Virus record (IMG/VR): IMGVR_UViG_2791355477_000007
Length of the DNA: 64,000 nucleotides
Source of the DNA: a virus
Taxonomy: Duplodnaviria > Heunggongvirae > Uroviricota > Caudoviricetes
Reading direction: 5' to 3' (one strand)
In this document: positions 1 through 64,000 of the stretch, one piece after another
How positions within the stretch are numbered: the first letter of the stretch is position 1
Layout of the letters: every line of letters starts with the position of its first letter
Program-made: the position numbers and the translations under genes
Notes under the pieces: generated by a model
Told to the model about the DNA's origin: nothing
Database searches by the model: none
What the model saw: the letters and a program-made list of their open reading frames with translations, nothing else

Positions 1-243
1 TTGTTTCAGTCTATTGTTGAGTTTTCTAAAGACATGTGTATTATTCTTGGTGGAACAATATCTACATCAGCAATGGTTGCATTAATTTTCGTTTTAGGAA
101 GTTTTATTGTACGAACAGTTTTGAACTTTCGATATGATAGGAAACAAAAAAGACAATTGAATATGATTCAAGCTACTCGTCCTTCAAATCTCATTAATTT
201 TAATGAGTATAAAAAAAGGAAAACGCTAAGGAAAATGGCGTAA
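1..243 (+). CDS. C-terminal part of a membrane protein (truncated by window start)
   Basis: ORF runs in from the left edge; hydrophobic helix (ILGGTISTSAMVALIFVLGSFIV) then basic tail; directly upstream of the SPFH gene. Confidence 0.3.
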   Translation: MFQSIVEFSKDMCIILGGTISTSAMVALIFVLGSFIVRTVLNFRYDRKQKRQLNMIQATRPSNLINFNEYKKRKTLRKMA

Positions 244-263
244 TGGAAGGAGTTTGAATAGTC

Positions 264-1244
264 ATGGGAATGATTATTACTGGCATTATTGGATTGATTG
301 TACTTGGTATTGTAATTTCTTCAATTAAAGTTGTTACAACTGGTCAAGTTTATATTGTAGAGAGGTTCGGTAAGTTCCATCGTCAATTAGAACCAGGGTG
401 GTATTTTATTATTCCATTTATTGATTTTGTTCGTGCAAAGGTTTCAACGAAACAACAAATTATTGATATTGAACCCCAGAAGGTTATTACTAAGGATAAT
501 GTATCAATACATATGGATAATGTGGTTTTCTTTAAAATTATGGATGCTAAAGCGGCCGTGTATAACATTGAGAATTATAGAGATGGAATCGTGTATTCCA
601 CCATTGCAAACGTTCGTAACATTGTAGGGGATATGGATTTAGATGATGTTTCTAAGAATCGTGATAAACTAAATGGCGATTTGCTAAATACAGTGGATAA
701 GATTACAGATAGTTATGGAGTTAAAATTTTATCTGTTGAAATTAACAACATCATTCCTCCTGCAAAAATTCAAGAGGCTATGGAACTTCAAATGCAAGCA
801 GAGCGCTTGCGAAGAGAAGGTATTTTAAAAGCTGAAGGAGAAAAAGAAGCTTCAATCTTGCGAGCTAAAGGTCATAAAGAAAGTCAAATCACAGAAGCAG
901 AGGGTAATAAATTAGCTCGTATTTTAAATGCAGAAGCAGAGAAAGAAGAGAGTATTCGTTTAGCAGAAGGTAAAAAAGAAGCGACTTTACTGAACGCAGA
1001 AGCACAGGCTAAATCAATCGAAATTGTTGCAGAAGCAGAAGCGAAAAAAATTGAAAAAATTAATACTGCTATTTCAAATACAGGAAATAGTGACACTGTA
1101 TTGAAATGGAAGCAAATTGAAGCAGTTAAAGAAATGGGATATGGTCCTGCAAACAAATTAATTGTTCCAACAGATATGATGAATAACTTAGGAACGATTG
1201 CTACAATTGCTGAAACTGTGCAGTTAACTAAAAAAGCAAGTTAG
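264..1244 (+). CDS. SPFH/band-7 (stomatin/flotillin-like) membrane protein
   Basis: N-terminal TM helix, then IVERFGKF...PGWYFIIPFID...Q.IDI core typical of SPFH domain; long Glu/Ala/Lys-rich EA-repeat coiled coil C-terminus; RBS GGAAGGAG upstream. Confidence 0.8.
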   Translation: MGMIITGIIGLIVLGIVISSIKVVTTGQVYIVERFGKFHRQLEPGWYFIIPFIDFVRAKVSTKQQIIDIEPQKVITKDNVSIHMDNVVFFKIMDAKAAVYNIENYRDGIVYSTIANVRNIVGDMDLDDVSKNRDKLNGDLLNTVDKITDSYGVKILSVEINNIIPPAKIQEAMELQMQAERLRREGILKAEGEKEASILRAKGHKESQITEAEGNKLARILNAEAEKEESIRLAEGKKEATLLNAEAQAKSIEIVAEAEAKKIEKINTAISNTGNSDTVLKWKQIEAVKEMGYGPANKLIVPTDMMNNLGTIATIAETVQLTKKAS

Positions 1245-1245
1245 T

Positions 1246-1275
1246 AAAAAGGAGCTATTATGGCTCCTTTTTATA
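1246..1275 (+). terminator. rho-independent terminator after SPFH gene
   Basis: hairpin AAAGGAGC-tattatg-GCTCCTTTTT followed by T-run. Confidence 0.6.
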
Positions 1276-1464
1276 TGTAAAATAATGCTTTTATATACAT
1301 AATAAGGTATACTAAAGAAGACGAGATACCCTATATCTTATCTTTTTGAATGCAGATGCCAATCTACTGGTATCTGCTTTTTTTATGCTTACGTTTAGAA
1401 ACTGGTAGATAAATATAATGGAAATAAAAAAGAGACATTCTATTGAATGTCCCTTTAATGCATA

Positions 1465-2556
1465 TTACTTAGCAAAGAATTTTGTGTAATGTTCTAAGCC
1501 AATTACGTTTTTGCGTTTTACTGATTCTAACTTAGTAGTACCAGAAGTTGTTGCGTATCCAATGTGATTGTAATCTTTTACGAATACTGCATGAATCCAT
1601 TTAGCGAAATCTTCATGTGAACAATTATCTTGCATTGCTTGTTTTGCAACGAAGATTAATGTTATAGATTTTGAAGCACCAAATGATTTTTTAACATGCT
1701 TTTCATCCATAAATTTGAATGATTCATTTAGATAGTTTGTAAGTTCTTTTAATTCATGAATGTCTTCTGTTTTGAAGGCATCTTGATTAAGGAACCCATC
1801 AATTGTTTTGCTATCTAAAGCAGTGTTATTTTTGGTTTTTAAAACACATAATGCTTTTAATAACATATCTGAATGATTATCATTTTTAAGACCACTCGCA
1901 CTAAATCCCGCTTGTGTAAATTCTAACTCCTTCATTTCCGCAATAGCATGAAGTAATTCATAAGACATCATAGCTTTACGGATTTGTGATGGTTTTAATG
2001 CTTGACCATTGTTCCATCTTTTAAATAGGTCAGCCTTTTTAGAATCATCTAAATCCTCGTAACTCTTAATATCCAGAATTAAAGCCATGATACGGTTTTG
2101 ATATTGTTCTGGTAAATCTTTAAAGAACATGCCACTAACGTCCATCTTCACTTCTTCACCTTCACTATCAAAACACTGTACAAATGAATCTTTAAGAGCG
2201 TAACGATTTCGAACATAGTCACGGATTGTTGTCAATCTTTGTTTTCCATCTAATACATTTCTGAATTTTTTCTTGCTTTTACGAATTGTTTGCGTCTTAA
2301 TTTCACCAATTGAAACTTCTTCTAAGATTGAAACAATTAGTAAAGATTTCTTTTCAACAGTCCAAACAGCATTACGTTGGATTGGGTCATTAAATAAGAA
2401 AACTGTTTGACGCTCCATAAATTGTGCAACTGACATTTCATCTTTTGTTGCATCGAAGCAAACAAAGTCAACTTTCATATCAGATGTACATTTGATAACA
2501 CGAACTTCCTTCTTAGTTTCTGTACCTTGTTCAATAATTGTTGTTGTGTTTGTCAT
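1465..2556 (-). CDS. DUF262 (ParB-like nuclease domain) protein
   Basis: 363 aa; N-terminal region with ...NAVW...LDGKQRLTT motif resembling the DGQQR signature of DUF262/ParB-like NTPase-nuclease domains; terminator hairpin downstream at ~1425-1455. Confidence 0.55.
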   Translation of the reverse strand: MTNTTTIIEQGTETKKEVRVIKCTSDMKVDFVCFDATKDEMSVAQFMERQTVFLFNDPIQRNAVWTVEKKSLLIVSILEEVSIGEIKTQTIRKSKKKFRNVLDGKQRLTTIRDYVRNRYALKDSFVQCFDSEGEEVKMDVSGMFFKDLPEQYQNRIMALILDIKSYEDLDDSKKADLFKRWNNGQALKPSQIRKAMMSYELLHAIAEMKELEFTQAGFSASGLKNDNHSDMLLKALCVLKTKNNTALDSKTIDGFLNQDAFKTEDIHELKELTNYLNESFKFMDEKHVKKSFGASKSITLIFVAKQAMQDNCSHEDFAKWIHAVFVKDYNHIGYATTSGTTKLESVKRKNVIGLEHYTKFFAK

Positions 2557-2792
2557 TATAATTCTCTCCCTGTTAAATAAATTAGTTAAATACCTGTTTT
2601 ATAAATTATCCTCATATTATATGCAGGAGATAAGAGTTTCATAATTTTATATGCATAAAAAATGGCTTACACCAAAAGAAATTTGTACTTTTTTAGAGAT
2701 ATAAAAAGGCACACAACCATCTATAATAGGTAGTTATTTATAAATTAGGTATTTTATTGCGTGAAATAAAGTTAGATAGGGAGTGTGTATAA

Positions 2793-3305
2793 ATGAAGGT
2801 GTATCATGTTTCTTTAGATAATAAGAAAACGAATGTATTTGCTCCAAGAGTTCCAAAGGACGAAATGCGATTGGCAGAAGAAGATAGTACCAGTGCCCGT
2901 TTTTGTGTCTCGACGACTATTGAAGGGTGTTTATCTGCGGTCCCTTGGGGTGGAGAATCATTAAGTTTACATGATAATAAAGTGATTACGGTTTATGAGT
3001 TTGATACAAATGATTTAGTGAATCAAGAGAATTTAATTGCTCCTTCGACACTATATCAAAAGGGTTTTGTTCCTGATGCGATGTATACGAGTGAACATTG
3101 GATTGTAAATGAATCTATACAGCCTAAAAATGTTTTTTGTATTGCAATAGATTCATATGAGGAAATAGTAGTTCCAGATGTTCCGTATGAAGATAGTTTG
3201 GTTTTAGAAACAGGTCTTGTAACGTTAGATGAGGTTTGGCAAGGAGATTTTGTCATGATTGAAAATATAAAATATCAACTATGTAAAGAAAAGAATGTAG
3301 CATAA
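2793..3305 (+). CDS. hypothetical protein (170 aa); paralog of N-terminal half of 12085..12819
   Basis: MKVYHVSLD..FAPRVP..CVSTTIEGCLSAVPWGG aligns with MSIFYHISMD..FVPRIP..CVSRTIDDCLSAIPSGG of the 12085 ORF; preceded by AGGTATTTT box. Confidence 0.5.
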   Translation: MKVYHVSLDNKKTNVFAPRVPKDEMRLAEEDSTSARFCVSTTIEGCLSAVPWGGESLSLHDNKVITVYEFDTNDLVNQENLIAPSTLYQKGFVPDAMYTSEHWIVNESIQPKNVFCIAIDSYEEIVVPDVPYEDSLVLETGLVTLDEVWQGDFVMIENIKYQLCKEKNVA

Positions 3306-3322
3306 TACATTCTTTTTTATTT
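3292..3322 (+). terminator. rho-independent terminator
   Basis: AGAATGTAgcataaTACATTCT hairpin + TTTTTT. Confidence 0.6.
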
Positions 3323-3351
3323 TGACTAAAGTCTAAAATATTTATATTTCA

Positions 3352-3381
3352 TTGACAATAGTAAATAAAATAATCTATAAT
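3352..3381 (+). promoter_or_regulatory. sigmaA-type promoter (TTGACA-18-TATAAT) upstream of pspA-like gene
   Basis: TTGACA at 3352, TATAAT at 3376, 18-bp spacer. Confidence 0.55.
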
Positions 3382-3425
3382 GTAACCATAGCAAGGAAAA
3401 ATACATATTTAGGAGTGTGATTGAA

Positions 3426-4142
3426 ATGGGTTTAGTAACTCGCTTTAAAAATGTTTGCAAGGGGTATTTCAATAAATGGCTTACAAAAGCAGAAGACCCT
3501 GAAGTGATGTTAGAGCAATTAATTGCAGAAAGCAAAACAAAGTATGAAAAAGTACAAATTGAAACTGCGAAAGCTATTTCCTCACGAGCAATGGTTTCAA
3601 AGGACTATGAAGCTCAATTGAAAAAATGTGAAGACTTAGTTGCAAAAGCGAAAGCATCTATTAAAGCAGGGAATGATAAACTTGCCACTGATTTCTTAGA
3701 GCAAAAGAAAGATGAAGAGGAAATTCTTCAAGAAATCAAATTGAGTTTAGAAACGGCCGAGAGACAAGAAGAGTCATTAAAAGATGAATTAAAACGTTTG
3801 ACAAAAGTAATGAAAAAAGCCGAAACGAAAAAACAATTACTTATTGCTAAGAATAACAGAGCACAAGCTCAAAAAACAGCTCAAGAGATTCGCCATGATT
3901 TAGATGGAGGAAACACTCTAACTGAAATTGGTAAAATCGAGAGAAAAATTGACGAGAAAGAATCTTTAATTTCTGCAAAAGAAGATGTTCACTCTATTAT
4001 TACAAAATCAGATGTAGAACGTGAATTTGAAGAAATTAAAGCAAATGAAGTAAGTGAAGAAATTCAAACTGAATTAGAAACTTTAAAAGCTCAAATGGCA
4101 AGTGAAGAGTCTAAAGAAGTTGCACTAACAAAAGAAGCATAA
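3426..4142 (+). CDS. pspA: PspA/IM30 family protein (phage-shock protein A / LiaH-like)
   Basis: MGLVTRFKNV...KAEDPEVMLEQLI..E matches PspA N-terminus MGIFSRF...KAEDP..; all-helical coiled coil ~240 aa; ATG 3426 preferred over GTG 3417 on RBS spacing (AGGAG at 3411). Confidence 0.8.
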   Translation: MGLVTRFKNVCKGYFNKWLTKAEDPEVMLEQLIAESKTKYEKVQIETAKAISSRAMVSKDYEAQLKKCEDLVAKAKASIKAGNDKLATDFLEQKKDEEEILQEIKLSLETAERQEESLKDELKRLTKVMKKAETKKQLLIAKNNRAQAQKTAQEIRHDLDGGNTLTEIGKIERKIDEKESLISAKEDVHSIITKSDVEREFEEIKANEVSEEIQTELETLKAQMASEESKEVALTKEA

Positions 4143-4159
4143 TTTAAAGAAAAACCTCT

Positions 4160-4195
4160 CTCTTATATAGTAGGAGGGAGGTTTTTTAAGGAGAG
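4160..4195 (+). terminator. terminator/attenuator after pspA
   Basis: CCTCTCTC..GGAGGGAGG hairpin (one G:U) followed by TTTTTT. Confidence 0.5.
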
Positions 4196-4201
4196 ATTTT
4201 A

Positions 4202-4585
4202 GTGCCAAATGAAAATATGATACTTGTAATTTTTTTCATTGGAATACCGATGTTTTCTCTATTGTTTTGCTTATTCCCGATTATAACGATAGTAGTAGCT
4301 TTGGGAATTTGTCTGCTATTTTCTATATGGTGTACGATTACAGATTCTTATATGGAAGTTAGTGATGTGAAAGAATCCATATCTAATAGATTAGACATAT
4401 CAACGGGCGAAATTCTCTTTGATTTAAACAAAAAGAACGCTACTTATTTGAGACCTGGAAACTATAGCGTGTTTACTTCAAAAGGAGAATTTATTCTGGA
4501 GTTAGGAATTGAGTATAACAACTTCTATTGGATTGAATTAAGCCAAGTATCGGATGTTAATTTCATAGATGAATTAAACATATGA
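4202..4585 (+). CDS. small membrane protein, paralog family member (type A)
   Basis: 2 N-terminal TM helices; C-terminal VFTSKGEF...ELSQVSDVNFIDEL motif shared across array; GTG start with AAGGAGAG RBS. Confidence 0.55.
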   Translation: MPNENMILVIFFIGIPMFSLLFCLFPIITIVVALGICLLFSIWCTITDSYMEVSDVKESISNRLDISTGEILFDLNKKNATYLRPGNYSVFTSKGEFILELGIEYNNFYWIELSQVSDVNFIDELNI

Positions 4586-4602
4586 GATAGGAGGGATAGG
4601 TA

Positions 4603-4983
4603 ATGGATGAAGAAGGAATTATAGGTTGTTTTGGTGTCTTAGCAATTTTAGGAGCATTATTCTACTGTTTCCCCATTATTATGGCTGTTATTACATTCAC
4701 GATTATAATAATTGGTGTTTGGACGGTTCACTCTGATTCTAAAGATAATAGAAAAAAGTTTCTTACTGATTTGCAATCTGAAATACCTCAGAAGCTTAGA
4801 ATTACAAAAGATGAAGTAATTTATGATTTCGGAGAAAAAGGTGAATCTTCATGGAAATACGAAGACTTTCGAATTTTTACTTCCAGAGGAGAATTCATTG
4901 TAAAGATTAAAGATGTAGATAAGAAAGATATTGAGTTAGAGCAAGTATCTGATGTTGATTTCATGAAGGAGTCGAAACAATAA
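4603..4983 (+). CDS. small membrane protein, paralog family (type A)
   Basis: TM N-term; FRIFTSRGEFIVKI...ELEQVSDVDFMKE. Confidence 0.6.
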   Translation: MDEEGIIGCFGVLAILGALFYCFPIIMAVITFTIIIIGVWTVHSDSKDNRKKFLTDLQSEIPQKLRITKDEVIYDFGEKGESSWKYEDFRIFTSRGEFIVKIKDVDKKDIELEQVSDVDFMKESKQ

Positions 4984-5357
4984 TGATAGCAGAAATTTTA
5001 ATGGTCTTTGGGCTCATAGTTGGGTTGATTATAGCTATTTCTCGTTTATCTCCTATAATTGGAATTATTTTCTTAATCATGCTATTGATTGGCATTGTCG
5101 TATTTAGTCATTACATACGAAAAGAAGAGCTTACAGAGTTAAAAGAAGTAATAGCTCATAACCTGTCAATTTCACAGAAAGAGATATTATTTGATGTTGA
5201 ACGAACGAGAAAATCTTTCTTAGGATGGAGAAAACTATATGTTTTTACATCAAAGGGAGAATTTGAAGTCAATATACATAGAGATAATGGTGAATGGGTA
5301 GGTATAGATTTGATTTCTATTTCAAATGTCGATTATATGAAAGAATTAAACTACTAA
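4983..5357 (+). CDS. small membrane protein, paralog family (type A)
   Basis: start overlaps previous stop (ATGA); YVFTSKGEFEV...ISNVDYMKEL. Confidence 0.6.
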   Translation: MIAEILMVFGLIVGLIIAISRLSPIIGIIFLIMLLIGIVVFSHYIRKEELTELKEVIAHNLSISQKEILFDVERTRKSFLGWRKLYVFTSKGEFEVNIHRDNGEWVGIDLISISNVDYMKELNY

Positions 5358-5478
5358 ACAAAATGAAGAGAGGTGTAAACATAATGGTTATGCGTTTTAT
5401 TGATGGATGTTTCAACAAAATATGTTTTTACATATTCTCTTCATTTTTATATGAATGAATTTTTAGAGAGGTGTCTAT

Positions 5479-5988
5479 ATGGATAAAAAGAATTATGAAA
5501 GTTTGTTCATGATGGGTCTGACAATTATGTCGATTATGGCTATAGTGGAAGAGAATTTTCAACGATATTTTATTATTTTATTGATATATATATGCTTCAT
5601 TACTATGATTCATTTCTTTCTTAATTATAAAAAATCTAAAACAAAAAATATGGTAGTCATTGAAGAATGCGTGAGAGAGAGTTTTACAAAATTAATAAAT
5701 GACTCCTATTATAAACTTTACGAAAATCAGCACCCTAAAGAAGTGGAAGAGAAATTCTTAGAGACAGTTAGAGCAATGAACATTATCATTCATCGAAACG
5801 GAGCATTGAATAAAAGCTCTTTCAAAGATAGATGCTTAAAAGGTTTTTACGAAGAAGACATCCGATTCTTTACAATGTTTGGAGAGTATACCTGTACTGT
5901 GAATGTATTAAAAGATGGATTAGGTGAACTGAAGAACCTCGACCAAATTTCTGATTTGGATTTTGATAAAGCGTTGAAAGGGATTTAA
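5479..5988 (+). CDS. small membrane protein, paralog family (divergent type B)
   Basis: TM N-term; ...CLKGFYEEDIRFFTMFGEYTCTVNV...ISDLDFDKAL. Confidence 0.5.
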   Translation: MDKKNYESLFMMGLTIMSIMAIVEENFQRYFIILLIYICFITMIHFFLNYKKSKTKNMVVIEECVRESFTKLINDSYYKLYENQHPKEVEEKFLETVRAMNIIIHRNGALNKSSFKDRCLKGFYEEDIRFFTMFGEYTCTVNVLKDGLGELKNLDQISDLDFDKALKGI

Positions 5989-6072
5989 AAATTGTAATAT
6001 TTATTTGTTTTTAGAATTTTTTAGAATTTATTCCTTAAAGTAGGAAGAAGGTTATGTAAAGGAGTTGAGGAT

Positions 6073-6531
6073 ATGTCTGATAACAATACTTCATCTATAC
6101 TATTCACGATGATAATTCCGCCTTTAGGGTTCATATTATTCTTGCTAAGACCTTCGTTGACAAAACTATATACAAACCATTTTACTGCATTTATTTTGGG
6201 GTTTATTGGTGTTGTCATGTGTATTATAGGAATCTCGCTTTATATTTACAAAATAGAATACAACCGTATTAAAAACAAAGATTTTGATAGAGTAAAAAAA
6301 ACTCTAACAAGGTACCTCAAAAAGAGTTTTGTATTAGTGGAAGAAGAAAAAGGATTAACAAAAAAGGATATCAATAAAAGATGTTTTACATCTTATCAAA
6401 CAAAATTCACTGTTTTTGTTCCCGATGGAGAACTCTTATGCACTGTAAACGTGAGTGAATATGACGTTGATGTTATGAAAGTAAAACGAGTATCAAAAAT
6501 GAATTTAAATAAAGAACTTTATGCGAGTTAA
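6073..6531 (+). CDS. small membrane protein, paralog family (type B)
   Basis: EYNRIKNKDFDRVKK..L.KRCF.SYQ..F.VFVPDGELLCTVNV signature. Confidence 0.6.
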   Translation: MSDNNTSSILFTMIIPPLGFILFLLRPSLTKLYTNHFTAFILGFIGVVMCIIGISLYIYKIEYNRIKNKDFDRVKKTLTRYLKKSFVLVEEEKGLTKKDINKRCFTSYQTKFTVFVPDGELLCTVNVSEYDVDVMKVKRVSKMNLNKELYAS

Positions 6532-6534
6532 TAT

Positions 6535-7032
6535 ATGCAGGAAATGGGTGAGAAGGCAATGTTTGATGCAGAGGTAGTAGAGAATCCATTTATTATTATA
6601 TTATTTATCGTGCTTGTTGGACTGTGTAAAGTCTTCTATGCCACAAATGCTTTCGCTTTCTATATTGTGATTACAGCTCTTCTTAGCATTATTTTAGGCA
6701 CGATATATTTTATTTACAAAAAAGAATACAACCGAATAAAACAAAGGGATATGGATAGAGTAAAAGCTACTTTGACGAGATTTCTCAGAACAAAGTATTC
6801 AACAATGTCCCAGATTAATAGTTTTTTTGTATTAATGGAAGAAGAGAAATATGTATCAAAAATAACTATTTTAAAAAGATGCTTTAAATCGTATCAACTA
6901 ACTTTAACAACGTTTATTCCAAGTGGAGAGCTTTTATGTTCTGTTACAGTGAGTGAAAACAAAGTTGATATTGATGAAGTAAGAGAAATTTCAATGTTAG
7001 ATTTAAAGAAAGAGCTGTATGTGAATAAGTAA
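6535..7032 (+). CDS. small membrane protein, paralog family (type B)
   Basis: EYNRIKQRDMDRVKA...KRCFKSYQL...PSGELLCSVTV. Confidence 0.6.
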   Translation: MQEMGEKAMFDAEVVENPFIIILFIVLVGLCKVFYATNAFAFYIVITALLSIILGTIYFIYKKEYNRIKQRDMDRVKATLTRFLRTKYSTMSQINSFFVLMEEEKYVSKITILKRCFKSYQLTLTTFIPSGELLCSVTVSENKVDIDEVREISMLDLKKELYVNK

Positions 7033-7058
7033 ATAGAGTATGTAAGGAAGTGATTTGG

Positions 7059-7553
7059 ATGTTTGATGATGAATCTAACGATTTATTAGTTTGTATAATG
7101 TTTGCACCAGTAGTTATTACGATTATAGCGTTTCTAATTATCTCTTTTGTACATATGTTTGTTAATTTCTATAATTCAAATATATTTTACTTTATAACAG
7201 GGGTTTCTGCTTTTGTTAGCTTAGTTGCAGGAAATGTGTATTGTCTTTACAAGAAAGAATATAACCGAATTAAAACAAATGATTTTAATCGAATAAAAGA
7301 AGAAATAAAAAAACATATTCGTAGTTGCTATGTAGAAAATACTTTTTGTTTAGTTGAAGAAAAAGAAGTTTCAAAAAGAGAAATTTTGAAAAGATGTTTT
7401 CGTACATACGAATTGTCGATTCATGTTTTTGCTCATCATGGAGAATTGGTTTATCAAACAAAGGTAAATAAAGATGAGGTATGGTTCAAAAACATAACGC
7501 AAGTTTCAAACGTGAATTTTGCAAAAGAATTTTATAAGAAATCAAAAATATAG
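7059..7553 (+). CDS. small membrane protein, paralog family (type B)
   Basis: EYNRIKTNDFNRIKE...KRCFRTYEL...HGELVYQTKV; ATG 7059 preferred (RBS AAGGAAG 7 nt upstream) over GTG 7050. Confidence 0.55.
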   Translation: MFDDESNDLLVCIMFAPVVITIIAFLIISFVHMFVNFYNSNIFYFITGVSAFVSLVAGNVYCLYKKEYNRIKTNDFNRIKEEIKKHIRSCYVENTFCLVEEKEVSKREILKRCFRTYELSIHVFAHHGELVYQTKVNKDEVWFKNITQVSNVNFAKEFYKKSKI

Positions 7554-7626
7554 GAATAGATACTTTATCAATTCCTATATAAATCCAAAAATATTTAAAG
7601 TTTAATAGTTTAAGGGAGGGCTTAAA

Positions 7627-8121
7627 ATGTGTGATAAGGAGTCGGAAGAACACTCTAATTCAAATTTATTCCTGTATGCACTTCTGCCTTTAATAGCGTT
7701 CTTGCTTCCATTTCTTAAGCCAGAGCTGAGTTCCGAGAACTTTATAAAATTCGTCAATACACTAATAGGTGTTCTTGTATTTGTGGTTGTATGTATCTCT
7801 ATAACCTTCTTGAGAAGAGAATATAACCGCATTAAAAGGAAAGATTTTGTTCGAATCAAGGAACAAGTTACACAGCATGTAAAAGAGCACTACTACTTAG
7901 GAATGCAAGACAGTTTTATTTTAATTGATAAGGAGAAAAATCTAACAAGAAAAGAAATCTTAAAAAGATGTTTTTCTACATATAAGGTAAAGATTCCTGT
8001 ATTTGCTCCAAGTGGAGAGTTTCTATATGAAGTGAAGGTTAATGAACAAGATGTAGAAATAATAAACTCTAAACGGGTATCACATGTTAGCTATGGTAGA
8101 GAGCTATATGTATATAAATAA
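7627..8121 (+). CDS. small membrane protein, paralog family (type B)
   Basis: EYNRIKRKDFVRIKE...KRCFSTYKV...PSGEFLYEVKV; RBS GGGAGGG. Confidence 0.6.
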   Translation: MCDKESEEHSNSNLFLYALLPLIAFLLPFLKPELSSENFIKFVNTLIGVLVFVVVCISITFLRREYNRIKRKDFVRIKEQVTQHVKEHYYLGMQDSFILIDKEKNLTRKEILKRCFSTYKVKIPVFAPSGEFLYEVKVNEQDVEIINSKRVSHVSYGRELYVYK

Positions 8122-8190
8122 ATGGGTATGTTAAAAATAAATATTTTTTTATATTAATAAAAAGATATGAAGAAGGAAGGAGATGTAGAA

Positions 8191-8688
8191 ATGTTTCATA
8201 AAGATGACCCAGAAGTAGTTTTAATGAAATATACAATTTTTTTGGGAATAGGATTAATCGTTTTCAACATCATAGTATGGGGTGTTTTATGGGTTACGAA
8301 TCTTGTTATGAATAATCTAACTGTAGTTATGTATGGAATTACAGGGATTGTTTTTATCGGAGTAGGTATTTCGATGTGTTTTATCAGGAAAGAATATGAC
8401 CGTATTACAAAATATGATTTTGACAGAGTTAAACGCTTATTAAGTCAGTATCTTAATGAAGAATATTTTAATGGCCAGAATAATAGTTTTATTTTAGTAG
8501 AAGAGGAAAAGGGAGTAACAAAGAAGGATTTTTTGAAGAGATGCTTTGCCACCTATCATATAGATTTAAAGGTGTTTGTTCCAGATGGAGAACTTTTATG
8601 TACTGTAAAGGTATATAAAGAAGGAATCCGAGTAAAAAATGTTAAGCGTCTTTCTCATATGAATTATAGAAAAGAATTTACGAAATAA
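8191..8688 (+). CDS. small membrane protein, paralog family (type B)
   Basis: EYDRITKYDFDRVKR...KRCFATYHI...PDGELLCTVKV; ATG 8191 has RBS GAAGGAAGGAG, upstream ATG 8167 lacks one. Confidence 0.55.
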   Translation: MFHKDDPEVVLMKYTIFLGIGLIVFNIIVWGVLWVTNLVMNNLTVVMYGITGIVFIGVGISMCFIRKEYDRITKYDFDRVKRLLSQYLNEEYFNGQNNSFILVEEEKGVTKKDFLKRCFATYHIDLKVFVPDGELLCTVKVYKEGIRVKNVKRLSHMNYRKEFTK

Positions 8689-8755
8689 ATACATATCCAA
8701 TAAATATTTTTGGGTTTATATAAGAATTGATAATAAATAAAAGGAGAGATTTTAA

Positions 8756-8938
8756 ATGTTTAAAGATGTAATTAAAAAAGTAGGTTCTATGCAAAATGTA
8801 ATTTCAGCTTCTTGTATCGGTGGTGGAGCAATTCTATTCAATTGGTTATTCCCTAAAATCACACTGTTTATCATTATCGGATTGTTAATTTTTAAGTATA
8901 ACGAACCAGTAAAAAAACGACTTTTTAAAGATAAATAA
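8756..8938 (+). CDS. small hydrophobic protein (60 aa)
   Basis: strong RBS AAAAGGAGAG; two predicted TM segments; inside paralog array. Confidence 0.4.
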   Translation: MFKDVIKKVGSMQNVISASCIGGGAILFNWLFPKITLFIIIGLLIFKYNEPVKKRLFKDK

Positions 8939-8952
8939 GAAAGGGAATTCAA

Positions 8953-9348
8953 ATGAAAACGAATAAAATTCAAATCGCAGTAGTAGTAGTTCCTTATTTT
9001 GTTTTATTAACAAAGTTTGTTATGAATCATAATATAGCAGGTTCTGTTATTTTGACCATATATGCTGTACTTATTTACAATTTCATCTCTTTATTTAAAT
9101 TAATTGATATGAAAGAGGTTAATTTTAAGAGAATTCATAGGAAATTAAAAAGTGTCATGAAGTTAAAAAATGATGATTGCATTGTAAAGTGTGACCAAAA
9201 GGTTCCTTTTATACATGTATTAATTGGAAAAGAACAATCTTACCTTTCAACATGCAATGTCTTAACCGCAAATGGGGAATTCACCATTTTAGTTGAGGTA
9301 ACACCAAAAGAAATTATTATTAAGCATAAAGAGTGTGTTCAGCAGTAG
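8953..9348 (+). CDS. small membrane protein, divergent member of paralog family
   Basis: TM N-term; C-term ...LTANGEFTILVEV... resembles GEF motif. Confidence 0.45.
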   Translation: MKTNKIQIAVVVVPYFVLLTKFVMNHNIAGSVILTIYAVLIYNFISLFKLIDMKEVNFKRIHRKLKSVMKLKNDDCIVKCDQKVPFIHVLIGKEQSYLSTCNVLTANGEFTILVEVTPKEIIIKHKECVQQ

Positions 9349-9367
9349 AAAAATGTGGAGGGGAATA

Positions 9368-9778
9368 ATGATGAATATAACATCTCATGTGGAAAATTCA
9401 AAATATGTCTTATTAGGAATATTGGGGGGTATCACATTTTTTGCGGTTGTTATTCGCCCTCTCTTTTATTTAGTCCCTGTATATATGAAGTATATAAAGA
9501 ATAGAAAAGTAGAGGCAGAGAAAAGAATTGTAACAGTTAAAGAATATGTTTCAAAATGCTTTGGGGTAGAACAAGAATCAATAGTCGTAGAATGTTTAGA
9601 AAATAAATCGACTTCTAAGTTAAAGGGATTTTATGAATATATGACAAAGAAAGCAGAATCATATCGTGTGTTTTGTGAGCATGGAGAATTTATTTTCAAA
9701 ATGGACATGTATGATGGTAATACAAAACTTACTGATGCCAAAATGGTATCTGATACAAATTTCAAAGATGCATTATAA
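9368..9778 (+). CDS. small membrane protein, divergent member of paralog family
   Basis: RBS GGAGGGG before ATGATG; YRVFCEHGEFIFKM...MVSDTNFKDAL. Confidence 0.5.
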   Translation: MMNITSHVENSKYVLLGILGGITFFAVVIRPLFYLVPVYMKYIKNRKVEAEKRIVTVKEYVSKCFGVEQESIVVECLENKSTSKLKGFYEYMTKKAESYRVFCEHGEFIFKMDMYDGNTKLTDAKMVSDTNFKDAL

Positions 9779-9816
9779 AGAGTGTCTGATTAATGGAAAT
9801 GTGAGGTGTAAATAAC

Positions 9817-10194
9817 ATGTATAGAAAAGAATTTATTTGTAGTGTAATAGGTTTTTTGTTTGCTATAATTGGCTCTATTTTGAACATGAATATCTTTTCT
9901 GGTGGTGTTCTTTTTATTTCATTATTAGGGGTTATATATATTTATAAAAAAAAGCTAAAAGGAGAGTCCATCATAGCTGATAGAGTAGTGAAAGCTCGTA
10001 TTTATGAAAAGTTTTATTCTCCTATATATGCTCCTGAAGGAAAAACAGTCCTATTCGAAAAATCGTTAGAAAATACATATCGAATTTTTACAAAAAAAGG
10101 GGAGTATGTACTCACTATACATTCTTCGGCACAAGGAATTGGCTATGAGTATAAGAAAGTATCAGATGTAGATTATTTCAAAGAAATTTCGTGA
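9817..10194 (+). CDS. small membrane protein, paralog family (type A)
   Basis: YRIFTKKGEYVLTI...KKVSDVDYFKEIS. Confidence 0.6.
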   Translation: MYRKEFICSVIGFLFAIIGSILNMNIFSGGVLFISLLGVIYIYKKKLKGESIIADRVVKARIYEKFYSPIYAPEGKTVLFEKSLENTYRIFTKKGEYVLTIHSSAQGIGYEYKKVSDVDYFKEIS

Positions 10195-10226
10195 TGGAAG
10201 CAAAATAATAAAGGGGTGAAAAAAGG

Positions 10227-10613
10227 ATGAGCAAGGCTAAGTATCTATTGGTAGGTTTAATTTTTGTTTTTGGAATATATATATACCCATACGTTGATGA
10301 GCTTGGTGTTTTAATCGGTGTTGCAGTTTTTGTATATTTTATTTTGTATGATTTAAAAACATTTATTGAAAAGATAGATGATAAGAACAAAGATATCGGA
10401 TTGAGGGAATCACTTCATATAGTCTTTTCTGCTCCTAAATATGCTCCTGAAGGAAAAAAGGTCATTATTGAATTTGTTAAAAAAGATGAGTATCGAGTTT
10501 ATACAAAAAAAGGAGATTACTCCATTGTTATTGAGCGAGGGGAAGAAGATGCAATACTGAATATGAAAAAGGAAAAATTATCAGACGTAGATTTCTTCAA
10601 AGAAGTATTTTGA
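10227..10613 (+). CDS. small membrane protein, paralog family (type A)
   Basis: PKYAPEGKKVII...YRVYTKKGDYSIVI...KLSDVDFFKEVF. Confidence 0.6.
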   Translation: MSKAKYLLVGLIFVFGIYIYPYVDELGVLIGVAVFVYFILYDLKTFIEKIDDKNKDIGLRESLHIVFSAPKYAPEGKKVIIEFVKKDEYRVYTKKGDYSIVIERGEEDAILNMKKEKLSDVDFFKEVF

Positions 10614-10634
10614 TTTTATTAAGAAAACTATGTT

Positions 10635-11027
10635 ATGAAGGGACTGATAAAGGTGAAGTATCTACTATTAGGAATTTTTATCTTTTCAATTTATAGATTT
10701 CCATCTTTCGATAATTTCAATATCTTAATTGGCTCATTTTTGTTTGTTGTTTTTATTGTATATGATGTTGTCAATATGAAGTTAAAAAGAGAAGAACTAA
10801 ATGAGGATGAGCGATTAAGAAAGATGATTTATAGAAATTTTCCTGCTCCTGAGTTTGCACCAGAAGGGAAACAGGTAATTATTGACCGTTTAACATCAGA
10901 TGAGTACCAAGTATATACAACAAAAGGAGCCTATTCTTTTATTGCTGTGAGAGGACCATTTGATTTAATTGTTGATATAAAGGAAGAAAAGCTGTCAGAC
11001 ATAGATTTTTCCAAAGTAATAGCTTGA
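10635..11027 (+). CDS. small membrane protein, paralog family (type A)
   Basis: PEFAPEGKQVII...YQVYTTKGAYSF...KLSDIDFSKVIA. Confidence 0.6.
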   Translation: MKGLIKVKYLLLGIFIFSIYRFPSFDNFNILIGSFLFVVFIVYDVVNMKLKREELNEDERLRKMIYRNFPAPEFAPEGKQVIIDRLTSDEYQVYTTKGAYSFIAVRGPFDLIVDIKEEKLSDIDFSKVIA

Positions 11028-11031
11028 ATTG

Positions 11032-11150
11032 TGTAAAGAAAAGAATGTAGCATCATGCATTCTTTTTTTATTTTGACTATAATTTATTTTATTTTTATTT
11101 CATTGACAATAGTAAATGAAATATTTATAATGATAACCATATCAATGGTC
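11032..11150 (+). repeat. direct repeat DR2 (partner of 3282..3390)
   Basis: see DR1; includes hairpin+T-run and TTGACA-17-TATAAT. Confidence 0.7.
11103..11131 (+). promoter_or_regulatory. sigmaA-type promoter inside DR2
   Basis: TTGACA 11103, TATAAT 11126, 17-bp spacer. Confidence 0.5.
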
Positions 11151-11185
11151 AAATATAAATGGATTGACAAGGAAGTGAGATATAG

Positions 11186-11389
11186 ATGAATGTGCATATC
11201 GAATATTTCATTAAGTGTTTGACAGAAATTTTAGAAAAAGATTTAAAAGAACATGCAGTAGATGTTCCAAATATGATTCAACAGTCTATTTTTTATGAAT
11301 TGATAAAAGAAGAGCCTTTATTTGCAACGCATTATCCACCCGAATATTGGTCTGATGAAATTTATAAAGAGCAAATTGAAAGGAAGTAG
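11186..11389 (+). CDS. hypothetical small cytoplasmic protein (67 aa)
   Basis: ORF with RBS GGAAGTGAG; no TM; no recognisable motif. Confidence 0.4.
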   Translation: MNVHIEYFIKCLTEILEKDLKEHAVDVPNMIQQSIFYELIKEEPLFATHYPPEYWSDEIYKEQIERK

Positions 11390-11393
11390 CGAT

Positions 11394-11840
11394 ATGGATA
11401 GATATAATGTATTGAGATTTTGCATTCCTATTATGGGCGGGCTTATGTTTCCACTTGTGGTGTTTTTTGATAATCCAATAATATCTTTGGGAATTATCAT
11501 GGGTATTCTATTAATTAGTTTTGCGTTCCATTTGGTTTTGAAAATCCATAAAATCAAGTACGAAGATTTGGAAAGAGCTGAAAAGTGTATTTGTTATGAG
11601 CTTGGTTTCCTTATGCTTGATAAAGAAGGATTCTCTATATCAGTGATAAATAGAGAAACTAAACTTAATGTAATCACTTTACTAAAGAGATGTTTTTTCA
11701 GTTCCTGTGAAAACTACAGTGTTTACACATCTATGGGAGAAGTGAAGGTAAGTGTTATGATTTACGATGAGATTGCTTTTATTGATGAAATGGATTTTAT
11801 ATCAAATGTTAATTATGAAGAACTTTTAAACGTAAGTTAG
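11394..11840 (+). CDS. small membrane protein, paralog family (type B, divergent)
   Basis: ATG 11394 with RBS AAGGAAG; ...LLKRCFFSSCENYSVYTSMGEVKVSV...ISNVNYEELL. Confidence 0.5.
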   Translation: MDRYNVLRFCIPIMGGLMFPLVVFFDNPIISLGIIMGILLISFAFHLVLKIHKIKYEDLERAEKCICYELGFLMLDKEGFSISVINRETKLNVITLLKRCFFSSCENYSVYTSMGEVKVSVMIYDEIAFIDEMDFISNVNYEELLNVS

Positions 11841-12084
11841 GAAGATAACTTTAGACTTCTTGTTATTACAAAAACGTTCGCATTATTATGAACAGCAATT
11901 TGTTATGTGAAAAACTTGTATGTTATTTTAAAATATTTTCTACATGGTTTATCCTATTTATTTTTTACAGAAAAACTATATGTTGTATACGAAATATAAT
12001 AAAAAAACGCTCCTGGCATAAAATACTATGTTATTACAAATCAGGTATTTTATGAATTTATTTAAAAAGGGGAGCGTTTTTATT

Positions 12085-12819
12085 ATGTCTATTTTTTATC
12101 ACATTTCAATGGATTTACAGCATTCAGGAGAGTTTGTACCAAGAATTCCATCTTGTCGTCATCAAGACAAAGAGGACGATGTGACAAACCGCATATGTGT
12201 GAGTAGAACGATTGATGATTGTCTTTCAGCTATACCAAGCGGAGGGGCACATTTAGAGGAGTTAAACATTGAACAAAGAGGATATTATAAAGTATTTAAA
12301 ATTGATACAGAAAAATTAGGTATCGAGGATTCAGATATTGTTTCATCGGATGTTTTATATCAAGAAGATTTAGTAAGAGATGCTGAAGTGACAAATGAGC
12401 ATTGGATTTTAAAAGGATTTCAGGTAGCTAAAGAGGATTCTTATATAATAAAGCTGATTGCTTGGGAAGAGTCTTCTAAAGATATTGTGCCAGAATTTAT
12501 TTATCGAATGGCAGAAGAACAGTATGGAGGAGATTATGTTAAGGCATACACTGACCATTTCAACGGCTATATGCCTTGCTCTACGTTTATAGTCGATGCA
12601 GGTTATGTAAAGGAATTTGTAAATGCAGGGATGACTTTGAGTTTTTATTTTGATACAGAGGAAGAGAAGGAGTATTTACTGTCTAAGTTTCAATTAGATA
12701 AAAGAATACATATCTCATATCAAGACATGGATACGATATCTATTTGCATAAAAGAAGATATGTCATGTGAAGAGTTATTTACTCAACACCTTCAATTCTT
12801 AAAGAATAATTTATTATAG
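12085..12819 (+). CDS. hypothetical protein; N-terminal half paralogous to 2793..3305
   Basis: internal ATG 12085 preferred (RBS GGGGAG, AGGTATTTT box 35 nt upstream); alignment with 170-aa protein. Confidence 0.5.
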   Translation: MSIFYHISMDLQHSGEFVPRIPSCRHQDKEDDVTNRICVSRTIDDCLSAIPSGGAHLEELNIEQRGYYKVFKIDTEKLGIEDSDIVSSDVLYQEDLVRDAEVTNEHWILKGFQVAKEDSYIIKLIAWEESSKDIVPEFIYRMAEEQYGGDYVKAYTDHFNGYMPCSTFIVDAGYVKEFVNAGMTLSFYFDTEEEKEYLLSKFQLDKRIHISYQDMDTISICIKEDMSCEELFTQHLQFLKNNLL

Positions 12820-12821
12820 GA

Positions 12822-13217
12822 GTGTTAGAAATGAAACTGCAAAAACCACTTAAAACAGTTAAAGTATGTATTCTATTATTAACTTGTTCATCTTTTTTGT
12901 TCGGTTGTGAGCATACAGTTAGAACAGAAGAAAATGTGATAGGACAAGTAGTAGATAGACAAATAGAAAAAGTGAAAATTGAAGGCGACTGCACTCAGAT
13001 TCCGATTGGGGATACTGGTGTTTTTATGCCAATTTGTGATGATGATAAAGAAGAAGAGCATTTTAATGTAACAGTTCAAGCCCATGGAATTACTACAATT
13101 CTTAATGATAAATCAATGTTTGAGAGCAAAGAGAAAGAACTTCCTGTTATTTATATAAAAGAAGTAGGGGAAGAATCAAACAAAGTCTATGATGAGCGGT
13201 TAATATTACCTTATTAA
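12822..13217 (+). CDS. putative lipoprotein
   Basis: signal peptide with lipobox LFGC (…CSSFLFGCEH); start abuts previous stop. Confidence 0.55.
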   Translation: MLEMKLQKPLKTVKVCILLLTCSSFLFGCEHTVRTEENVIGQVVDRQIEKVKIEGDCTQIPIGDTGVFMPICDDDKEEEHFNVTVQAHGITTILNDKSMFESKEKELPVIYIKEVGEESNKVYDERLILPY

Positions 13218-13392
13218 TGAAGAGAGCGAGTGTAAACTTGCTCTCTTTTATTTTGTTATTACAAATAAATACTCTGTTAAAAGATAAGTAATGTATATAT
13301 ATAAATTATAAGAAGATGAATTGTACTTTTGAACAGTTCAAAGAGCAGTGGATTAAATACTCACTGCTCTTTGAATATTTAATTGATATGAC

Positions 13393-14763
13393 TTATACCT
13401 GAATTGGTACATCAATTTTAGCTCTTGCTACGCAAACCCCTTGTTTAACTATATAACATTCAACAAAGTGTTCACCGTTAAAAGATGTACATTCTTTAAG
13501 TGTTTCTGAATTGGTTTTAATAATTTGTCCTCTTACACAGTTTCTTTCTTTCGCTACATCCCCACGGTTTTTAACTTTCCAATACACATGATATGGTTTT
13601 GTAACGTAATTGTCTTTTATATAAAAATCCAATTGTTTGCTGATTGGTAAATGCAGACCTCTTTCTAACCAATCATTTAAAAAATAAGGTCGAAAACCAT
13701 CCTGTGTAATGCGACAGTCTAAAGATAAGTGGTACTGAATATTTACAGGGAACATATATTCAATAAATTCCTCAGACTCGTTGTATAGTCTACTCTCTGT
13801 AGAAGCATAAGATTTGCTTACAGCCGAATTTGTTTCTTTTTCTTGTTCTAATTGTTTTTCCCAATATTCATGATTAAAGAACTCTTGCCATGCTTTAATT
13901 GCTTGTTCGGGTGTACAACCTTCCTCAAACAAAACTTCCAACTTTCCTAAATAAGTTGTTAATCTTCTTTCTAATCTGTCCAACCGAACATCATCTTTTT
14001 GAATTAATTTAAGGCTTTGCTCTTCATCAGTGGGGTTATTTACCTCTTTATCTATGGTCAATCTATCTCTTACTGCAACTAATGTATGATAAAACATTTC
14101 ATCTATGCGTGTTTCAGCTTGAAAACATTCGTTGAGAAGTACGGATTGAACTAAACCACCAGGCATTTCCCATTTAGGTCTGGATTTACAAAACATTTTC
14201 AACAGTCTTGCTACAATACGAAGGTTATAATTCTTCTTTTTATTTTCATTATTAAACCACTTGGTAATACTTCTTGGGTCTCTTGGCCGCCATTCGCTTC
14301 CGCAATGTTCGTATTTATATTCACCATATTCGTCTTTATATCTTCGATAAATAGCAAAATCAATGTGATAGCCCTCTTCATAAACAATTCGTACACAGTT
14401 TGTTTTTGCTGTAGGTGGTTCTTTAAATTGTTTACATTTCTTTTTCAGTGCGGTTACTACCATATTCTTTGTTGCGGTTGTTCCTTCAGGTAAGTTGTCC
14501 TTATCAAAAATGATAGCAACATCAATATCGTAATCTTTACTTTCATTTTGCACAACTGTAGACATAGCTACGCTTCCCTGAACAACGGTATCTACAATTG
14601 AATAATTTGTTTTCTTTTCCTCGTTGTATTCTTTTAATCCATCTTTTAATCTATCAAGATTCGATGTTCTAAGCTTAAATAATCGATTTTTTTCTTTACC
14701 TTGTAACACAACATGTTTTTTGTAAAACGTCATAAGCTTGTTATTTAAGTCGTACATAAGCAT
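13393..14763 (-). CDS. CBASS cGAS/DncV-like nucleotidyltransferase (CD-NTase)
   Basis: pol-beta NTase signature QGSVAMSTVVQNESKDYDIDVAII (GS...DxD) and downstream HIDFAIY third acidic residue; 456 aa; co-oriented and 6 nt from a multi-TM effector-like gene. Confidence 0.7.
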   Translation of the reverse strand: MLMYDLNNKLMTFYKKHVVLQGKEKNRLFKLRTSNLDRLKDGLKEYNEEKKTNYSIVDTVVQGSVAMSTVVQNESKDYDIDVAIIFDKDNLPEGTTATKNMVVTALKKKCKQFKEPPTAKTNCVRIVYEEGYHIDFAIYRRYKDEYGEYKYEHCGSEWRPRDPRSITKWFNNENKKKNYNLRIVARLLKMFCKSRPKWEMPGGLVQSVLLNECFQAETRIDEMFYHTLVAVRDRLTIDKEVNNPTDEEQSLKLIQKDDVRLDRLERRLTTYLGKLEVLFEEGCTPEQAIKAWQEFFNHEYWEKQLEQEKETNSAVSKSYASTESRLYNESEEFIEYMFPVNIQYHLSLDCRITQDGFRPYFLNDWLERGLHLPISKQLDFYIKDNYVTKPYHVYWKVKNRGDVAKERNCVRGQIIKTNSETLKECTSFNGEHFVECYIVKQGVCVARAKIDVPIQV

Positions 14764-14769
14764 CCTCCA

Positions 14770-15861
14770 TTAAGCTTGAATGTATTTACCTTTCTCGTCA
14801 CCGTTAAGAACAATGCCCCAAGGATATTTTTTTGGGGTATGCATATCAAAGAAGTAGCAGATAACTTGTGCCATTCTATAATTTTCAATTCTTTTTCCTA
14901 TTTCTAATGCTAAACAACTTTGACTGGAACAAACCAAATGAACTTTTGTTGCTCCAATTTCTTCAATCGTATCCATGATAGTTTTTACATAATCTTTAAG
15001 TTGATTTGTATAGCGTATTTTATTATCATCTGGTGTATCTACTGCCAGTTTCACAACATCTACGCCTTCAAACTGAGTTAATTGAGCATCCTTAATTTCT
15101 TTTGTGACAGAAATAGATAATACCACTTCTATTGCATTTGGATTTAAATGATTCAAATCTGTTTTAACCTCTAAAGCAGAGTATCCATTACCTTCTTTTA
15201 ACTCGTAGAATTTTTCAGTTTCTATTTTGTCGAACTCGAAATAATGGTCTATTTTTTCTCTTTGTAAATACGTTCCTGCTAATGCTACAAACGGGATAGG
15301 AGCGATACCTGTGTAACCTCTTTTAAACTCTTTACTTTCATCTTTAAAGGAAGTTATTTTTTCTTTCAGCATATTAGCGATATCTTTTGTAGTAGTAGGA
15401 TTTATACCTTTTTTATAGGTTTGAATGAAATCAATTTCTCTTTCTTTGAATTCAAATGTTCCTAAACCTAAATCACGATTATGTCCTTCAATTCTTTTAT
15501 CAAAATAACCGTTGATGTTTAAAATGAATATTCTATTTTTAATATATCTCCAGAAGTAAATTCCTGCTACGAATAATAGTGCACCGACAATAAGTTGAAG
15601 AACATTAGGTTCGGACATTTCTTTTGTAATAGCGATGGATTCTTTCGCTGTTTCGCTATTTTTTAAGATTGATAGGGTTTGGAGTGGTTTGTCCCAGGGA
15701 GAACCAAAAGCACTGACAACTAAAGAAAGACCCGTTGTAATTAACAAGGAGGATAAGCTTTGTTCTTTATTTTGGCTTGAAAACTGTTTGATTACAAACA
15801 AACCTCCAATACCAATAATAGCAATAACTAAAATGATAATAAAAATAGCCAATATTTTCAC
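14770..15861 (-). CDS. CBASS effector candidate: 3-TM N-terminus + ~250-aa C-terminal sensor-like domain (TM-SAVED-like?)
   Basis: three N-terminal hydrophobic helices then soluble domain; operonic with CD-NTase; SAVED assignment is inference from architecture only. Confidence 0.5.
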   Translation of the reverse strand: MKILAIFIIILVIAIIGIGGLFVIKQFSSQNKEQSLSSLLITTGLSLVVSAFGSPWDKPLQTLSILKNSETAKESIAITKEMSEPNVLQLIVGALLFVAGIYFWRYIKNRIFILNINGYFDKRIEGHNRDLGLGTFEFKEREIDFIQTYKKGINPTTTKDIANMLKEKITSFKDESKEFKRGYTGIAPIPFVALAGTYLQREKIDHYFEFDKIETEKFYELKEGNGYSALEVKTDLNHLNPNAIEVVLSISVTKEIKDAQLTQFEGVDVVKLAVDTPDDNKIRYTNQLKDYVKTIMDTIEEIGATKVHLVCSSQSCLALEIGKRIENYRMAQVICYFFDMHTPKKYPWGIVLNGDEKGKYIQA

Positions 15862-16126
15862 GCTCCTTAACCGTATTTGAATAGGAAATAAAAACCGTCA
15901 TCTTCTTATCATAAGGAGAATTGACTATATTTTGCAATTGTTTAACCTCTAAAAATTAAAATAAAAGGATATAATATAGTTTTTTTTAATAGAAGACGAA
16001 CTATGAAGGGAAATATGTATGCTGACAGAGATTTTATTGAATGAATGAAGTATTGGAATAGTATAATCATAGGAATATAAAAAAACAGGTATTTAAATAA
16101 ATTTAATGTAAAAGGGGCTATTTAAA

Positions 16127-16897
16127 ATGAATTTAGATGGAATGAAAGAATTAATTAAACAAAGTGCAATGAAAAGAAAACAAATGTTTACAGAATTGAA
16201 GGAACCTTGGGAAGTTGTTACGTTGTATTACGGAACAACAAGTAAAAAATTGAATGATATTTTACAACATGGAATTACTCCTCAAAATGGTGTACCTTCA
16301 CATCCTGAGTTGGTTTATTTAACAACAAAATGGCATTATTGGTACGCTTTCCAGGAAAATAAAAAATCATTAATTGCAACTGTAGGAAAAGAACGATATG
16401 AATCAGAGTCTATTACTTCTCTTTGGAATGAAACAGGTGACTTTCCAATTTATATTTCTTTAGAAGTGCCAAAAGAAATATTGGTATTAGATGAAAATGT
16501 GGTTCATCAATTAGATATTAAAGAGAAAATTCAAAATGGCGATATTGAAAGCCCAGATGATATTTCGTTAGAGGATTGTTTAGAACATGGCATGGTAGCT
16601 TCGATTGATACGATTAAACCTTGGTATATAGATGAGGTTAACATTATTGGTAGTGAAGAATATAGGGATGATTTGTTAGATGGAGCATATGGAGAAGAAG
16701 CGAATCTTTGGTTTAAAGGATTTGGGATTGGCTCAATAACTGCTGATTCATTAAATTTATATGAGCAAGTAGCTTATGGTAATTTAGTGAAAGTTGTGGT
16801 GTTTTCTCCAATTATTGAAGATAATCCTAAAATAAAAAGTATTTATATTAAAGACGAGAAATTACAAATTGACTTTGATTGGAATTGGTTTAAGTGA
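16127..16897 (+). CDS. hypothetical protein with Tpt1/KptA-like HGT NAD-binding motif (ART-fold candidate); paralog of 17071..17850
   Basis: LYYGTTSKKLNDILQHGITPQNG...ELVYLTT resembles KptA [29 protein letters not shown]; ~60% identical to next gene. Confidence 0.4.
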   Translation: MNLDGMKELIKQSAMKRKQMFTELKEPWEVVTLYYGTTSKKLNDILQHGITPQNGVPSHPELVYLTTKWHYWYAFQENKKSLIATVGKERYESESITSLWNETGDFPIYISLEVPKEILVLDENVVHQLDIKEKIQNGDIESPDDISLEDCLEHGMVASIDTIKPWYIDEVNIIGSEEYRDDLLDGAYGEEANLWFKGFGIGSITADSLNLYEQVAYGNLVKVVVFSPIIEDNPKIKSIYIKDEKLQIDFDWNWFK

Positions 16898-17070
16898 ATT
16901 AGCATAATAAATGCATAAATAAAAATAAAACTACCTAATTAATTTGATAATAGGTAGTTTTATTTTGTGTAATTATGATTAGAATGAAGAATATAGATGA
17001 TGTAGTATAATGTTATAAACATAACAAAACAGGTATTTTTAAAAATGCGATATAAAAGGAGCTATTTATA

Positions 17071-17850
17071 ATGAATTTAGAAGAAATGAAAGAACGAATC
17101 AAACAAAATGCGGTAAAAAAGAAACAGTCATTTACCGAAGTAGAAGAGCCCTGGGACACGATTACTCTATATCACGGAACGACAACTAAAAGATTAAATG
17201 AGATTTTAAAACATGGAATTACATCTCGAAATCAAAATGAAATAAATAATTTTACTCATGTGCCTTCAAATCCTGAGTTGGTGTATTTATCAATAAAATG
17301 GCATTATTGGTACGCTTTTCATGCGAACAAGGAGTCACTCATTAATCAAGTAGGGAAAGAACGTTACGAATCTGAATCTATCACTTCACTTTGGAACGAG
17401 ACTGGAGATTTTCCAGTTTATATTGTTTGTGAAGTACCTAAAGAATTATTGGTACTGGATGAAGATGTAGTCTATCAGTGGGGGATTAAAACGAAAATTA
17501 AGAATGGAGAAATAGAAGGACCAGATGATATCTCAATAGAAGAATGCTTACAACAAGGAACAATCGCTTCACTTGATACGATTATTCCTTTATATATGAA
17601 TGAGATTATTATTATTGGTAGTGAAGAATATAGAGAAGAACTATTAGGTGGGATGTATGGTGTAGAGGCAGGAAAATGGTTCCATGGATTTGGAATTGGT
17701 TCTCTTACTGCTGATTCATTAAGCGTACATGAAATCATGAAGTATAGTAAATTTCTTCATATACTGCCTGTTGAACCTATTCCAGAGCAAAATAAGTCTA
17801 TTAAACGGATTTATATTGAAGAGGAAGAATTACAGGTTGAATTTGAATGA
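17071..17850 (+). CDS. hypothetical protein with Tpt1/KptA-like HGT motif; paralog of 16127..16897
   Basis: LYHGTTTKRLNEILKHGITSRN...ELVYLSI; own AAACAGGTATTT box and RBS. Confidence 0.4.
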   Translation: MNLEEMKERIKQNAVKKKQSFTEVEEPWDTITLYHGTTTKRLNEILKHGITSRNQNEINNFTHVPSNPELVYLSIKWHYWYAFHANKESLINQVGKERYESESITSLWNETGDFPVYIVCEVPKELLVLDEDVVYQWGIKTKIKNGEIEGPDDISIEECLQQGTIASLDTIIPLYMNEIIIIGSEEYREELLGGMYGVEAGKWFHGFGIGSLTADSLSVHEIMKYSKFLHILPVEPIPEQNKSIKRIYIEEEELQVEFE

Positions 17851-18056
17851 TAGAGAATCTGAATTAGGTATCCTTTCACAAGGTTCTACGATATAATAAA
17901 TATATATCTGTTCTATATTTTTTGTGGAGCATCCATCATTATTTGATGGGTGTTTTTTTATAAGCTCGAACCATTTTGGTCTATCTATATAGATGAAATA
18001 TGGATAAAATGAAATTGTAGAGCTAACAACCTTTTATAAAAAGAATATTAATAGGG

Positions 18057-18725
18057 GTAAGTGTTATTAAATTTAGGTATCATCATACTCTAATTATATA
18101 TGAACTTCATGTTATTAGAACATGTTTGCAAATTCGTCAAACAGAAGTTAATTACTTATAAAGAACTAATTGTTATTAAAAGTAGGGAGTCTTGTCTTTA
18201 TCTATTATATAAAACTATATGTTATTAAAAGAACGGTTCTTTCTTAATTAATTTATATTGAACTATATGTTGTTAAAAGAATAATAAATTGAGGAGAAAG
18301 ATTTGGATGAATATTAGGCAGTTAAAAGAAAAAGAAGTTACAATGAATGCTTTGAATGGATTTGCTAATCGGACTAAAAAAGCAATAAAGCATTTGAAAA
18401 AGGAAAATGCCCCAAATTTAGTTGTGGAGACTCTTGTAGACCAAATAGAGATTGCAAAGAGATTAGCAGGAGAATTAAAAAATGAAATCTCAGAAGACAT
18501 CAAAGAAAGAGCACTCCAGAGAATTAATTACGGTGATATAACTGAAGTGAAGTTTGTTCCAGAAAATTAAAGTGTTTGAAAAATATAAAGAACTCAATGT
18601 TATTGAAACCTGCCATTTAAATGGAAGTAGTAGTTGGTAATTTATCGTTCGAACTATTTGTTATTAGCATTATAAGGACGCCTTTATTTAGCAAAAACTT
18701 ATAAAAAACTATATGTTATCTATTA
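18057..18725 (+). repeat. array A of degenerate 19-bp repeats (rAACTwwwTGTTATTrrAA), 8 units, interrupted by a small ORF
   Basis: units at ~18057,18102,18162,18211,18260,18589,18651,18706; spacing 45-62 bp; preceded by AAGCTCGAACCATTTTGGTCTATCTATATA at 17963. Confidence 0.7.
18305..18570 (+). CDS. hypothetical small protein embedded in repeat array A
   Basis: RBS GAGGAG 8 nt before ATG 18305; helical, Lys/Glu-rich. Confidence 0.35.
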
Positions 18726-18943
18726 TTTATTATGAACAATGGCTATTGTAGTCATTGTTTTTATTTTGTTTTTTATTCTCTTATGTATCCGATATAACTT
18801 GCTTATAATATATAGATTTAATGAAAAAGGAGTGATAATTTCACAATGTAAAAAAGTTATGTTTTTAAAAAGGATTTTTATTGTTCTGTATCAATTATAT
18901 GTATGTAGTTGATTTGCTTTTTATTTTAAAGAGGTGATATTGT

Positions 18944-19726
18944 ATGGTTACAGGAATTGGTATTTTTACAGGGTTATTTAAAGTTGGTAGTTTTATAGCA
19001 AAGTTTAAATGGATTGTTCCGATATGTTTCTTAGTATATTCATTGTATTTGAGTTGGTTTAAGACATCAGTTTATGAAGAATTAACTCATAATTTGCGAA
19101 AAACTTGGTATTTTTTATTGATTTTTGCGATGGGAATTCATTTTAATGCGGTAGGTTTTAATGCAAAAGATTGGCAGGACTATCTATTGTATGTTTCTAT
19201 TTTTGTATTTGTAGATTTGGCAATTTTTCAAACACCACGAATATCAAAAATATGGGGAACCGAATTAACAGCCATTGAGAAAAATAATAAAGATTTAACG
19301 AAAACGATTGAGATGGGCAAAGCAAGAGACGCAAATTTCTCAGCAGTAATTAGAAGTATGAATCCTAATTACTTTAAGCAGGTGGATATGAATACTTCAG
19401 CTAAATACTTGAATTCTTTAGGTAGCATTATGAATTTGTATGCTAATTTATGCGATTATAAAATTGATGTTTATCAAAACAATAACCCGCAAGTATTGAT
19501 GCAACAATTAACGACTCAATATGGAATAAAGATTTCACAAGAGCAGTATGATGAGTTGAATGTTGAAAAAGGGGTGTTGCAACCAGAGACGAATATGGTA
19601 ATGGTAGCAACATCTATTGTCGAAAACATTGTAATCGTAGTAACAAGTCAAAAAAGTATAATGCTTGATAATGACATATCGAATGTATATGACCTTGCTA
19701 TTATTCATAGTTGGTTAAAAAAATAA
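18944..19726 (+). CDS. hypothetical membrane protein (260 aa)
   Basis: 4-5 N-terminal TM helices, soluble C-terminal half; RBS AGAGGTGA. Confidence 0.5.
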   Translation: MVTGIGIFTGLFKVGSFIAKFKWIVPICFLVYSLYLSWFKTSVYEELTHNLRKTWYFLLIFAMGIHFNAVGFNAKDWQDYLLYVSIFVFVDLAIFQTPRISKIWGTELTAIEKNNKDLTKTIEMGKARDANFSAVIRSMNPNYFKQVDMNTSAKYLNSLGSIMNLYANLCDYKIDVYQNNNPQVLMQQLTTQYGIKISQEQYDELNVEKGVLQPETNMVMVATSIVENIVIVVTSQKSIMLDNDISNVYDLAIIHSWLKK

Positions 19727-19767
19727 CTATATGATAGAATAATGGTAAAGGAAGTGGAGGAGATATT

Positions 19768-19947
19768 ATGAACAAAATGATGGTTATTGAAAACGAAAAA
19801 CAAATAAGAGATTCAAAAACAGAAAATATTCCCTTCTTTTTAAGCAAGGACCCAAACTGTGAGGTTGTTCAAATCCCAACGGCTTTACATACTCAACAAT
19901 TATTAACTGAAAATAAACGTTTGTTTAGCAAACTTAGAAGACGATAA
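19768..19947 (+). CDS. hypothetical small protein (59 aa, below ORF-track cutoff)
   Basis: RBS GGAGGAG; followed by hairpin AAAGCATGGttattCCATGCTTTTTT terminator 19947-19972. Confidence 0.3.
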   Translation: MNKMMVIENEKQIRDSKTENIPFFLSKDPNCEVVQIPTALHTQQLLTENKRLFSKLRRR

Positions 19948-20021
19948 AAGCATGGTTATTCCATGCTTTTTTCTTTAACATATTTTCGATTATCTAAATG
20001 AATAAAGGGAGCTGATTAAAT

Positions 20022-20315
20022 ATGGATTCACGGAAAGATTATCAATTCACTGAGAATGAATTCTTTTTCTTATCTAAAGTAAAACAGCATCCAGTGTTGT
20101 CACTTTTATTAAAAGAAAAACCACAAGTATTAATTCAAATACTTGAGAAATCTGTTCAGGAAGAGATATTTGATAAATTACCTGGGTTCAATTATCCTGA
20201 TTATATTCAAAAAGAGAAATTGGAAGTAATGGATGTACCTATGGCTAAATACACAAGAGAATTAATAGAAAAACAAGAAAAGGCTATTGATAAGCTAAAA
20301 GATGGCAATAGATGA
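20022..20315 (+). CDS. hypothetical protein (97 aa)
   Basis: RBS AAAGGGAG; no recognisable motif. Confidence 0.4.
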   Translation: MDSRKDYQFTENEFFFLSKVKQHPVLSLLLKEKPQVLIQILEKSVQEEIFDKLPGFNYPDYIQKEKLEVMDVPMAKYTRELIEKQEKAIDKLKDGNR

Positions 20316-20600
20316 AAAATTAATTTATATATGATATAGAAGGTGATAGGATGGAGAAAAAGTTTAAAAGTAATCTTTTGAAGGAGAAGCCTGTGACGTA
20401 TGCACCACACCTTAAAAATTCCCCTTCAAAAACGAAAGAATTAATTGATGAGATAAAAGTTGAAATATTAAAGATGAAAAACAAATAGCAAAGGGGCTTT
20501 TACATGAGAAAAGAGCCTCTGAAAATTTGGGGGCTCGAACCGTTTTGCTATATACAAATTTATTCTATTTCTGTAATCTAAAAGAAAGATGAAATTGTAT

Positions 20601-20840
20601 AAAGCTAAATGTTATTATAAATGTCTAAGTAAATTTTATATTTAGAATGAACTTATTGTTATTAATACTATGTATAGAAACTGTTTACTTATCAATTTTC
20701 ATCGTTTAAAAACAACTAATTGTTATTGAAATATGCACGAGAGCACACTCTGATATCTCTTATGAAGAACTTATTGTTATTAGGATGTTCGTGATTCAGT
20801 TCCGTATTCAAAATTATAAAACTTAATGTTATGAACATAA
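20601..20840 (+). repeat. array B of degenerate 19-bp repeats, 5 units
   Basis: units at 20601,20649,20713,20766,20818; preceded by GGGGGCTCGAACCGTTTTGCTATATAC at 20529; last unit extends into palindrome GTTATGAACATAAC. Confidence 0.7.
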
Positions 20841-20953
20841 CTTCTTGCTAAGAGCAAGGAGTTTTCTTTTTTTTATAACCCAAACCACAAAAGTCTATAA
20901 TAAATAAATTTATAAAATAGGTATTCATTTGAATTTATTTAGGAGGATGTAAC

Positions 20954-21508
20954 GTGGAAATGGTGTCATATATTAGTCTTATTTTTATTCTAATATGCAA
21001 AGTGTTCTTTGCAAGTAAATGTATCGTGCTTATTCATGAATTAGGTCATGCATTTTTTGTTTTCATTACAGGTAATCAAATCACTGCTATTCAAATAGGA
21101 GGAGAGAAAAAACTCTTTACTATCGGTAAACTGCAATTTCTTATAGGAGCAGGAGGACGTTGTTATTTTGAAATTGCAGATGCAAATAAAAGGAAGTATT
21201 TAATGAAAAACATTATCTCTATGGGTGGTGTTTTATTTACATTCATTTTGACAATCGTTTTAGTCGGAACAGATTCTTTTGATTTTTATCATTTTGCAAA
21301 AGGGATGATAAAAGGAGATATTACTTTTATAGAGTGTTTGGTAATGTTTGGTTTCTTAGATTTAAGAAACATCATACCGAAAACGTTTATAAATAACGAG
21401 GTTGTATATCAAACAGACGGGCATAAAGTCATACAAGACACAAAGTCTTACTTCAAACAGAGAAGGATTAGAAGACTACAAAAGAATATTATGAACTTAA
21501 TAAAATGA
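20954..21508 (+). CDS. small polytopic membrane protein with HExxH (HELGH) motif, metalloprotease-like; paralog of 39461..39946
   Basis: IHELGHAFFV in first TM region; 4 TM; AGGTATTC box and AGGAGG RBS upstream. Confidence 0.45.
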   Translation: MEMVSYISLIFILICKVFFASKCIVLIHELGHAFFVFITGNQITAIQIGGEKKLFTIGKLQFLIGAGGRCYFEIADANKRKYLMKNIISMGGVLFTFILTIVLVGTDSFDFYHFAKGMIKGDITFIECLVMFGFLDLRNIIPKTFINNEVVYQTDGHKVIQDTKSYFKQRRIRRLQKNIMNLIK

Positions 21509-21509
21509 A

Positions 21510-21548
21510 GAAGAACACGAAAAATCCCACTATGTTCTTCTTTTTTGT
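21510..21548 (+). terminator. rho-independent terminator
   Basis: AAGAAGAACA..TGTTCTTCTT hairpin + TTTTTT. Confidence 0.55.
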
Positions 21549-21775
21549 CCCATAAACAGTGAATTTCATGTGAAACAGAGCTATTTTAGCTACCTAAACA
21601 TGCGAAATAGAGAGAGTCATGGAAAACAACGGGTGTTTTCATAAAATGAGGCCATCTTTTTTCACTTCAATATAGACGTAATTACTATAAGGGAAGACGA
21701 GCGAATTAGGTACACAGACCTTAACTGTGTATGTAATAGTCTTCTATTACTTATAGAAAACAGGAGGTGTAACGT

Positions 21776-21844
21776 ATGTTGTATACATTAGTAGGGTTGA
21801 TTTTAATTGCTTTGTGTCTGTGGGAATTGTTAAGAAGCTTCTAA
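21776..21844 (+). CDS. candidate 22-aa hydrophobic peptide (MLYTLVGLILIALCLWELLRSF)
   Basis: strong RBS CAGGAGGTG 7 nt before ATG in otherwise non-coding 470-bp gap; single TM-length peptide. Confidence 0.3.
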   Translation: MLYTLVGLILIALCLWELLRSF

Positions 21845-21974
21845 GAGTATAGTGTTTTAGTAGAAGAACCAGTATCTATATAGGTATTGGTTCTTTGCTA
21901 TGTAATTGTCTATAAATCTATTAGAGTAAGAAAAAAGACACCTTATAAAGTGTCTTTCCCCTGTATATCAATAA

Positions 21975-22322
21975 TTACTGCATGTGTTTTGTTAAATGAC
22001 CAGAATATTTAACTTTCCACCAATCATCGTGTTTACCCCAATGCTCAACAGACTCCTTGTATATTTTCCCAGAATAGCCATCTTTCGTTACAGAGAACAC
22101 TTTAGGTATATCAGCGGCCATTATATACTCTTTCTTTGTGTAGTATCTATATTCAGTGTGTAGTCTTTGGGGAGCTAAAGTAGATATTGTAGACTCAAAC
22201 TGAATTTGTGAGTTTAATTGAGGTAAAAGTGGTGATGTAGTAACCTCTTCTGCACTGGAAACGCTCGCAATACCAAAAGACAATCCTAACGTTGAAGCAA
22301 CAGCGATAATCTTTTTAAACAT
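21975..22322 (-). CDS. secreted hypothetical protein
   Basis: signal peptide MFKKIIAVASTLGLSFGIASVSSA. Confidence 0.5.
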   Translation of the reverse strand: MFKKIIAVASTLGLSFGIASVSSAEEVTTSPLLPQLNSQIQFESTISTLAPQRLHTEYRYYTKKEYIMAADIPKVFSVTKDGYSGKIYKESVEHWGKHDDWWKVKYSGHLTKHMQ

Positions 22323-22540
22323 TGTAAAATAATACCTCCTTTGGGATATGTTGATGTACCCTCAGGTTAACATCGGCTGTCATATTGGTAAATTGATAAA
22401 ATATTTACAAAATATTCCTAATATTAACTCTTTTTATTATCGTTATGATGATTAGGCAAAATGAGTATCATTGTGTAAAAGAATGAATTGAGATGATTAT
22501 GTTCATAATGAGAAAAATGTTGATTGAATGAGGTGTCTTT

Positions 22541-22765
22541 ATGAGTGCAGAAGAAATGAAAGAAAACTTACAACCGTATGTGATTGAAAATATGAGAAGG
22601 ATTGCCTTTTTAAAGAAGCAATTAAAAGCAAATAAAGAAAATAAACCTGAAGCAAAAAGGATAAGAATGATGATAGAAGCAGAAGTAGAGCGATTAGAGT
22701 GTAAGGATTTCTTGGTTCGTTTAAGTTATGCCATGGAAGAAGCATCGAAGGAAATGGACGGATAA
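22541..22765 (+). CDS. hypothetical small helical protein (74 aa)
   Basis: RBS GAGGTG; immediately followed by the conserved GGGGGTCGAACC element and array C. Confidence 0.35.
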   Translation: MSAEEMKENLQPYVIENMRRIAFLKKQLKANKENKPEAKRIRMMIEAEVERLECKDFLVRLSYAMEEASKEMDG

Positions 22766-22853
22766 TTTTTAGGGGGTCGAACCGTTTATCTATATGCAAG
22801 GAGTTATTGTGGGTGTAAAATGATAAATATCAAGATGGTAAATGGCAGTTAAT

Positions 22854-23437
22854 GAAAACTTTTTGTTATTATAAGCAAGGAACTGGCAGTATTCTTGAAG
22901 TTTGTATAAGGAACTAAATGTTATTAAAAAATGAAAAGTACAATAGTAACCATATCAGCAAATAAACAATTATATAGAACTATATGTTATTGAAATAACG
23001 TTTTTCGTATCGTATGAGTACATTTTAAAGTTAAAACTTATTGTTATTAGAATTAACAACAAATGAGACGATGCCCAATGTACAAAGAACTTACTGTTAT
23101 TAAAAAGTTAAAGCATAAACGAAAGAGTTAGCCATCTTATTAGTTGTAGAACTATATGTTATTGGAATCTTATTCCTTCATCTCTTAAGATAAATTATGA
23201 ATAAACTGAGTGTTATTAAAACGTTAAAGAGTAAACGATGGAATTAGTAATGGTACTAATAGATTAACTAATTGTTATTAAGATATACTGAAACCACCCG
23301 AAAAATATATAGAACTAAGTGTTATTAGAATTCTGCATCCAAGGGCATGAATATTCTATTAAATTAAACTAATTGTTATTGAAATACGTCTCTTTTTATG
23401 CGTATGACATTTGAAGTTGAACTATATGTTATAAAAA
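22854..23437 (+). repeat. array C of degenerate 19-bp repeats, 11 units, abutting 3' end of integrase gene
   Basis: units at 22854,22910,22975,23030,23085,23148,23203,23262,23312,23365,23419; invariant AACT..TGTTAT; inter-unit sequences pairwise similar (e.g. units 5/7 and 3/10). Confidence 0.75.
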
Positions 23438-23462
23438 AGAATGAGCAGAGTGAATTCTCTGC

Positions 23463-24629
23463 TCATTTTAATTCTGCCATTAATTCATTTATATCCATCC
23501 CTAACTTATCTGCAAGTTGCTCCAGTTTAGATAATTGAATGGAATCATTACTTGTCTTTTTTTTCGTGTATTCATAATCAAACTGCTTCATGGATTCGGA
23601 GACACGTTCTTGAGAAGGGTCCGCATAAAACCTTCGAGTTGTTTCCGCAGAGCCGTGTCCGAGTACCTGTGCAGTCAAATACATATCCTGATAAGTATTG
23701 TAATGATTTGTTCCAAATGTACGTCTAAAAACATGGGGTGTTATCTTTATATCTAAACCACTACGAACTCTATATTTCTCCAACATTAAACGAACTGTTC
23801 TTTCATTCATCCGTTTTTTATGAAGGGAAACAAATAGGGCCTTTGCATCTTCTTTTTTTACATCGGTTAATTTCTTTCTCTCCACAAGATAATCTGTTAA
23901 ATCATCAAGAATCCTTCCTGGCATCGGGATAGCTTGTTCATCTCCACCCTTTCGAATGACAACAAGCATCTGCTTTTCTATATATACATCATCTATATCC
24001 AACTGAACCAATTCGGATACTCGAATACCTGTGTAAGCCATAGTTAATACCATAATGTAATCTCTAAATTTAACCTTTTTATGAAAATTTTCTTTTCTTG
24101 AGTTTTCGATATGTACATCTTCTACAATTGTTTTGAAGAATCGTTCAATATCTCCAGGACTTAATCTATTTTTAATTTTCGCTTTGGTAGGTACTTTCAT
24201 TTCTATACCTGCTGTTACATCTTTGGATAATCGCTTTTGCTTAAATAAATACCCAAAAAACTTATGTAAAGTAGCAAGTTTTCTTGATTTCCCACTGGAT
24301 GTATTCGTGAATTCTTGTGTGGTTTCTTTACCTTTTGAAGTGAAAAAGGTTTTTGAATAATGTGTTAAGTAATCCATAAAATCAATAATATCTCTATCTC
24401 GTAAAGAATCTAAATCTACTGTTGTAATATCCCTGGTATGGCTTGCTGAAACTTTGTTATCGAGCAGAAGAAAATCAAAAAATAGATTCAGGTCTTTAGC
24501 ATATTCGATACGAGTGTTTAATTCTTTTGATGTTTCTAATGAATAAATGAAGTCCACTGCACAGTCAGGAAGAGAGAGGAGCTTTTTTCGTAATTTCTCT
24601 TGACGTTTAATTTCAATATCCTTCTTCAT
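23463..24629 (-). CDS. tyrosine site-specific recombinase/integrase
   Basis: box I AYTGIRVSELVQLDIDDV; box II HVFRRTF...LGHGSAETTRRFY (R-H-R-Y catalytic residues). Confidence 0.85.
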   Translation of the reverse strand: MKKDIEIKRQEKLRKKLLSLPDCAVDFIYSLETSKELNTRIEYAKDLNLFFDFLLLDNKVSASHTRDITTVDLDSLRDRDIIDFMDYLTHYSKTFFTSKGKETTQEFTNTSSGKSRKLATLHKFFGYLFKQKRLSKDVTAGIEMKVPTKAKIKNRLSPGDIERFFKTIVEDVHIENSRKENFHKKVKFRDYIMVLTMAYTGIRVSELVQLDIDDVYIEKQMLVVIRKGGDEQAIPMPGRILDDLTDYLVERKKLTDVKKEDAKALFVSLHKKRMNERTVRLMLEKYRVRSGLDIKITPHVFRRTFGTNHYNTYQDMYLTAQVLGHGSAETTRRFYADPSQERVSESMKQFDYEYTKKKTSNDSIQLSKLEQLADKLGMDINELMAELK

Positions 24630-25239
24630 GTTTAAACCTCCTCAGGTTATAGAATGCTTCTATTTGAAACAAAACCTTTTTTTAGAATTGTAAGTCCATA
24701 AAAAATCTCTTTTCGTATTACGAAATAGTAGGGAAGAGAATCTTTTAATATCGAGTGAATAAAAATACTTAATAAATGCATTTTCTTACAGAATGTTCGG
24801 GGTTTATATTTTTAAAAGTGAATAAAAATAAATAACACCGAAGTTGATAGAAGGGAGGAGACCTCCAAAATTCACGCCATATTAAAAAGATGACGACTCT
24901 ATTTTTCTATCTCATAAAAAGATTCAAAAATAGGGAGGGCTTAATTCATACATTTCTCATGTGTAACATTTATCGTTATGTTCATAACTTTTAAAAGTTA
25001 AACATCTGAGAAAATTCTTTCCCAACACTAATATACAATAGAAGTGTGGAAAAAACAAGAACTAATGTTCGATTTATTCCGAAAAATACTATTTTCGACA
25101 TATTTTTACAATAGTTGATAATAAAAATAGAGACTCCTTTAGAATCTCTATGAAATTATTTGTGTAGATGCTCGTAGAGGAAGTAGTGTATCCATTTACG
25201 TTTTAAATGAGGTTACATATACGATTAAAAAGGGTTGTC

Positions 25240-25677
25240 TTATTCAATCGGTTGCAATTGAACCCAATGGTCCCATGAATAGTGTTGTACATGTTTGTAA
25301 GGTGCTGTATGTACTGGAAGGATAGATAGCTTTTGAATAGAGTGATTGGGGAAAAATTGAGCTAATGTTAAATCTACATAAAATTCCTCTCCGATAAGAA
25401 TCCAAGTGTGATGTTGTTGAGATACATACCCTTCACAAATGCGAATAGTATTAAGTGCAGATTCTTTATTTTCAATTGCCGATGCTAATTTATATAAGAT
25501 ATACATTGTTGCTTGTCTGCAAGCTAAATGAGTTGCTTCTGCATAGGGGACGGATGTACTTCTCTGACACTGTGTAAGAAATTCATCTATATCTATTACA
25601 GAGAGTATTTGTGTGTATATAGGGTTTTGCCTGATTTGAACATCATGAATGTAAATAAATTCGTTTAGAAAATCCAT
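25240..25677 (-). CDS. hypothetical protein (145 aa)
   Basis: ORF + terminator hairpin ATAGAGAcTCCTTTagaaTCTCTAT downstream at ~25125. Confidence 0.4.
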   Translation of the reverse strand: MDFLNEFIYIHDVQIRQNPIYTQILSVIDIDEFLTQCQRSTSVPYAEATHLACRQATMYILYKLASAIENKESALNTIRICEGYVSQQHHTWILIGEEFYVDLTLAQFFPNHSIQKLSILPVHTAPYKHVQHYSWDHWVQLQPIE

Positions 25678-25873
25678 TTGTATCTCCTTTAAAAAGAGGT
25701 TTTATATGTAAGTATTCCCAAGTTAAAAAAAATAAATTCTATCTGTTCAGAAATATAATTCCTAATATTCCCAAAATACAGATAAATATTTCTACAGTTG
25801 TAATATATTAACATTAAAGTAAATTATGTTACAGTTGATATGTAAGTTATAAAACTATCAAGGGGGAATTAGT

Positions 25874-26218
25874 ATGTTTAAGAAATTAGTAGTTGGAACA
25901 TTAGCAACTGGTATCGTATTAACGGGAGGAATTGGTTCTGCATCGGCAAGTACAGAAGGTGTAGAGAATACAAAACAAGTGGCACCAATTGCACAAAAAA
26001 TTAAATTAGAAACAAACTACTCATCAACTAACAATCAGTATGGTTTCACTTATACTTGGGACTCAAATCGCCAAGTTTATAAAACTTATGATTTCTATAG
26101 ACATGATGGTGTGTTTGCGAGCTATTTTGAGAGCGAAGGAATCAAATGGTACTTCAAAGGGAAAGTTAGAGACTTACCAGGTGGCGGTGCATTAGGTCAT
26201 TATGAAGGTAAAAAATAA
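25874..26218 (+). CDS. secreted hypothetical protein
   Basis: signal peptide MFKKLVVGTLATGIVLTGGIGSASA; RBS AAGGGGGAA; hairpin terminator 26229-26256. Confidence 0.5.
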   Translation: MFKKLVVGTLATGIVLTGGIGSASASTEGVENTKQVAPIAQKIKLETNYSSTNNQYGFTYTWDSNRQVYKTYDFYRHDGVFASYFESEGIKWYFKGKVRDLPGGGALGHYEGKK

Positions 26219-26311
26219 AGTTTGATAAAAAAGACACTCAATTGAGTGTCTTTTCGTGACTTGAACCACTTTTAATAATATAAATTTCATTTTAGTCTAT
26301 ATATGAAGATT

Positions 26312-26806
26312 TTAAACTTCATTACCTTCAGAAATAAGTTTTACATATAACTCTTTCCAAAGTGATAGTAATTTGTCATCATCCATATCTGAGGGTAACT
26401 CAATTCGATAACCTTTTTGTAAATAGCAATCGACATTATCATGAAAATTAAGTTTTAATTTTGTAGCAACTGATTGAACACGTTTTTTTCTTTCTATATC
26501 TTCAGTTTCCTTGAACACCAGAACAGGAGCAAAACTAAACTTAGCATGAGTATGTTCTGATTTTATTCCTGAACAAGAAGATAATGTTTGAAATCCTTTT
26601 TGATTTAAAGATTGAACGATAGGGGCAATGCTTTTATCTATTAGTCCAATGCCATCTACATGTACTGCATCTCCACCTTGATATAAACCTAATAGTAAAT
26701 CAATAAAATCCTCATCTGTATTCGGTGGAGCTTGATTCTTTAGTTCTTTGGCATATTCTTTTACTTGTTCCATAGACTCAAATATATCTTTATTGGCCAT
26801 AATCAA
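26312..26806 (-). CDS. hypothetical protein (164 aa)
   Basis: ORF in a 10-gene co-directional cluster; no motif recognised. Confidence 0.4.
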   Translation of the reverse strand: MIMANKDIFESMEQVKEYAKELKNQAPPNTDEDFIDLLLGLYQGGDAVHVDGIGLIDKSIAPIVQSLNQKGFQTLSSCSGIKSEHTHAKFSFAPVLVFKETEDIERKKRVQSVATKLKLNFHDNVDCYLQKGYRIELPSDMDDDKLLSLWKELYVKLISEGNEV

Positions 26807-26843
26807 ACTCCTTTCTATGAAATAGATAAAAAACTAAGTGCGT

Positions 26844-27119
26844 TTATAATTGATTTCGGAAAGCTTCATTCTTTGTTATAACTTTTATATCTATTATTTC
26901 TCCAATTAATGATTCGATTTTATCGTCTATTTTATTAGCAGAAATAACTTTTACTGTAATAGGGTTCGTATTCTCATCTGTTTGTATATCCCAAATTATC
27001 CCTGGAGCAGAGTACATCTCAGCAGTTAATTTCATAATACCTACCGCAAGTTTATCAGGATTTTCAAATCCAGAAATAGTGTATTCAATTCCCTCAACAT
27101 TTTTCACTATTTGATTCAC
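26844..27119 (-). CDS. hypothetical protein (91 aa)
   Basis: ORF, cluster member. Confidence 0.35.
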   Translation of the reverse strand: MNQIVKNVEGIEYTISGFENPDKLAVGIMKLTAEMYSAPGIIWDIQTDENTNPITVKVISANKIDDKIESLIGEIIDIKVITKNEAFRNQL

Positions 27120-27191
27120 CTCATAACTTTTTACTTAACACGATTTCTCATAAAATCATATCACATCTCATAAATTATGTGGTAATGCTAT

Positions 27192-27818
27192 TTAATAGGG
27201 CGTTTGCTTCGTATTACCTGGTTTATCTGTCGGATGCATGTAACCTTGTTTAAGGTCAGGAATCACTTCATATAAGTCTTCTGCATCGTTTAGTAGTTCT
27301 TCAATTTTAGGGATTTGCAATTCTCTCATTCTTGAATAAAAATCTTTATCTATCTGAACAAAAGAGTAATAGCCTCTATTATCTTTAATTCTATATAATA
27401 CGTTGTAAACTTTAAAAGCACGATTTCTATCTTCAGCATCAGGATAAGGGATGATATCTTTAATTGATTCCTCAATTTCCTCCACACGCGTCTTCATTTC
27501 TTGTAAGCGATTAGGTTCCCAATGACTTAAGTCATTTTCCTTTGGGTCTAAAACGCTATTTGTATCCATATGGAAAGGGCTATTTTTATCATTTTCTTCA
27601 CAGGTTTCACAATGGAAGCTTACAATATGAACGTCCTTAATAGCGTAGTCTTTCCAAATTCTTCGATAAATCTCTTGAATAACTGCTTGTGGAAGAACTT
27701 CCTGTGTACTGCATTCTACAGAATAACCGTGGTTTTCACCGATTCTTTTTGCTGTTTTACCAATAAATGATTCCCAGGTTACCAGTAGAGTGTTTAATTC
27801 TTTTTCATTGCATTCCAT
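27192..27818 (-). CDS. hypothetical protein (208 aa)
   Basis: ORF, cluster member; Cys pairs (CETCEEN) maybe metal-binding. Confidence 0.4.
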   Translation of the reverse strand: MECNEKELNTLLVTWESFIGKTAKRIGENHGYSVECSTQEVLPQAVIQEIYRRIWKDYAIKDVHIVSFHCETCEENDKNSPFHMDTNSVLDPKENDLSHWEPNRLQEMKTRVEEIEESIKDIIPYPDAEDRNRAFKVYNVLYRIKDNRGYYSFVQIDKDFYSRMRELQIPKIEELLNDAEDLYEVIPDLKQGYMHPTDKPGNTKQTPY

Positions 27819-27845
27819 AGTAGAACTACCTCATTTCTATGTATC

Positions 27846-28121
27846 TTATAGTTTCTTTAGTAATTTCATTAATTTCTCTTTTAATAATTCAGTGGAAGCA
27901 GAACTATCATCATACCAACCATTTACATCGCCTTCATCATAAATCTCATACTGTTTTAAATCATTCGTATCTACAATGTGATAGAAATCAAATTTCTGAA
28001 TCCATTCGTTCATTTTTACTTCGAATTCTTTTATGGTACTAAATGCAAATAAAAAATCATTGAACCCACCAGAAGGGAAGCTTTTATTAAACGCAAATAG
28101 CATAAAACGTTTTTGTTCCAT
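27846..28121 (-). CDS. hypothetical protein (91 aa)
   Basis: ORF, cluster member. Confidence 0.35.
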   Translation of the reverse strand: MEQKRFMLFAFNKSFPSGGFNDFLFAFSTIKEFEVKMNEWIQKFDFYHIVDTNDLKQYEIYDEGDVNGWYDDSSASTELLKEKLMKLLKKL

Positions 28122-28147
28122 GTTTCTTAACTCCTTATTTTTTCAAG

Positions 28148-28252
28148 ATTGAATTATTTCTTTTTGCTTTACAGGATTTACAGAACTTACACAGACGAGT
28201 TTTTGATTCCTTATCCGTATAATTGCCTTTACATATTGCACAAATCTTCATA
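28148..28252 (-). CDS. candidate 34-aa zinc-ribbon peptide (MKICAICKGNYTDKESKTRLCKFCKSCKAKRNNSIL)
   Basis: CxxC...CxxCxxC spacing; fills the gap between two ORFs of the same strand; below ORF-track cutoff. Confidence 0.3.
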
Positions 28253-28323
28253 TCTGCACCTCATTAGATAAAGAAAGAGACATTTGTATTGAGAATCAAC
28301 CGATAAATGTCTCTTTCTTATAA

Positions 28324-28701
28324 TTAATTGGTTAAATTGCTTATTTCTTTAGGTAAGTCATGATTTTCAGTATTATTGCCTATAATTTCGAATCGGTCCG
28401 CTAAATCATTTAAATAAAAGTAACTTTGATATCCTTTTACTTTAACAGCCATAAAAGCACCTTTATCCTCTCGAAAAACAACTTTTCTTAATTCTCCACG
28501 CCAATAAAATAAATCACCATTATATGCTTCTTTACTATTTTTATCATTGATTCCTGTATATTGTCCCATAGAACCTAATTCGCACTCAATAGGAGTTGAA
28601 TTGGTATACAGAAGAGCTTTATCATCACTAACTTTCCATCCATAACCATAATGCCAACTGTTGGTTTCTAAAGAGAATCCTCTAAATTTAGGCTGATTCA
28701 A
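28324..28701 (-). CDS. YopX-like phage protein
   Basis: N-terminal PKFRGF... and C-terminal FEIIGNNTEN resemble YopX family (SPbeta) KFRAW.../IIGNI.ENPEL signatures. Confidence 0.45.
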   Translation of the reverse strand: MNQPKFRGFSLETNSWHYGYGWKVSDDKALLYTNSTPIECELGSMGQYTGINDKNSKEAYNGDLFYWRGELRKVVFREDKGAFMAVKVKGYQSYFYLNDLADRFEIIGNNTENHDLPKEISNLTN

Positions 28702-28769
28702 TGCATTTCCTCCTAATCATTAGTTTATGAAATATTTTTCACTTAACTATTGAATTGTTATAGAATTTA

Positions 28770-29495
28770 CTATTTGTTATTGAGCTTCTTGTACAGCATT
28801 TCCTGTGTTTTTGATGCTCCATGTGGATTTTGCCCTGCTTGATTATAAGAAGGATGGTTTGGATGTGCATCAATTAGGTCATTGTAAATTTTACGGCCAT
28901 CGTTTGGCACACAGACAGTCCCGACATATTCATAGGTTGGAAGAGCTTTTCCGAATGCTCTTGTCTCAGAATTAGGTCGTTTCATGTTCTCTATCATAAG
29001 TTCTGTTAGTAACTCTCGTTGTTTTTGCATGTCAGTGATTTTTTGTTCATGAATCATTTCTCGTGCTTGCAAGTCTGCAACAAAGGTACTGCCATCGAAT
29101 AGATACTCATCCTTATAGACTAACCAACAGTGATGAACAGGACGACTTCCTGATAAAAGCCAACCTACATATGTTTTTAAATCTTCTTGGGGAATACCTG
29201 ATTCTAAAAGACCTGCATATACTCGTTCTGTATTTCGATAGCAATATCCAGTCATTAGCTCTTGTTCATCAAAAGCCTTCTTAATCGTCTCAAAATGCTC
29301 GACTTCAGGTGTTAATGGTTTTGTATTAGCGAAACAGAAGAAAGCAATTGTACGCTTATTAGTGAGGGGATACAATTTAGATGGAACTGTTACATTCCCT
29401 TCACGAGATTTAATCATTATTTTATCTTTACGAACCTTTAAATAAGGTGCGTATTGTTCTAAGAATTCTTGTGTAGAAGCATTTAATTGAATCAT
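28770..29495 (-). CDS. hypothetical protein (241 aa)
   Basis: ORF, cluster member. Confidence 0.4.
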   Translation of the reverse strand: MIQLNASTQEFLEQYAPYLKVRKDKIMIKSREGNVTVPSKLYPLTNKRTIAFFCFANTKPLTPEVEHFETIKKAFDEQELMTGYCYRNTERVYAGLLESGIPQEDLKTYVGWLLSGSRPVHHCWLVYKDEYLFDGSTFVADLQAREMIHEQKITDMQKQRELLTELMIENMKRPNSETRAFGKALPTYEYVGTVCVPNDGRKIYNDLIDAHPNHPSYNQAGQNPHGASKTQEMLYKKLNNK

Positions 29496-29547
29496 GTCAT
29501 AATCCTTTCTAAAAGAGGGTTATTTTATTTTTATGATTTAATTCGAA

Positions 29548-29895
29548 TTACTTACGGTTAATCTTTATTTGAATCTCCAATTGGTCACCAATTTGAAGTG
29601 CATTTATGTTCATTTGTTTTAGTAATTCATCCATCATTCGCATATCAAGTAAATGATACGTTGTTTTTGTACTTTGGTCAAAGGTTCTACCATCTTTTAA
29701 ATTCGGTATATTCCCGACCTGTATGTGTAGATTCACAATGTTTGAAGATGGCTCCATATAAAATCGTCTTTCAGGAAATTGAGCACTTATCTTTGAAAGG
29801 GGATCAAGTGCAGTTAGATAAGATAAATTATCTGCAATTATTGTTTTGTCAGTTTTTGTTTCTTCCATTACTCTATATCGCGTATCAGTTTCCAT
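29548..29895 (-). CDS. hypothetical protein (115 aa)
   Basis: ORF, cluster member. Confidence 0.35.
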   Translation of the reverse strand: METDTRYRVMEETKTDKTIIADNLSYLTALDPLSKISAQFPERRFYMEPSSNIVNLHIQVGNIPNLKDGRTFDQSTKTTYHLLDMRMMDELLKQMNINALQIGDQLEIQIKINRK

Positions 29896-29899
29896 AATC

Positions 29900-30118
29900 T
29901 CATCTTATTTCTTTAACAAATAGCAGAAGTAGTAGCGTAAAGAATACGCATCCTGCAATCAATACAATACGAACCTTGTTATTAGGTGTAATTCTTTTAA
30001 TATCTATATCTATTATCATAAGAACAAGTAAAATCGTGGCGATTGCATAAATCATCCACATTAAAAATGGATATTGGGTACTAATAAAATGATGAACAGT
30101 GTGAATGAATGGAATCAT
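29900..30118 (-). CDS. small membrane protein (72 aa)
   Basis: two TM helices; 4-nt gap to neighbours. Confidence 0.4.
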   Translation of the reverse strand: MIPFIHTVHHFISTQYPFLMWMIYAIATILLVLMIIDIDIKRITPNNKVRIVLIAGCVFFTLLLLLFVKEIR

Positions 30119-30120
30119 GT

Positions 30121-30543
30121 TTAATACTCCATTTCTTGTTGAATAGCAATACTTTCAAAACCATCATGACATTTAATTCTCCAACGACATCCAGTAGGAA
30201 TCGCTACAATTTCGAATGGATTTACTTTTTCTTCTAATAAATAGTCATAGTCATTACTGGCATCGGCTCCAAGCGTTCTAATAACATCAATGACATCTGT
30301 ATTTGTACGGAAAGCAATATCATTTTCTTTATGTTTGAACCAGTTAATATGATAGCCTTCGTTCACATATCCAAACTTTGTTCCTGGAGTCTTATAAATA
30401 ATATCTACATTAGCATCTAAAGGTTTATGCTCCTCGGTAAAAGTAGTACAAGACCAGTTTCGTTCTTTCATTAACCATTGCACAGCTTCTGAAGAAAGAG
30501 AAAACACACCATACTTTCTATATAGCACAATTTCTTTGCTCAC
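30121..30543 (-). CDS. hypothetical protein (140 aa), first gene of minus-strand cluster
   Basis: ORF; TTAACTATAGTTTACA box 25 nt upstream. Confidence 0.4.
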   Translation of the reverse strand: MSKEIVLYRKYGVFSLSSEAVQWLMKERNWSCTTFTEEHKPLDANVDIIYKTPGTKFGYVNEGYHINWFKHKENDIAFRTNTDVIDVIRTLGADASNDYDYLLEEKVNPFEIVAIPTGCRWRIKCHDGFESIAIQQEMEY

Positions 30544-30766
30544 GTTCTATCACCTCATGTTTTTCATTAACTATAGTTTACATTAATAATTAAATCTTGT
30601 AAAATATAATTTACTTATAGTTTTCAAAAACCATGTGAATAAGGAGAGAATGAAGTTTTAGTCTTTTAATGCAATCTTGAATATTGTATTTTGTGCTCAT
30701 CTATAATGAATAGATATATAAATAACAGGTGAATTTCAAATTCGTATAAAACAAGGAGAGAATAAA

Positions 30767-31288
30767 ATGACAAAATTAAAAGAACTACAATTCGTAACAA
30801 CAAATGGAGACAATATTGGACTTATTACAGATATTGATGTTTCTTTACATGCTAACGACACAGAAATTTATGTATTTGATGAAGAAACAGATGAAGATTT
30901 TGGAGGAATAGTTGTAAAGGAGAAAACTGTTCGATTATTAACTGAAGAAGAAATTCAAGAACGATTAGGAAACATTAAATGTGATTATAAAAAATATGCA
31001 TATTTCATTATTGGCTTAAATAATATGAACAAACTTGAGAAATATCATATTCCAGAAAATGAATTTGTTCAACAAGCTCGAATAGATTCTACATATTTCT
31101 TGGAAGGATTCAAAACAACACAAAGTGATTTACTAAAACATAATGGAAAATCATTTACTGTTTTAAGAATGCTAACAAAGGAAGAAGCTGACCTTGAAGA
31201 TGTTGGTAGAATGTATAAAATCCAATTATCTTCAGGAGAAATCTTAGATGCTTTTGAAGATGAGATTGTAATATTCCCATCAAAATAA
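30767..31288 (+). CDS. hypothetical protein (173 aa)
   Basis: AACAGGTGAATTT box + RBS AAGGAGAG upstream. Confidence 0.4.
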   Translation: MTKLKELQFVTTNGDNIGLITDIDVSLHANDTEIYVFDEETDEDFGGIVVKEKTVRLLTEEEIQERLGNIKCDYKKYAYFIIGLNNMNKLEKYHIPENEFVQQARIDSTYFLEGFKTTQSDLLKHNGKSFTVLRMLTKEEADLEDVGRMYKIQLSSGEILDAFEDEIVIFPSK

Positions 31289-31364
31289 GTCCTTATTAGG
31301 ATGATATTTGATACAAAATCAAGACAATGATTCATTTTAAGTATAAACACAGGAGGATTTTATA

Positions 31365-31781
31365 ATGATTGATTTTAAAGAGAAATTATCGGAAGATGCA
31401 GATGTTTCAGTGGAGGTATTTGAAAAGTTTCATACATTTTTAGAGAATGATTTATTTGGAGAACTACCAGAAGGAACAATTGTTGAATTGAGTTGTGCAT
31501 ACACAACGCTAAGTTATCTGAATGTAAGGTATATTGTTCGTATTCCAAATCAGGCAGTTTTGAGTTTAATAGTGTTGGGCTTTAAATCGTTTACTGGAGG
31601 AGAACGCTTTATTCATACTGATTTTTTAAGAGGCGATTGTGCAATTGTAAATCATGCTGTAAATAAAACATTATGGGGTGTTAATGTTTTTGAAGGAGAA
31701 TTCCAGGACTATAAAGCGATTTTATACAATCAAATAATTCCGTTGTGCGAGAAGTATAAATATCAAGCATTGCAAAAGTAA
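31365..31781 (+). CDS. hypothetical protein (138 aa)
   Basis: RBS AGGAGGA. Confidence 0.4.
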   Translation: MIDFKEKLSEDADVSVEVFEKFHTFLENDLFGELPEGTIVELSCAYTTLSYLNVRYIVRIPNQAVLSLIVLGFKSFTGGERFIHTDFLRGDCAIVNHAVNKTLWGVNVFEGEFQDYKAILYNQIIPLCEKYKYQALQK

Positions 31782-31880
31782 GACATTGATTCATTTCAGT
31801 GTCTTTTTTTATGTCTGTTGGAATGAAACTGTATCACTATGTTGATAATGATGAATAGTAGCTATTAAGGAGATGTAACT

Positions 31881-32195
31881 ATGTGGTCAAAAGAAGAAAT
31901 CATCGTAAGTTTAGAAAACCATGAGGTTGTGAAGTGGAAACTGGCTCAGTACCTGAATCTTGAGAAGCCATGGAATAAATACAAGCGAGATGAATTTGCT
32001 TTATTGTTATCACAAGAATCTTTGCAAAACGAATCGCTTAGAGATATATTGGTGAATGCCAGAAAACAACGATTAGCACATGAGGAATTAGAGAAATTGT
32101 ATTTCATAGACCATAATACAAATCCACCAATCAAAAGAAACATAGATTGGGTAATGGCATTACAGAAATATAAAAAAGAAACCAAACGATGTTAA
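31881..32195 (+). CDS. hypothetical protein (104 aa)
   Basis: RBS AAGGAGATG. Confidence 0.4.
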   Translation: MWSKEEIIVSLENHEVVKWKLAQYLNLEKPWNKYKRDEFALLLSQESLQNESLRDILVNARKQRLAHEELEKLYFIDHNTNPPIKRNIDWVMALQKYKKETKRC

Positions 32196-32529
32196 ATTCA
32201 TTTCTTTTTGTCGTCTCAAAACGATAAGTATTCTTTACTTAATGAGATATACACCTATTTATTCCGAAAAGTTACGTTTTCGGAATAAATAAAAAATCGA
32301 TAAAAACAATCATAATCCCTCCTCTTTTTGATTATAAACTTTTCATGTTGAATTTTTAGGGTTTTGATAAAGTTATCCAATCTGCAAATATTTAACCTTG
32401 GATTGTTTGTTCGTGAAGTTGATTGTTAAACGATGGTTGAATTTATGCTTTGTATATAAAAAAGACCTCAACAAGAGGTCTAAATGTTTTTGATAATAGA
32501 TAATTATGTATGTAAGCAATATCCTCAAT

Positions 32530-33024
32530 TTACTTTACGAATATATACTGCATATTTGTGACTCTGTGATTCACCCAATTATTATAATTGTTTTCATTTC
32601 CAAAAGAGATTTCTTGAAAACCTTCTTTTGCTTCTTTACATAGTTCTTTATTTTGATAATTGGAAAATACGCTATATTTTTTGTAGGTTAAATCTTTATC
32701 CTGTAAATATAAGATAACTTCATCCATGAATGCTTCTAATTTCTTTTTGTTTTTAAAGTTTTTAATTAGCAGGTCCATCTGAACATTTAATCGTAAAGAG
32801 TGAATGTCATTAGCAAATGGTATAATATATTTTTCTATTTTTTCATCATAGTAAGTTAACAGATTACATCCATCATTTTTATGGACATCATAATACACAT
32901 TTGATGCAGTTATAAATAAATTCATATGTTTATTTAATGTTATGCCAATGTTTGGTTTTAATCCATCGTATATATTTAATTGTTTTTGACATTTACCATT
33001 TCCGTTCCAGTAAATGTTTTTCAT
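32530..33024 (-). CDS. hypothetical protein, tandem paralog 1 of 2
   Basis: ~55% identical to 33143..33640 (NGKCQK...NIG.T.N..MNLFITAS.VYYDV...WVNHRV); own AAACAGGTATT box. Confidence 0.45.
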   Translation of the reverse strand: MKNIYWNGNGKCQKQLNIYDGLKPNIGITLNKHMNLFITASNVYYDVHKNDGCNLLTYYDEKIEKYIIPFANDIHSLRLNVQMDLLIKNFKNKKKLEAFMDEVILYLQDKDLTYKKYSVFSNYQNKELCKEAKEGFQEISFGNENNYNNWVNHRVTNMQYIFVK

Positions 33025-33142
33025 ATGAACTCTCTCCCTTTTTGCTCACTCATTAGTTTTAATGAATACCTGTCTGTTAATTATCTGTTCTTATTATATA
33101 ATAAATAAAAAAATAAGCCCTATAAAGAGCTTATTTCATAAC

Positions 33143-33640
33143 TTATTCTACCCATGTGAATTTCCAATTGTCTACTCGATGATTTACCCAATCATCGTAA
33201 TCTTCTTGTAGACCAAAAGTTACTTCTGAAAGGCCTTCTTTCATATTCTTTGATAACTCTTCTTTTTCATTACTAAAGAATACTCGGAATACTTCAAAAT
33301 TCAAATCCTTGTCTTGTAAATATAAAATAACTTCATCCATAAACGCTTCTAATTTCTTTTCATTCTTGAAGTTTCTAATCAGTGTTTTCATTTGAACGTT
33401 TAATCGTAAAGATTTAATATCATCAGCAAAGGGCATAATATATTCCCTTATTTTTTCCTCATAGCAATCGGCAAGATTACATCCACCATTGTTGTAAACA
33501 TCATAATACACGCTACTTGCAGTAATGAATAAGTTCATATATTGATTGGATGTCATTCCGATATTCGGCATTAATCCATCAAGTTTATCCAATTCCTTTT
33601 GATATTTACCATTTCTATTCCAATAAGTGTTTTCCATCAT
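33143..33640 (-). CDS. hypothetical protein, tandem paralog 2 of 2
   Basis: see previous; flanking intergenic regions also duplicated (AAAATAAGCCCTA.AGAGCTTATTT terminator). Confidence 0.45.
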   Translation of the reverse strand: MMENTYWNRNGKYQKELDKLDGLMPNIGMTSNQYMNLFITASSVYYDVYNNGGCNLADCYEEKIREYIMPFADDIKSLRLNVQMKTLIRNFKNEKKLEAFMDEVILYLQDKDLNFEVFRVFFSNEKEELSKNMKEGLSEVTFGLQEDYDDWVNHRVDNWKFTWVE

Positions 33641-33754
33641 AATTCTCTCCCTTTTAATTAATTGATTTTAATCAATACCTGTTTTATCATATCTCCGTAT
33701 TATATGCATAATAAAATAAAAAATAAGCCCTAATAGAGAGCTTATTTATAAAAT

Positions 33755-34225
33755 CTATAATTCTTGTCTAACATAAACCTTTTTCATTTCTGCTACAATG
33801 CAGATATTAGATTCAGAAATTGCTCCTGTAAAACATCCCGCAGTTGTGAAAGAGATTTTTTGATTATTTTCATCGTATGTACCATCTTCATTTAATTCAA
33901 TTGCAAGAATTCGATTTTCATAGGAAGTTGTTCGATTTCCAACCGTAAAATAAGGTAGAGATTCTTTTACATTCAATATTAGGTATTGTCTTTGACCACG
34001 AGATTCATCGTTATTGGGCTCTCCATGTACAAAATCATATTTTCCTAAAAACTTTTCATAAACCCATTCATTACTATACTGACCAACATATATAATGCCA
34101 TCTTTAGTATTACCTTTAATGAAATCATCAGATGTTACAACTTGTCCTTCTTTTAATTTTGTATTCATTAGATTACACTTCCCTTCTCTTCTCTTTTTAA
34201 GCAAATACAGATGGTTAACGAGCAT
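33755..34225 (-). CDS. hypothetical protein (156 aa), operon gene 3
   Basis: start overlaps stop of upstream gene. Confidence 0.4.
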   Translation of the reverse strand: MLVNHLYLLKKRREGKCNLMNTKLKEGQVVTSDDFIKGNTKDGIIYVGQYSNEWVYEKFLGKYDFVHGEPNNDESRGQRQYLILNVKESLPYFTVGNRTTSYENRILAIELNEDGTYDENNQKISFTTAGCFTGAISESNICIVAEMKKVYVRQEL

Positions 34226-34754
34226 CTGCTATATGTTCCTGAATAGGTTGTAATTCACCGACAAACTGAAAGGTTTTCATAATGAATTCATCTAAATACT
34301 CTCTTGTAATACCATTGAACTGACCTACCCCTCCTTTATGTAAATACATAAGCTGAATAAATGCCTCATGTAGATGATTGTATTTCCCCTTTAATATAAT
34401 TGAAAGAGTTAGCCAGTGTTCCCCTATGCCACATGGATAGAATGTATTATCCGTTACATCAATTACCCCACGTCTATTATCTGTTTCAATCTGTTTCTGC
34501 TCTTTATAGTAGTCCGTAACTAAAGAAGGATTACCCGCCAATTCCATTCCTTGTGTCATTGCTTTATTAATAAAGACTTGTAAAAAGTCTTTAGTTTTTT
34601 CATCAGTAAATTCAACTCCATATTCTAAAGCGATTTCGCTAAAAATATCATTGGCCACTTTTTCTTCATAGAGCATAAAAGCTTCTTTTAATTGTTCTTC
34701 AGTTAGACCACGAATTGGTTTTTGTTCACGTTTGAAAAATGTAGTTGTTGTCAT
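34215..34754 (-). CDS. hypothetical protein (179 aa), operon gene 2
   Basis: 4-nt overlap with gene 1. Confidence 0.4.
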   Translation of the reverse strand: MTTTTFFKREQKPIRGLTEEQLKEAFMLYEEKVANDIFSEIALEYGVEFTDEKTKDFLQVFINKAMTQGMELAGNPSLVTDYYKEQKQIETDNRRGVIDVTDNTFYPCGIGEHWLTLSIILKGKYNHLHEAFIQLMYLHKGGVGQFNGITREYLDEFIMKTFQFVGELQPIQEHIADAR

Positions 34755-35041
34755 GAATAACGCTCTCTCTTCTGTTTGATTTTACTGACCTTGATTTCGT
34801 TTCCTTTATTATCTTCTACAATTAAATGTTCTCCAGGATAAAGACTCCTTAATGCTAAGTCAAATCCTGTTTCTCCCACTTCACAAGCTTGCATAACTTG
34901 TAGGTCTTTTAATATATTGATACATTCCTCTATTGAACCTGCTTTTTTAACTGATAGTTCTGTATGGATTCCGAATGACATATCAATTGCCTCCCTGCTC
35001 TTTCTTATTTTTATTCTTTTGGGAGGTGTTTGTTTCCACAC
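34751..35041 (-). CDS. hypothetical protein (96 aa or shorter), operon gene 1
   Basis: likely true start at internal MSFGIH (GGAGG RBS). Confidence 0.35.
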   Translation of the reverse strand: MWKQTPPKRIKIRKSREAIDMSFGIHTELSVKKAGSIEECINILKDLQVMQACEVGETGFDLALRSLYPGEHLIVEDNKGNEIKVSKIKQKRERYS

Positions 35042-35164
35042 GTTTAAAACAATCTTTTAATTGCCCCACTAATTTACTTTTAAATCCCTTAAAATCCATT
35101 GTGCATCCTCCTATTTCAATTTATAAATCATGAGAGTTTATAAAACTCATAGGGTTTAATACAT

Positions 35165-35641
35165 TTAAGCCCCTATGCCCTCTCCTATAAACTTGAATTT
35201 TCCACGACAATTTCTGTGAACATACTTTTTTTCATACCCTTTCATTCGAGCATGTATGGTTTCTCCGCATTTTTTACACTCGTAGCAATATACTTTCCCT
35301 TTAAATTCATATGTTCGAGTTCTTGAAGAGCCAACCCTTGCTAATTCTTGTTTGAAATAAGTATCTTTATCCCTAAAGGGTTTTCCTTGTATAAAACAAG
35401 CATAATGGACCAATTCATGCTTTAAAACGTCAATAATAATATCTTTTTCTTGATGAATTATAAGGTTTTTAGACAAGCGAATTACTTTAGGAACTCTCTC
35501 TTTTACGCTTTTCACATAAAACACTCCAAAAGTAGATGTCATTTTAGAACTAATTTCAATATTTATGGTTAATGGAAGTCCATATTCTTCTTGTAAAAAG
35601 TCTTTTGCAATTGCGCTTAATTCTTCTACTGAGAATTTCAT
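35165..35641 (-). CDS. SprT-like zinc metalloprotease domain protein
   Basis: HELVHYACF (HExxH) followed by C-terminal zinc ribbon YECKKCGE...HRNCRGKF; paralog of next gene. Confidence 0.6.
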   Translation of the reverse strand: MKFSVEELSAIAKDFLQEEYGLPLTINIEISSKMTSTFGVFYVKSVKERVPKVIRLSKNLIIHQEKDIIIDVLKHELVHYACFIQGKPFRDKDTYFKQELARVGSSRTRTYEFKGKVYCYECKKCGETIHARMKGYEKKYVHRNCRGKFKFIGEGIGA

Positions 35642-35675
35642 GTCTTTCCCCTCTCTTCTCTATTAATAATCAATT

Positions 35676-36164
35676 CTATTTCAAGATTCCTTCCTCTATA
35701 AAACGAAATTGTCCATTGCAATGATTATGAAGATATTTCTTTTCAAAATGTTTCATTCGGTGAAAAAAGGAGTACCCACATTTTTTGCATTCATAATAAT
35801 ATACAATTCCTTTATAAGGATATTTTTTTGATTCTAATACCCCTAATCGTTGTAGTTCTTGCTTAAAGTAAGAGCTACCATCTGTATAGGGCTTTCCATT
35901 TACAAAACAGGCATAATGAATCAATTCATGCTTTAAAATATCGAAAATGGCTTCCTTCTCATGGTATAAGAGTAGATTCTCAGATAACCGAATCACTTTA
36001 GGTGTACGTTCTCCTGTATACTCGTTTATTTCACCATAAAAAATCCCGAATCTACGAGTCATTCTTTTCGATATTTCGATATTTACCACAAAAGAAATAT
36101 CATATTCTTTTCTCAAGAATTCTTTTGCAAAGTCGGTTAGTTTTCCTATTGATATTTTCATCAA
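35676..36164 (-). CDS. SprT-like zinc metalloprotease domain protein
   Basis: HELIHYACF + YECKKCGY...HNHCNGQF. Confidence 0.6.
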   Translation of the reverse strand: MMKISIGKLTDFAKEFLRKEYDISFVVNIEISKRMTRRFGIFYGEINEYTGERTPKVIRLSENLLLYHEKEAIFDILKHELIHYACFVNGKPYTDGSSYFKQELQRLGVLESKKYPYKGIVYYYECKKCGYSFFHRMKHFEKKYLHNHCNGQFRFIEEGILK

Positions 36165-36300
36165 TCAAATACAACCCCTGTCTATGTATTACACATTTAT
36201 AGTAAAATATATTTTACCTTAAGTCAACAAATGTCTTGTTCTCTATCTTTCTTGTGGTAAAATAACGTATAGAATTTAGTAAATGAAGGGGTTTTTACGG

Positions 36301-36609
36301 ATGTTTTATTTTGGAATCTCAGAAAAAGAAGGATGGTACTATACATCTACGTTTAATGTGTACCAAAAAGTAAACCAGGATGTATATTGCTATGTGAGTC
36401 AATATTTTGGCTATTAAACGGTTCAATTATATGAACGTGGCACAACAGGTCTATGTACATTAGAAGCACGTTCTAAAGGTGATATTGATGCTCTATTTGC
36501 ATTAGGTGAACAATGGCTGTCAGAGCATAAAGATTGGGATGGAGAAAAATTAAAAAACAGCCCGTACTCGATTTCACAAATGGAATGGAGAGAGAACTGT
36601 TGGGTCTAA
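36301..36609 (+). pseudogene. ~102-codon reading frame interrupted by a single in-frame TAA (codon 39)
   Basis: MFYFGISEKEGWYY...YFGY*TVQLYERGTTGL...MEWRENCWV: same frame continues for 64 codons past the stop; RBS GAAGGGG upstream. Confidence 0.35.
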
Positions 36610-36613
36610 TAAA

Positions 36614-37109
36614 TTTCAATAACAAATAAGTGTAATGTAAATATTCAAGAAAATAAGCTGTACATACGTTTTTATAACATTTAGTTTTTTATAGATGATA
36701 TCTAACAAGCCTGGTGTTTCAATAACAGGAAGTTCTTTTTATATGGTAGTAAATAATACTTTAAATTCTTTGTAATAACAAAAAAGTTTTTCAGGATGAA
36801 TCATATACTTAAATTAATAACATCATCTCTTTTAATAATAAATATTTTGTTTTTGATGTGATGGTTTTACATCTATTTAATAACATATAGTTCTCTTTAT
36901 AAATAGGTATACTATACCTTAAGCATAATTTGATAACATGTAGTTCTTTTAAAAAAAGTATTGTAGTAACTGACCCAAAATTTTAATAACAGGAAGTTCT
37001 TTTTAAAATAAAATTTGACATTATACTGAAACTTTGAAATAACATTAGTTTCGCTTTTTTAGTGATTTAGGGTTAAAATTCAAATATTTTATTCCAATAA
37101 CACCTTATC
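36614..37109 (-). repeat. array D of the same 19-bp repeat family, inverted orientation, ~11 units
   Basis: plus-strand reads TTTCAATAACAnnnAGTTC etc. at ~36614,36668,36718,36768,36812,36880,36928,36985,37037,37093. Confidence 0.7.
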
Positions 37110-37395
37110 TTACATCATTTTTTAATAATAATTCATTCAGTTTTTTCTTGAATATTTCAATTTCCGAATCACTTTTTACCATATTATCAATATCATAATT
37201 AACAATAAACTCTTTAACCTGATTATCAAATAAAATTCCTGAGCTGTATTTATTCTTGAACCATTCCTTTTGTTTTAATATATAAAACTTTTTCTTAAAT
37301 ATTTTTTGTTTCTTGGAAGGGATTAAAAGAAAAAGTTGTCCTATTGCTCCTCCTATAAATTCAATCATTGCCCTCAACATCCTTTCTTCTATCAT
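37105..37395 (-). CDS. hypothetical protein (96 aa)
   Basis: ORF; TTGACTATAGTTAAC box at 37604 lies ~210 bp upstream of its start. Confidence 0.35.
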   Translation of the reverse strand: MIEERMLRAMIEFIGGAIGQLFLLIPSKKQKIFKKKFYILKQKEWFKNKYSSGILFDNQVKEFIVNYDIDNMVKSDSEIEIFKKKLNELLLKNDVR

Positions 37396-37683
37396 TACTA
37401 TTGAATCAATAAAATACTTATCTATATTATAGTGAGTATTCTTTCGCAGTATGTTCTTTCTTTTTGTTCTTAAAAGATTTTCATTCCTACATGAAATCTT
37501 GAATTGCTACGGCTGTTTGAGCATGGTATTCAATCATGTCTCGTTGTACACTGCTCATCGGTACATCCCTTTTACATTAAGTAACTACATAATAACACAT
37601 TTATTGACTATAGTTAACATAAAAATAAAATTGTAATTTTTGAAATGAAAAAAGAGAATCTACAATAGATTCCCTTTTTTGTC

Positions 37684-38523
37684 TTATGGTCGAACTTCTC
37701 TTTCTAATCGTTCAATTTGGTCAATTGGTAAATCTGTCATTTCAGCAACATCACTTATTGACATGGCTTTATATTTTTTTAAGAGTTTTTTTGCTATTTC
37801 TCTCTTTTCTCCATTAATTTGAGTTTTAGTATCAGAGAGGAATTTTTCACGCAAATCATACATCCGTTTTGTTTCCTCATCTGCACTCAAGCGTTTTAAT
37901 TTGCTTTCAGCTTTGGCAATCGTTTTATCCATTTCAATTACCTCCTCTAAAGTTTTCTCAGGAACATCTTCTTGTAAAAAGAGTAGCCATCTATGAAGGT
38001 TATTATTCAAGTCAGCAGTATACTTCTTAAACTTAGGATACTCAATGAAATGAATTTCTAATAGCTCTGTAAGAAGTGTTTTTTCTTGACTCTCAAATAA
38101 TTGATACTTGGAATGAAAATTATTGATTGGTAGCATATCGAAATTAAGAATATTAATTGCTATGGTTTTTGTTAAAGTAGTATAATCTTCGCCCTTTTTA
38201 AAGTTCTCTGTATAGAGTTTCGACCAATAAAACAGAGTTCTTTCAATCATATTGTGTTGATTCGATAATTGGACTTCAATATTAATCTTTTCTTTTGTTT
38301 GGGACATAGTAGCCTTGATATCAAGAATGCCTTGTTTGTCGTTAATATTTTCAATACTTAATTTTTCTGATTCTATAAGTAAGTCAGTTACTTCAAATCC
38401 TAATAATGCTGTTAAAAAGCCCTCTAAAAAATCTAAACTATCTTCTTCCCCAAAAAGCTTCTTAAAAATAACATCATTTAGTGGTTTTAATCTTACTGTC
38501 ATATTGCACTTCCCTATATTCAT
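37684..38523 (-). CDS. Rpn/YhgA-like PD-(D/E)XK nuclease family putative transposase
   Basis: N-terminus RLKPLNDVIFKKLFGEE and overall layout typical of B. cereus-group Rpn paralogs; paralog of 50934..51788. Confidence 0.75.
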   Translation of the reverse strand: MNIGKCNMTVRLKPLNDVIFKKLFGEEDSLDFLEGFLTALLGFEVTDLLIESEKLSIENINDKQGILDIKATMSQTKEKINIEVQLSNQHNMIERTLFYWSKLYTENFKKGEDYTTLTKTIAINILNFDMLPINNFHSKYQLFESQEKTLLTELLEIHFIEYPKFKKYTADLNNNLHRWLLFLQEDVPEKTLEEVIEMDKTIAKAESKLKRLSADEETKRMYDLREKFLSDTKTQINGEKREIAKKLLKKYKAMSISDVAEMTDLPIDQIERLEREVRP

Positions 38524-38711
38524 TATAGTGATTTTTCGCGAATAGAGCTACTTTATTAATCAAAAGTTTAAGTTATAAAAGGTGTACATTTCAATATACT
38601 ACTTACAATTGTATTACTCATCCGAGTGAAAGAAAAGTCCATTATATTAAAGAGATGAAATAAAAAAAGAGAACCTACAATAGATTCTCCCTGTTTTCGT
38701 TAGAATAATGA

Positions 38712-39137
38712 CTAATTCTCTTTGTTGTTATATTTCTCATCTGTATATGCTATGTATTCTTCGCTCGTTAAATTAGATTCTGCATCGGGAGCACTTAAAT
38801 GTTGAGTAAAATGTAATTTGTACTCTCCTGAAGTTCTCATTTTTATATACGTCTTAATAGTAATAGTATCTCTAAAAATATCGTCTCCTTTAGTATCAAC
38901 AACTACCTTAATCTGTACGCCATTTGGCAACGTAATATCTTCCCCTGTTGATTTTATCTGATTATCCATTGAATGATATTCGGAATAAGGCATAAATACA
39001 GCAATGGGCTCGTTATTCTTCATAATAACTTTCGTTTCTTTCTTGTTAATAATATCTGTTATTTTCTTTTTAAAATCCGTTAGACTGATAATTAATTGAT
39101 GTAGGTTAGGTATTTTCATGATTCCATCTCCGTTCAA
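38712..39137 (-). CDS. hypothetical protein (141 aa)
   Basis: ORF with RBS GGAGATGG. Confidence 0.4.
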   Translation of the reverse strand: MNGDGIMKIPNLHQLIISLTDFKKKITDIINKKETKVIMKNNEPIAVFMPYSEYHSMDNQIKSTGEDITLPNGVQIKVVVDTKGDDIFRDTITIKTYIKMRTSGEYKLHFTQHLSAPDAESNLTSEEYIAYTDEKYNNKEN

Positions 39138-39460
39138 TATGATAATTATATACTATCACAAAAACAGAACTAAAAACAACTCTAAATTTAGTATTAAATT
39201 AAGTGTATAATTTACAACTTAATTTAATAATCATTGAGAATGTTTTAAAGAACAGGAAAAGTGTTTCAAATCAAAATAAAAACCCCGTTCATATATGAAG
39301 ACGGGGTTTCTTGTTTATTTTCCTATCTTAATCTTACTCCTTTTTTAGAGAGATATGTTTTTTTGACGTTAGATTTATCAGAATAACATTCCTGTTATAT
39401 AATATAAGAATGTATAAAAGTAGGTATTCGAAACGAATTAAATTTAGGAGGAGATTTTAT

Positions 39461-39946
39461 ATGACGTATGTATTTTTAGGTGTATTATGTTTCATAAAAG
39501 GTTTAATAGCTTTGTACCTCACTACATTTATTCATGAATTAGGTCATGCGTGTATGGTATTGCTAAATAAAGGAACAATTGCAGAATTTGAAATGGGTTC
39601 AGGTAAAAATATATTTCGAATTAAAAAATTTACACTTTCTTGGGGTTTCAAAGGAAGATGCAGATATGATGTACCTAAGAATACGCATCCATTAAAACAA
39701 ATCATTATATCTTTGGGTGGTGTAATGTTTACATTACTAACAGCCATTGTATTGATTGCGTATACGGAAGTGAATATATTTGAAAATCTATTAAAATTTA
39801 AGCTTTCATTTACAGAGTGGATGCTTATAACATGTCTTACAGATATAACAAATTTGCGACCACATAAGTTTATTCGTAGAGGTAAAGAAAGCAAAACAGA
39901 TGGACTACAGGTAGTAGAGTATTTCTCTCTTCTTATGAAAAAATGA
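39461..39946 (+). CDS. small polytopic membrane protein with HELGH motif (paralog of 20954..21508)
   Basis: IHELGHACMV; RBS AGGAGGAG before ATG 39461; AGGTATTC box upstream; hairpin terminator 39955-39990. Confidence 0.45.
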   Translation: MTYVFLGVLCFIKGLIALYLTTFIHELGHACMVLLNKGTIAEFEMGSGKNIFRIKKFTLSWGFKGRCRYDVPKNTHPLKQIIISLGGVMFTLLTAIVLIAYTEVNIFENLLKFKLSFTEWMLITCLTDITNLRPHKFIRRGKESKTDGLQVVEYFSLLMKK

Positions 39947-40343
39947 GCAACAACAAAAGAACAGTATGAATACTGTTCTTTTCTCTATCAATTTATCATC
40001 ACTCTTTTACAAGTTCGACTTTTTGCTCTACTGGATTCAACTGTCTCTCACTTAGGAATACATAAAATTCAGCAAAATGTTTCTTATGAGTAGAGATAAA
40101 GATTACTTTTATCTTTTCTTCTTTTGACTTTACTTCTAATTCTTTTGGTAGTGTTTTTTTCTGCTACTTCAATGTTTTCAATTGTTTTTTCCAAAATCCC
40201 CGAAATGGGGGAATTAACTATTAATTTTATTATGAATTAAGCTTATTCCCCTGAGGGATGGGCAAAGTTATCCTAAATAGATTTCCTGGTTATAAAATAA
40301 AACAGATTCCATAAAGGCCCCATCTTATCATTTACATATTATC

Positions 40344-40559
40344 CTACTTTTTTTCTTCTTTGTAATTCAACGCAATCTCTACTATCTCTTCGGGTGTTAA
40401 GTCTCTAAAATCCCAAAAGATTAAGTCACTTGGAGCTGGGTGAGGTACATTCTCTTTTAAGATATCAATATACTTACTACCCAACTCATCTGGCAATTTA
40501 GGGTCACATATTTGTTCTACAAGTTTAATAAGCTCTTCTTTAGTCATTTTACTATTCAT
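40344..40559 (-). CDS. colicin/pyocin DNase-type immunity protein (Im-like)
   Basis: 71 aa; ...ENVPHPAPSDLIFWDF...TPEEIVEIALNYK parallels colicin E9 immunity ...THHPDGTDLIYYP...SPEGIVKEIKEW; immediately downstream of HNH DNase toxin. Confidence 0.65.
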   Translation of the reverse strand: MNSKMTKEELIKLVEQICDPKLPDELGSKYIDILKENVPHPAPSDLIFWDFRDLTPEEIVEIALNYKEEKK

Positions 40560-40578
40560 GTTATCTTCCCCCTATAAT

Positions 40579-41883
40579 TTATAGCCCTTTTTTCCCAAAA
40601 TGATAAGAAGGATCTAATATGGTTTGATGAGTCTTAGGAGATACAATGATTAAGTTATCAAGGTTATAGACATCGCCACCTTGATGAATGGGTTGTTTGT
40701 GGTGTAAGACATATACTTTGTGTTCTCCATATTGCTGTGATTCTGGAGTATAAGGTGCTTTACCTTCCATCATCCTCATCTTGTTCATGCGATTAAATTC
40801 TTCCGCATAACTTGATTCAGCAACGGTTTTCCAAAACTCTTTTCTAAATTCATCAAACGAACTAAATTCTCTTCCTATTAATTTTTCTCGAACTTCTTGT
40901 GGAATAACACCAATAGCACCATCATTGTACATTAGCTTTTTTTGAGTACCTAAACTCCGTTCAAGGTTAAAACTTGAAGTCACTGCACCTGGTGTATTTC
41001 TTTTTACTGCACTTGAAGTTTTTGCAAACCAATATGTATCTAAAGGCTTAATAGTATCTATTTTATAATTCATCTTACCATAGGCATAAGCAGTTTCCAA
41101 ACGACTTCCTAATTGAAATTCAGACATAGAAGGTAAACTTCTTCCCCATCTCGCACCATTTCCTACAGCACCAGTACCCCTTGTAACAAGTCCCAAAAAT
41201 GCTAAAGTAGTCGCTCCGTATGCTATCGATTCTGTGATACTTTCTGCATTTCCATATTCTATGTTCTCTACATACCAATCTGACATAACATTTCGCATAG
41301 CATGCATCTCTTGGAATTCCTCGTCCCACTTATGTTTTAATGTTCCAATAGGATTCTTCCTCATATCTTTAATAAATTCGTATTTATCTCTAAATTCCTC
41401 TTGCGTATCATCAATAGAACTCTCCACAAAGTCCCTAAGTCCATATTTTGCATCTTCCATTGCGTCCATTGGATTGTCAACTAAGTGTCCGAAAAAGCCG
41501 GAGGTTTGTTTCCACGCTTTTTTTAACGGATTAAAAATAGTGTCCCCTGTAGCTCTCCCGCTTCCTCGCAGAAAGGCGTCTGATAGATTACTGAGTAGAT
41601 TGAAATTCCCATACGCTTTTTCATCAACTTCACGGAATGTTCTTGCCGATTTCTTTAGTTCGAGTTCAGTATGATGTAAATGCTTAACTAAATCATCCAT
41701 ACTCCTCTTTTTTGAAAAAAATTCATCGAAAAACCGTTGATTCGCCATCCCTTCCCAAGACATCTGTAATTCGAACGTGACTTGTAAAAGTTCTCGAATT
41801 ACTCTTTCCATATCTTCTCTATTTCGTGACATGGAATTCGCAGATGCTTCTAATTTATCTGGGTCAACACGTACTTGTCCCAA
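40579..41883 (-). CDS. polymorphic toxin: WXG100/LXG-like N-terminal secretion domain + C-terminal colicin-E9-type HNH DNase
   Basis: N-term helical with SWEGMA (W-x-G) motif; C-term YVLHHKQPIHQGGDVYNLDNLIIVSPKTHQTI matches colicin DNase HNH motif (HH..P...GG.VYD.DN....TP..H). Confidence 0.7.
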   Translation of the reverse strand: MGQVRVDPDKLEASANSMSRNREDMERVIRELLQVTFELQMSWEGMANQRFFDEFFSKKRSMDDLVKHLHHTELELKKSARTFREVDEKAYGNFNLLSNLSDAFLRGSGRATGDTIFNPLKKAWKQTSGFFGHLVDNPMDAMEDAKYGLRDFVESSIDDTQEEFRDKYEFIKDMRKNPIGTLKHKWDEEFQEMHAMRNVMSDWYVENIEYGNAESITESIAYGATTLAFLGLVTRGTGAVGNGARWGRSLPSMSEFQLGSRLETAYAYGKMNYKIDTIKPLDTYWFAKTSSAVKRNTPGAVTSSFNLERSLGTQKKLMYNDGAIGVIPQEVREKLIGREFSSFDEFRKEFWKTVAESSYAEEFNRMNKMRMMEGKAPYTPESQQYGEHKVYVLHHKQPIHQGGDVYNLDNLIIVSPKTHQTILDPSYHFGKKGL

Positions 41884-42172
41884 TTAATTTCCTCCCTTCA
41901 TTTTTATGTATAAAACTTCCAGTATAATTATAGCAAATTTATAGGGTTGGGATTCGTAAATATGTACTTTTTGACATGATGTATAAATTTCTAATGAATC
42001 AAGCTAAATCCCCTGTTTCGGGTATTTGGACAAAAACACCCTCGTAAGGGATTGATTTAAAATCTTTTTTGTTAATCGAATACCATAATAGATATATCTT
42101 TTATTCGTTATCTACTGTTTCAAACGCCATCTTTACCATTGTAAAATCTCCAGGTTGCGAATCAAATAAATA

Positions 42173-42721
42173 TTATTTAGATTTAAGACCTTCAAGTATA
42201 TCAACTAATTTAAATTTCCAATACATCTTCGTTTTCCACGTGATTTCAAATCTTTTCTTTATGTGAATCATAGCAACTTCATTTGTATCTTTTATAACTT
42301 CTTTTACATTATCTATTTCATAAAACATATATATAAAAGTCGTAATAATAATTAATTCTTCCCTATTCATATCCTTCATTTCTAACTCCTGTAATGGTTC
42401 TTTTTCCATTGCAGAATCACGAATTAACTTTTTTGAAAATTCATAAGCTAATTTCCTGTTTAACTCTATTGAGTCTTTATTTTTACTTATTATTTTGCGA
42501 TATATATGTATAGGTATATACAACTGGTTACCAATCCTACTTATTAAATCAAAAATCAAAATTGGTCCCCTATCTTTCAATTCTTTTTTAAAGTCCTGCT
42601 TTATCTTTTGTTTAAGCGATTTCTCACTTACATTTTGTATTTTTTGTGTATAGTCGTTCAATATATTCAATAGTGTTTTTACTTGATTTACTTCTTCCTC
42701 GGTGGTGAGTATCCAGTACAT
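42173..42721 (-). CDS. hypothetical helical protein (182 aa)
   Basis: ORF upstream of toxin gene, same strand. Confidence 0.4.
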   Translation of the reverse strand: MYWILTTEEEVNQVKTLLNILNDYTQKIQNVSEKSLKQKIKQDFKKELKDRGPILIFDLISRIGNQLYIPIHIYRKIISKNKDSIELNRKLAYEFSKKLIRDSAMEKEPLQELEMKDMNREELIIITTFIYMFYEIDNVKEVIKDTNEVAMIHIKKRFEITWKTKMYWKFKLVDILEGLKSK

Positions 42722-42968
42722 AACATATCCCTTCCTTTCATGGTCATATTTTCGTATGTAGTATTATATTTGCTACAGCTACATGTCATAAAAAAGAAAC
42801 GTTCGAGAAGGAAAAGACGTTATAACTACTCGGATTTTATTGAGGTTTCGTTAGAGGAAGATGAAGTAATTGCAGATGTTCCATTTGAAGCTGTATATCT
42901 GTAAGAATTAATAAAGGGGAATTTAAATTACACAATAAAAGACAAGTAATGATTACTTGTCTTTCTTA

Positions 42969-43538
42969 TTACTCCCATTCTCTCATTTTTCTCAACTCTT
43001 TTATACGAAGCTCCTTTCCTTTTTCAAGCCCTTCTTTAAATCCTCGCTGATAGGCTGTTTGGAATCCTATTGTTCGATGCTCTTCATTAGCTTTTTTATA
43101 ACCCTCTTCAACCTTTTTCATGAAAAGATTTTGAACTAATTCAGGGTAATTTTCATTTTTAATTTCATTTAGAAGTGATTTTTCACCTTCAATAACACCT
43201 TTGTTATAATTTTCTTTTGCAACTCTCTGCACATCTTCTTTTGTATAGAATGTTTTCTCTTCATTTTTTACAAATCGTTGCTTCTTTACTGAGTCATCAT
43301 TGTTCTTAAATTGATAGGAAAGTATATGGAGAGTAACAAGATTAGTATAATTGAGTGAGTCAAGTCTGTTTATAATGTCTTGAATAATAGATACTCTTGC
43401 TTGCTCTATATTCTTTATCCCATCTCGTGCAGAAACAGCCATCAAACTCGACATAAGTATAGTAGTTCGAATTTCCTCTTCAAATGGAGAAAGTATTTCA
43501 TTAGCTTGTTCTATAAATTCATTGTTTTCCTGTGTCAT
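42969..43538 (-). CDS. hypothetical protein, paralog of 43578..44324
   Basis: shared MTQ.NN.F.EQA.E.L.PFE.E...TILMSSLM N-term and GFQ.AYQRG...GKELRIKELRKMREW C-term. Confidence 0.45.
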   Translation of the reverse strand: MTQENNEFIEQANEILSPFEEEIRTTILMSSLMAVSARDGIKNIEQARVSIIQDIINRLDSLNYTNLVTLHILSYQFKNNDDSVKKQRFVKNEEKTFYTKEDVQRVAKENYNKGVIEGEKSLLNEIKNENYPELVQNLFMKKVEEGYKKANEEHRTIGFQTAYQRGFKEGLEKGKELRIKELRKMREWE

Positions 43539-43577
43539 TATCCGCTACCTCCGATATATTAATTACTCAATTATGTC

Positions 43578-44324
43578 TTAATTCCATTCTCTCATTTTTC
43601 TTAGTTCTTTAATGCGTAGTTCTTTTCCTTTTTCAAATCCATCTTTAAATCCTTTTGTATACTCATCTTTCTGGGACAATTGCATGGGTGAGTTTATAAT
43701 CGTTCCCCCTTTTTCAGAAATTCCCTTTTCATATCCTCGTTGATACGCTTTTTGAAATCCTACGGTTCTAAATTCTTCATTAGCTTTTTCATAGCCTTCA
43801 TCAAACTTTTTCATGAATAACTTTTCTACAAGTTTAGGATAGTCTCCATTTTTAATCTCATTCAGCAGTTCTTTCCTTCCTTCTATTACTCCCTTTTTAA
43901 AAGAGGTTCCCTTTAAACTCTCTTTATTTTGAATAGAAAAGATATCTTTTTTTATTTCCTTACCATTATTAATATATTCTCTCCCTTTGTTATAATTTTC
44001 TTTTGCTATCCTTTTCATCTCATCTTTTGTATAAAATGTCTTTTCATTTGTTTGAGTATTCTTTCGAGTTTTCACTGAAGCAAAGTTCTTATTTAATTGA
44101 GAAGTAAGTGAATAAATCGTAATAAGGTTTGTGTATGTAAGGTTGTCAAACATTTTGAAAATTTCTTGCATGACAAACATTCTTGCTTGTTCCATATCAT
44201 CAATCCCATTTTGAGCGAAAACATTCATCAAACTTGACATAAGTATGGTAGCCTTTGCCTCATCTTCAAAAGGAACAAGCATCTCATCTGCTTGCTCCAT
44301 GAATTTATTATTTTGTTGAGTCAT
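43578..44324 (-). CDS. hypothetical protein, paralog of 42969..43538
   Basis: see previous. Confidence 0.45.
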   Translation of the reverse strand: MTQQNNKFMEQADEMLVPFEDEAKATILMSSLMNVFAQNGIDDMEQARMFVMQEIFKMFDNLTYTNLITIYSLTSQLNKNFASVKTRKNTQTNEKTFYTKDEMKRIAKENYNKGREYINNGKEIKKDIFSIQNKESLKGTSFKKGVIEGRKELLNEIKNGDYPKLVEKLFMKKFDEGYEKANEEFRTVGFQKAYQRGYEKGISEKGGTIINSPMQLSQKDEYTKGFKDGFEKGKELRIKELRKMREWN

Positions 44325-44542
44325 TACACCGATACCTCCAATAATTATAGGCCATTTTATTATTTATCCATTGTAACATAGAGAAAATCTTTGTAAGCTT
44401 ATTGCTAATGTTTATTTTGTTTTTTATTATAATTACGGTAAATGAAATTTTATATATTCTTAAAATAAAAGAACATATGAATTATCTGTGATAACTACAA
44501 AAATGCAGAGTATTTAAAAATTCAAATACTCTGCATCATCTA

Positions 44543-44776
44543 TCAGAAGGCTAATCTATATATTCCAAACCCTATTGCAACTACTCCGCATATTATCGGA
44601 ACAATATGCTTCTTCTTTGACTGCTCATAAACTCTTAAACCTCCATTAATCATATTCACTCCTAAAACTAAAAAGAAAATACTGAAGTAAAATGGATTTA
44701 AACCTGATGGAATAATTAACAATATTATTGCTACTAAACTTATATAGTGAATTCGCTTAATAAGCTTCTCGTTCAT
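44543..44776 (-). CDS. small membrane protein (77 aa)
   Basis: two TM helices. Confidence 0.4.
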   Translation of the reverse strand: MNEKLIKRIHYISLVAIILLIIPSGLNPFYFSIFFLVLGVNMINGGLRVYEQSKKKHIVPIICGVVAIGFGIYRLAF

Positions 44777-44896
44777 TTAAGACCCTCCTTTACTATTCTA
44801 AATCCAATTATAACAAATTATTTAAAAAATTCCAAAAAAATGGTAGATTAATATTGGAAGATATTGTATAGTATTACTTGAAAGGGAGGTATTAAT

Positions 44897-45613
44897 TTGA
44901 AAATAAAGAAAGTATTAGCTAACACTACTGTCGCTACTATGCTTTTGGGAAGCTTTGCAACTGTTGCGAGTGCAGAAGAAAATGTTGGGAATATTCAAAA
45001 CCAAACTAACACCTCATCTCAGAAAAACTTTATTCCTCTTCCACCAAAAAACAATGATGACATTGGTGATAAGGGAACGTTCACAGTTGAAGGAATTGAT
45101 TACAATTATGAATTCAAGGAGGATTTAGGCAAAGGAATCCGAGAATTTGCTTTTGGTGAAGGAGAGGAACGAAAAGTAGCCCTTTATGACATGAACAAGG
45201 GCGAAATTACTCTTGACGGTCAATTAATTGCAAACAATGTAGTTACTAAAAAAAGAATTACGGCACTACCACAGCTTAATGATTTTACAATTGGTTCAGA
45301 TAAAGGTGGCGGTGTCTATGACTTTAAGTATTATGATGAAGGTTCATTTAACGTCATTTCAGCTACAGCAGTCACATTAGGGGCAATCCTAATTGCTACA
45401 GTTTTTAAGAAAAATCCTGGTAAAACAGCTGGTGTAACAATAGCGGCGGGAATATTGTCGGCCGTTTCTTCAAACAACTTCACTCTTCGTTGGAATTTAT
45501 ATCACTATAAGAGTTCAAAGAAGACTTGGTATCAAGACAGCATTAACTTCTATAAAGGTTTAACTGGAAATAACAGAGTATATAATGTTACACATTATTA
45601 CGGGGTTTTATAA
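44897..45613 (+). CDS. secreted/cell-surface hypothetical protein
   Basis: signal peptide ...TVASAEE, internal hydrophobic segment near C-terminus; RBS AAAGGGAGG; terminator 45619-45651. Confidence 0.5.
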   Translation: MKIKKVLANTTVATMLLGSFATVASAEENVGNIQNQTNTSSQKNFIPLPPKNNDDIGDKGTFTVEGIDYNYEFKEDLGKGIREFAFGEGEERKVALYDMNKGEITLDGQLIANNVVTKKRITALPQLNDFTIGSDKGGGVYDFKYYDEGSFNVISATAVTLGAILIATVFKKNPGKTAGVTIAAGILSAVSSNNFTLRWNLYHYKSSKKTWYQDSINFYKGLTGNNRVYNVTHYYGVL

Positions 45614-45808
45614 ACTCTAAAAAAGACACTGGCTTGTTTCCAGTGTCTTTAATTATTTGTATAATCAACTATATAAATTGTAGAAGTTAATGTCATAAAT
45701 TATCAAATGTAATTGTAATAAAAAAGATGAAGACCATAAACATCCAAGTTTAATTTCTCCATCAGTTACTTGTTAACATAATAATTTTATTAATACATAT
45801 ACCCTCAA

Positions 45809-46210
45809 TTAAGAGCATGATAAGTACGTTTCTTTTTGATGAATACGATTTGGTAAAATCCAAAGATTTATTTCTTTTATGTACTCAATCCCAAATTCCA
45901 ATAATCTTTTCTTGTTTTCAACTTCATTCTCTATCCATTGTATTCCATTGTTTATACAATACCTTTCTACTTCTTTATTATTTAATGAATACTGCTTTAA
46001 GCACATAATAAAAGGTTGTAATTCCTTCTCTGCTCCTTTCTTATCCTTGAAACGATAATCCAATAACCAGGATTCAATTACATGCATTATCATAGGATAT
46101 GTAGCAAGTGGCACATTCCCTTTTATACGATACTCATATATTTCTTCATTTTTCACAATTTCAATCATGTTTCTCTGAAAATAGTCAGACACATACATTC
46201 CCCCAATCAT
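45809..46210 (-). CDS. hypothetical protein (133 aa)
   Basis: ORF. Confidence 0.4.
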   Translation of the reverse strand: MIGGMYVSDYFQRNMIEIVKNEEIYEYRIKGNVPLATYPMIMHVIESWLLDYRFKDKKGAEKELQPFIMCLKQYSLNNKEVERYCINNGIQWIENEVENKKRLLEFGIEYIKEINLWILPNRIHQKETYLSCS

Positions 46211-46356
46211 AAATTTGATAGACTATTTTACGCATTTTTTCTTAATAAATTTACTGTTTTATAAGAAAAAGCTCTCTAAAGAGAGAACTTTTTATCTTTT
46301 GGTGCAAATAAGTAATAATCAGCCTTAATAGTAGAGTTTACATCTTGCGTGATTTG

Positions 46357-46641
46357 TTATGCATTTAGCTCTGAAATATCTACTAAATCTGATATCAAGA
46401 TTGGTCCATCTTCCAAAGTGATAGATTCATACATTCCAAATTTCGCAAATTCACCTTCTGGATGAATATCACATTCATCTCTCCAAACATCGAAAGAATG
46501 TTTTTTTTGTAATGTTGGTTTCACTCTCCATACGGAAGTATAATTAAACCCTCCCTTGGTAATATATCGACATCCACTTAAATAGAAATATTGCAATTCT
46601 ATAGTCTCTGCTTTTGTTAAAGCTTTACCTAATTTATTCAT
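46357..46641 (-). CDS. hypothetical protein, paralog of 46783..47058
   Basis: shared ...IELQYFYLSGCRY(I/L)TK...W(R/T)... pattern. Confidence 0.4.
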   Translation of the reverse strand: MNKLGKALTKAETIELQYFYLSGCRYITKGGFNYTSVWRVKPTLQKKHSFDVWRDECDIHPEGEFAKFGMYESITLEDGPILISDLVDISELNA

Positions 46642-46782
46642 GTGTACATTCTCCTTTATAAATCATAATTTCTTATACCTGGTTTTATATTATCTATACA
46701 TTATATTAATAGTTTGCATCTAATATAAAAAAACAGACAACATTTGTTCTCTGTTTTTACATTATGTATTTATTATTTACAA

Positions 46783-47058
46783 TTATTTAATACCTCGCAC
46801 ATCTACAATCTCATTAATAGCGATAGGAGCATCTTCCCACTTCGTAAAGTTGTAATCTCCGTGTGTAGGGCGACACCAATCCCCTTCATACGATACTCCT
46901 TCTTGCACTGTCCAGAAGCTTCCTTTTGCTAATTTAAATCGTTTAGGAAGATTTCTCCACAACTTTACTTTCCCATTTTGTTCTTTTGTAAGATAACGAA
47001 AACCCTCTAAATATAAATAAGACAATTCGATTTCTTCTTTTTTTGAAATACACCCCAT
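46783..47058 (-). CDS. hypothetical protein, paralog of 46357..46641
   Basis: see previous. Confidence 0.4.
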   Translation of the reverse strand: MGCISKKEEIELSYLYLEGFRYLTKEQNGKVKLWRNLPKRFKLAKGSFWTVQEGVSYEGDWCRPTHGDYNFTKWEDAPIAINEIVDVRGIK

Positions 47059-47103
47059 ATAATCTAAATACTCAATACCTGCATTTCGATTCTTAGTAAC
47101 AGA

Positions 47104-47379
47104 TTATTTTTTTTCTTTTTCTCTTTTAGGAATAATCTCAAACTTCATTGCTCCAATACCTTCAAAATATTCAACAGGATATGTTTTTTCTTCTACTTCA
47201 TCATCATCATTAATACGAATAATTGTAAGCTCAGTCGATGTCACCGATTTAACTAATGCGTTATGTACCTTTTCTGAAGAGCTAATACATTGAGACGGTT
47301 CAATGAGATAGATAAGTTTCCCTGGATAGAGTGGTGCTGTATCAAAAATAGTTGCTTGTTTTAAGAACTCACTTTGCAT
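47104..47379 (-). CDS. hypothetical protein (91 aa)
   Basis: ORF. Confidence 0.35.
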   Translation of the reverse strand: MQSEFLKQATIFDTAPLYPGKLIYLIEPSQCISSSEKVHNALVKSVTSTELTIIRINDDDEVEEKTYPVEYFEGIGAMKFEIIPKREKEKK

Positions 47380-47412
47380 TTCATACTCTCCCTTCTATAC
47401 ATTCAAACGTTC

Positions 47413-48114
47413 TTAAAAGTTAACGACCTCATTTAATGCGTTTTCCAGTTGTTTTCTTAAGCTTTTATATTTTTGAATAGAATCATCTTGTTCATCGTCT
47501 AATATTTGATTAGCATACATTACAATTTGTCGTCTTAGACCCGCCAATTCTATAGACATCTTATAAATTTCAAAATTAATTATCCCTTCATAGAGAAGGT
47601 CTTTATCTTCAGTATCTTTCCAATCTGGATAATATTTTTTATTTCCTCTGTAGAACCTATATTCTTCTCCACATTTTAAAATTGTATATTCTTGCTCATC
47701 ATTTAAAACATAGTGACCTGCATAATAATTAGGGTCATCTTCTATTTGTTCGCTACTTGAACCTACTAATGAGCCACCTTGTAAGGATGGTTGGATATAA
47801 TACAATACTTTTTTCAAGATGTTAATTATTTTTTCATTTGATAGCTCTTCTTTTTCATATTCGTAAATTCGATATACTGATTTATCAAAAACGAAGCTTT
47901 TATATAGAAAATCATAATGTAATCTTAAAGATACATACTGCCTTACCTCTTCCGACAAGTGTAATAGACATAATGTAAGAGTTCCTTTTTCATGATTATT
48001 GTCAACGATTGTTACAGGGTAATTTGCAAAACTGGAATTTGCTGTGATAACTCCATATTTTCCGTCCAATGGATGATTTTTATAATTATCTTCTTTTAAG
48101 TTAAATGGTATCAT
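47413..48114 (-). CDS. hypothetical protein (233 aa)
   Basis: ORF. Confidence 0.4.
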   Translation of the reverse strand: MIPFNLKEDNYKNHPLDGKYGVITANSSFANYPVTIVDNNHEKGTLTLCLLHLSEEVRQYVSLRLHYDFLYKSFVFDKSVYRIYEYEKEELSNEKIINILKKVLYYIQPSLQGGSLVGSSSEQIEDDPNYYAGHYVLNDEQEYTILKCGEEYRFYRGNKKYYPDWKDTEDKDLLYEGIINFEIYKMSIELAGLRRQIVMYANQILDDEQDDSIQKYKSLRKQLENALNEVVNF

Positions 48115-48143
48115 TCAGTTAATCCTCCATATTTATATATTCT

Positions 48144-48437
48144 TTAGATAGTTTTTCTAAATTTTTCCTTTCTATCTTTTTCTACTTCAGACATTTCAAC
48201 ATAAATATCCATAAGTTCTTTAATATCCATGTTTTGTTTTTCTTCTTTATACGACTTCCAAATTGAATCACTATGATTTAACCCATATGTATACCAAATC
48301 GCTTCTGCCTCCATGAGTGATATGAATAAGCCTTGTTCTCGAAAGTCTTTCTGAATCGCTCGTTTTTCTTCATCTTGCAGGAAAACTATTGCATTCATCA
48401 TTTCTCTAAAATAAATTTGGGTTTTAACAAATCCCAT
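48144..48437 (-). CDS. hypothetical protein (97 aa)
   Basis: ORF. Confidence 0.35.
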   Translation of the reverse strand: MGFVKTQIYFREMMNAIVFLQDEEKRAIQKDFREQGLFISLMEAEAIWYTYGLNHSDSIWKSYKEEKQNMDIKELMDIYVEMSEVEKDRKEKFRKTI

Positions 48438-48455
48438 TAAGACTCACTTCCTTCT

Positions 48456-48797
48456 TCATTCATTTGAAGTTTTAACAGCAGTAACCTGTAATGAGTATCC
48501 AATCGTTGTAATTTCACTTAATCGAAACTTTAATTGGTCACCTGCTTGTAGAGAGGTATGGCTCTTACAAATTTCAACAATGCTTAATTTTTCAATAGGT
48601 GCAGAATGAATTCCCATCACTTTGAAGGCTTGTTTTTCTTGAAAGACTACATTTACTATTTCTACATCACTATGCTCTGAAATAACTTTGACAGTATCTC
48701 CTACACAAATAGGATGACCATTGAGATAAACTTCTGTTTCTTCTCCGACTAATCCGTGAAAAATATCATTTTGCATAAGTACCAATTGATTATTCAT
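48456..48797 (-). CDS. hypothetical protein (113 aa)
   Basis: ORF. Confidence 0.35.
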   Translation of the reverse strand: MNNQLVLMQNDIFHGLVGEETEVYLNGHPICVGDTVKVISEHSDVEIVNVVFQEKQAFKVMGIHSAPIEKLSIVEICKSHTSLQAGDQLKFRLSEITTIGYSLQVTAVKTSNE

Positions 48798-48810
48798 ATC
48801 TCAATATCTC

Positions 48811-49242
48811 CTATTCTTGGATTTCTTTCTTTTCACTCGGGTTTGATTCTGCTACTAACTTTCTCATAGCATCCACATGGTCTACTTGTAATTGAATTCT
48901 GTTATTTATCTCTGATTCTTTTTCCTTAACAAGACATAATAATTCAGAACTCTTTAATAAAGAGTCTTTTAAACTCTTTTCTCCTAAAAATTCTCTTAGT
49001 AATTTAAATAACAATTTATACTGATAATAAATCTGTTTATCTACAGTTATGTCGTAAATTGCATCACCTATAGAATCCACTTCCTCATCATCTGCTTGGT
49101 TCCTTAATGCATATAGCTTACTCATAGCAAATAACTGTTGTCGCTCCACTGTAGATAGGTGTTCATAGCTATCAGGATTATCTATAAGGTTCTTTGCAAA
49201 TTCTAAAATCTTCTCTTGCATTGACGACACCCGTTTACTCAT
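48811..49242 (-). CDS. hypothetical helical protein (143 aa)
   Basis: ORF. Confidence 0.4.
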   Translation of the reverse strand: MSKRVSSMQEKILEFAKNLIDNPDSYEHLSTVERQQLFAMSKLYALRNQADDEEVDSIGDAIYDITVDKQIYYQYKLLFKLLREFLGEKSLKDSLLKSSELLCLVKEKESEINNRIQLQVDHVDAMRKLVAESNPSEKKEIQE

Positions 49243-49297
49243 ATGTATACCCCCTAAAAGAAAGAGTCCCTAAAAGGAACCCTTCTTAATTATTTGT

Positions 49298-50242
49298 TTA
49301 GCAGTATTTAGGCTTATAGAAGTCGATTCTCATTTCTGGAATGTTAAACATTGCCCCTGATTCAGCACTTGGTAAGTGTTTATTTACCTGATACATCTTC
49401 GCATCAATAGAATCAATAAAATGTAGTAAAAGTGCCTCTTTTACTTTTGGTACAACAGGTGAACCCCACTCCAATTGCCCATGATGACTAAGAACCATAT
49501 GTGATAGTAGCATTGGTACTTCACTGTTCTTGTCCAACTTTTCTTCTTGAATAAGCTTTACAACTGTTTTATGAATAGCTGTATCCATAATAGCAATATG
49601 ACCTCGCAAATTACCTTCTACTGAGTAAGCGGGATTTAGGGGATTCTCAATTTCAATTAATTTCCCTAAATCATGCAGAATAATACTTGCACAAAGTAAG
49701 TCTTCATTTGCTCCATATATTTTAGCTAATTGCTTGGCTGATAGTAACATCGTGTACACATGATATCCCAAGCCACCAACAACCTCATGGTGAAATTTCT
49801 TGGCCGCAACATGGTCGTAGAATTTTTCTTTACATGGTTCAAAGATTGTCTTTGTAATTAATTTAATCTCTTTATCTTTCATGTTCTCAATTGTTGATTC
49901 AATTTCAGCACGAATGATATCTCCATCCATAGCAACAGTTTCAACTAAATCACCTTTATCAAATTCCGTGGATTCTTTAATCGTTGATAGTTTAACTTGC
50001 AATTTATCTCCATATTCTGTAACAACACCTGTTAAATGAGCAACTGGAAAATCTTTTTCAAAAAGAGTACGAAGTTCTTCCGTAATGGACCAACAAATCG
50101 TTTCTAATGAACCTGTTTTATTTGCTAAGTTGAATTTAAAATACGGATTCTTATTTTGTGCAATAGACTCATTTAAATTTTTTAATAAAAACACACCATT
50201 AATTCTGTCACCTTTTTTTAATTTGCTTAGATTTACTACCAT
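49298..50242 (-). CDS. YhaM-like 3'-5' exonuclease (OB-fold + HD domain)
   Basis: 314 aa as B. subtilis YhaM; AAKKFHHEVVGGLGYHV / LLCASIILHDLGKL / SVEGNLRGHIAIM parallel YhaM AATKNHHEFVSGLAFHV / LLYAGIILHDLGKV / TVEGNLLGHISIM; divergent so probably an accessory paralog. Confidence 0.75.
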   Translation of the reverse strand: MVVNLSKLKKGDRINGVFLLKNLNESIAQNKNPYFKFNLANKTGSLETICWSITEELRTLFEKDFPVAHLTGVVTEYGDKLQVKLSTIKESTEFDKGDLVETVAMDGDIIRAEIESTIENMKDKEIKLITKTIFEPCKEKFYDHVAAKKFHHEVVGGLGYHVYTMLLSAKQLAKIYGANEDLLCASIILHDLGKLIEIENPLNPAYSVEGNLRGHIAIMDTAIHKTVVKLIQEEKLDKNSEVPMLLSHMVLSHHGQLEWGSPVVPKVKEALLLHFIDSIDAKMYQVNKHLPSAESGAMFNIPEMRIDFYKPKYC

Positions 50243-50440
50243 TTAATTTGCAACCCCTTTTTATTTCGATTCTTTTTCTATTGACTATAGTATATAACAT
50301 GAATTCCGTTTAGTAAATTATTTTTTGTAAAAATACACAATAAAAAAGAAGAGATACAATCCCTTCTTTAAAAGAATAGTTGTTTTTTGCACGACATAAT
50401 CAATTCAACTCATTCTTCAACTCTTTCAAAACATCCATTT

Positions 50441-50848
50441 CTAATTCTGTATAGTAAGTATCTCTTCTAATGACAGTTTTTTTGCCAACATACTCTTTGC
50501 GACTTTAATTGCTATTTGTTCTCTACCTATTTTCCTACTAATTTCTATACCCATTCTTATGCCTTCTTCTTCCGCACCTTCCATCCGTGTTCTCTGGTCT
50601 GATAAATATTTATCCCTTAATTCGATGGACCTTTTCAATTCATTAACAAAAGGTTCTTCTAAAACATAACCCTTATCATTTAAGAAACTCTTTATAACTC
50701 TTTCTATCATTTCTGAATCCGACTCGATTAATAGAATAATAGTCTCTTTTTGTAGCCCCGTTGTTTTAGATACATCCTTTACGTTCGTTGTTCTTTTTAG
50801 TAATTCTATTGCCTCTTGTACCTTATTTGCATTCTTCATATCCAACAC
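50441..50848 (-). CDS. small protein carrying the Rpn C-terminal module only
   Basis: ELRDKYLSDQRTRMEGA...IAIKVAKSML matches C-terminus of Rpn paralogs (ELREKHLSDEKTRIEGA...AIEIAKSLL); lacks nuclease core. Confidence 0.4.
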   Translation of the reverse strand: MLDMKNANKVQEAIELLKRTTNVKDVSKTTGLQKETIILLIESDSEMIERVIKSFLNDKGYVLEEPFVNELKRSIELRDKYLSDQRTRMEGAEEEGIRMGIEISRKIGREQIAIKVAKSMLAKKLSLEEILTIQN

Positions 50849-50933
50849 CTTCCTTTTACATTATTTTACCATTATTGATGCGGGCAAAAAATAAAACCTA
50901 CTCAGTAATTGAGTAGGTTTACATAAAAACTTC

Positions 50934-51788
50934 TTAAACTTGTTTCTTTATCGCCTCAATAGCTTCCGCTGATAACCCTGTATGCTTTGAAATTTCTGAT
51001 ACAGGTAATACGTCTAAAAGACTTTTTGCTATTTCTATTGCTTTTTCTTCCTTACCTTCTTCCTTTGATTCTGCTCTCGCACCTTCAATACGAGTCTTTT
51101 CATCTGATAAATGTTTTTCACGCAACTCATATTCTCTCTTTACTTCATCGTCTGCACTTAGATAATTTAATTTGTTATCTGCTTTATTAATTAATCCATC
51201 CATTCCTCGTAACACCTCCAATTCCTCGGTAGGTACATCCTCTTTCAAGAACAATAACCATCTGTGAAGTGGGTTTGAATAATCTTTATTCTCTATTTTA
51301 TCAAACTTAGGCAATTCTATGAAATGAATTTCCAATAAATCAGTTAACATACATTTTTCAGTATCCTCATACAAATGGAACGTTGAACGATATGATTCTA
51401 ACTCCAACATTTCAAATCCTAACAAATTGATGGTAATTGTTTTGGATAATTCTTTGAAGTTTTGTCCTGACTTGAAGTTTTCTGTGTATAGTTTAGACCA
51501 ATAAAATAAAGTTCGATGAACCATATTATACTGATTAAGCAGTTGAACTTCTACATTAATCTTTTCCTTTTTACTTGTAATAGCTTTAATATCCAAAATA
51601 CCTTGTTTCTCTACTAAGGATTCCTTTGTAAGCTTTTCTTCTCTTACTTCAATATCTTCAATACGGAACGATACAATTGAATTTAAAAATCCAATTAACA
51701 AGTCTTTATCCGTGTTTTCACCAAAAATCTTTTTAAAAATAAAATCATTTAGTGGTTTTAATCTCTTTGCTCCAACGAACTGTTCCAT
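50934..51788 (-). CDS. Rpn/YhgA-like PD-(D/E)XK nuclease family putative transposase
   Basis: RLKPLNDFIFKKIFGEN N-terminus; ~50% identical to 37684..38523. Confidence 0.75.
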   Translation of the reverse strand: MEQFVGAKRLKPLNDFIFKKIFGENTDKDLLIGFLNSIVSFRIEDIEVREEKLTKESLVEKQGILDIKAITSKKEKINVEVQLLNQYNMVHRTLFYWSKLYTENFKSGQNFKELSKTITINLLGFEMLELESYRSTFHLYEDTEKCMLTDLLEIHFIELPKFDKIENKDYSNPLHRWLLFLKEDVPTEELEVLRGMDGLINKADNKLNYLSADDEVKREYELREKHLSDEKTRIEGARAESKEEGKEEKAIEIAKSLLDVLPVSEISKHTGLSAEAIEAIKKQV

Positions 51789-51865
51789 TCTCTATTTCTC
51801 CCTTTTTAAAAGTTATCTTCATAACTTTGTAATGTGTGTAAGAAAAGCCAAATCAAAGATTCGGC

Positions 51866-52708
51866 TTAATTTTCATATTTAATTCCTCGAATATAATCTA
51901 CAGCTTTTTGTGCTTGGGCACTTGCTTGTACAATTAAACGAGAATCACCTTTTAATGCTCCTAACCAACCTTTTAAATATGACGCACTGTTTTCAAATGT
52001 ACTATTATCAATACCTGCAATTGCAGATAGCATAGATGCACCAAGTTCAGCAACAAGCTCCTCTTTGGAATATACTTCATCACCAAAGTTAGCCTGTTCT
52101 ACGATACCTGCTCGATTCAAGCGACTTTTATGACCTGTTGAATGAACCAATTCATGAAAACATGTAGAATAAAACTCATCTACATTCGGAAAATGTTTCA
52201 TTGGTGGTACATTTACGACATCCATTGATGGGCGATAGAATGCCGAACCAGGATTATAAGTCATATCTGGTTTATTCATAAAGTCTTCAATTAATTTTTC
52301 AGCTTCTGCTACAGGGTCATGCTCAAAAGATTCATTTACTCGCTTACTTTCTATCCCCTCACATTGCGTATTAATTTCATAAACTCTGTAGTAACGTAAT
52401 AATGGATATGTGTCCTCTTCATTTTCTTCATCTTTCTTTCCCTTTTTCTTAATCCATTTCCATAATACTGCGATACTATATTTCTTACCTTCTCCTTCTT
52501 TAATTCTTCCACCTGCTTCTTTAATTTGTTTATACGTTGCATATTCCCCACTTGATAATAAAAATTGATTAATACCACGATAAGGAGTTTGCGTTTTCCA
52601 ATTCACTGCAACCGCTTCGCCTACCCAAGGTTTTCTCCAAGGAATTGTACCTTCTTCTAACTTTTTAATAATATTTTCTGTTACAACATCATATACTGCT
52701 TCACTCAT
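51866..52708 (-). CDS. ArdC-like antirestriction protein (ArdC N-domain + zincin HExxH)
   Basis: N-term ...LEEGTIPWRKPW (ArdC_N IPW motif); C-term FHELVHSTGH zincin motif. Confidence 0.65.
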   Translation of the reverse strand: MSEAVYDVVTENIIKKLEEGTIPWRKPWVGEAVAVNWKTQTPYRGINQFLLSSGEYATYKQIKEAGGRIKEGEGKKYSIAVLWKWIKKKGKKDEENEEDTYPLLRYYRVYEINTQCEGIESKRVNESFEHDPVAEAEKLIEDFMNKPDMTYNPGSAFYRPSMDVVNVPPMKHFPNVDEFYSTCFHELVHSTGHKSRLNRAGIVEQANFGDEVYSKEELVAELGASMLSAIAGIDNSTFENSASYLKGWLGALKGDSRLIVQASAQAQKAVDYIRGIKYEN

Positions 52709-52834
52709 AATAAGAATCCACCTTTTTAATAAATTTTTTAAATTACCTGTTTTATATATTCCATTTATTTTAGATTCTAAGAATCCTACTTATTCGTTGT
52801 TGGTAAAAATGACATAAAAAAACCACCTATAATA

Positions 52835-54085
52835 TTAGGCGGTTTTAGTCAATTCTATTTGCTCGAATTCATCTATAAAAATGGAATCCCAAGCTTCTTC
52901 ATATATACTAAACTTACTTCTTCTTCCTGTTGCCAATGAAACGCCTTGTGCATCTTCTCTAATATCTTCAATAGGAATAATCCAAGTGTTATACTCAGCT
53001 CCATTTGACACAAGATACAACACATAATCACAGCTTTGTTCATTGATATCTTTTATCTTCCCGTTTTTTAATACTGTTTCATTTTCATAAATTTCTTTGT
53101 TTTTTCGTTGTGTTTGTACATATGTAAAACTTGCTCTGCCTTTTTCATTTGCATTCGCATATTTAATTAAGATTCTCTTTCCACAAACTTCTAAGTCATG
53201 TCTTCTATGCTTTATCTTTTCAACCTCAGGGTAAATTTTCTTTAACTTATTAAAAATATAATTCATATCTTTATTTTGTAGCTTTTTCGAGTAGCTTTTC
53301 TTGTTTAACTTTTTATAATATAAATCTTGATATGTATAGCCCTTCGCAATATACTTTTGAAATGTGGATTTGGAAATGCCAAAATAAGCAGACCATTCAT
53401 TTATTGATTTAAGCTCACCATTTAGCTCTAAGAATTTTCGAGGACGCTTCCTGATACAACCACAGCTTTGTTTCAACTTCCTAAACAACTGACTTTCACT
53501 TGCGAAAGTTTTCTTTCCACAATCACACTGGCATTCAAATAAAGTTCTGCCATCTTTATAGACTGAATGAAATCCTAACACTTCCAAACGAGAATATTTC
53601 TTTCCAACAAGTTTTTTTTCTTTCTCATTTAAATCTACTTTCGTGTATTTCTTACCTCTTTCTTTTCTATGTTGTTTCCTACATTCAAGACATCCGATTT
53701 TTAATCGTCTAAGATTTGACCATCTCACTTCTTTGATTCCATGTGTTTTACATTTGAATTTTATAAATTGCTCTTTACCCGTATATGTTTTTGTTAATAA
53801 TTCGTACCCAGACTTTTCAATCTTTTCTTTTATTTCATCAATAATAAAAATTTGCTTTGTACCTATTGGTACCCCTTTTTCTTTTTTTCTCCTAAATTGA
53901 TTTCGGCATTCGGAACAACCAACGTCTACACGTCTAAAGTTCCCCCATTCCACCTCTTTAACTCCGTGCAACTTACATCTAAATTTTATAGGCTGTCTAT
54001 TATTTTTATATACTTTTGTTAACAATTCGTACCCAGACTCTTCAAATTTCGCCTTAATTTCCTCGATTGTAATTTTTCTATACAA
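52835..54085 (-). CDS. Cys-rich modular protein, paralog of 54645..55838 (duplicated ~55-aa zinc-ribbon-like modules + HTH-like segment + C-terminal domain)
   Basis: two repeats of GYELLTK.Y.....IKF.C..HG.KEV.W.N.RR...GC.ECR, then CQCDCGK...SCGCIRK, then helix-turn-helix-like NEWSAYFGISKSTFQKYI. Confidence 0.45.
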   Translation of the reverse strand: MYRKITIEEIKAKFEESGYELLTKVYKNNRQPIKFRCKLHGVKEVEWGNFRRVDVGCSECRNQFRRKKEKGVPIGTKQIFIIDEIKEKIEKSGYELLTKTYTGKEQFIKFKCKTHGIKEVRWSNLRRLKIGCLECRKQHRKERGKKYTKVDLNEKEKKLVGKKYSRLEVLGFHSVYKDGRTLFECQCDCGKKTFASESQLFRKLKQSCGCIRKRPRKFLELNGELKSINEWSAYFGISKSTFQKYIAKGYTYQDLYYKKLNKKSYSKKLQNKDMNYIFNKLKKIYPEVEKIKHRRHDLEVCGKRILIKYANANEKGRASFTYVQTQRKNKEIYENETVLKNGKIKDINEQSCDYVLYLVSNGAEYNTWIIPIEDIREDAQGVSLATGRRSKFSIYEEAWDSIFIDEFEQIELTKTA

Positions 54086-54133
54086 ATTGAATCATCCTTT
54101 ATTTTAAATTATAAAGTTGATTTTACTATTTTT

Positions 54134-54147
54134 ATTAACTATAGTCA
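54134..54147 (-). promoter_or_regulatory. TTGACTATAGTTAA box (minus-strand reading) in promoter of 52835..54085
   Basis: 14-bp near-palindrome; -35-like TTGACT; one of 5 copies in window. Confidence 0.35.
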
Positions 54148-54238
54148 ATGTAAATTCGGATTGTTTTTCATCCTCATTTTCATCACAATAAAAAAGACCA
54201 TTTAGTATAATAACTAAACGGTCTACCTTCTTACCCTA

Positions 54239-54550
54239 TTAAAATCCAAAAATATACTTCATACGCTGACTTACACCCCAATGAATATCTTCCAATGGTG
54301 TTTTTCTCGCTCTTTGTTCAAATCCATTAAACACCATTTCTTTGGAACCATTAAAGATACGATAAGCAATTATAGGTTTGTCATATTCTTCTTCTTCTGT
54401 TCCTTCAGATATTTGAACCATAATACCACCTAAATTATCTTTATAAGCAATATTGAACCCATTTTTAGTAGGCTCATATTCCCAATTATCCCCCAGATTT
54501 CTTCTTAATTGTCCTGCATTTGATAATTCGATTAAACCATATAAAGTCAT
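54239..54550 (-). CDS. hypothetical protein (103 aa)
   Basis: ORF between the two Cys-rich paralogs. Confidence 0.4.
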   Translation of the reverse strand: MTLYGLIELSNAGQLRRNLGDNWEYEPTKNGFNIAYKDNLGGIMVQISEGTEEEEYDKPIIAYRIFNGSKEMVFNGFEQRARKTPLEDIHWGVSQRMKYIFGF

Positions 54551-54644
54551 ATAAATTCTCCTTTGAAATAATTTTTAAAAATACCTTTTTTATATATTGT
54601 TTATATATTATAGGTGGTATATACAATATATATAAATGTAATTC

Positions 54645-55838
54645 TTAAATTATATTCCAGTTTTCTCTATAACTATCATATTTCCCATTTCTGTAAGGAG
54701 AGAAAGAAATAGATTGTAACTCATCACTTATTCGATGCGTTGGAATTATCCAACAGTCATACCTTCCTTTATTGTCTACAACAAATATGATATGGGAATA
54801 AGACATATGATACTGCTTGCGTATTCGTCCATTGGCTAATACAATTTCATTATCATATAACTCCCCATTTCTTCTGGGGGTTTGCGTTAAGTTAAAACAT
54901 CCTTTGTTATTGCTATTTCCAATTGCATATTTAATAAGAACCTTTTGTTCGTTTAGAATCAGACAATTTTGTTTTGCTATATTAGTACACTCAAATGCTT
55001 TATTGAACTCTTTTAATTTGTCTTTAATATGTAATATCACTTTTTCCTTATCTGTTTGGTTTTTATATAATCCATTACAGGTAGTTCTTAATTCTTCATA
55101 ATCATAACCTTGTGATAATAATTGCTTTAATTTTTTTTGACTTAATTTGAAGTATTGTGCCCATTCTTTCATCATTAAAGATTCGCCATTTAATGTAATA
55201 CGCTCTTTTTTGCTTTCTTTCCTTATACATCCACAGCTCCGAGTGTTTTCAGATTCAAGTTTAAATCGAGTCGTAATTACTTCTTTACCACAAGTGCATC
55301 TGCATAAGAATTTTGTTGGTTTTTTCTTTTCCATCGAATGAATTTTTATAACCAATAAACGAGAAAATCTTTCCCCTACGATGTGCTTATCCTTCTCATT
55401 GAGCTTTGTACGTTTAATATCCATGTTCTTGTTTGTTCTTTCTTTCGAACAATCCTTACAACCTATCTTAGACCTTCTAAAATTCGCCCATGTTGTAACT
55501 TGTTCTTTATGTACTGGACAATCAAAAACTAATTCTTGTTTATTATTTATGTATATTTTAGTTTTCAATTGATATCCTCTATTGCTAAACGCTTTGTCTA
55601 CAACTTCCCATCTAACAGTCTTTCCCTTACATTCATGACAACCCATATTTCTAATAAACTTACCCCAGGTTGTTTCCAATGTTCCATGATTGGAACAAAT
55701 GAATTTTAATGGGCTTTTACGGTCAATATAGCGATTTGTAAGCAATCTTAAACCCTGCTCATTGAATTTCTTTCGAATAAATTTTATATTTGGAACCGCA
55801 GTTCCTTTTTCTAATTGAATACTCATTGCCTCTGTCAT
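54645..55838 (-). CDS. Cys-rich modular protein, paralog of 52835..54085
   Basis: same duplicated C..HG...W..F.....GC..C module, CRCTCGK...SCGCIRK, HTH-like MKEWAQYFKLSQKKLKQLL. Confidence 0.45.
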   Translation of the reverse strand: MTEAMSIQLEKGTAVPNIKFIRKKFNEQGLRLLTNRYIDRKSPLKFICSNHGTLETTWGKFIRNMGCHECKGKTVRWEVVDKAFSNRGYQLKTKIYINNKQELVFDCPVHKEQVTTWANFRRSKIGCKDCSKERTNKNMDIKRTKLNEKDKHIVGERFSRLLVIKIHSMEKKKPTKFLCRCTCGKEVITTRFKLESENTRSCGCIRKESKKERITLNGESLMMKEWAQYFKLSQKKLKQLLSQGYDYEELRTTCNGLYKNQTDKEKVILHIKDKLKEFNKAFECTNIAKQNCLILNEQKVLIKYAIGNSNNKGCFNLTQTPRRNGELYDNEIVLANGRIRKQYHMSYSHIIFVVDNKGRYDCWIIPTHRISDELQSISFSPYRNGKYDSYRENWNII

Positions 55839-55985
55839 TTTAAACCCCTATATTTATTCAAATCATTAATCATAAACCTAATAAACTATTGTATTATAGC
55901 AAAATTCTCACTTCATCACATCTATTTTTCATAAACAAAAGATAGATACAACAAACGTATCTACCTCTTAGTAATATATATCTTA

Positions 55986-56468
55986 TTACAAAAATTCTCG
56001 GACTGAATTTTCCATTGAAAAAATCTCAAGGATTGAATAATTTTTCTGAGAAATATTTACACCATACTCTGGTTTTGATGTTTGCCCAGGCTTAGTATAT
56101 CCTCTATCAACAAAAACACCATTAGGTTCAGACCATGCTTCTGCGGGTATCAGAAAAACATCTGGAAATCTCCCATGTTCAAAAACCAATAATGCAAGAT
56201 ATAAATGTTTATTGGTTATATCAAATTTGGTTTTCTCCATGTAGACATAGCCCATACCCCTTATTGATTTTACCTGAATTTCTTTAAAATTACCTTTTTT
56301 ATCTTTTACAATAAAATCTATTCCGTGGTCATCAATTTCTGGAGAGTATACCTGTAGTCCATATGATGCAAACTCCATTTTTGCAAAATATTCGCCATAT
56401 CTCCCTATTTGTAATTTCTCTAATTTTTCCCAATGTAAGTTCGGCATTCGCATTTCCCCTTTGCTCAT
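55986..56468 (-). CDS. hypothetical protein with PD-(D/E)XK-like motif
   Basis: ...DDHGIDFIVKDKKGNFKEIQVKS fits D-x(n)-E-x-K restriction-endonuclease-fold pattern; weak. Confidence 0.35.
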   Translation of the reverse strand: MSKGEMRMPNLHWEKLEKLQIGRYGEYFAKMEFASYGLQVYSPEIDDHGIDFIVKDKKGNFKEIQVKSIRGMGYVYMEKTKFDITNKHLYLALLVFEHGRFPDVFLIPAEAWSEPNGVFVDRGYTKPGQTSKPEYGVNISQKNYSILEIFSMENSVREFL

Positions 56469-56577
56469 CCTTTAGTTATCATCATAACATTTTGAATAAT
56501 ATTAGATAAAGTATATATAATATATAGATTTTATAAATTGGCATTTCACAAGAAATGAACTTTAGGAGGAATTATAC

Positions 56578-56814
56578 ATGATGATGGTATTAATTAAACA
56601 CGAACTGGATACAGTAGCGAGAAAAGTGTCTCTAAATGATGCTTTTTTAGAAGCCTTAGAATGGTCAGGAAATCCTACATCTGACATCGAAAAGCAAGAA
56701 GATGACTTACTTCAATATCTAAAGAAACATCCTCAATTTATTCATAAAATTGAAGATGGATATAAGATTCAAGTCTTAATAGGTTGGAATTATGAAGTGC
56801 AGACACAAGCATAA
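56578..56814 (+). CDS. hypothetical protein (78 aa)
   Basis: RBS AGGAGGAA. Confidence 0.4.
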   Translation: MMMVLIKHELDTVARKVSLNDAFLEALEWSGNPTSDIEKQEDDLLQYLKKHPQFIHKIEDGYKIQVLIGWNYEVQTQA

Positions 56815-56848
56815 AAAAAAGCAGTGAACTTAATCACTGCTTTTTTTC
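56814..56848. terminator. bidirectional terminator between convergent genes
   Basis: AAAAAAAAGCAGTGAacttaaTCACTGCTTTTTTT. Confidence 0.6.
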
Positions 56849-56851
56849 TTA

Positions 56852-58429
56852 TTACATCAGTTTACTTAATTCTAACCCTAAAGCACTAATATTACGTTGA
56901 CCATTGAAATAGTGGATATGAACGTCCTTATCTTTAACATTACTTAGTGCTTTTCTATAAATGGCATGATTTGAATGGGATGTCTCAAAACACACAATAT
57001 CCATGTTGCTTAAGAATGATAAATCAATTCCTTTTTCATCAGGTAGAATCGTTCGAATACCAGGATAAACTTGCTTGATTCGTTGATGCCAGTTTTGATG
57101 GCCACCGACAATTGCAATTCTTGCATTTTCTAATTGAGCAGAATAATCTTCTTCTACCATATCTTCTTGCTCTATTTGTTCTTGCTCTTTAAATACATAT
57201 TCTCTTAATGAAATTACTTCTTTACGAAGCATTTCATCTTCTTTTACTGTTTCTTCTTTTTCTTTTAATTTACGTTCTAATTCTTTAATATACGCCTCTT
57301 GTTCAGAGATTTTGTCATTCAGTTCTTTTTCTCTTGATTCGAATTCTTTTTCTTTTTTCGTTAATTCGATTACTTTTTCATTCGCAAGCTTTTCTTTTTC
57401 AATGGCTTGATATAAAGCAGAGTCATCTTTATTTAGATACTCGTCTCTTAGCTCCTTATATTGTTTCGCCATCATACAAATTAATAACGATGCACTCAAA
57501 TAAAAAGTAAAATCTTCATCGGTCAAACGTCCTCTGTCTTTTGAAGCGGAAAACATTTGATAAATATCAATGTATTCTTCTCTTGTAATTTCAGTTGTAG
57601 CATAAAAATTCATATCATTTAGATTTTGTAAACGCAATACACCACTTAAAGGTTTAATGTATCTATACATACCTCTCTTATACAATTCATTAAACAGTTC
57701 ATTTGGTGCCATTCTTTTTAAAGGCTTTTCTTTACTTAATTCCTTAAGTAATTTATCCTCCATTTTCACAATCATGTCATCTATATTTTCAACTTTTCCA
57801 AATTTACATCCTGTCACTTCTTGAAACTTGGATAATGCAGGAATCTGGTTTTTTGCTCTACCTTCTAACATTTCTTTATCAGTTACGGCTATAGAATTGA
57901 TATTTACAACAACATTCCTGAAGTGTTCTTGAATCTCCATACTACGCCAATTTATTTGTTTCTTCTCATATAAGTACATTACACAAGAAATGACTAATAA
58001 CAATTTAGACTCAGATAAATAGGAATCACTTCTTCCTCTGTAAAAGTCCACAAAATGATTGATATTAAAGGTTGGATTTCTTTCTACATAATCACTAAGT
58101 CTCTTATATCCTTTCTTAATGAACTTTCGTAAAAAGGCATCCCCCTCACCCTTCTCTTCATACCAAGCATATAGAGCTAAAGCTTCTCTCATCTTTTTCT
58201 CTTCTATTGCTGTATATGTTGAAAATAAAGGATTTTCATAAAAGCGACTGTTTTTGTATGCAATCATGCAATCCTGTTGATTTTCTTTATATAAAGATGC
58301 TAACTCTTCCTCTAATTCCTTATGCACTGCGATACTTGCAACTGTATATACGACAAGAATTTCATTAACATCTATTTCTTTATCACCATTATTATTTCTT
58401 ATTATTACCCGTAAATCTGTATTCGTCAT
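56852..58429 (-). CDS. large hypothetical protein (525 aa) with central coiled coil and conserved C-terminal ~90-aa domain
   Basis: EKEKLANEKVIELTKKEKEFESREKELNDKISEQEAYIKELERKLKEKEE heptad-like; C-term IAIVGGHQNWH...DIVCFETSHSNH. Confidence 0.45.
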   Translation of the reverse strand: MTNTDLRVIIRNNNGDKEIDVNEILVVYTVASIAVHKELEEELASLYKENQQDCMIAYKNSRFYENPLFSTYTAIEEKKMREALALYAWYEEKGEGDAFLRKFIKKGYKRLSDYVERNPTFNINHFVDFYRGRSDSYLSESKLLLVISCVMYLYEKKQINWRSMEIQEHFRNVVVNINSIAVTDKEMLEGRAKNQIPALSKFQEVTGCKFGKVENIDDMIVKMEDKLLKELSKEKPLKRMAPNELFNELYKRGMYRYIKPLSGVLRLQNLNDMNFYATTEITREEYIDIYQMFSASKDRGRLTDEDFTFYLSASLLICMMAKQYKELRDEYLNKDDSALYQAIEKEKLANEKVIELTKKEKEFESREKELNDKISEQEAYIKELERKLKEKEETVKEDEMLRKEVISLREYVFKEQEQIEQEDMVEEDYSAQLENARIAIVGGHQNWHQRIKQVYPGIRTILPDEKGIDLSFLSNMDIVCFETSHSNHAIYRKALSNVKDKDVHIHYFNGQRNISALGLELSKLM

Positions 58430-58566
58430 AAAATAACCTCCACTAATTTCCTAAGCAAGTACAATTTATTTAACTATATTATATAACAAAAAAAGACTTT
58501 TGTAAAAAATAATTTACTAAAGTCTTTTAAATCAGTTTAAAACTACCTATCAAATTATGTATAAAA

Positions 58567-58890
58567 CTACTTATCGCAATCAATGGTTCCGTCTGATTTA
58601 TATATCGGATTCATTGTCACCCCTGCTGAACCTGATGATTTTGTATAGGTATACACATATTTACAGGATGTTTTTTTATCCTGTAAAATTGTGATTTCTG
58701 ACAAATTGCTTTTCTCTTCAAATGGAACATCATTCTGTTCTAAAATCTGCATTCTTGAATCTTTCTTAAAATCAGGTTTCTTATTTAACTCAGCAAAAAT
58801 GTCTTTATGTTCTGGTTTTTTTGGCGATTGTGGAGTCATGCATCCTGCCAATAGCACGATTGGAATTAATAAAACAAAGATTTTCTTCAT
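58567..58890 (-). CDS. putative lipoprotein (107 aa)
   Basis: MKKIFVLLIPIVLLAGC lipobox. Confidence 0.55.
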   Translation of the reverse strand: MKKIFVLLIPIVLLAGCMTPQSPKKPEHKDIFAELNKKPDFKKDSRMQILEQNDVPFEEKSNLSEITILQDKKTSCKYVYTYTKSSGSAGVTMNPIYKSDGTIDCDK

Positions 58891-59033
58891 ACTATCACAC
58901 CCTTATCTAACAGATTATATTTAATTTTAGATATATATATCTTATATAAGAATGCTTTAGGTGTTCGACCTTGCTCTATCATTTTTTTATATAAAAAAGC
59001 TCTCATATTGTCTGAGAACTTCATGAAAATTGT

Positions 59034-59741
59034 TTATTTAGCCTGTAAATACCCTGCTTCTCTCATCGTTATCGGACGCAAATCTATTAGCTCTGGTGCA
59101 TCTTCTGTATTCTCTTGTTTAAAATCAGCGAAATAGATATTATCCTTTGTTTTTACGATGAATCCTGTTTGTTGACTGGATTTATTCATCATAAAATCAT
59201 CTACCGAGATTCCAAGCTCTTTTGAAACCAAGTCCTGCCGAATATCCGCATTTGTTTGGGCAGTAATTATTTCATTTTTTGATAAATTATAAAGCCATAA
59301 CATAGTACATAGAATTCCTATAATAAACAAGACAGAAGTACCAATCGAAATCATTATTTTTTTAAACTTATTTTCTTTTGGGGGAGTTGCTTTGTTGATA
59401 ATTGTTACATTTGATAAATCAGTAGGTTTTCTGGGATATGCCTTCGACAACGCTAACATCTCTTCTTCTGTCGTCTCATGATTTACTAAAAATTTACTTT
59501 TAGCCTCTTTAAAAAATGTAATCTCAGACTCATCTGTGGCACATTGCATTAACTCATTAAACATCTGATAAGAAAAATCTCTACCTTGCTCCTTTTGAAC
59601 CTCCTGTACCACTTGTTGCATTTCTTCAAGCGAATATGTATTTTCCATAAAAAATTCTTTTAATTTATCTTGATTGCTTGTATTGAAAAAATCTTTTACC
59701 GCTTCTTTCGCTTTTTGGAATCGTTCGTTTGTTGGACTCAT
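59034..59741 (-). CDS. hypothetical single-TM protein (235 aa)
   Basis: central TM helix SIGTSVLFIIGILCTMLWLY. Confidence 0.4.
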   Translation of the reverse strand: MSPTNERFQKAKEAVKDFFNTSNQDKLKEFFMENTYSLEEMQQVVQEVQKEQGRDFSYQMFNELMQCATDESEITFFKEAKSKFLVNHETTEEEMLALSKAYPRKPTDLSNVTIINKATPPKENKFKKIMISIGTSVLFIIGILCTMLWLYNLSKNEIITAQTNADIRQDLVSKELGISVDDFMMNKSSQQTGFIVKTKDNIYFADFKQENTEDAPELIDLRPITMREAGYLQAK

Positions 59742-59747
59742 ACGTTA

Positions 59748-60077
59748 TTACTCCTCTTCTAATACATTGGGATATTGCCTCATCATTTCATTCATCTCTT
59801 CTTTTGTTAACCCTTCTGATTTTAGCCAATCATTCATATACTCATTTAACTGTTCACGAGTTTTCTTATCGGTTACATCCTTCATAGGTAACGGGATAAT
59901 TCTATAAGCAGTAACTTGTCTGTATTCTCTCGATACCTCCTCAAAAATAGCCAGTCTATCTACCTTGCTATAATCATGCTCTTGAAGGAATTCTTGTAAA
60001 CTCTCCTTATCTTTTGTTCTAAAATACTCCTGCATTTTACGTTTCAACATTATTTTTTTCTCATTTATTGTTTTCAT
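59748..60077 (-). CDS. hypothetical protein (109 aa)
   Basis: N-term resembles that of 59034..59741 (E..K...LQEF..E..YS). Confidence 0.35.
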   Translation of the reverse strand: MKTINEKKIMLKRKMQEYFRTKDKESLQEFLQEHDYSKVDRLAIFEEVSREYRQVTAYRIIPLPMKDVTDKKTREQLNEYMNDWLKSEGLTKEEMNEMMRQYPNVLEEE

Positions 60078-60111
60078 TCGTTGTAAATCCCTTCATCTTT
60101 TTATTTTGTTT

Positions 60112-60597
60112 TTACGAATCCTTACTTTCAGTTAGAATTTTATCAATCCTGACGACTTTATACTTTAAGTAATCTTCATACTTTAGAAACACTGACAATG
60201 TTTCGTTATTTACTTTTACTCGATACATTTTTATTCCTTTTAGCGTACCTTCCTCATTGTCATCCATCTGTAGTTTGTCTTCCTGAACGTTTAATGCGTT
60301 TGCAATGACTTCTCGCTTCGTCTTCTCTACAAGGTTCATTCTCTCTTGAAATAATTCTTTTCCCGTTATCAATGAGTAACCCATCGTTCCTAATACAATA
60401 ATCGCACCCAGACTAACTATCATAAGGCTCCATGTGGCATATAGAGAAATATAATCTGGACCTGGACGCCAATTACATTGAAAATATTCCTTTTTAATAA
60501 AATAAAGAATTGTTGTGAGTATAATAGGGATTACAAATAATCCGATTGCACATACAAATACTTCTATATCTTTGTAATATTCCATACTACATTTCAT
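60112..60597 (-). CDS. hypothetical membrane protein (161 aa)
   Basis: 2 TM helices. Confidence 0.4.
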   Translation of the reverse strand: MKCSMEYYKDIEVFVCAIGLFVIPIILTTILYFIKKEYFQCNWRPGPDYISLYATWSLMIVSLGAIIVLGTMGYSLITGKELFQERMNLVEKTKREVIANALNVQEDKLQMDDNEEGTLKGIKMYRVKVNNETLSVFLKYEDYLKYKVVRIDKILTESKDS

Positions 60598-60991
60598 CTC
60601 CCTTATGCTCTATAACTAATAAGAATAAATAATCATCCCATCCTTGTATGAAAAGTTCGAAACGGCTTTCCTCTTCTGTAAAAGACTGAATTATGATATT
60701 TGCATACGCTTCCATCTCATCTAATTCTTCTGATTCATCAATATATGCTCCATATCTGTGATTCTGTTCACTTGTATACGGTTTCCACGGTAAAACGATT
60801 AATTCATCTCTATGAATGGAAACCTTACTGAAAGTAATCCCTTCACTCATCTCCATATGTAATGTTTGAGAATGAATCTTTCTACCCTCTAACATAGGAT
60901 GTTTTAATATTCGATTTAACAATTCCGATGTTTGTTGCATTCTTTTTTTCACTTCCTTCATCAATTTCGTTTCATAAAATATAGTATACAT
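60587..60991 (-). CDS. hypothetical protein (134 aa)
   Basis: 11-nt overlap with downstream gene; TTGACTATAGTTAA box at 61005 in divergent promoter region. Confidence 0.4.
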   Translation of the reverse strand: MYTIFYETKLMKEVKKRMQQTSELLNRILKHPMLEGRKIHSQTLHMEMSEGITFSKVSIHRDELIVLPWKPYTSEQNHRYGAYIDESEELDEMEAYANIIIQSFTEEESRFELFIQGWDDYLFLLVIEHKGDEM

Positions 60992-61072
60992 TAAAATTTA
61001 TATATTGACTATAGTTAATAAAAGTTGTAAGATATGTTCATACGAAACACGAAAACTTAATAGGAGTGACTG

Positions 61073-61864
61073 TTGATGTTACAAAATATCTTATCAACTT
61101 ATGCGTCTTTCTTTGATTTACATATGTGGAAAGAAGTATTAAGTGACCCTGTAGCCTGGGGCTTAATTGGTAGTTTAGTTCTTTTGGAAGGATTACTTTC
61201 TGCGGATAACGCATTAGTATTAGCCGTTATGGTAAGACATTTACCTGAAGAGCAACGAAAGAAAGCATTAATGTACGGATTATGGGGAGCTTATATCTTC
61301 CGATTTATTGCAATTGGATTAGGTACTTACTTAGTCAAATTTACGATTGTAAAAGTATTTGGAGCACTTTACTTACTTTGGTTATCGTTTAAATTCTTTA
61401 AAGAACGATATATCGACAAAAAAGGTGCAGATAATCCTGAGGATGAAGCCGTAGATGTAAAAGATGGTTTCTTAGCTCGTTATATTGGTGTATTCTGGGC
61501 AACAGTAGCAACAGTAGAGTTAATGGATATCTCATTCTCTGTAGATAGTATCTTAGCTTCATTTGCCGTAAGTAACGAAGTATGGGTACTGTTTATGGGT
61601 GGTGTTTTAGGAATTCTAATGATGCGTGGTATCGCAGGAGTGTTTATTACTATCATTGATAAAATTCCTGAATTAGAAACAACTGCATATGTATTAATTG
61701 CATTCATTGGTTTAAAGATGCTATTAAGTATTGACCAAATCGGTATTGAAATTAATCATACAGCATTCTTCTCTGTAATTATCTTAGCGTTTGTAGGAAC
61801 ATTCATTATTCACTACTTACGAAAAGGTAAATCAGGTGCAAATGAAGAAAAGAAATCAGCGTAA
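61073..61864 (+). CDS. TerC family integral membrane protein
   Basis: LSADNALVLAVMV and later repeat of the motif region typical of TerC/YkoY family; 7-8 TM; terminator hairpin 61872-61916. Confidence 0.75.
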   Translation: MMLQNILSTYASFFDLHMWKEVLSDPVAWGLIGSLVLLEGLLSADNALVLAVMVRHLPEEQRKKALMYGLWGAYIFRFIAIGLGTYLVKFTIVKVFGALYLLWLSFKFFKERYIDKKGADNPEDEAVDVKDGFLARYIGVFWATVATVELMDISFSVDSILASFAVSNEVWVLFMGGVLGILMMRGIAGVFITIIDKIPELETTAYVLIAFIGLKMLLSIDQIGIEINHTAFFSVIILAFVGTFIIHYLRKGKSGANEEKKSA

Positions 61865-62025
61865 TAATCTAAATAGAGTTCAATTGAGTATATCTTCAAT
61901 TTGAACTCTATTTTTATACATTTACACAGTGAACTTTACTTGTTACAATGTTAACCATATTCACATAACTAAATATTTTATTTTAAATTGCTAAGTTTAT
62001 ATGTTGGAAAGGTGGAAATATAATA

Positions 62026-62316
62026 ATGGAAAATGCAATCATCATTGAAAAAATGATTCAACATATCCGACAATACGCTAAAGAAAGAGCGGAATCTGTT
62101 TCAAGAGGTGCTGAAACTCCACATCTCTCAGGACTTCTTCTTCAAAAATATGGTCGTGGAGTAATAGATACTATAAATGAACTTTATTCGACTCCAAGGG
62201 CTTCTGATGAAATATACAAAATTTTAGATGCAGAGACAGCAAAAATTGACCCAGAATGGAAGCTTCATAACAAGCAGAGATGGTCTGGTCATCCCGCAGA
62301 TATATGCATAAAATAA
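62026..62316 (+). CDS. hypothetical protein (96 aa)
   Basis: RBS AAAGGTGGAAA; terminator 62314-62351. Confidence 0.4.
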   Translation: MENAIIIEKMIQHIRQYAKERAESVSRGAETPHLSGLLLQKYGRGVIDTINELYSTPRASDEIYKILDAETAKIDPEWKLHNKQRWSGHPADICIK

Positions 62317-62440
62317 AAAGAGCCCCAATATGGTCGGTGGGCTCTTTTTATTTTGGTAGGTTTTTATAATGATGAAAGAATTTATCAAAGTGATTAATCT
62401 CTACACTCTATATTTTATCATGTGAGCATTTTAATTCAAT

Positions 62441-62776
62441 TCAAATAACGTTCGAGGTAGTGTCTATATGTCCTTGGTTATAATGATTTACAATTAATTC
62501 TCCCATACCACCATTCATTTCTCCTATCCAAATCATAATCTCTTGCAGTTCCTTTGTGTCAGAGACCATATACTTCAATCCATATACCGCTAATTTCCCA
62601 ATGTTTCTTCTATGTTCAAATCCTATAAACTTTAATTCATTTATTAATTTTATAGATAACCCTTTTCTTTTTTCATTAAATTTTTGACCTTTAATAAAGG
62701 GAGTATACACCTTTATTATTTCATCCACTAATACATACAAACCTTGTACTTCATCAGTAGTAGAAATTTGCAACAT
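62441..62776 (-). CDS. hypothetical protein (111 aa)
   Basis: ORF. Confidence 0.35.
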   Translation of the reverse strand: MLQISTTDEVQGLYVLVDEIIKVYTPFIKGQKFNEKRKGLSIKLINELKFIGFEHRRNIGKLAVYGLKYMVSDTKELQEIMIWIGEMNGGMGELIVNHYNQGHIDTTSNVI

Positions 62777-62953
62777 ACATTTATCCCCTCCACAGTCTTA
62801 TATGTATATTATAAACAAATCCACGTCAAAATCAAACGTACGTTCTTTTTGGTAGATATAAAAAAACACAAAGAATGATTCTCTGTGTTTAAAAATTTTT
62901 AGTTTAATGCCAATTCAACATCTTCACCCTTATTATTTATAATAAATAACTAA

Positions 62954-63505
62954 TTATTTTGCGAAAAATCCTGGTAAGAAATCTGTTAATCCATTAGAAG
63001 TCGGATTCGGACCATAAAAACCAAATCGACTTTCAATTACCTCCCCTGATGGATTAAATACTTGATATCCATATACTTGACCTTTTAGATAGTAATCATA
63101 TTGTTTTACTTCTTTCATTAATTCCTGAACAATTTCCTGTTTTAGTACTTTTGATACTCGATTCACTTGATATCTGGTACGAATCATTTCTCTATTAACA
63201 TAAATATATCCTATGTGTCTTGCTAATTCAGTATATTGCACAACACTTATTTCAAGTGTACGACCTTCATGCAGATAGATGGGTAAGATAACCGCATTTT
63301 TATCGTTTATTTCATTTTTAAAATCTGCTTCCGTTTCAAAAGAATGTTCATCACCTAATGTATTCTTTTTATCAAAGCATACAATTCTTCCTAAATTCCC
63401 TCTTTTTTCTCGTGGATTTATAGCTTCTGCATCACCACAAATCGCTACCTTTTCACCGTTGAACTCCATTTGCATACCTTCATATAAATAATAACCTGTC
63501 ATCAC
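62954..63505 (-). CDS. hypothetical protein (183 aa)
   Basis: AAAACAGGTATTTT box 35 nt upstream (minus strand). Confidence 0.4.
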   Translation of the reverse strand: MMTGYYLYEGMQMEFNGEKVAICGDAEAINPREKRGNLGRIVCFDKKNTLGDEHSFETEADFKNEINDKNAVILPIYLHEGRTLEISVVQYTELARHIGYIYVNREMIRTRYQVNRVSKVLKQEIVQELMKEVKQYDYYLKGQVYGYQVFNPSGEVIESRFGFYGPNPTSNGLTDFLPGFFAK

Positions 63506-63805
63506 GAAAACACTCCTCTTTAATCATTTCAAATGTAAAATACCTGTTTTATATATTCGTATTATCATATGGCATTCAAAAAGAGGAAATTCAATAAAAA
63601 AGAAAAGCCGAGACAATTTATCTCAGCTTTCATGACCCTAATATTAGGGTGTTCTTATTTTATATTAATAACATTACGCTTACTTTTCTATCTATCCTTT
63701 ATAAGCTCTCATGCCATAATCCCAAAAACATGAACGTGAATTATTATACCGAATATCATTTAAGCTAAATTCTACTCTTAGAAAGGATTCTAATACAGTA
63801 TAAAA

Positions 63806-64000
63806 TCAATCTGATAATACCAAACGATTATAATCCTCGCCTTTTTGCAGAAATTCATCTTCTCTTAATTTAATATTGATTGTACCCATAATATTCAACT
63901 TTCGATTTACACTAAATTGAATAACACTATCTCGTTCTTCCATCCAGTTATTTAATTTTTCTACAACATCTTTGTCATACACGTTTAACTCATTCATCAT
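63806..64000 (-). CDS. hypothetical protein, N-terminal part beyond window
   Basis: ORF open to right edge. Confidence 0.3.
   Translation of the reverse strand: MMNELNVYDKDVVEKLNNWMEERDSVIQFSVNRKLNIMGTINIKLREDEFLQKGEDYNRLVLSD

Follow-up and report, generated by a model that had tools for sequence, protein, structure and literature searches.

Short asymmetric intergenic motifs present in tens of copies and in one orientation are found in the cluster A mycobacteriophages, in which such stoperators are the binding sites of the L5 gp71 repressor and provide element-wide control of one mobile replicon. Here, we analyzed a window (a stretch of 64,000 nucleotides) that is part of the Bacillus thuringiensis Bt407 megaplasmid BTB_502p (502 kb), on which the AAACAGGTATTT box module could be identified in 57-65 copies, each ahead of unrelated transcription units. 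Like the L5 stoperators, the BTB_502p box is short, asymmetric, repeated tens of times and found in one orientation. However, stoperators occur anywhere along transcription units, with no fixed distance to a -10 element and no adjoining covarying hairpin, and no gp71-like repressor was identified here. A repeated site at many promoters of a plasmid is also known from the KorA/KorB (RK2) and the ArdK and StbA (R388) regulons, each with one plasmid-encoded regulator and with ardC and ssb-type targets that are shared with the box-linked genes. In the KorA/KorB- and ArdK-type regulons, the operators have dyad symmetry and are located over or ahead of the -35/-10 elements, whereas the asymmetric box follows the -10. 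On BTB_502p, it is the palindromic ATTGACTATAGTCAAT motif, not the box, that fits the description of a dyad-symmetric plasmid operator; this second plasmid promoter motif is present in 111 copies.

Three other types of system were compared. The nut/rrn antitermination sites (boxA plus boxB) have the same order of promoter, single-stranded motif and variable-sequence hairpin in the early transcript, but the box has no similarity to the boxA consensus, and many box modules drive single genes, which have no need for antitermination; a search of the plasmid for N-like, NusB-like and NusG-like genes, a weak test, found none. The Bacillus 5' mRNA stabilizers (STAB-SD of cry3A and 5'-terminal stem-loops) share with the box the B. 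thuringiensis context and a position, predicted in our case, near the mRNA 5' end, and AGGU of the box could pair with the 16S rRNA 3' end as for STAB-SD. However, this complementarity is only about 4 nt (vs GAAAGGAGG in STAB-SD), and the box hairpin is weak and not located at the extreme 5' end, as 5'-terminal stem-loops are. Finally, -35-less phage promoters (T4 middle/late, and phage-specific early/middle) likewise combine a good -10 with a class-specific motif shared by many units, but the box motif is downstream of the -10 rather than at -30; the annotation of BTB_502p contains no phage structural genes.

The initial annotation had located 12 boxes in the window, all of which were recovered at the same coordinates or within 1-3 nt of them, and two more were found, giving 14. 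Exact AAACAGGTATTT occurs at four sites, 2588-2599(-), 16083-16094(+), 17027-17038(+) and 63538-63549(-), and the remaining listed boxes are 1-3-mismatch variants that retain the core (C/T/A)AGGT(A/G), for example, AATTAGGTATTT at 2743, AAATAGGTATTC at 20915, ATAACAGGTGAATT at 30722 and AAAGTAGGTATTC at 39417. When ≤2 mismatches were allowed, the 12-mer was not enriched in the window (26 matches vs 17.9±4.1 expected); at ≤1 mismatch it was (9 matches vs 1.3±1.0 expected, 9 being reached in 0/100 shuffles), and eight of the nine matches are followed, after 36-47 nt, by an annotated same-strand start. Over the whole plasmid, a position-weight matrix (PWM) gave 113 matches vs 30-37 in shuffles. 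The unit marked by the box is the transcription unit and not the cistron: operon-internal genes have a Shine-Dalgarno (SD) site but no box. The genes behind the modules are mutually unrelated, and the tandem paralogues 16127/17071 and 32530/33143 each have their own copy. Thus, the box is confirmed as a cis-element common to unrelated genes, which it precedes at fixed geometry, and the genes that carry it are probably co-regulated as one set across the plasmid. The regulon initially proposed for this island was correct as to the shared element but too narrow, since copies are scattered over all 502 kb.

The positions of the -10 hexamer (TATAAT unless specified), box, hairpin, SD site and start codon in the 14 modules of the window are given below in this order. 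Module 1 (2554-2621, minus strand; PWM 23.5 bits) precedes the DUF262 gene 1465-2556 (2616-2621, 2588-2603, about 2573-2589, 2566-2570 and ATG 2554-2556), and the divergent module 2 (2722-2795, plus strand; PWM 19.0 bits) precedes the 170-aa gene 2793-3305 (2722-2727, variant TATAAATTAGGTATTT 2739-2754, 8-bp hairpin 2750-2768, 2779-2783 and ATG 2793). On the plus strand there follow module 3 (12019-12087; PWM 21.2 bits) ahead of gene 12085-12819 (TAAAAT 12019-12024, TACAAATCAGGTATTT 12035-12050, 12047-12057, 12070-12074 and ATG 12085), module 4 (16062-16129; CM hit L001 15893-15924) ahead of gene 16127-16897 (16062-16067, 16079-16094, 16093-16106, 16114-16118 and ATG 16127), module 5 (17006-17073) ahead of the paralogous gene 17071-17850 (17006-17011, 17023-17038, ATTTTT/AAAAAT 17033-17048, 17057-17061 and ATG 17071) and module 6 (20896-20956) ahead of gene 20954-21508 (20896-20901, TATAAAATAGGTATTC 20911-20926, ATTCA/TGAAT 20923-20934, 20941-20945 and GTG 20954). 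In module 7 (30702-30769, plus strand), ahead of gene 30767-31288, both hairpin arms differ from the consensus (30702-30707, variant TAAATAACAGGTGAAT 30719-30734, GAATT/AATTC 30729-30745, 30754-30758 and ATG 30767). The tandem paralogues 32530-33024 and 33143-33637 are preceded on the minus strand by module 8 (33022-33098: 33093-33098, TAACAGACAGGTATTC 33064-33079, 33047-33068, 33034-33038 and ATG 33022-33024) and module 9 (33635-33704: 33699-33704, GATAAAACAGGTATTG 33673-33688, ATTGATT/AATCAAT 33654-33675, 33647-33651 and ATG 33635-33637), respectively. Module 10 (39398-39463, plus strand) precedes the site-2-protease-family gene 39461-39946 (39398-39403, ATAAAAGTAGGTATTC 39414-39429, ATTCG/CGAAT 39426-39438, 39446-39450 and ATG 39461). 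The last four modules are on the minus strand. Two of them had not been listed initially: module 11 (46639-46705) ahead of gene 46357-46641 (46700-46705, ATAAAACCAGGTATAA 46673-46688, 46657-46677, 46651-46655 and ATG 46639-46641) and module 13 (54548-54612) ahead of gene 54239-54550 (54607-54612, TATAAAAAAGGTATTT 54579-54594, ATTTTT/AAAAAT 54571-54582, 54558-54562 and ATG 54548-54550). Module 12 (52706-52772) precedes the ArdC-like gene 51866-52708, in which ArdC domains were found (TAAAAT 52767-52772, TATAAAACAGGTAATT 52741-52756, AATTT/AAATT 52732-52744, 52718-52722 and ATG 52706-52708). Module 14 (63500-63566; PWM 23.9 bits), ahead of gene 62954-63502, has the shortest -10-to-AGG spacing, 15 nt (GATAAT 63561-63566, TATAAAACAGGTATTT 63538-63553, 63525-63542, 63514-63518 and start 63500-63505).

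The module is a stereotyped promoter-plus-leader of ~75 bp, in which element spacings are constant to ±1 nt. A T-rich region with a weak tTTATAa at the place of the -35 is followed by (c)TATAATA, G-A, TATAAAACAGGTATTT, a 4-8 bp hairpin, UnAUUUAAAAGGAG and the start codon; an A-rich spacer lies between the hairpin and the SD site. Three elements, the TATAAT-type hexamer, the hairpin arm within the box and the replicon-wide spread, were absent from the initial annotation. The constant box-to-start distance that it described was confirmed (35-47 nt from the A of AGGT to the start codon, mode 40), and so was the similar sequence 3' of the boxes, AATTnATTTAAAAGGAG. An exact or near-exact TATAAT-type hexamer is present 5' of every box: of the 44 strongest boxes, 23 follow an exact TATAAT whose end is 17-21 nt away (vs about 0.2 expected), and 38 follow a -10 match of at least 5/6 at the right distance. 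Among 65 modules, 26 have 18 nt and 19 have 19 nt between the end of the -10 and AGG, and 40 have 25-27 nt between AGG and the SD. The sequence logo gave about 16 bits for the box, which is asymmetric, has an invariant GG and a single orientation relative to transcription, and also revealed G (62%) and A (83%) 6-7 nt past the -10, that is, at the normal start-site distance, and a weak TTATA 17 bp 5' of TATAAT. Because TATAAT lies 18-19 nt upstream and G-A follows it by 6-7 nt, the box is predicted, from -10 geometry alone, at about +8 to +20 of the transcript and the start codon at about +40. No TTGACA match above background and no TGn (0/65) could be observed in the 65 modules, and the box class was missing among the strong two-hexamer matches of a sigma-70 consensus scan. 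Thus, dependence on an extra factor, either an alternative sigma or a regulator as initially suggested, is plausible.

We also agree with the initial annotation that the box is neither a sigmaA -10 nor a sigmaB promoter. Its proposal of a -10/TSS-proximal element appears half right: the box is near the predicted start and probably characterizes, as an element proximal to the start site, a separate class of promoters without a -35, but it is probably not itself a -10. A box within 5'UTRs at no consistent distance to the start would have spoken against that proposal; the box is indeed predicted inside the 5'UTR, but at a constant distance from the predicted start. What was essentially the initial idea, an alternative-sigma core promoter in which TATAAT and ACAGGTAT, 16-19 bp apart, serve as -35-like and -10-like elements for the plasmid SigE/SigK-like sigma or a host alternative sigma, with the start a few nucleotides past the box, now seems improbable. 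It would account for two high-information blocks at typical spacer length, for the missing TTGACA and TGn and for the similarity of AGGTAT to the sigmaB -10 GGGTAT; moreover, BTB_502p encodes a SigE/SigK-like sigma without a pro-sequence, and in every relative examined the archetypal module fronts a two-gene unit ending with this sigma, as autoregulation predicts. However, the upstream block matches the sigmaA -10 perfectly and no known -35, the purine pair is conserved exactly at start-site distance from TATAAT with the weak TTATA 17 bp upstream, the box is unlike the SigE/SigK -10 (CATA...T) and CA precedes TATAAT in only 17 of 65 modules. In addition, a start downstream of the box would halve the covarying hairpin, the sigma gene's own directly upstream promoter is of the palindromic-motif class (record 499827), and no box is present in 50 kb of the backbone of pSC2, whose sigma is 61% identical.

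The 5' arm of the hairpin is ATTnn, the 3' half of the box. Arms of the same copy are complementary over 4.35 bp, compared with 3.56±0.12 when arms of different copies are combined into chimeras (z = 6.8), and real stems are extended far more by G-T than by A-C. In a covariance-model alignment of 57 hits, which is itself fitted to structure, 97.8% of cells were paired vs 82.1% in shuffles (reached in 0/500), double-sided changes numbered 22 vs 2.4 expected, and pairing fell to 59-65% when the partner was slid by one column. At orthologous sites of six plasmids, A-AGG-A and the hairpin are retained via compensatory changes (ATTTA/TAAAT, ATTTT/AAAAT, AATCT/AGATT and ATC/GAT). The hairpin is thermodynamically marginal (mean MFE about -0.7 kcal/mol vs -0.38 in chimeras), and RNAalifold predicted no structure on an ungapped MAFFT alignment. 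The start of the covarying hairpin within the box speaks for transcription of the box, and the covariation favors a role in the RNA leader.

The main rival to an RNA-leader role is a DNA operator, with the box, centered near +13, bound by a plasmid-encoded repressor or other DNA-binding regulator, so that RNA polymerase would be blocked at all box promoters at once and the cargo of the 502-kb plasmid would stay silent until a signal or entry into a new host. We regard this as possible but rather unlikely. A DNA operator or promoter element would account equally well for the ±1 nt distance to the -10, the box is nearly always promoter-coupled, and an asymmetric motif with about 16 bits of information and a single orientation toward its transcription unit is compatible with operator logic, which would match the lac O1 position, the KorA/KorB or ArdK regulons and the asymmetric L5 stoperators. 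The ArdC-like and SSB genes, typical establishment genes, are both box-linked, and two small genes carrying the module, the 72-aa DeoR-type HTH gene (record 419688) and the 154-aa gene before the sigma, might encode autoregulators; the 111 palindromic promoter motifs would make operator-style global control in character for the plasmid. However, an operator leaves unexplained why the sequence after AGGT varies and yet is self-complementary with variable stem and loop length, and why G-T but not A-C is tolerated as hairpin pairs, and ACAGGT, the most conserved part, has no dyad partner.

The box element has no entry in Rfam and none in the searchable literature. A covariance-model search matched only relatives of BTB_502p, scans of collections gave one motif match per stretch in all but one case, contigs in IMG/VR had no more than one, and the box was not found at ArdC homologues in other elements. 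The module is kept at the orthologous site down to 61-64% sigma identity. Judged from these comparisons, the box element belongs to the plasmid lineage and not to the genes. Conservation at the orthologous site speaks against the view that the box has no dedicated reader and is either an efficient expression cassette spread by gene duplications or cassette shuffling, or part of the initially transcribed region, where it would tune promoter escape or bring about sigmaA-dependent promoter-proximal pausing, (A)GG-TATTTw being like an extended -10. Tandem paralogues with their own copies and the loose likeness of G-G-TATTT to TGnTATAAT would fit such a view, but the modules front unrelated genes, the sequence between the conserved blocks is randomized while blocks and spacings are preserved, the invariant GG and the preceding AAAAC are not the bases on which a -10-like pause element depends, and the final T of such a hexamer is not conserved. 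We therefore consider it unlikely.

Candidate readers of the box are two plasmid-encoded proteins, the SigE/K-like sigma and the 154-aa product of the gene preceding it; structure prediction for the latter gave a model of low confidence (pLDDT 65) that matched no fold. Searches of the plasmid for RNA-binding candidates by tblastn with CsrA, Hfq, NusB and NusG queries, also a weak test, gave no matches. The plasmid SSB, the product of a box-linked gene, has been detected as protein in growing cells (PMC12109265).

Taken together, the best explanation, which we favor tentatively and at somewhat less than even chance, is that the box is read on RNA by a plasmid-lineage factor, as the core of the promoter-plus-leader module of BTB_502p. 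Transcription would begin at G-A, placing the box at about nucleotides +8 to +20 of the mRNA, and the signal on the nascent or mature RNA would consist of AAAACAGGU in single-stranded form with a short stem-loop immediately 3' of it. Its reader would be specified by the plasmid lineage and may set the joint output of all these units by acting on early elongation, on the stability of the 5' end or on the accessibility of the nearby SD, and the outcome would be a single regulon for the accessory cargo of the plasmid.

Positions 1-25000 of the window were 100% identical by megablast to NC_018878.1, the 501,911-bp plasmid BTB_502p of Bacillus thuringiensis Bt407, which was called merely novel in its genome announcement. 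The window corresponds to positions 167353-231352 of this record in reverse complement, and the whole BTB_502p sequence was taken in, so that the motif, a repeated box with an AGGT core, could be judged against the full replicon (hereafter, record positions are BTB_502p coordinates). All twelve box sites listed in the initial annotation were present in the window. When two mismatches to the 12-mer were allowed, the 26 matches in the window showed no excess over shuffled sequences (17.9±4.1); with at most one mismatch, 9 matches were found compared with 1.3±1.0, a number reached in none of 100 shuffles, and eight of these nine boxes were located 36-47 nt 5' of a co-oriented annotated start. Inspection of the 100 nt upstream of each annotated window gene revealed two extra boxes, before the genes at 46357-46641(-) and 54239-54550(-), and the window contains 14 modules, each comprising a -10 hexamer, the box, a hairpin, a Shine-Dalgarno sequence (SD) and a start codon. 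In the whole plasmid, a position-weight matrix (PWM) built from the window boxes identified 113 sites of at least 11 bits (30-37 in shuffles), 65 of which were composite, that is, combined a hexamer matching TATAAT in at least five of six positions with box, SD and start codon. These composite copies ranged from 12 kb to 499 kb of the record; the regulon that had been proposed for the island in the window is therefore not an island feature. The 57-65 copies were each in the same orientation as the downstream gene, with one module per transcription unit: operon-internal genes had an SD but lacked the box, and few of the strong boxes had no -10. About 60 transcription units on the 502-kb plasmid share one promoter-leader signal.

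Several local arrangements were also observed. In the tandem paralogues at window 16062-17850 (256 and 259 aa) and 32530-33704 (164 aa each), every gene had a full box module of its own, and in the latter pair a terminator-like hairpin preceded each promoter, which suggests that the module duplicates along with its gene. Two intergenic regions carried two boxes in tandem, at 14515-14610 (record 14517/14577) and 35844-35985 (record 35846/35952) of L003, a stretch of BTB_502p; the spacing was 60-105 nt and no recognisable start codon followed the first box of each, so that small RNAs or leader peptides may be involved. A CRISPR array beside cas6 was suspected as an origin of box-like sequence, but no array is present there. 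The box-like match at record 438918 is probably due to chance.

Alignment of the 14 window sites on AGGT placed a TATAAT-type hexamer at a fixed distance 5' of each box. Among the 65 composite copies, the A of AGG was 18 nt from the hexamer end in 26, 19 nt in 19 and 20 nt in 7 copies, AGG was followed by the SD at 25-27 nt in 40, and the distance from AGG to the start codon had a mode of 40. The association is not a selection artefact, since it was also seen in the 44 strongest boxes, which were chosen without regard to context: an exact TATAAT ended 17-21 nt before AGG in 23 of them (∼0.2 expected), and a match of at least 5/6 was found at this distance in 38. The logo reads tTTATAa - N15 - (c)TATAATA - aat - G-A - tta - TATAAAACAGGTATTT - ... 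- AATTnATTTAAAAGGAG, in which the box carries ∼16 bits and its GG is invariant. A G (62%) and an A (83%) were kept 6 and 7 nt 3' of the hexamer, the usual position of the start site. Thus, the feature of a sigmaA-type -10, TATAAT, is present. A TTGACA -35 is absent (the best match at spacers of 16-18 was at most 4/6, like random TATAAT sites), a TGn extended -10 occurred in none of the 65 composite copies, and in a two-hexamer consensus scan of window 1-20000, full 12/12 matches were obtained exclusively for another promoter class.

The initial annotation had read the box as a possible -10 or TSS-proximal promoter element for an alternative sigma factor, or as a shared regulator site. On the basis of the upstream TATAAT, which takes the -10 role, the G-A at start-site distance after it and the lack of -35 and TGn, we infer that the box is not a -10, and that these promoters form a -35-less class in which the box occupies about +8 to +20 relative to a start site predicted from TATAAT and G-A. 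The annotation was right that the pattern is not that of sigmaB: AGGTAT matches the sigmaB -10 GGGTAT at five of six positions, but GTTTAA is absent, the positions 12-20 nt upstream being A-rich or part of TATAAT in the logo. In comparison with SigE/SigK-type -10 elements, CATATAAT or CATATGAT was found in 17 of the 65 copies and a C directly 5' of TATAAT in 24, and the weak TTATA at the -35 position differs from the -35 of both SigE and SigK. That the box is nevertheless the -10 of an alternative sigma factor would agree with the spacing of 16-19 bp between the two conserved blocks, with the lack of a -35 and with the presence of a module before the sigma operon of the plasmid. However, TATAAT is a perfect sigmaA -10, purines are conserved at start-site distance from it, a hairpin follows, and the direct upstream promoter of the sigma gene belongs to the other class; this explanation appears very improbable.

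Further examination of the 3' side of the module revealed that the bases after AGGT vary between copies yet are self-complementary, with stems such as ATTGA/TCAAT, ATTCA/TGAAT, ATTCG/CGAAT, AATGCA/TGCATT, TCTTC/GAAGA and TATAG/CTATA; in 34 of the 65 copies a hairpin of 12 or 13 nt was formed, with its stem beginning 4 nt 3' of the A of AGG. Because AT-rich DNA easily forms such stems, chimeras in which the 5' part of one copy was joined to the 3' part of another were used as a control. The mean Watson-Crick stem was 4.35 bp in real copies and 3.56±0.12 bp in chimeras (z=6.8). Allowing G-T pairs added 0.57 bp to real stems and 0.73 bp to chimeras, whereas allowing A-C pairs added 0.09 and 0.39 bp, respectively, which points to pairing in a single-stranded sense strand rather than a duplex dyad. 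A covariance model built from 20 copies (32 positions, 4 pairs) identified 57 sites in the plasmid at E≤1. It should be noted that the alignment of these sites is fitted to the model and leans towards structure, and on it 97.8% of the paired cells were complementary (82.1% in shuffles) and 22 double-sided changes were counted compared with 2.4 expected; when the partner was slid by one column, just 59-65% were paired. The hairpin is weak, with a mean MFE of about -0.7 kcal/mol (-0.38 for chimeras). RNAalifold predicted no structure from an ungapped MAFFT alignment, due to the different registers of the hairpins in different copies, and the chimera tests and the covariance-model alignment were used in its place. 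Pairs kept by compensatory changes, as generally expected of an RNA leader, were found in the chimera, covariance-model and orthologous-site tests, and the covarying stem begins within the box.

The main alternative is that the box is a DNA operator centred near +13. This would account for the rigid distance to the -10, but leaves the covariation unexplained, and we consider it possible though rather doubtful. Our preferred reading, put forward tentatively and with less than even confidence, is that the box is a transcribed 5'-leader signal. As inferred from its position, the box would be transcribed as part of the early mRNA leader, where a single-stranded AAAACAGGU followed by the stem-loop would form the signal; a factor of the plasmid lineage would read this signal, and such reading would coordinate the ∼60 units of cargo genes.

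The occurrence of the signal outside BTB_502p was then considered. The pattern TATAAT-N11-16-AAAACAGGTATT never matched more than once per contig in IMG/VR (2.9 million viral contigs), and among the matches listed from the GTDB species-representative genomes, by which B. cereus chromosomes are not judged, there was one per stretch, two in a MAG contig being the sole exception. On these grounds, the idea that the box is common to phages or bacteria in general was rejected. The idea that the box travels with its gene was also rejected, as ArdC homologues of 57-64% identity on other elements lack it. In pSC2, a Paenibacillus polymyxa plasmid with a related sigma factor, neither the PWM nor the covariance model identified a box in 50 kb of backbone, and just a degenerate AACAGGAAT was found at the orthologous site; a box in all relatives was thus rejected. 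BLAST matches in the unrelated 530-kb plasmid of B. bombysepticus and in the C. difficile BI1 plasmid came solely from AT-rich composition or a different leader. The covariance model gave no match in the pSC2 backbone, the ArdC elements or these two plasmids, and recovered the orthologous sites at the sigma operon in Bacillus relatives.

The sigma gene of BTB_502p (BTB_RS31560) is located at record 499897-500487 (18545-19135 of the plasmid stretch L012). Its product is related to SigE and SigK, lacks their pro-sequence and matches both models below cut-off. Homologues with 55-78% identity were found on replicons or contigs of 300-890 kb in Bacillus, Paenibacillus, Brevibacillus, Aneurinibacillus, Jeotgalibacillus, Rossellomorea, Clostridioides and C. 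perfringens; in all of these groups except Bacillus, the identity was 55-64%. The gene order around the sigma gene is common to pSC2 and two Bacillus relatives (L212 and L213), and the synteny includes Tad-type pilus genes and TlpA; T4SS, ClpX, RaiA, topoisomerase and relaxase-like genes are partly shared. The sigma-bearing plasmids appear to form a large family of giant plasmids in Firmicutes that is essentially undescribed.

A gene of ∼154 aa precedes the sigma gene in every relative examined, and the Bt407 copy (BTB_RS31555; L012 17957-18421), directly before the sigma gene, carries the box module. When this upstream region was aligned among six plasmids, the -10, the core A-AGG-A and the hairpin were kept. 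The 154-aa protein is 90%, 78% and 73% identical in the three closest relatives, and for the remaining two plasmids of the alignment the sigma factor is 64% and 61% identical. The stems differ by compensatory changes: Bt407 and the 73% relative have ATTTA/TAAAT, the 90% and 78% relatives have ATTTT/AAAAT, the plasmid whose sigma factor is 64% identical has AATCT/AGATT, and pSC2 has ATC/GAT. Because the signal is kept at this orthologous site and the covariance model gave no match in the pSC2 backbone, the ArdC elements or the B. bombysepticus and C. difficile plasmids, we conclude that it is old at this single locus and was multiplied in the BTB_502p lineage; the box at the 154-aa gene would be the ancestral copy.

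The 154-aa protein had no sequence match in Pfam, NCBIfam or PDB, and just four close homologues were found. In its AlphaFold (AF2) model, which has a low confidence (pLDDT 65), the N-terminal half is beta-rich and the C-terminal half helical, and a Foldseek search with this model gave no fold match at E≤0.001. No relatives of CsrA (B. subtilis query), Hfq, NusB or NusG were found on the plasmid by tblastn, although this test was weak. The module may instead be a cassette that acts without any reader, or a sigmaA pause element; we regard either as unlikely.

With regard to known systems, the box module seems closest in its mode of action to the regulatory sites that recur across a mobile element, and it belongs to none of the L5 stoperators, the KorA/KorB or ArdK regulons and the nut boxA leaders. 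L5 stoperators are likewise asymmetric, present in many copies and oriented with transcription. KorA/KorB and ArdK regulons resemble the box set in covering many promoters and establishment genes; however, their operators are dyad-symmetric, whereas the conserved ACAGGT has no dyad partner, and the inverted repeat 3' of it is variable in sequence and length. The boxA and hairpin leader of nut sites would be a parallel if the box is read as RNA, but the box sequence is unlike boxA. CsrA binding requires GGA; in contrast to the GGA core of CsrA/RsmA sites, the box has T after GG in 63 of 65 copies (GGU in RNA). STAB-SD 5' stabilisers have strong SD-like complementarity, whereas the box offers only AGGU (4 nt), by inspection of the logo against the Bacillus anti-SD of the literature. 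In the window, Rfam gave no match at the gathering threshold, and three sub-threshold matches at E≤1 overlapped no box. A sigmaH -35, a ComK box, a MogR site, a fourU thermometer, a leader peptide and the NusG TTNTTT pause motif were set aside by inspection, since the invariant GG or a required partner element was unaccounted for. The motif was absent from the literature searched.

A second plasmid-wide motif, the palindrome ATTGACTATAGTCAAT, also written (A)TTGACTATAGTCAA(T), is more abundant than the box. With at most two mismatches it has 111 copies in the plasmid (2-8 in shuffles), of which seven are in the window, at 3322-3335, 3352-3365, 11103-11116, 37604-37617, 50281-50294, 54135-54148 and 61005-61018, and 104 elsewhere. 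Unlike the box, it is of a dyad-symmetric operator type by its inverted repeat, and within window 1-20000 it supplies the TTGAC(A/T) -35 of the only promoters that match the sigma-70 type perfectly. It is kept in pSC2 and the Bacillus relatives, a related form, ATTGACTATAT, is present in the C. difficile BI1 plasmid, and the palindrome is probably a signature, as operator or promoter, that all members of the megaplasmid family share. Since the palindrome forms the -35 of canonical promoters and the box marks the -35-less ones, the replicon has two stereotyped promoter classes. Conjecturally, host sigmaA might read backbone promoters and some plasmid factor cargo promoters in a cascade. The C. 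difficile plasmid (NC_017177.1, 300 kb; record 92448-132497 considered here) has a stereotyped leader of its own, (A)AGTATTATAAAAA, which many DUF4116 genes carry ∼25 nt 5' of their SD, with a TGnTATAAT-type -10 ∼48 nt further 5'. It is like the 3' half of the Bt box and has a different geometry; homology between the two is uncertain.

Box-linked genes in the window encode DUF262, ArdC-like and site-2-protease-like proteins and numerous proteins without assigned function; in the rest of the plasmid, SSB, a MazF-type toxin, an AAA ATPase and a small HTH protein of 72 aa, BTB_RS31130, are among their products. Many BTB_502p proteins, including SSB, were detected by proteomics in growing Bt407 (PMC12109265). 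As the plasmid SSB gene carries the module, this provides an indirect indication that at least some module promoters are active in ordinary culture. Other content was also observed. CBASS-type pairs (SAVED-domain protein and CD-NTase) are present at window 13393-15852(-), this copy having a counterpart with 86% identity on a B. toyonensis plasmid, and at 2482-4903 of the plasmid stretch L007. DUF262, Rpn-family, SprT-like, SpoIISA and WXG100/immunity genes were also seen in the window, and the plasmid also encodes rplU, rpmA, prp, obgE, secA, clpX, dnaE, gyrase, ligA and a type I-B cas set. Record 100001-106600 (1-6600 of stretch L005) is 6.6 kb almost without listed protein-coding genes and may hold RNA genes, a type omitted from the PLSDB table.

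The functions of hundreds of genes on giant plasmids are unknown, and how the expression of these genes is coordinated and kept affordable to the host is barely understood. The BTB_502p family represents widespread, essentially unstudied Firmicute replicons of 300-890 kb with their own SigE/K-like sigma factor; the ∼60 box units in a model B. thuringiensis strain provide a directly testable handle on megaplasmid regulation, the box signal is also kept at the orthologous site of related plasmids, and the two promoter classes hint at a regulatory cascade. A bolder idea, which we offer as speculation and hold to be doubtful, is that an expression code private to BTB_502p and closely related plasmids exists, in which -35-less promoters carry an obligatory leader tag (AAAACAGGU and stem-loop, about +8 to +30) read by a plasmid-encoded factor, and cargo would be expressed and switched jointly only after gaining the tag. 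Candidate readers would be the conserved 154-aa protein and the SigE/K-like sigma factor, a pair whose own operon has the putative ancestral copy. If true, a giant plasmid would have a global regulon based on leader RNA, for which no counterpart has been described.

Follow-up and report, generated by a model that had tools for sequence, protein, structure and literature searches.

PspA is a bacterial ESCRT-III-like membrane-repair protein, and its homologs can be encoded beside small membrane proteins. LiaI, a protein of ~125 aa with two TM helices, anchors the adjacently encoded PspA homolog LiaH. Other membrane proteins considered for comparison are the VirB8-like proteins, which combine one TM helix with an extracytoplasmic domain and are encoded within T4SS operons, and the class II holins and 2TM effectors, in which a pair of TM helices is joined to a basic juxtamembrane segment. 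In the B. subtilis pspA-ydjGHI operon, a terminator between pspA and ydjG sets the level of PspA above that of its anchors (PMC8581546), and YdjG has been described as a TM segment joined to an NTF2-like domain (PMC11237479). In a further setting, a B. cereus CBASS system placed in B. subtilis, the cyclase is kept inactive by its conjugation partner PspA (PMC11153139).

The locus described here lies in a 64 kb window (the whole stretch analysed, to which all coordinates refer) of BTB_502p, a megaplasmid of B. thuringiensis Bt407. Directly behind a PspA-family gene, positions 4202-11840 carry 15 paralogous genes encoding proteins of 124-169 aa (RefSeq starts), all on the plus strand and all annotated by RefSeq. 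An HMM built from the family recovered exactly these 15 members within 4202-11840 (E 1e-18 to 3e-53) and no further member in the rest of the 64 kb window. Each is preceded by a GGAG-type ribosome-binding site, intergenic gaps are short, and identity among copies is 9-58%. The original prediction, a large and highly diverged array of at least 15 plus-strand paralogs of an unplaced family that starts about 60 bp (in fact 59 nt) after a PspA-like gene and in which every gene has a ribosome-binding site, is therefore borne out. Its size range of 124-173 aa holds at the lower end, the upper end falling to 169 aa with RefSeq start codons, and the 7.6 kb are not filled by paralogs throughout, since two conserved small genes outside the family (8756-8938 and 11186-11389) also lie within them.

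Members 1 to 3 are of type A (4202..4585, 127 aa, HMM E 7.6e-31; 4603..4983, 126 aa, E 6.6e-26; 4983..5357, 124 aa, E 8.2e-27), the start of the third overlapping the stop of the second. Member 4 (5479..5988, 169 aa, E 4.4e-33) is an intermediate type with an insertion. Members 5 to 9 are of type B (6073..6531, 152 aa, E 1.3e-45; 6559..7032, 157 aa from the RefSeq start with the longest ORF beginning at 6535, E 3.3e-48; 7059..7553, 164 aa, E 3e-53; 7627..8121, 164 aa, E 3.6e-44; 8191..8688, 165 aa, E 2.5e-44), and the last of these has the most hypervariable TM hairpin. The divergent member 10 (8953..9348, 131 aa, E 1.4e-37) lacks the C-terminal VS.V.F.KE tail in the alignment, and member 11 (9368..9778, 136 aa, E 6.4e-28) is again intermediate. 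Type A' members 12 to 14 follow (9817..10194, 125 aa, E 2.7e-23; 10227..10613, 128 aa, E 3.3e-20; 10653..11027, 124 aa, longest ORF from 10635, E 1.2e-18), and a B-like member 15 (11394..11840, 148 aa, E 8.5e-33) ends the array. Both interspersed genes are also on the plus strand. The first (8756..8938) encodes a 60-aa TM protein with no match in Pfam. It is present within every array, is 85-100% identical across haplotypes and was compared twice for dN/dS, with values of 0.04 and 0.11. The second (11186..11389) encodes a 67-aa soluble protein, without a TM segment, that is 63-94% identical where present and is missing from haplotypes L011 and L012.

The array follows a conserved block of plus-strand genes. 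Behind NfeD, which lies just upstream of the window, come an 80-aa small membrane protein (1..243; ORF list and RefSeq annotation), 72-96% identical and conserved in all syntenic loci, and an SPFH/Band-7 (flotillin/stomatin-like) membrane protein (264..1244; PF01145, E 2.3e-40). A DUF262/GmrSD_N protein, a defence-type neighbour, is encoded on the minus strand (1465..2556; PF03235, E 9e-17). A 170-aa soluble protein (2793..3305) then precedes the divergent, plasmid-borne PspA/IM30 (ESCRT-III-like) gene (3426..4142), whose predicted identity is upheld by PF04012 (102 bits against a cut-off of 33.9); its scores fall well short of the equivalog cut-offs for LiaH and PspA. The 170-aa protein matches phrog_5043 and phrog_10766, both of unknown function, and, as had been predicted of the flanking soluble genes, is a paralog (32% identity, E 9e-24) of the 244-aa soluble protein encoded beyond the array (12085..12819). 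The last gene before the terminator (12831..13217), on the plus strand like the 244-aa gene, encodes a 128-aa protein with a lipobox-like N-terminus (LFGC) and no Pfam match.

Transcription signals, all on the plus strand, divide this region into two units. A terminator-plus-promoter module (3277-3394, containing repeat families D5 and D8) comprises a terminator hairpin with a U run behind it (3287..3318; dG -13 kcal/mol, z -5.8) and a sigma-70 promoter, P1 (3352..3381), whose TTGACA-18-TATAAT matches the consensus at 12/12 positions. The layout is thus a consensus sigma-A-type promoter, pspA, a hairpin with a U-tract, and 14 members back to back. This hairpin (4149..4187), an 18-bp stem with U6 directly after pspA (dG -23 kcal/mol, z -4.6), is a putative leaky intrinsic terminator or attenuator; it is nearly invariant in six haplotypes, without compensatory changes. 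Between members 3 and 4, a further long hairpin with a trailing U run (5360..5447; dG -27 kcal/mol, z -3.2) may be a second attenuator. The module recurs at 11027-11145, about 84% identical, with a terminator hairpin (11036..11069; dG -13.9 kcal/mol, z -3.4) and promoter P2 (11103..11131; TTGACA-17-TATAAT, 12/12). The duplication itself was correctly predicted, but the second copy lies inside the array rather than bracketing it, which places member 15 in a second transcription unit behind a duplicate of pspA's promoter. This unit opens with the 67-aa gene and ends at an intrinsic terminator (13219..13248; 13-bp stem and T run).

Together, the array proteins form an unclassified, lineage-specific family of small proteins of the inner membrane. 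As in the original reading, they could not be placed in a named family: no match was found in Pfam, NCBIfam, PADLOC, PHROG or PDB. When 1.84 billion proteins were searched exhaustively with a profile, ~20 clusters were returned, confined to one B. cereus-group megaplasmid lineage apart from one metagenome contig, on which two family members are likewise adjacent. The genes next to the array are co-restricted to the same megaplasmid lineage. The PspA paralog forms only 5 clusters at E<=1e-10, every one on array-bearing contigs, and the 170-aa protein only 3 among 5.8 billion proteins in a less sensitive, word-indexed search.

A two-helix membrane hairpin is predicted in every member from a hydrophobic core of 38-58 residues, refining the earlier estimate of one or two N-terminal helices. 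The shared C-terminal domain that had been noticed is also real: the motif VFT..GE...VS.V.F.KE, in which G is invariant and S occurs in at least 90% of members, is the only well-conserved motif of the family. In profile-profile comparison, types A and B match over no more than the final 39 columns (hhalign probability 55%, E 1.2e-4), a gap bridged by the intermediate members. The soluble domain of 75-120 aa is confidently modelled as a helix on a three-stranded sheet. The AF2 model of member 1 (pLDDT 77) has a TM hairpin at 4-22/26-47, then the helix and the three-strand sheet, and that of the member 9 soluble domain reaches pLDDT 87 and pTM 0.75; resemblance to cystatin/NTF2/VirB8-like proteins is at the level of fold only. 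Lysine and arginine are concentrated in the 20 residues that follow TM2 (2-8 per member, at least 4 in 13 of 15) and few in the turn. This charge distribution suggests a cytoplasmic location for the soluble domain and for the two ends of each protein, so that the domain would face the side on which PspA acts. The external turn is predicted to span 0-10 residues only, which makes the receptor decoys once considered for this array unlikely.

Seven haplotypes of the locus were compared. All seven keep the order NfeD, 80-aa protein, SPFH, (DUF262), 170-aa protein and PspA with the array directly next, the SPFH gene being always syntenic with the PspA-array block. Of the genes whose co-occurrence had originally been singled out for tabulation, pspA and the 170-aa gene accompany the array in all seven; the 244-aa gene is missing from L012 and a fragment in L007. 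Copy number ranges from 12 to 15, changing by recombination between paralogs, and pseudogenised copies are present. Evolution is faster in the members than in the neighbouring genes, chiefly so in the membrane hairpin. Their dN/dS is 0.15-0.68, against 0.08-0.16 for SPFH, DUF262, PspA and the 170-aa gene, and pooled values are 0.21-0.26 for the soluble domain against 0.43-0.51 for the hairpin. In member 9, the TM part is 25-41% identical across haplotypes and the soluble part 80-83%, and its hairpin is the only one whose dN/dS reaches about 0.8-1.4. Gene-wide dN/dS is below 1 in every member, which indicates functional genes. Rapid evolution is supported by these ratios and by the variable copy number, but with gene-wide values below 1 the diversifying selection originally proposed is not demonstrated. 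A conserved soluble domain joined to a variable hairpin fits a common docking module attached to a diversified membrane module.

We tentatively propose, as a possibility short of probable, that the members are diversified membrane partners of the plasmid's dedicated PspA. Invariant linkage, co-restriction, operon layout, topology, dN/dS below 1 and the evolutionary contrast between soluble domain and hairpin all argue for this. Read-through of the hairpin would give the array a level of expression below that of PspA. The conserved cytoplasmic domain would contact a common partner, PspA and/or the adjacent SPFH-NfeD complex, and the variable hairpins would confer different specificities within the membrane. 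PspA may thereby be brought to specific membrane lesions or foreign membrane-inserted proteins, or be regulated there, a scheme that would match the anchoring of PspA homologs by LiaI or YdjG/YdjH in B. subtilis. Of the roles first envisaged, expanded PspA/LiaH membrane partners fit the evidence best, with the correction that, by sequence, these proteins are no homologs of LiaI.

A less likely possibility is that nothing specific ties the array to PspA and that it is one of many lineage-specific tandem expansions on the megaplasmid under relaxed constraint, its products serving for example as SPFH-NfeD microdomain clients or spacers, or in a plasmid- or niche-specific membrane function. Other tandem paralog pairs do occur in the window (16127/17071, 63% identity; 32530/33143, 62% identity), other haplotypes carry an unrelated three-gene set of small 2TM proteins upstream of NfeD, and both the pseudogenised copies and a dN/dS that is elevated yet below 1 are compatible with relaxed purifying selection. 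However, reading frames, ribosome-binding sites and the cytoplasmic domain are kept although PspA diverges by up to 32% between haplotypes, the place directly behind pspA is invariant, and the PspA paralog shares the restricted distribution of the array.

The members may instead be immunity proteins, orphan or stockpiled, directed at membrane-acting toxins such as pore-forming bacteriocins or T7SS/LXG membrane toxins, a reading also raised originally but likewise less likely. Each hairpin would neutralise another toxin in the bilayer, with PspA co-expressed merely for general membrane protection. No toxin gene or cassette lies in or beside the array in any of the seven haplotypes, no immunity-family HMM matches, and the family stays within one plasmid lineage instead of following the spread of a toxin family. 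Furthermore, the conserved domain is predicted to be cytoplasmic, and the external turn is too short to engage a toxin before it enters the membrane.

We regard it as unlikely that the members act on the membrane as effectors (holin-like or 2TM pore formers), or sense infection, within an unrecognised anti-phage or abortive-infection system in which PspA and possibly SPFH-NfeD would restrain or buffer their activity. The locus does sit in a defence island, with CBASS operons on both sides, one including a Saf_2TM-SAVED effector, and a DUF262/GmrSD_N protein, a WGR-PARP protein and a SpoIISA toxin nearby; PspA as a CBASS cyclase's conjugation partner (PMC11153139) and the holin-like combination of two TM helices with a basic segment point the same way. 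Yet no component is matched by any PADLOC model or holin Pfam family, the operon encodes no enzyme or nucleotide-sensing domain, and a consensus promoter driving fifteen toxic effectors would be hazardous. In the regions examined, no Cap2/Cap3 is annotated or called beside the flanking CBASS operons, of which L007 lacks the downstream one. Finally, spurious ORFs or a recent duplication or assembly artefact, favoured by nothing except the absence of database annotation, are refuted by the ribosome-binding sites, the 9-58% identity between copies, the RefSeq annotation and orthologs in independent assemblies under dN/dS below 1.

Among known systems, immunity-gene arrays of polymorphic-toxin, bacteriocin and T7SS loci differ from this one, which has no adjacent toxin gene or immunity-family match, a soluble domain predicted to be cytoplasmic and an obligate link to pspA. 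Unlike the VirB8-like, TcpC and PrgL NTF2-like conjugation proteins, the members have no VirB8 Pfam match and no T4SS genes in their neighbourhood. With LiaI-LiaH of B. subtilis the locus shares a small two-TM protein encoded beside a PspA-family gene. It differs in that pspA comes first, the members have a folded cytoplasmic alpha+beta domain and no Pfam match to LiaI/LiaF-type TM families, the plasmid PspA scores 44.7 bits against the 380-bit LiaH cut-off, and no LiaFSR genes are adjacent. Relative to pspA-ydjGHI (samGHI), the locus is plasmid-borne and lineage-restricted, with 12-15 paralogous partners where B. subtilis has two distinct ones; no sequence relationship between the two sets was found, nor a zinc ribbon, TPM or any Pfam domain in common, and the SPFH protein has its own TM segment and lies in a separate upstream NfeD operon rather than downstream of pspA. 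Nonetheless, both loci encode a PspA homolog together with integral membrane partners and in linkage to an SPFH protein (there YdjI), the B. subtilis terminator directly after pspA and before the partner genes (PMC8581546) has its counterpart in the terminator-like hairpin here, and the cystatin/NTF2-like fold matches of the array members recall the NTF2-like domain of YdjG (PMC11237479).

A family HMM recovers exactly 15 members in the 64-kb window, all of them within 4202-11840 (E 1e-18 to 3e-53), in agreement with the original prediction of at least 15 paralogs. The predicted ORFs, their ribosome-binding sites and their hydropathy agree that these are small membrane-anchored proteins whose genes carry their own RBS. 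The copies are as diverged as had been stated, with 9-32% identity to member 1 and 34-58% identity among type B proteins. Two small conserved genes within the array lie outside the family, and encode a 60-aa TM protein (8756-8938) and a 67-aa soluble protein (11186-11389). Positions 3400-11900 are 100% identical to BTB_502p, the 502-kb megaplasmid of B. thuringiensis Bt407 (NC_018878.1, minus strand), where RefSeq labels the genes 'PspA/IM30 family protein', followed by 17 entries of 'hypothetical protein'.

The assignment of the upstream gene to PspA/IM30 is borne out by PF04012, which its product matches with 102.3 bits (gathering score 33.9) over residues 7-226, corresponding to profile positions 3-217 of 220. 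The same protein scores 44.7 against a cut-off of 380 for the NCBIfam LiaH equivalog and 70.7 against 243 for TIGR02977, the E. coli-type PspA equivalog, and on its sequence is a divergent paralog. The array family could not be placed at the outset, nor can it be now: searches of Pfam (15 members) and of NCBIfam, PADLOC and PHROG (five representative members) return only sub-threshold TM noise. PADLOC-DB contains no significant match for the plasmid PspA, the 170-aa and 244-aa flanking proteins or the five representative members (A, intermediate, B and A'). A PDB sequence profile search gave no match below E 0.06, BFVD gave no match, and neither Rfam nor a tRNA scan finds anything in the window. 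Literature searches by locus tag, accession and concept found no account of the array, and a broad survey of PspA gene contexts makes no mention of tandem partner arrays, the B. cereus group or plasmids. The gene family and its PspA context are real, cleanly delimited and previously undescribed.

The one or two TM helices originally assigned to each member correspond to hydrophobic cores of 38-58 residues. For member 1, AF2 (pLDDT 77) models a hairpin of helices 4-22 and 26-47 separated by a 3-residue turn; the rest of the chain folds as one helix, an antiparallel sheet of three strands and, at the C-terminus, another short helix. A confident model (pLDDT 87, pTM 0.75) was also obtained for the isolated soluble domain of member 9. 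Lysine and arginine residues are concentrated just past TM2, with 2-8 in the next 20 residues (at least four for 13 of the 15) and 0-2 in the inter-helix turn, a distribution that by the positive-inside rule would put the soluble domain and the two termini in the cytoplasm. The proposal of a shared C-terminal domain stands for the block VFT..GE ... VS.V.F.KE, which is conserved and includes one invariant glycine, but the match between types A and B is confined to this C-terminal block (39 columns in a profile-profile alignment; E 1.2e-4, hhalign probability 55%). Members 4, 11 and 15 have mixed features that bridge the two types.

A module of terminator and promoter had been described as bracketing the array. 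Its duplication is confirmed, the copies at 3277-3394 and 11027-11145 being ~84% identical and each carrying a perfect TTGACA/TATAAT promoter, but the second copy lies inside the array rather than beyond it. Fourteen members therefore follow pspA, while member 15 falls into a second unit that comprises the 67-aa gene, member 15, the 244-aa gene and a lipoprotein-like gene, and ends at a terminator at 13219-13248. Directly 3' of pspA is an 18-bp hairpin followed by U6 (4149-4187; dG -23 kcal/mol, z -4.6). This hairpin is almost invariant in six haplotypes, one of which has a PspA only 68% identical; no compensatory changes occur among the six, so its support is conservation and not covariation. 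Another long hairpin, also trailed by a U run, lies behind member 3. By analogy, the terminator logic of the B. subtilis pspA-ydjGHI operon may apply to the hairpin behind the plasmid pspA. A further long structured region (11960-12085; dG -29 kcal/mol, z -4.3) lies within the 244 nt that separate member 15 from the 244-aa gene.

The surroundings resemble an island of defence and accessory genes. Upstream and outside the window are a SAVED and CD-NTase CBASS operon (L001:3699-6120, in the adjoining Bt407 sequence), a WGR-PARP gene and NfeD; inside it come an 80-aa TM protein, SPFH/Band-7 (264-1244), a DUF262/GmrSD_N gene on the opposite strand, the 170-aa soluble protein (2793-3305) and then pspA. 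Downstream of the array lie the 244-aa paralog of the 170-aa protein (12085-12819), the lipoprotein-like gene, a second CBASS operon (CD-NTase and Saf_2TM-SAVED effector; 13393-15861, minus strand) and a SpoIISA-family toxin annotated by RefSeq (18944-19726). The two CBASS operons lie on either side of the NfeD-SPFH-PspA-array block, and L007 lacks the downstream one; no Cap2 or Cap3 gene was seen at either in the regions examined. A 434-aa WXG100-family T7SS target with an adjoining 'bacteriocin immunity protein' (RefSeq; 40579-41883, minus strand) is not linked to the array, and together with the SpoIISA toxin represents further, array-independent conflict systems of the same plasmid. The 170-aa and 244-aa proteins are indeed paralogs (E 9e-24) with a common N-terminal domain of ~110 aa, which matches the phage protein families phrog_5043 and phrog_10766 and one human-gut phage contig; the two proteins are otherwise confined to the megaplasmid lineage.

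Seven syntenic haplotypes, including that of Bt407, could be compared. The association of pspA with the array is upheld in all seven, with the order NfeD-80aa-SPFH-(DUF262)-170aa-PspA-array kept throughout and the 60-aa gene at the same array position. Constant co-occurrence of the flanking paralogs holds for the 170-aa gene (7/7) but not for the 244-aa gene: L012 has lost it along with the 67-aa gene and member 15 of the second unit, and retains the lipoprotein-like gene. Copy number varies, with 15 members in Bt407 and L011, 15 in L010 (one split in two), 14 in L009, 12 in both L002 and L012, and 11 intact members plus a member 1 in two pieces in L007. L002 lacks the equivalent of 5489-7494, and members 4-7 are replaced by an apparent member-6/member-7 chimera (L002:9992-10495), identified from the blastn HSP pattern only, which suggests unequal crossing-over between paralogs at this locus. 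Between the WGR-PARP gene and NfeD, five haplotypes (L007, L009 and L010-L012) contain 2-3 tandem small genes that are absent from Bt407; none were called upstream of NfeD in the L002 and L003 sequences. Those at L009:4615-5857 and L007:2378-3621 encode mutually paralogous proteins (28-53% identity) of 124-131 aa, whose 2-TM hairpin and cytoplasmic tail resemble the architecture of array members. Three such genes were considered as a third subtype, but homology was not supported (hhalign probability 1.5%).

The locus does not diverge evenly. Compared with L002, flanking genes retain 92-98% protein identity and members 59-92%; NG86 dN/dS is 0.15-0.68 for members versus 0.08-0.16 for SPFH, DUF262, PspA and the 170-aa gene. 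When each member is cut at the end of its hydrophobic core, dN/dS of the TM hairpin and the soluble domain is 0.51 and 0.25 against L002, 0.46 and 0.21 against L009, and 0.43 and 0.26 against L007; pooled dN against L002 is 0.25 in the hairpin and 0.07 in the soluble domain. The extreme case is member 9, whose hairpin is 25-41% identical (dN/dS 0.8-1.4) and whose soluble domain is 80-83% identical. A frameshift as the source of this TM hypervariability was rejected, the codon alignment being in frame throughout. The 60-aa TM protein is nearly invariant, with 85-100% identity across haplotypes and dN/dS of 0.04 and 0.11 in two NG86 comparisons; fast change is therefore not general to TM segments of the locus, and this protein, which matches no family, may belong to the core of the module. 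Raised dS in several members and a mosaic pattern of divergence along the locus suggest allele exchange.

Beyond these loci, a word-indexed search of 5.8 billion proteins found 32 clusters, every named source belonging to the B. cereus group and mostly to contigs of ~490-505 kb. A profile search run exhaustively over 1.84 billion representatives gave 22 matches, 20 of them real and most being orthologs of individual paralogs. The sole match without a Bacillus assembly source is a 1-kb soil-type metagenome contig (24% GC) with two adjacent type-A members. Among PLSDB plasmids only that of Bt407 matches in DNA or protein, no phage record does, and a type-B profile search of a genome-contig collection found no relative. 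Equally narrow distributions are seen for the PspA paralog, with 5 clusters at E<=1e-10, and for the 170-aa protein, with 3. On these distributions, the whole module is a lineage-specific invention, and the array family, with its unusual evolutionary signature, is confined to one megaplasmid lineage.

The best-supported, though still tentative, reading is that the array encodes diversified membrane partners of a dedicated PspA. Several observations support it: the array always adjoins its own PspA paralog and shares its restricted distribution; the block is linked to SPFH-NfeD; the operon is laid out like pspA-ydjGHI; the domain predicted to be cytoplasmic would face the side on which PspA acts; and this conserved domain is joined to a variable membrane hairpin. 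Precedents for PspA membrane partners exist in LiaI-LiaH and YdjG/YdjH-YdjI-PspA (PMC8581546; PMC11237479; bioRxiv 10.64898/2026.02.06.704340).

An expansion specific to the lineage and independent of PspA is rather unlikely, and finds its support in other tandem paralog pairs on the plasmid. One pair (16127-16897 and 17071-17850; 256 and 259 aa) is 63% identical and may be ADP-ribosyltransferase-like, the second protein having sub-threshold Tpt1/PARP-like Pfam matches; another (32530-33024 and 33143-33640, minus strand; 164 and 165 aa) is 62% identical, and tandem duplication seems common on the Bt407 megaplasmid. That the members are immunity proteins is unlikely: none matches a described immunity family, and no cognate toxin gene or cassette adjoins the array in the annotated neighbourhoods of Bt407 or the six other haplotypes. 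Holin-like effectors or sensors are more doubtful still, as PADLOC yields no match and fifteen such genes would be hazardous; Pfam and PHROG likewise contain no holin match, and the locus has no lysin gene. A receptor-decoy role, also raised originally, is set aside since the predicted topology leaves minimal external exposure.

Within the PspA-partner reading, the hypervariability of the hairpins suggests specificity inside the membrane, possibly for foreign proteins that insert into it. A link to defence is conceivable, since a B. cereus type II CBASS system expressed in B. subtilis conjugates its cyclase to PspA (PMC11153139); the flanking CBASS operons, however, show no Cap2/Cap3 genes in the stretches covered. 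More speculatively, and improbable as a whole, the locus could be a PspA/ESCRT-III-based module for membrane surveillance or defence. A recombining library of hypervariable two-helix hairpins would then serve as baits within the membrane for phage holins, injection or tape-measure proteins, bacteriocins, 2TM effectors or other such foreign proteins, and the common cytoplasmic domain would either recruit the dedicated PspA or release it, together with SPFH-NfeD, so that the lesion is sealed or walled off. If true, such a module would be the membrane counterpart of diversified immune-receptor arrays.

PspA/IM30/Vipp1 proteins are the bacterial ESCRT-III, and to our knowledge their routing to particular membrane sites is understood only for a few model partners (PspBC, LiaI and YdjGH-YdjI). 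A divergent, dedicated PspA with 12-15 proposed diversified partners would offer a compact natural system in which to ask what determines PspA targeting, with a clear division within the locus between conserved cytosolic and hypervariable in-membrane modules. Its siting between CBASS operons, together with the cyclase-PspA conjugation, lets a role of PspA in phage defence be probed. Should the PspA link prove incidental, the array would still be a new family with an unusual evolutionary pattern, its reach limited to one megaplasmid lineage.

The members resemble LiaI-like anchors in being small 2-TM proteins beside a PspA homolog, the array starting 59 nt after pspA, but none matches a LiaI/LiaF-type TM family at E<=0.1 (Pfam, 15 members; NCBIfam, five representatives). 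YdjG and YdjH (SamG/SamH) are built from zinc ribbons with a YpeB-like domain and from a TPM domain, respectively, whereas the members have no zinc-ribbon, PepSY/YpeB or TPM Pfam match, and show only a generic NTF2/cystatin-like fold resemblance. Neither they nor the 60-aa TM protein match the PspB or PspC Pfam families. Every sequence-membership test places the members outside the LiaI and YdjG/YdjH families. PspA operons with membrane partners are already known; what is new here is the array family and its PspA setting.

Follow-up and report, generated by a model that had tools for sequence, protein, structure and literature searches.

A repeat array on a Bacillus thuringiensis megaplasmid without annotated adaptation genes is probably a type I-B CRISPR array that is old and degenerate

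[quoted passage not shown] The P. hominis system has the same repeat core in the same orientation, a 29-nt repeat and homologous Cas6, Cas8b, Cas7, Cas5 and Cas3 proteins. The likeness extends to the leader box of one BTB_502p array (array E), to a protospacer flanked by CCA and to spacers of 36–37 nt in young units. The four arrays studied here (A to D) differ from the clostridial pattern in that their repeats are only ~75–85% alike, their spacers measure 18–37 nt and their leaders are truncated, and BTB_502p itself differs in having no annotated acquisition genes and arrays scattered far from the cas genes.

Degenerate repeats have been described in other settings. CreA/CreR and cr-like RNAs resemble the present arrays in that their degenerate repeats keep the Cas6-processing and 5'-handle nucleotides, and divergence has been proposed to guard such loci against loss by recombination (PMC8501985; bioRxiv 10.1101/2023.03.10.532045). 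CreA/CreR loci, however, have one or two repeats, and their pseudo-spacer shows partial complementarity to a toxin or cas promoter, whereas the arrays here hold 5–11 units each. In haloarchaeal type I-B systems, too, degenerate repeats retain the nucleotides that Cas6 processing requires, the handles measuring 8 nt on the 5' side and 22 nt on the 3' side (PMC8501985). CRISPR-Cas systems of plasmids and huge phages (type IV, compact phage arrays) are similar in being borne by mobile elements without an annotated adaptation module and in targeting, with one spacer, the replication region of a competing plasmid family, but the system here has a type I-B effector with Cas3 and far more degenerate arrays (PMC11656645). 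Racrs are repeat-like units on mobile elements in which conservation is limited to the Cas-binding parts, as here; they are solitary, reside on elements without cognate cas genes and inhibit the host system, in all of which the present arrays differ (PMC10651486). An RNA anti-CRISPR identity was considered and rejected, the arrays being multi-unit and the cognate cas genes lying on the same plasmid. Finally, remnants termed ‘I-B d1’ in the B. cereus group, which have no cas1, cas2 or cas4, were regarded as inactivated (Zheng et al. 2020, PMC7242445), while on BTB_502p cas6 and a cas8b-like gene are present under purifying selection. Bt407 is not among the systems of that survey, and no matching repeat was found in its supplements (PMC7242445).

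The window, by which the whole 64-kb stretch of analysed DNA is meant, is 100% identical to the reverse complement of ~167–231 kb of BTB_502p (NC_018878.1, 501,911 bp), and the whole plasmid was assembled for a replicon-wide scan. With up to two mismatches, the 19-mer RAACTWWWTGTTATTRRAA occurs 28 times in the window; shuffles give an expectation of 0.92, and none of them reached 28. A PWM scan of the entire 502-kb plasmid, proposed in an earlier note on this DNA, returned 33 sites of at least 16 bits where 0 were expected, all but one of them within arrays, so the motif is not AT-rich background, the noise reading that the earlier note had kept in view. Motif-built arrays A to D lie in the window and arrays E and F elsewhere on BTB_502p. 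Features of the window, all positions being those of the window, are as follows.

13128–13156, + strand: solitary repeat-like unit within a CDS (18.5 bits)
17927–17962, + strand: terminator of the upstream 259-aa gene, hairpin 17927–17955 (−16.1 kcal/mol, z −4.3) followed by a U-run
17961–17991, + strand: leader box GCTCGAACCATTTTGGTCTATCTATATA (distal leader motif), with a TATATA −10-like hexamer at 17986–17991
18013–18725, + strand: array A, units U0–U8
18013–18041, + strand: U0, a putative decayed first repeat unit, recognized by its alignment to AATTGTATAAAGCTAAATGTTATTATAAA, which opens array B as its first unit
18045–18073, + strand: U1, degenerate repeat unit GGTAAGTGTTATTAAATT (PWM score at least 9 bits)
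18093–18121, + strand: U2, repeat unit (25.5 bits)
18154–18182, + strand: U3, repeat unit (30.8 bits)
18203–18231, + strand: U4, repeat unit (27.9 bits)
18251–18279, + strand: U5, repeat unit with core TGTTGT (26.4 bits)
18285–18729, + strand: indel segment bounded by units, containing the 87-aa ORF, U6, U7 and most of U8
18307–18570, + strand: 87-aa ORF (WP_001026376.1), an annotated CDS in a ‘spacer’ position
18581–18609, + strand: U6, repeat unit (28.2 bits)
18642–18670, + strand: U7, repeat unit (19.2 bits)
18697–18725, + strand: U8, terminal repeat unit with a degenerate 3' end (16.1 bits)
18734–18760, + strand: intrinsic terminator closing array A (−12.1 kcal/mol, z −5.0)
20533–20863, + strand: array B, with leader box 20533–20555, five units at 20593–20838 and terminator 20839–20863
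22775–23467, + strand: array C, with leader box 22775–22797, 11 consecutive units at 22847–23438 and a bidirectional terminator 23440–23467
~36600–37110, − strand: array D, with five intact units and several decayed ones

Alignment of the 28 units gave the consensus attTAtAaAG-AACTwwwTGTTAT-TAAAA. The weaker T-A-t-A-a-A-G signal in this alignment reaches 10 nt 5' of the 19-mer, which makes the unit ~29 nt long and shows that conservation is not confined to the 19-mer as first proposed; the 19-mer itself does behave as the selected element, separated by drifting sequence, as the earlier note had it. The 19-mer rAACTwwwTGTT/ATTrrAA forms the 3' two-thirds of a 29-nt type I-B CRISPR repeat, made up of the 11 nt immediately 5' of the expected Cas6 cut together with most of the 8-nt crRNA 5' handle, and the conserved core straddles that expected cut site. 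No stable hairpin was found in the repeats (fold z-scores ~0), and type I-B repeats are usually without one. A small AAC..GTT dyad is present within the core.

Array A contains six units with at most one mismatch, their AACT starting at 18103, 18164, 18213, 18261, 18591 and 18652, in addition to a terminal unit at 18707 and a degenerate unit at 18055, which agrees with the eight units over 670 bp originally counted. The small ORF between units is likewise real but shorter than the 88 aa (18305–18570) first assigned to it, the annotated CDS being the 87-aa ORF listed above. Searches of Pfam and PHROG families gave no match for the small ORFs in and beside the arrays, the 87-aa ORF included, and no known RNA families or tRNAs were found in the window. 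Array A and its ORF are 100% identical in other copies of the same plasmid, which are therefore uninformative.

The leader-box core GSTCGAACCRTTT occurs three times in the window against 0.07 expected, and the 502-kb plasmid has four copies of the box; three of these copies precede arrays A, B and C at a distance of 58–79 nt. Both the leader element ~70 bp upstream of the array and its position directly after a terminator hairpin had been correctly recognized in the earlier note. Arrays A, B and C each run from a leader box to an intrinsic terminator on the strand matching the crRNA sense, and the leader box GCTCGAACCGTTT...TATATA is likely a promoter region. Only this distal box has been kept, the proximal leader motif being absent from arrays A to C. 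Array C, which is convergent with a tyrosine recombinase gene, retains 110 of 110 core positions over its 11 consecutive units. Across arrays A to D the periods are 47–66 nt, which gives the spacer lengths of 18–37 nt, and the 5' third of the repeat is weakly conserved. With repeats that are only ~80% alike and this irregular spacing, the arrays probably escape standard CRISPR finders, being too degenerate for such detection.

A pattern of three cores in tandem was scanned in 185,579 species genomes and in viral contigs. The matches comprised unrelated true CRISPR arrays and Paeniclostridium hominis, and no Bacillus array was found among the species genomes. The repeat of the true array in P. 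hominis, GTTAATATAAAACTATATGTTATTTAAAT, is nearly base-for-base like the Bt407 consensus and has the same orientation. Adjoining this array are cas5, cas7, a gene of cas8b size and cas6, and cas3 is located upstream. A search of plasmids with the P. hominis Cas7 protein returned BTB_502p (57% identity), and the Cas6 (WP_001220549.1 on BTB_502p) and Cas8b proteins of the two are 47% and 43% identical. On BTB_502p the genes for cas3, cas6, a 460-aa Cas8b-like protein, cas7, a 120-aa ORF and cas5 are located at 434–445 kb of the record, ~220 kb from the window arrays on the same megaplasmid. A ~29-nt repeat matching that of a homologous cas operon and the effector genes of type I-B are thus both found in the same genome. 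No cas1, cas2 or cas4 is annotated anywhere on the 502-kb plasmid. Comparison with the diverged sister plasmid L042 gave dN/dS values of 0.13 for cas3, 0.17 for cas6, 0.13 for cas8b and 0.06 for cas7, which indicates that the effector genes are kept by selection. No arrays were found near the cas genes of C. perfringens pJFP838A.

Array E, at 25.7 kb of the record, has two identical 29-nt repeats, GTATAAAGGGAACTAAGTGTTATTAGAAA, and a terminal repeat that is degenerate. With periods of 65 and 66 nt, its spacers measure 36–37 nt, and the P. hominis leader contains the same leader box, GGATTCACTGCAAAA. Spacer 1 matches more than 150 B. cereus-group plasmids, mostly of the conjugative pXO2/pAW63/pBT9727 family, with 36 plasmids at 99% identity or higher and a perfect match within the pXO2/pBT9727 family; it differs from B. 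anthracis pXO2 at two positions. The protospacer in pBT9727 lies in the rep–parA intergenic region and is directly preceded by 5'-CCA, which we take to be the clostridial type I-B PAM. The target is absent from BTB_78p, the conjugative plasmid of Bt407 itself, where the best match has 13 mismatches.

For the ~25 spacers of arrays A to D and the spacers of two related plasmids, no protospacers were found among 50,697 phage and 72,556 plasmid records, the matches of arrays A to D being at chance level and the relatives' arrays having none among the phages. Self-targets on BTB_502p did not exceed those of shuffles, and a single 17-nt match with mismatched flanks was judged to be due to chance. 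Spacing in 6-nt steps, one for each Cas7, was considered post hoc and rejected, the Rayleigh test giving p = 0.007 for Bt407, 0.85 for the independent units of the relatives and 0.11 for the pooled set. Several features sit uneasily with a CRISPR reading of arrays A to D: the irregular 18–37-nt spacers are not what a Cas1-Cas2 ruler yields, orthologous spacers drift neutrally, targets for these arrays were not found, arrays A to C are without the proximal leader motif and the repeats form no stable hairpin.

Syntenic arrays with differing numbers of units are present in two related plasmids, L038 and L041, from the genome assemblies GCA_002561465.1 and GCA_044764345.1, whose recombinases are 94% and 91% identical, respectively, to that of Bt407. 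Leaders in L041 are ~190 nt long and carry the distal box together with a proximal box, GGTTTACTGCAA, resembling those of array E and P. hominis. In one L041 array, two identical repeats (GTTTATACAGAACTTAGTGTTATTTAAAT, 29 nt, 65-nt period) come first, and progressively degenerate units follow. Near-identical repeats with uniform, unique spacers were found only in array E and in the leader-proximal L041 units, and not in arrays A to D. The L041 gradient can be read as one of age, in which units would enter in canonical form and then drift and shorten, so that arrays A to D of Bt407 would hold old units only. Among Bt407, L038 and L041, units have been gained and lost, and some spacers are orthologous at 70–100% identity while others have been replaced. 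The segment at 18285–18729 is absent from L038, with breakpoints inside units, and its 3' part is present in L041.

Divergence between the window and L038 was unevenly distributed over the unit. The 10 fixed core positions are 1.3% divergent, a value to be read with the caveat that units were found via the core motif, which inflates core conservation, a bias that the intact runs of 10–11 units and the synteny comparison reduce but do not fully remove. The variable 3-nt stretch inside the core is 33% divergent, the 5' part of the repeat 27% and the 3' handle positions 13–14%, compared with ~9% for clearly orthologous spacers, 8% for other intergenic DNA and 6.6% for coding DNA. The contrast between 1.3% in the core and 8–9% in neutral DNA points to purifying selection on the core and not visibly on the guides; orthologous spacers drift at the neutral rate, and the guide sequences therefore do not look selected. 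Runs of 10–11 consecutive units with essentially perfect cores are present in three plasmids. Decayed cores do occur, at the start of array A, in the middle of array D and in gaps of L041.

It is quite probable that array A, together with B, C and D, is an old and degenerate type I-B CRISPR array belonging to the cas3 and cas6-cas8b-cas7-cas5 system of the plasmid. This assignment draws on observation: the homology of the repeats, selection on the cas genes, a sister array of canonical form whose target is real, and the way in which conservation is distributed. The layout had been called CRISPR-like in the earlier note, and rightly so, but the qualification that it was not so in detail does not stand, as the unit is nearly base-for-base a type I-B repeat, the cas genes are on the same plasmid and array E has a PAM-flanked target. 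We infer that arrays A to D would be transcribed, processed and loaded as follows. The leader box would serve as promoter and the array would be transcribed as far as the terminator. Cas6 would cut within each unit, 8 nt from the 3' end of the repeat, and the products would be loaded into Cascade. The array would have arisen by acquisition at the leader end, with identical repeats and 36–37-nt spacers, and renewal would then have ceased. Thereafter the 5' third of the repeat, the 3-nt variable stretch and the spacers would have drifted, and the spacers would have shrunk, with only the nucleotides required for recognition by Cas6 and Cascade kept by selection. Divergence outside the core may guard the units from loss by repeat–repeat recombination.

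If so, arrays A to D offer a natural experiment on what becomes of arrays after acquisition stops, in which the fixed Cas6-cut nucleotides map the needs of the effector, and they prompt one to ask why units should persist while their guides drift. Such a system would count as inactivated in a survey of the B. cereus group, yet its cas genes are under purifying selection. The array E spacer targets the replication region in plasmids of the pXO2/pAW63 family, the anthrax capsule plasmid included, and suggests CRISPR-mediated plasmid incompatibility within B. thuringiensis biopesticide strains.

Selection on the cores without visible selection on the guides could also mean that the old units are kept for a target-independent job, either as a reservoir or sponge that controls how much Cas6 and Cascade is free or that blunts related type I-B systems of rival megaplasmids, or as Cas6 cut sites that free small-ORF mRNAs. 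There is a small chance that this is so, and the array would then be a multi-unit, CRISPR-derived regulatory RNA array and not an immune memory.

Slightly less probable is that the arrays are dead relics decaying without function, their core conservation being an artefact of how units were found. Such neutral decay would agree with the failure to find spacer targets, with spacers that shrink and drift neutrally, with truncated leaders on a plasmid without annotated adaptation genes and with the cores that have decayed. It accounts poorly for perfect-core runs of 10–11 units in three plasmids where the variable stretch and the 10 nt next to the core have diverged by 27–33%, for orthologous cores that have changed so much less than neutral DNA, and for purifying selection on the cas genes; a neutral relic is regarded as unlikely because core and flank contrast in this way and the cas genes are under selection.

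A guide-independent role for the arrays as such, as a Cas6 or Cascade decoy or sponge (anti-CRISPR-like or self-tuning) or as Cas6 cut sites releasing small-ORF mRNAs, is more doubtful still. Only the nucleotides of the Cas6 site and the handle are conserved while spacer length and sequence vary freely; the arrays sit on a mobile element amid small ORFs and defence genes, with one ORF between units; in mini-array F, repeat 2 overlaps the ribosome-binding site of the gene that follows; and RNAs that mimic repeats and trap Cas proteins have been described (PMC10651486). Known Racrs are solitary, however, in contrast to arrays of 5–11 units with leaders, and no victim arrays with this core were found in the representative genomes of Bacillus species. 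A decoy would, moreover, hit its own system, since BTB_502p itself encodes the cognate Cas proteins and carries array E, which looks functional.

An array of DNA-level protein-binding sites (iterons, a centromere or arm-type sites bound by the neighbouring tyrosine recombinase), as favoured in the earlier note, can be given hardly any credence: in three Bacillus plasmids array C does adjoin the recombinase gene, gains and losses of units fall at repeat boundaries and the core contains the AAC..GTT dyad, but the unit is a type I-B CRISPR repeat found also beside cas3 and in a canonical array far from the recombinase, recombinase homologues of ~60% identity on Paenibacillus and Brevibacillus megaplasmids have no nearby arrays, no rep or par gene is adjacent and helical 10.5-bp phasing of unit spacing was not significant (p = 0.07–0.26). 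Plasmid iterons or an origin were rejected on the absence of a nearby rep gene and of phasing, a partition centromere (parC/parS-like) on the position of the sole ParM gene (367.5 kb of the record, ~155 kb away), and recombinase arm or core sites or integron attC on the array-free homologues and the units far from the recombinase.

Mini-array F consists of two repeats directly 3' of the cas3 stop codon. Its spacer is ~75% identical between plasmids whose cas3 genes have a dS of 0.26, and the cores persist. A role as cas autoregulator is not supported, as no match of 9 nt or longer to the regions upstream of cas3 and cas6 was found. The layout of mini-array F fits a CreA/CreR mini-CRISPR, for which arrays A to D have too many units.

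The canonical array of BTB_502p (NC_018878.1), array E, was located on the plasmid as follows:

Record positions 25696-25860 (L028:25696-25860, in a handle for part of BTB_502p), outside the window: array E, three repeats

The first spacer of array E is matched by more than 150 plasmids of the pXO2/pAW63/pBT9727 family, 36 of them at 99% identity or above and with perfect matches among them. The protospacer lies in the rep-parA intergenic region and is adjoined by CCA, the PAM of clostridial type I-B systems. B. anthracis pXO2 differs from the spacer at two positions, and the site is absent from the resident plasmid BTB_78p.

Within the window, in array C, spacers 5 (23107-23139) and 7 (23223-23255) are paralogues of one another and both resemble a single spacer of L041, a related plasmid with syntenic arrays, which indicates that units within array C were duplicated internally. 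At array A, an indel (window 18285-18729) comprises an 87-aa ORF and three units, is bounded on both sides by repeat units, and is missing from a 90%-identical sister plasmid. The 87-aa ORF gene appears to stand in place of a "spacer" and to move through recombination between repeats. Immediately upstream of array A is a pair of tandem paralogues, one of which has a weak match to Tpt1/KptA (RNA 2'-phosphotransferase):

Window 16127-16897 and 17071-17850: the two paralogues, 256 aa and 259 aa long

Further leader boxes and a solitary unit were located elsewhere:

Record 340518, minus strand: fourth leader-box copy, GCTCGAACCGTTTTAGTATATAG, between two same-strand genes
Record 61956-62050: leader box of the array E type, one mismatch, GGTTTCAGTGCAAAA
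Window 13128-13156: solitary repeat-like unit (18.5 bits) within annotated CDS 12831-13217

No array was present at the fourth leader-box copy. Possibly the leader box serves more generally, as a promoter or regulator site. Approximately 60 nt after GGTTTCAGTGCAAAA is the repeat-like AACTACATGGGTTGTTAGAG; this site precedes a 424-aa gene and is possibly a lone unit that has decayed.

Two elements were identified in the cas region, which is contained in L017, another part of BTB_502p:

L017:5283-5368 (record ~442865-442945): mini-array of two repeats, directly 3' of the cas3 stop codon
L017:3125, 9400 and 9836: promoter-like box TTGACTATAGTTTAT(A/T)AAA, preceding cas3, cas6 and a small ORF

The second repeat of the mini-array overlaps with the ribosome-binding site of the gene for a 678-aa methyltransferase; the mini-array is conserved in a sister plasmid, where its spacer drifts. 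The box common to cas3 and cas6 suggests that the cas genes are under common regulation.

Defence-like and cassette-like genes were also observed:

Window 13393-15861 and record 233834-236255: two separate CBASS-like operons
Window 4202-11027: run of ~17 unannotated same-strand ORFs of 124-173 aa

Each CBASS-like operon, the two being ~20 kb or less apart, encodes a DncV-like nucleotidyltransferase and a SAVED-domain effector. The ORF run looks like a cassette array of immunity genes or paralogues.

NC_018878.1 carries many chromosome-like or phage-like genes, including dnaE, gyrB, topoisomerases, ligA, recG, recJ, secA, clpX, obgE, rplU/rpmA and raiA, and a nearly CDS-free 6-kb block (100-106.6 kb) with tRNA-like T-arm sequences. 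Its tyrosine recombinase has homologues on plasmids of 360-720 kb from Paenibacillus, Brevibacillus, Aneurinibacillus and Clostridium perfringens.

Follow-up and report, generated by a model that had tools for sequence, protein, structure and literature searches.

The window, which is the whole stretch of 64,000 nucleotides that was analysed, is the reverse strand of the B. thuringiensis Bt407 plasmid BTB_502p (NC_018878.1, 501,911 bp), a window position being equal to 231353 minus the record position. Array B (20529-20873) comprises, in this order, a conserved element, five repeat units, a palindrome and a terminator, and is followed by the promoter and the gene of HELGH, an M50-like membrane protein (20954-21508). 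The features of the locus are listed below; L017 and L020 are the two relatives used for comparison, whose tyrosine recombinases are 94% and 91% identical, respectively, to that of Bt407.

20490..20521, plus strand: imperfect hairpin read from the sequence, directly 3' of the stop codon of a 45-aa ORF (20351-20488)
20529..20555, plus strand: 5' end of the leader, the 27-bp element GGGGGCTCGAACCGTTTTGCTATATAC, with core GCTCGAACCGTTTTGCTATATAC and candidate promoter TGcTATATA
20556..20592, plus strand: truncated remainder of the leader, resembling in the leader alignment the GTAAA.GTAAAATAA.AG.GAAA.TG stretch of the L020 leaders
20593..20622, plus strand: unit B1, degenerate repeat AATTGTATAAAGCTAAATGTTATTATAAAT, profile score 20.0, followed by a 17-nt spacer
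20640..20669, plus strand: unit B2, ATTTAGAATGAACTTATTGTTATTAATACT, profile score 27.2, followed by a 34-nt spacer
20704..20733, plus strand: unit B3, GTTTAAAAACAACTAATTGTTATTGAAATA, profile score 27.1, followed by a 24-nt spacer
20758..20787, plus strand: unit B4, TCTTATGAAGAACTTATTGTTATTAGGATG, profile score 27.7, followed by a 22-nt spacer
20810..20839, plus strand: unit B5, terminal degenerate repeat AAAATTATAAAACTTAATGTTATGAACATA, kept in L017 and L020
20839..20873, plus strand: intrinsic terminator, an 11-pair stem (20839-20863) and a T run, kept in L017 and L020

The upstream transcription unit ends at the imperfect hairpin at 20490..20521; the terminator scan made no call at this hairpin, and a T run is absent. 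The transcription unit of array B is closed by the intrinsic terminator. All features that an earlier sequence-only reading had described for array B were found in place, including the palindrome within the last unit (GTTATGAACATAAC, 20828-20841, in B5), and the architecture that it had likened to that of array A (a hairpin, the conserved element and, about 50 bp further on, the repeats) is indeed common to both and recurs at array C. Array B precedes the HELGH promoter as had been proposed, but not immediately, as the terminator stands between the two. The 16-nt cores of the five units start at 20602, 20649, 20713, 20767 and 20819 (spacing 47, 64, 54 and 52 bp). Instead of repeating the same 19-mer, as had been claimed, the units have 13 of the 16 core positions in common, the three middle bases being variable; two of the five cores are perfect and three carry two mismatches.

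The repetition itself is real. A search of the whole window for the core GAACTNNNTGTTATTA with at most one mismatch gave 23 matches against 0.29 expected, a number reached in none of 100 shuffles, and all matches were confined to arrays A1, A2, B and C on the plus strand and array D on the minus strand. When two mismatches were allowed, the full unit family became visible, with roughly 35 units in arrays A-D:

17964..18289, plus strand: array A1, 4 units (cores 18102-18275), leader element at 17964-17993
18581..18760, plus strand: array A2, 3 units (cores 18590-18722), terminator at 18734-18760
20529..20873, plus strand: array B, 5 units (cores 20602-20834)
22770..23467, plus strand: array C, 11 units (cores 22856-23434), leader element at 22770-22797, bidirectional hairpin at 23440-23467
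36610..37061, minus strand: array D, about 9 units

Across all arrays the units are spaced 47-66 bp apart, with no helical phasing, and each has a conserved part of about 27-30 nt, tTATAaA-[G/A]AACT-NNN-TGTTATTA-aAA, the remainder being unique. Terminators were found by the terminator scan to close arrays A2, B and C. In array C, units 5-6 and 7-8 (window 23078-23302) form a diverged tandem duplication in which the first unit and its spacer are clearly alike, indicating that the arrays also grow by duplication. No match to an Rfam family was found, a search for the two-unit pattern in species-representative genomes and viral contigs returned only chance matches in coding repeats, and the literature on BTB_502p and on CRISPR in the B. 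cereus group contained nothing about these arrays. The arrays are adjoined by defence and toxin genes (window 13400-19950), among them a CBASS pair of a DncV-like nucleotidyltransferase and a SAVED-2TM effector, two paralogous genes with a weak Tpt1/KptA-like match (16127-17850), and, downstream of array A2, a SpoIISA toxin gene followed by a small ORF (18944-19947).

The leaders proved to be conserved as well. Nine leaders from three plasmids (Bt407, L017 and L020), six of them belonging to arrays of L017 and L020, could be aligned, and all start with GCTCGAACCGTTT..TATATAC; judged from this alignment, nine arrays have a leader in common, and its conserved 5' end is the 27-bp element. The sequence-only reading had this element standing before arrays A and B alike: homologous copies do precede arrays A and C, but the exact sequence occurs at array B only, where it is unique in the window at three or fewer mismatches. 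Array C is preceded by the closest copy (22770-22797), and the one at array A (17964-17993) carries an insertion of 4 nt. Within the element lies a TATATA hexamer resembling a -10 box, which is TG-extended in some copies and accompanied by a weak -35 region, and a role of the element as a promoter is plausible. The leaders of L020 are full-length, and compared with the one before the array B homologue (about 185 bp) the leader of Bt407 array B is truncated.

With a profile built from the terminus units only, the whole plasmid was scanned on both strands. The best match outside the arrays was the repeat GTATAAAGGGAACTAAGTGTTATTAGAAA of a mini-CRISPR (score 23.7, the next best sites scoring 17.8 and 17.2), and this top rank indicates that the units of array B derive from GTATAAAGGGAACTAAGTGTTATTAGAAA as degenerate copies and so are homologues of the repeat of a proven CRISPR in the same genome, an identity that the sequence-only reading had not recognised. 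Plasmid-wide, the motif was found only in the five arrays and in this one other place (record 25.7 kb). The site scoring 17.8 is a solitary repeat-like sequence, AAAGAGAAAGAACTTCCTGTTATTTATATA, which lies within an annotated coding region some 5 kb ahead of array A (window 13137-13152) and may be due to chance.

The mini-CRISPR (record 25695-25860) has two repeats of identical sequence, GTATAAAGGGAACTAAGTGTTATTAGAAA(A), a third that is degenerate, and spacers 36-37 nt long. More than 150 plasmids of the B. cereus group, most of them conjugative, match the first spacer at 100%. In pBT9727 the target is the parA-rep intergenic region, where the 36-nt protospacer has CCA just 5' of it, which we take to be a PAM of the C. 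difficile type. A spacer matching more than 150 plasmids identifies GTATAAAGGGAACTAAGTGTTATTAGAAA as a genuine CRISPR repeat, aimed at rival plasmids. This points to a Cas system on a large B. thuringiensis plasmid, with no annotated adaptation genes, that is directed against the replication region of conjugative plasmids of the pXO2/pAW63/pBT9727 type, a case of plasmid-against-plasmid warfare. Relative to this canonical repeat, the units of array B differ at no fewer than 6 of 30 positions; AACT and TGTTATTRAAA are kept, while the 5' third and the three middle bases are free. No stable fold of the repeat RNA was found.

BTB_502p encodes the cognate machinery at record 435-445 kb, about 230 kb from the arrays: Cas6 (PF01881), Cas7/DevR and Cas3 with helicase and HD domains, together with gene products of 460 aa at the Cas8 position and 237 aa at the Cas5 position, for which there was no family match. 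No cas1, cas2 or cas4 gene is annotated on the plasmid. The family to which this Cas6 belongs is rare, comprising six clusters that all fall within this plasmid lineage, and one relative assembly carries both the cas locus and the array-linked recombinase. Between cas3 and a methyltransferase gene (record 442856-442945, minus strand) there are two repeat-like units at a distance of 60 nt, the second overlapping the ribosome-binding site of the methyltransferase gene; this repeat-spacer-repeat pair is similar to degenerate mini-CRISPRs of the CreA/CreR type and is kept in a relative (L029:2135-2235), and for its spacer-like stretch no convincing target was found, and none on the plasmid. BTB_502p also bears many housekeeping-like genes (gyrase subunits, DnaE, primase, SSB, LigA, RecG, RecJ, SecA and ClpX), a copy of rplU-prp-rpmA-spo0B-obgE, a sigma factor, ParM and type IV secretion genes, and long runs of small co-directional genes with no known function.

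The diverged plasmids L017 and L020 keep arrays at the same places with differing numbers of units; for array B the count is 5 in Bt407, 3 in L017 and 10 in L020, the core being retained. In L020 the array B homologue opens with two identical 29-nt repeats, GTTTATACAGAACTTAGTGTTATTTAAAT, and spacers of 36-37 nt, and with growing distance from the leader its repeats become degenerate and its spacers shorten, whereas array B of Bt407 contains degenerate units only. The cores are better conserved than the spacers, with identities of 95.7% versus 80.9% for L017 and 88.6% versus 67.4% for L020, figures that are possibly inflated, as the aligner may pair non-orthologous units.

For the spacers of arrays A-D and of the relatives' arrays, no match was found in phage or plasmid records or in BTB_502p itself. 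Self-targeting was rejected, since the longest self-matches on the plasmid (mean 12.5 nt) were no better than those of shuffled controls (12.3 nt). The array B spacers are unique but far from uniform (17, 34, 24 and 22 nt, compared with 36-37 nt in intact arrays), and its units are not the near-identical repeats of 23-50 nt of an ordinary array. Neither units that are alike at only about 60-80% nor spacers of short and uneven length (17-36 nt over all arrays) fit a working CRISPR, and array C has grown on at least one occasion by tandem duplication of two units instead of acquiring spacers.

We therefore consider it likely that array B is a degenerate CRISPR array of a type I-B-like system residing on the same megaplasmid. 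It is a worn-down CRISPR with leader and terminator rather than a new class of element, and one of five degenerate arrays around the replication terminus of BTB_502p; with the plasmid having Cas genes of its own, array B is a version of something known. What is shown directly in its support is that units and leaders are homologous, that the reference repeat is authentic, that cas genes are present and that the core is conserved more strongly than the spacers. Against it stand, besides the dissimilar units, the lack of spacer matches and the growth of array C by duplication, the distance of about 230 kb to the cas genes, the lack of a stable fold in the repeat RNA and the missing family matches for the products at the Cas8 and Cas5 positions. 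Each unit of about 29-30 nt would descend from the plasmid CRISPR repeat GTATAAAGGGAACTAAGTGTTATTAGAAA, and the stretches between the units would be old spacers shortened through decay. The 27-bp element, as the start of the leader, probably holds the promoter of array B, so that transcription would begin in the leader and end at the terminator at 20839-20873. The plasmid Cas6 may recognise the AACT...TGTTATTRAAA part of every unit and, if processing follows that of other type I repeats, its cut would leave an 8-nt AUURAAAN 5' tag. As the conserved core is kept while everything else drifts, we infer that array B is still transcribed and recognised by Cas6; processing of the transcript and present-day activity are likewise inferred. 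Normal interference by the array B crRNAs has presumably been lost, given spacers of 17-34 nt with no known match, and array B is probably a relic of immunity that has stopped growing in a system lacking annotated adaptation genes. CRISPR arrays can, then, decay until a core of about 13 nt survives per repeat, and with so little left in each repeat, standard repeat-based finders are expected to miss such arrays.

Conservation of the core among relatives whose spacers drift raises the question of whether decayed arrays still serve as decoys or regulators. According to this explanation, the roughly 35 degenerate units would be CRISPR-derived but re-purposed RNA arrays, maintained with selection on the Cas6/Cascade-binding core only, and acting either as decoys for the Cas6/Cascade of type I-B systems, in the manner of RNA anti-CRISPRs, or as short regulatory guides with which Cascade represses genes without cutting, in the manner of CreA/CreR; their placement around the replication terminus and the dif-like site might then matter in itself. 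We regard it as unlikely, even though the core is conserved by position despite free spacers and changing copy number, the spacers are short, adaptation genes are not annotated and a conserved repeat-spacer-repeat lies inside the cas locus of Bt407 and a relative. Spacer matches to the plasmid at the level of shuffled sequences argue against it; since the plasmid's own system is based on this repeat as well, a decoy would inhibit that system too, and the gradient from intact to decayed units in L020 is the ordinary one.

The position of the arrays on the plasmid bears on a further explanation. The cumulative GC skew of BTB_502p has its maximum at record 200-208 kb and its minimum near 455-460 kb, where the plasmid origin is located. 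With the skew maximum lying among them, the arrays surround the replication terminus, where genes and replication forks converge. At this point the plasmid encodes a tyrosine recombinase (window 23463-24629, minus strand) that matches XerD in every catalytic residue (R, K, H-x-x-R, H and Y). It has homologues with 44-63% identity, several of which are carried by plasmids or contigs of 0.22-0.89 Mb in Brevibacillus, Paenibacillus, Aneurinibacillus, Exiguobacterium and C. perfringens. The gene of this recombinase has upstream of it the palindrome CGAAAATAGTATTTTTCG (window 25080-25097), which is conserved across genera as CGAAAAT-N4-ATTTTCG and occurs likewise upstream of the homologous recombinases in Brevibacillus and Paenibacillus megaplasmids. 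This palindrome is probably the dif-like site of the recombinase, and the two together (window 23463-25100) probably form a dedicated dimer-resolution module of the dif/Xer type at the plasmid terminus. A second motif, the 14-bp palindrome GTTATGAAGATAAC with its variants, was found 13 times in 148 kb against 1.6 expected, at window positions 11836, 17012, 20828, 24975, 51812 and 56475 and elsewhere on the plasmid. Its copies usually lie 15-25 nt upstream of a ribosome-binding site and are co-oriented with the gene, making the motif a candidate operator or RNA hairpin; array B ends in one of these copies, and a further one is located upstream of the recombinase.

Given this setting, the units could be double-stranded DNA sites bound by a protein, either as operator arrays or as polar replication-fork barriers at the terminus. 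The arrays are all located no further than about 15 kb from the skew maximum, toward which they are directed from either side (A-C on the plus strand, D on the minus strand), they flank the Xer-like recombinase and its conserved dif-like site, and the core holds the quasi-palindrome AAC-N5-GTT. We nevertheless judge this explanation to be very improbable: the homology of the units with a genuine CRISPR repeat and their leaders of the CRISPR type speak against it, the 47-66 bp spacing shows no helical phasing, no candidate binding protein was found, and the orientation is equally well explained by co-orientation with transcription. Moreover, CGAAAATAGTATTTTTCG is unrelated to the array motif and megaplasmids of other genera carry the same recombinase with no arrays, showing that the arrays are not recombinase sites; accessory sites of the recombinase were rejected in view of the Brevibacillus and Paenibacillus megaplasmids. 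A Ter-like replication-fork trap, which had been prompted by the terminus position, was demoted once the CRISPR homology appeared. Iterons or a replication origin were discarded because the spacing is unphased and the locus lies at the skew maximum, with the origin near 455-460 kb. A sigma-A promoter in each unit was also rejected, as the hexamer spacing is unfit and the promoter scan gave fewer sites than shuffled sequences.

A type III toxin-antitoxin system, in which array B would supply the antitoxin RNA and the M50-like gene the toxin, is extremely improbable: the order of promoter-like element, repeats, terminator and gene fits ToxIN-type loci, but antitoxin repeats there are identical and contiguous and are followed by a toxin gene of the ToxN/AbiQ type, whereas unique spacers separate the units here, the downstream genes encode an M50-like protease or, for array A2, the SpoIISA toxin, and array C has no downstream gene.

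Among known systems, the degenerate mini-CRISPRs CreA and CreR (of the Haloarcula type I-B system and others) and the RNA anti-CRISPRs, which are solitary repeat units, are built of one or two repeats with a partial target that is defined. The arrays of BTB_502p resemble them in that repeat-like sequences keep only what Cas proteins need, and a pair of such sequences is present at the cas locus too; unlike them, array B has five units and arrays A-D about 35, with no target found. The SPBRE repeats of SPbeta, which are bound by the recombinase-like repressor MrpR (PMC10516654), are similar in being a dispersed intergenic element of 15-16 bp adjoining a gene of the tyrosine-recombinase fold. 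This analogy was rejected, since the XerD-like recombinase of BTB_502p keeps its catalytic residues (R, K, H-x-x-R, H and Y), unlike MrpR, and its conserved site, a dif-like palindrome, is not the array motif, the units being homologues of a CRISPR repeat. From the type I-B arrays of Firmicutes, array B differs in that every unit is degenerate, the spacers of 17-34 nt are uneven and gave no protospacers, cas1, cas2 and cas4 are not annotated and the distance to the cas genes is about 230 kb. With these arrays it shares an AT-rich, unstructured repeat of 29-30 nt, homologous leaders before several arrays, degenerate distal repeats, and Cas6, Cas7 and Cas3 on the same replicon. The C. difficile type I-B repeat GTTTTAGATTAACTATATGGAATGTAAAT has the AACTATATG core and the ...AAAT 3' end in common with the BTB_502p repeat, and, as in C. 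difficile, the mini-array of BTB_502p has a 36-nt spacer and a target preceded by CCA.
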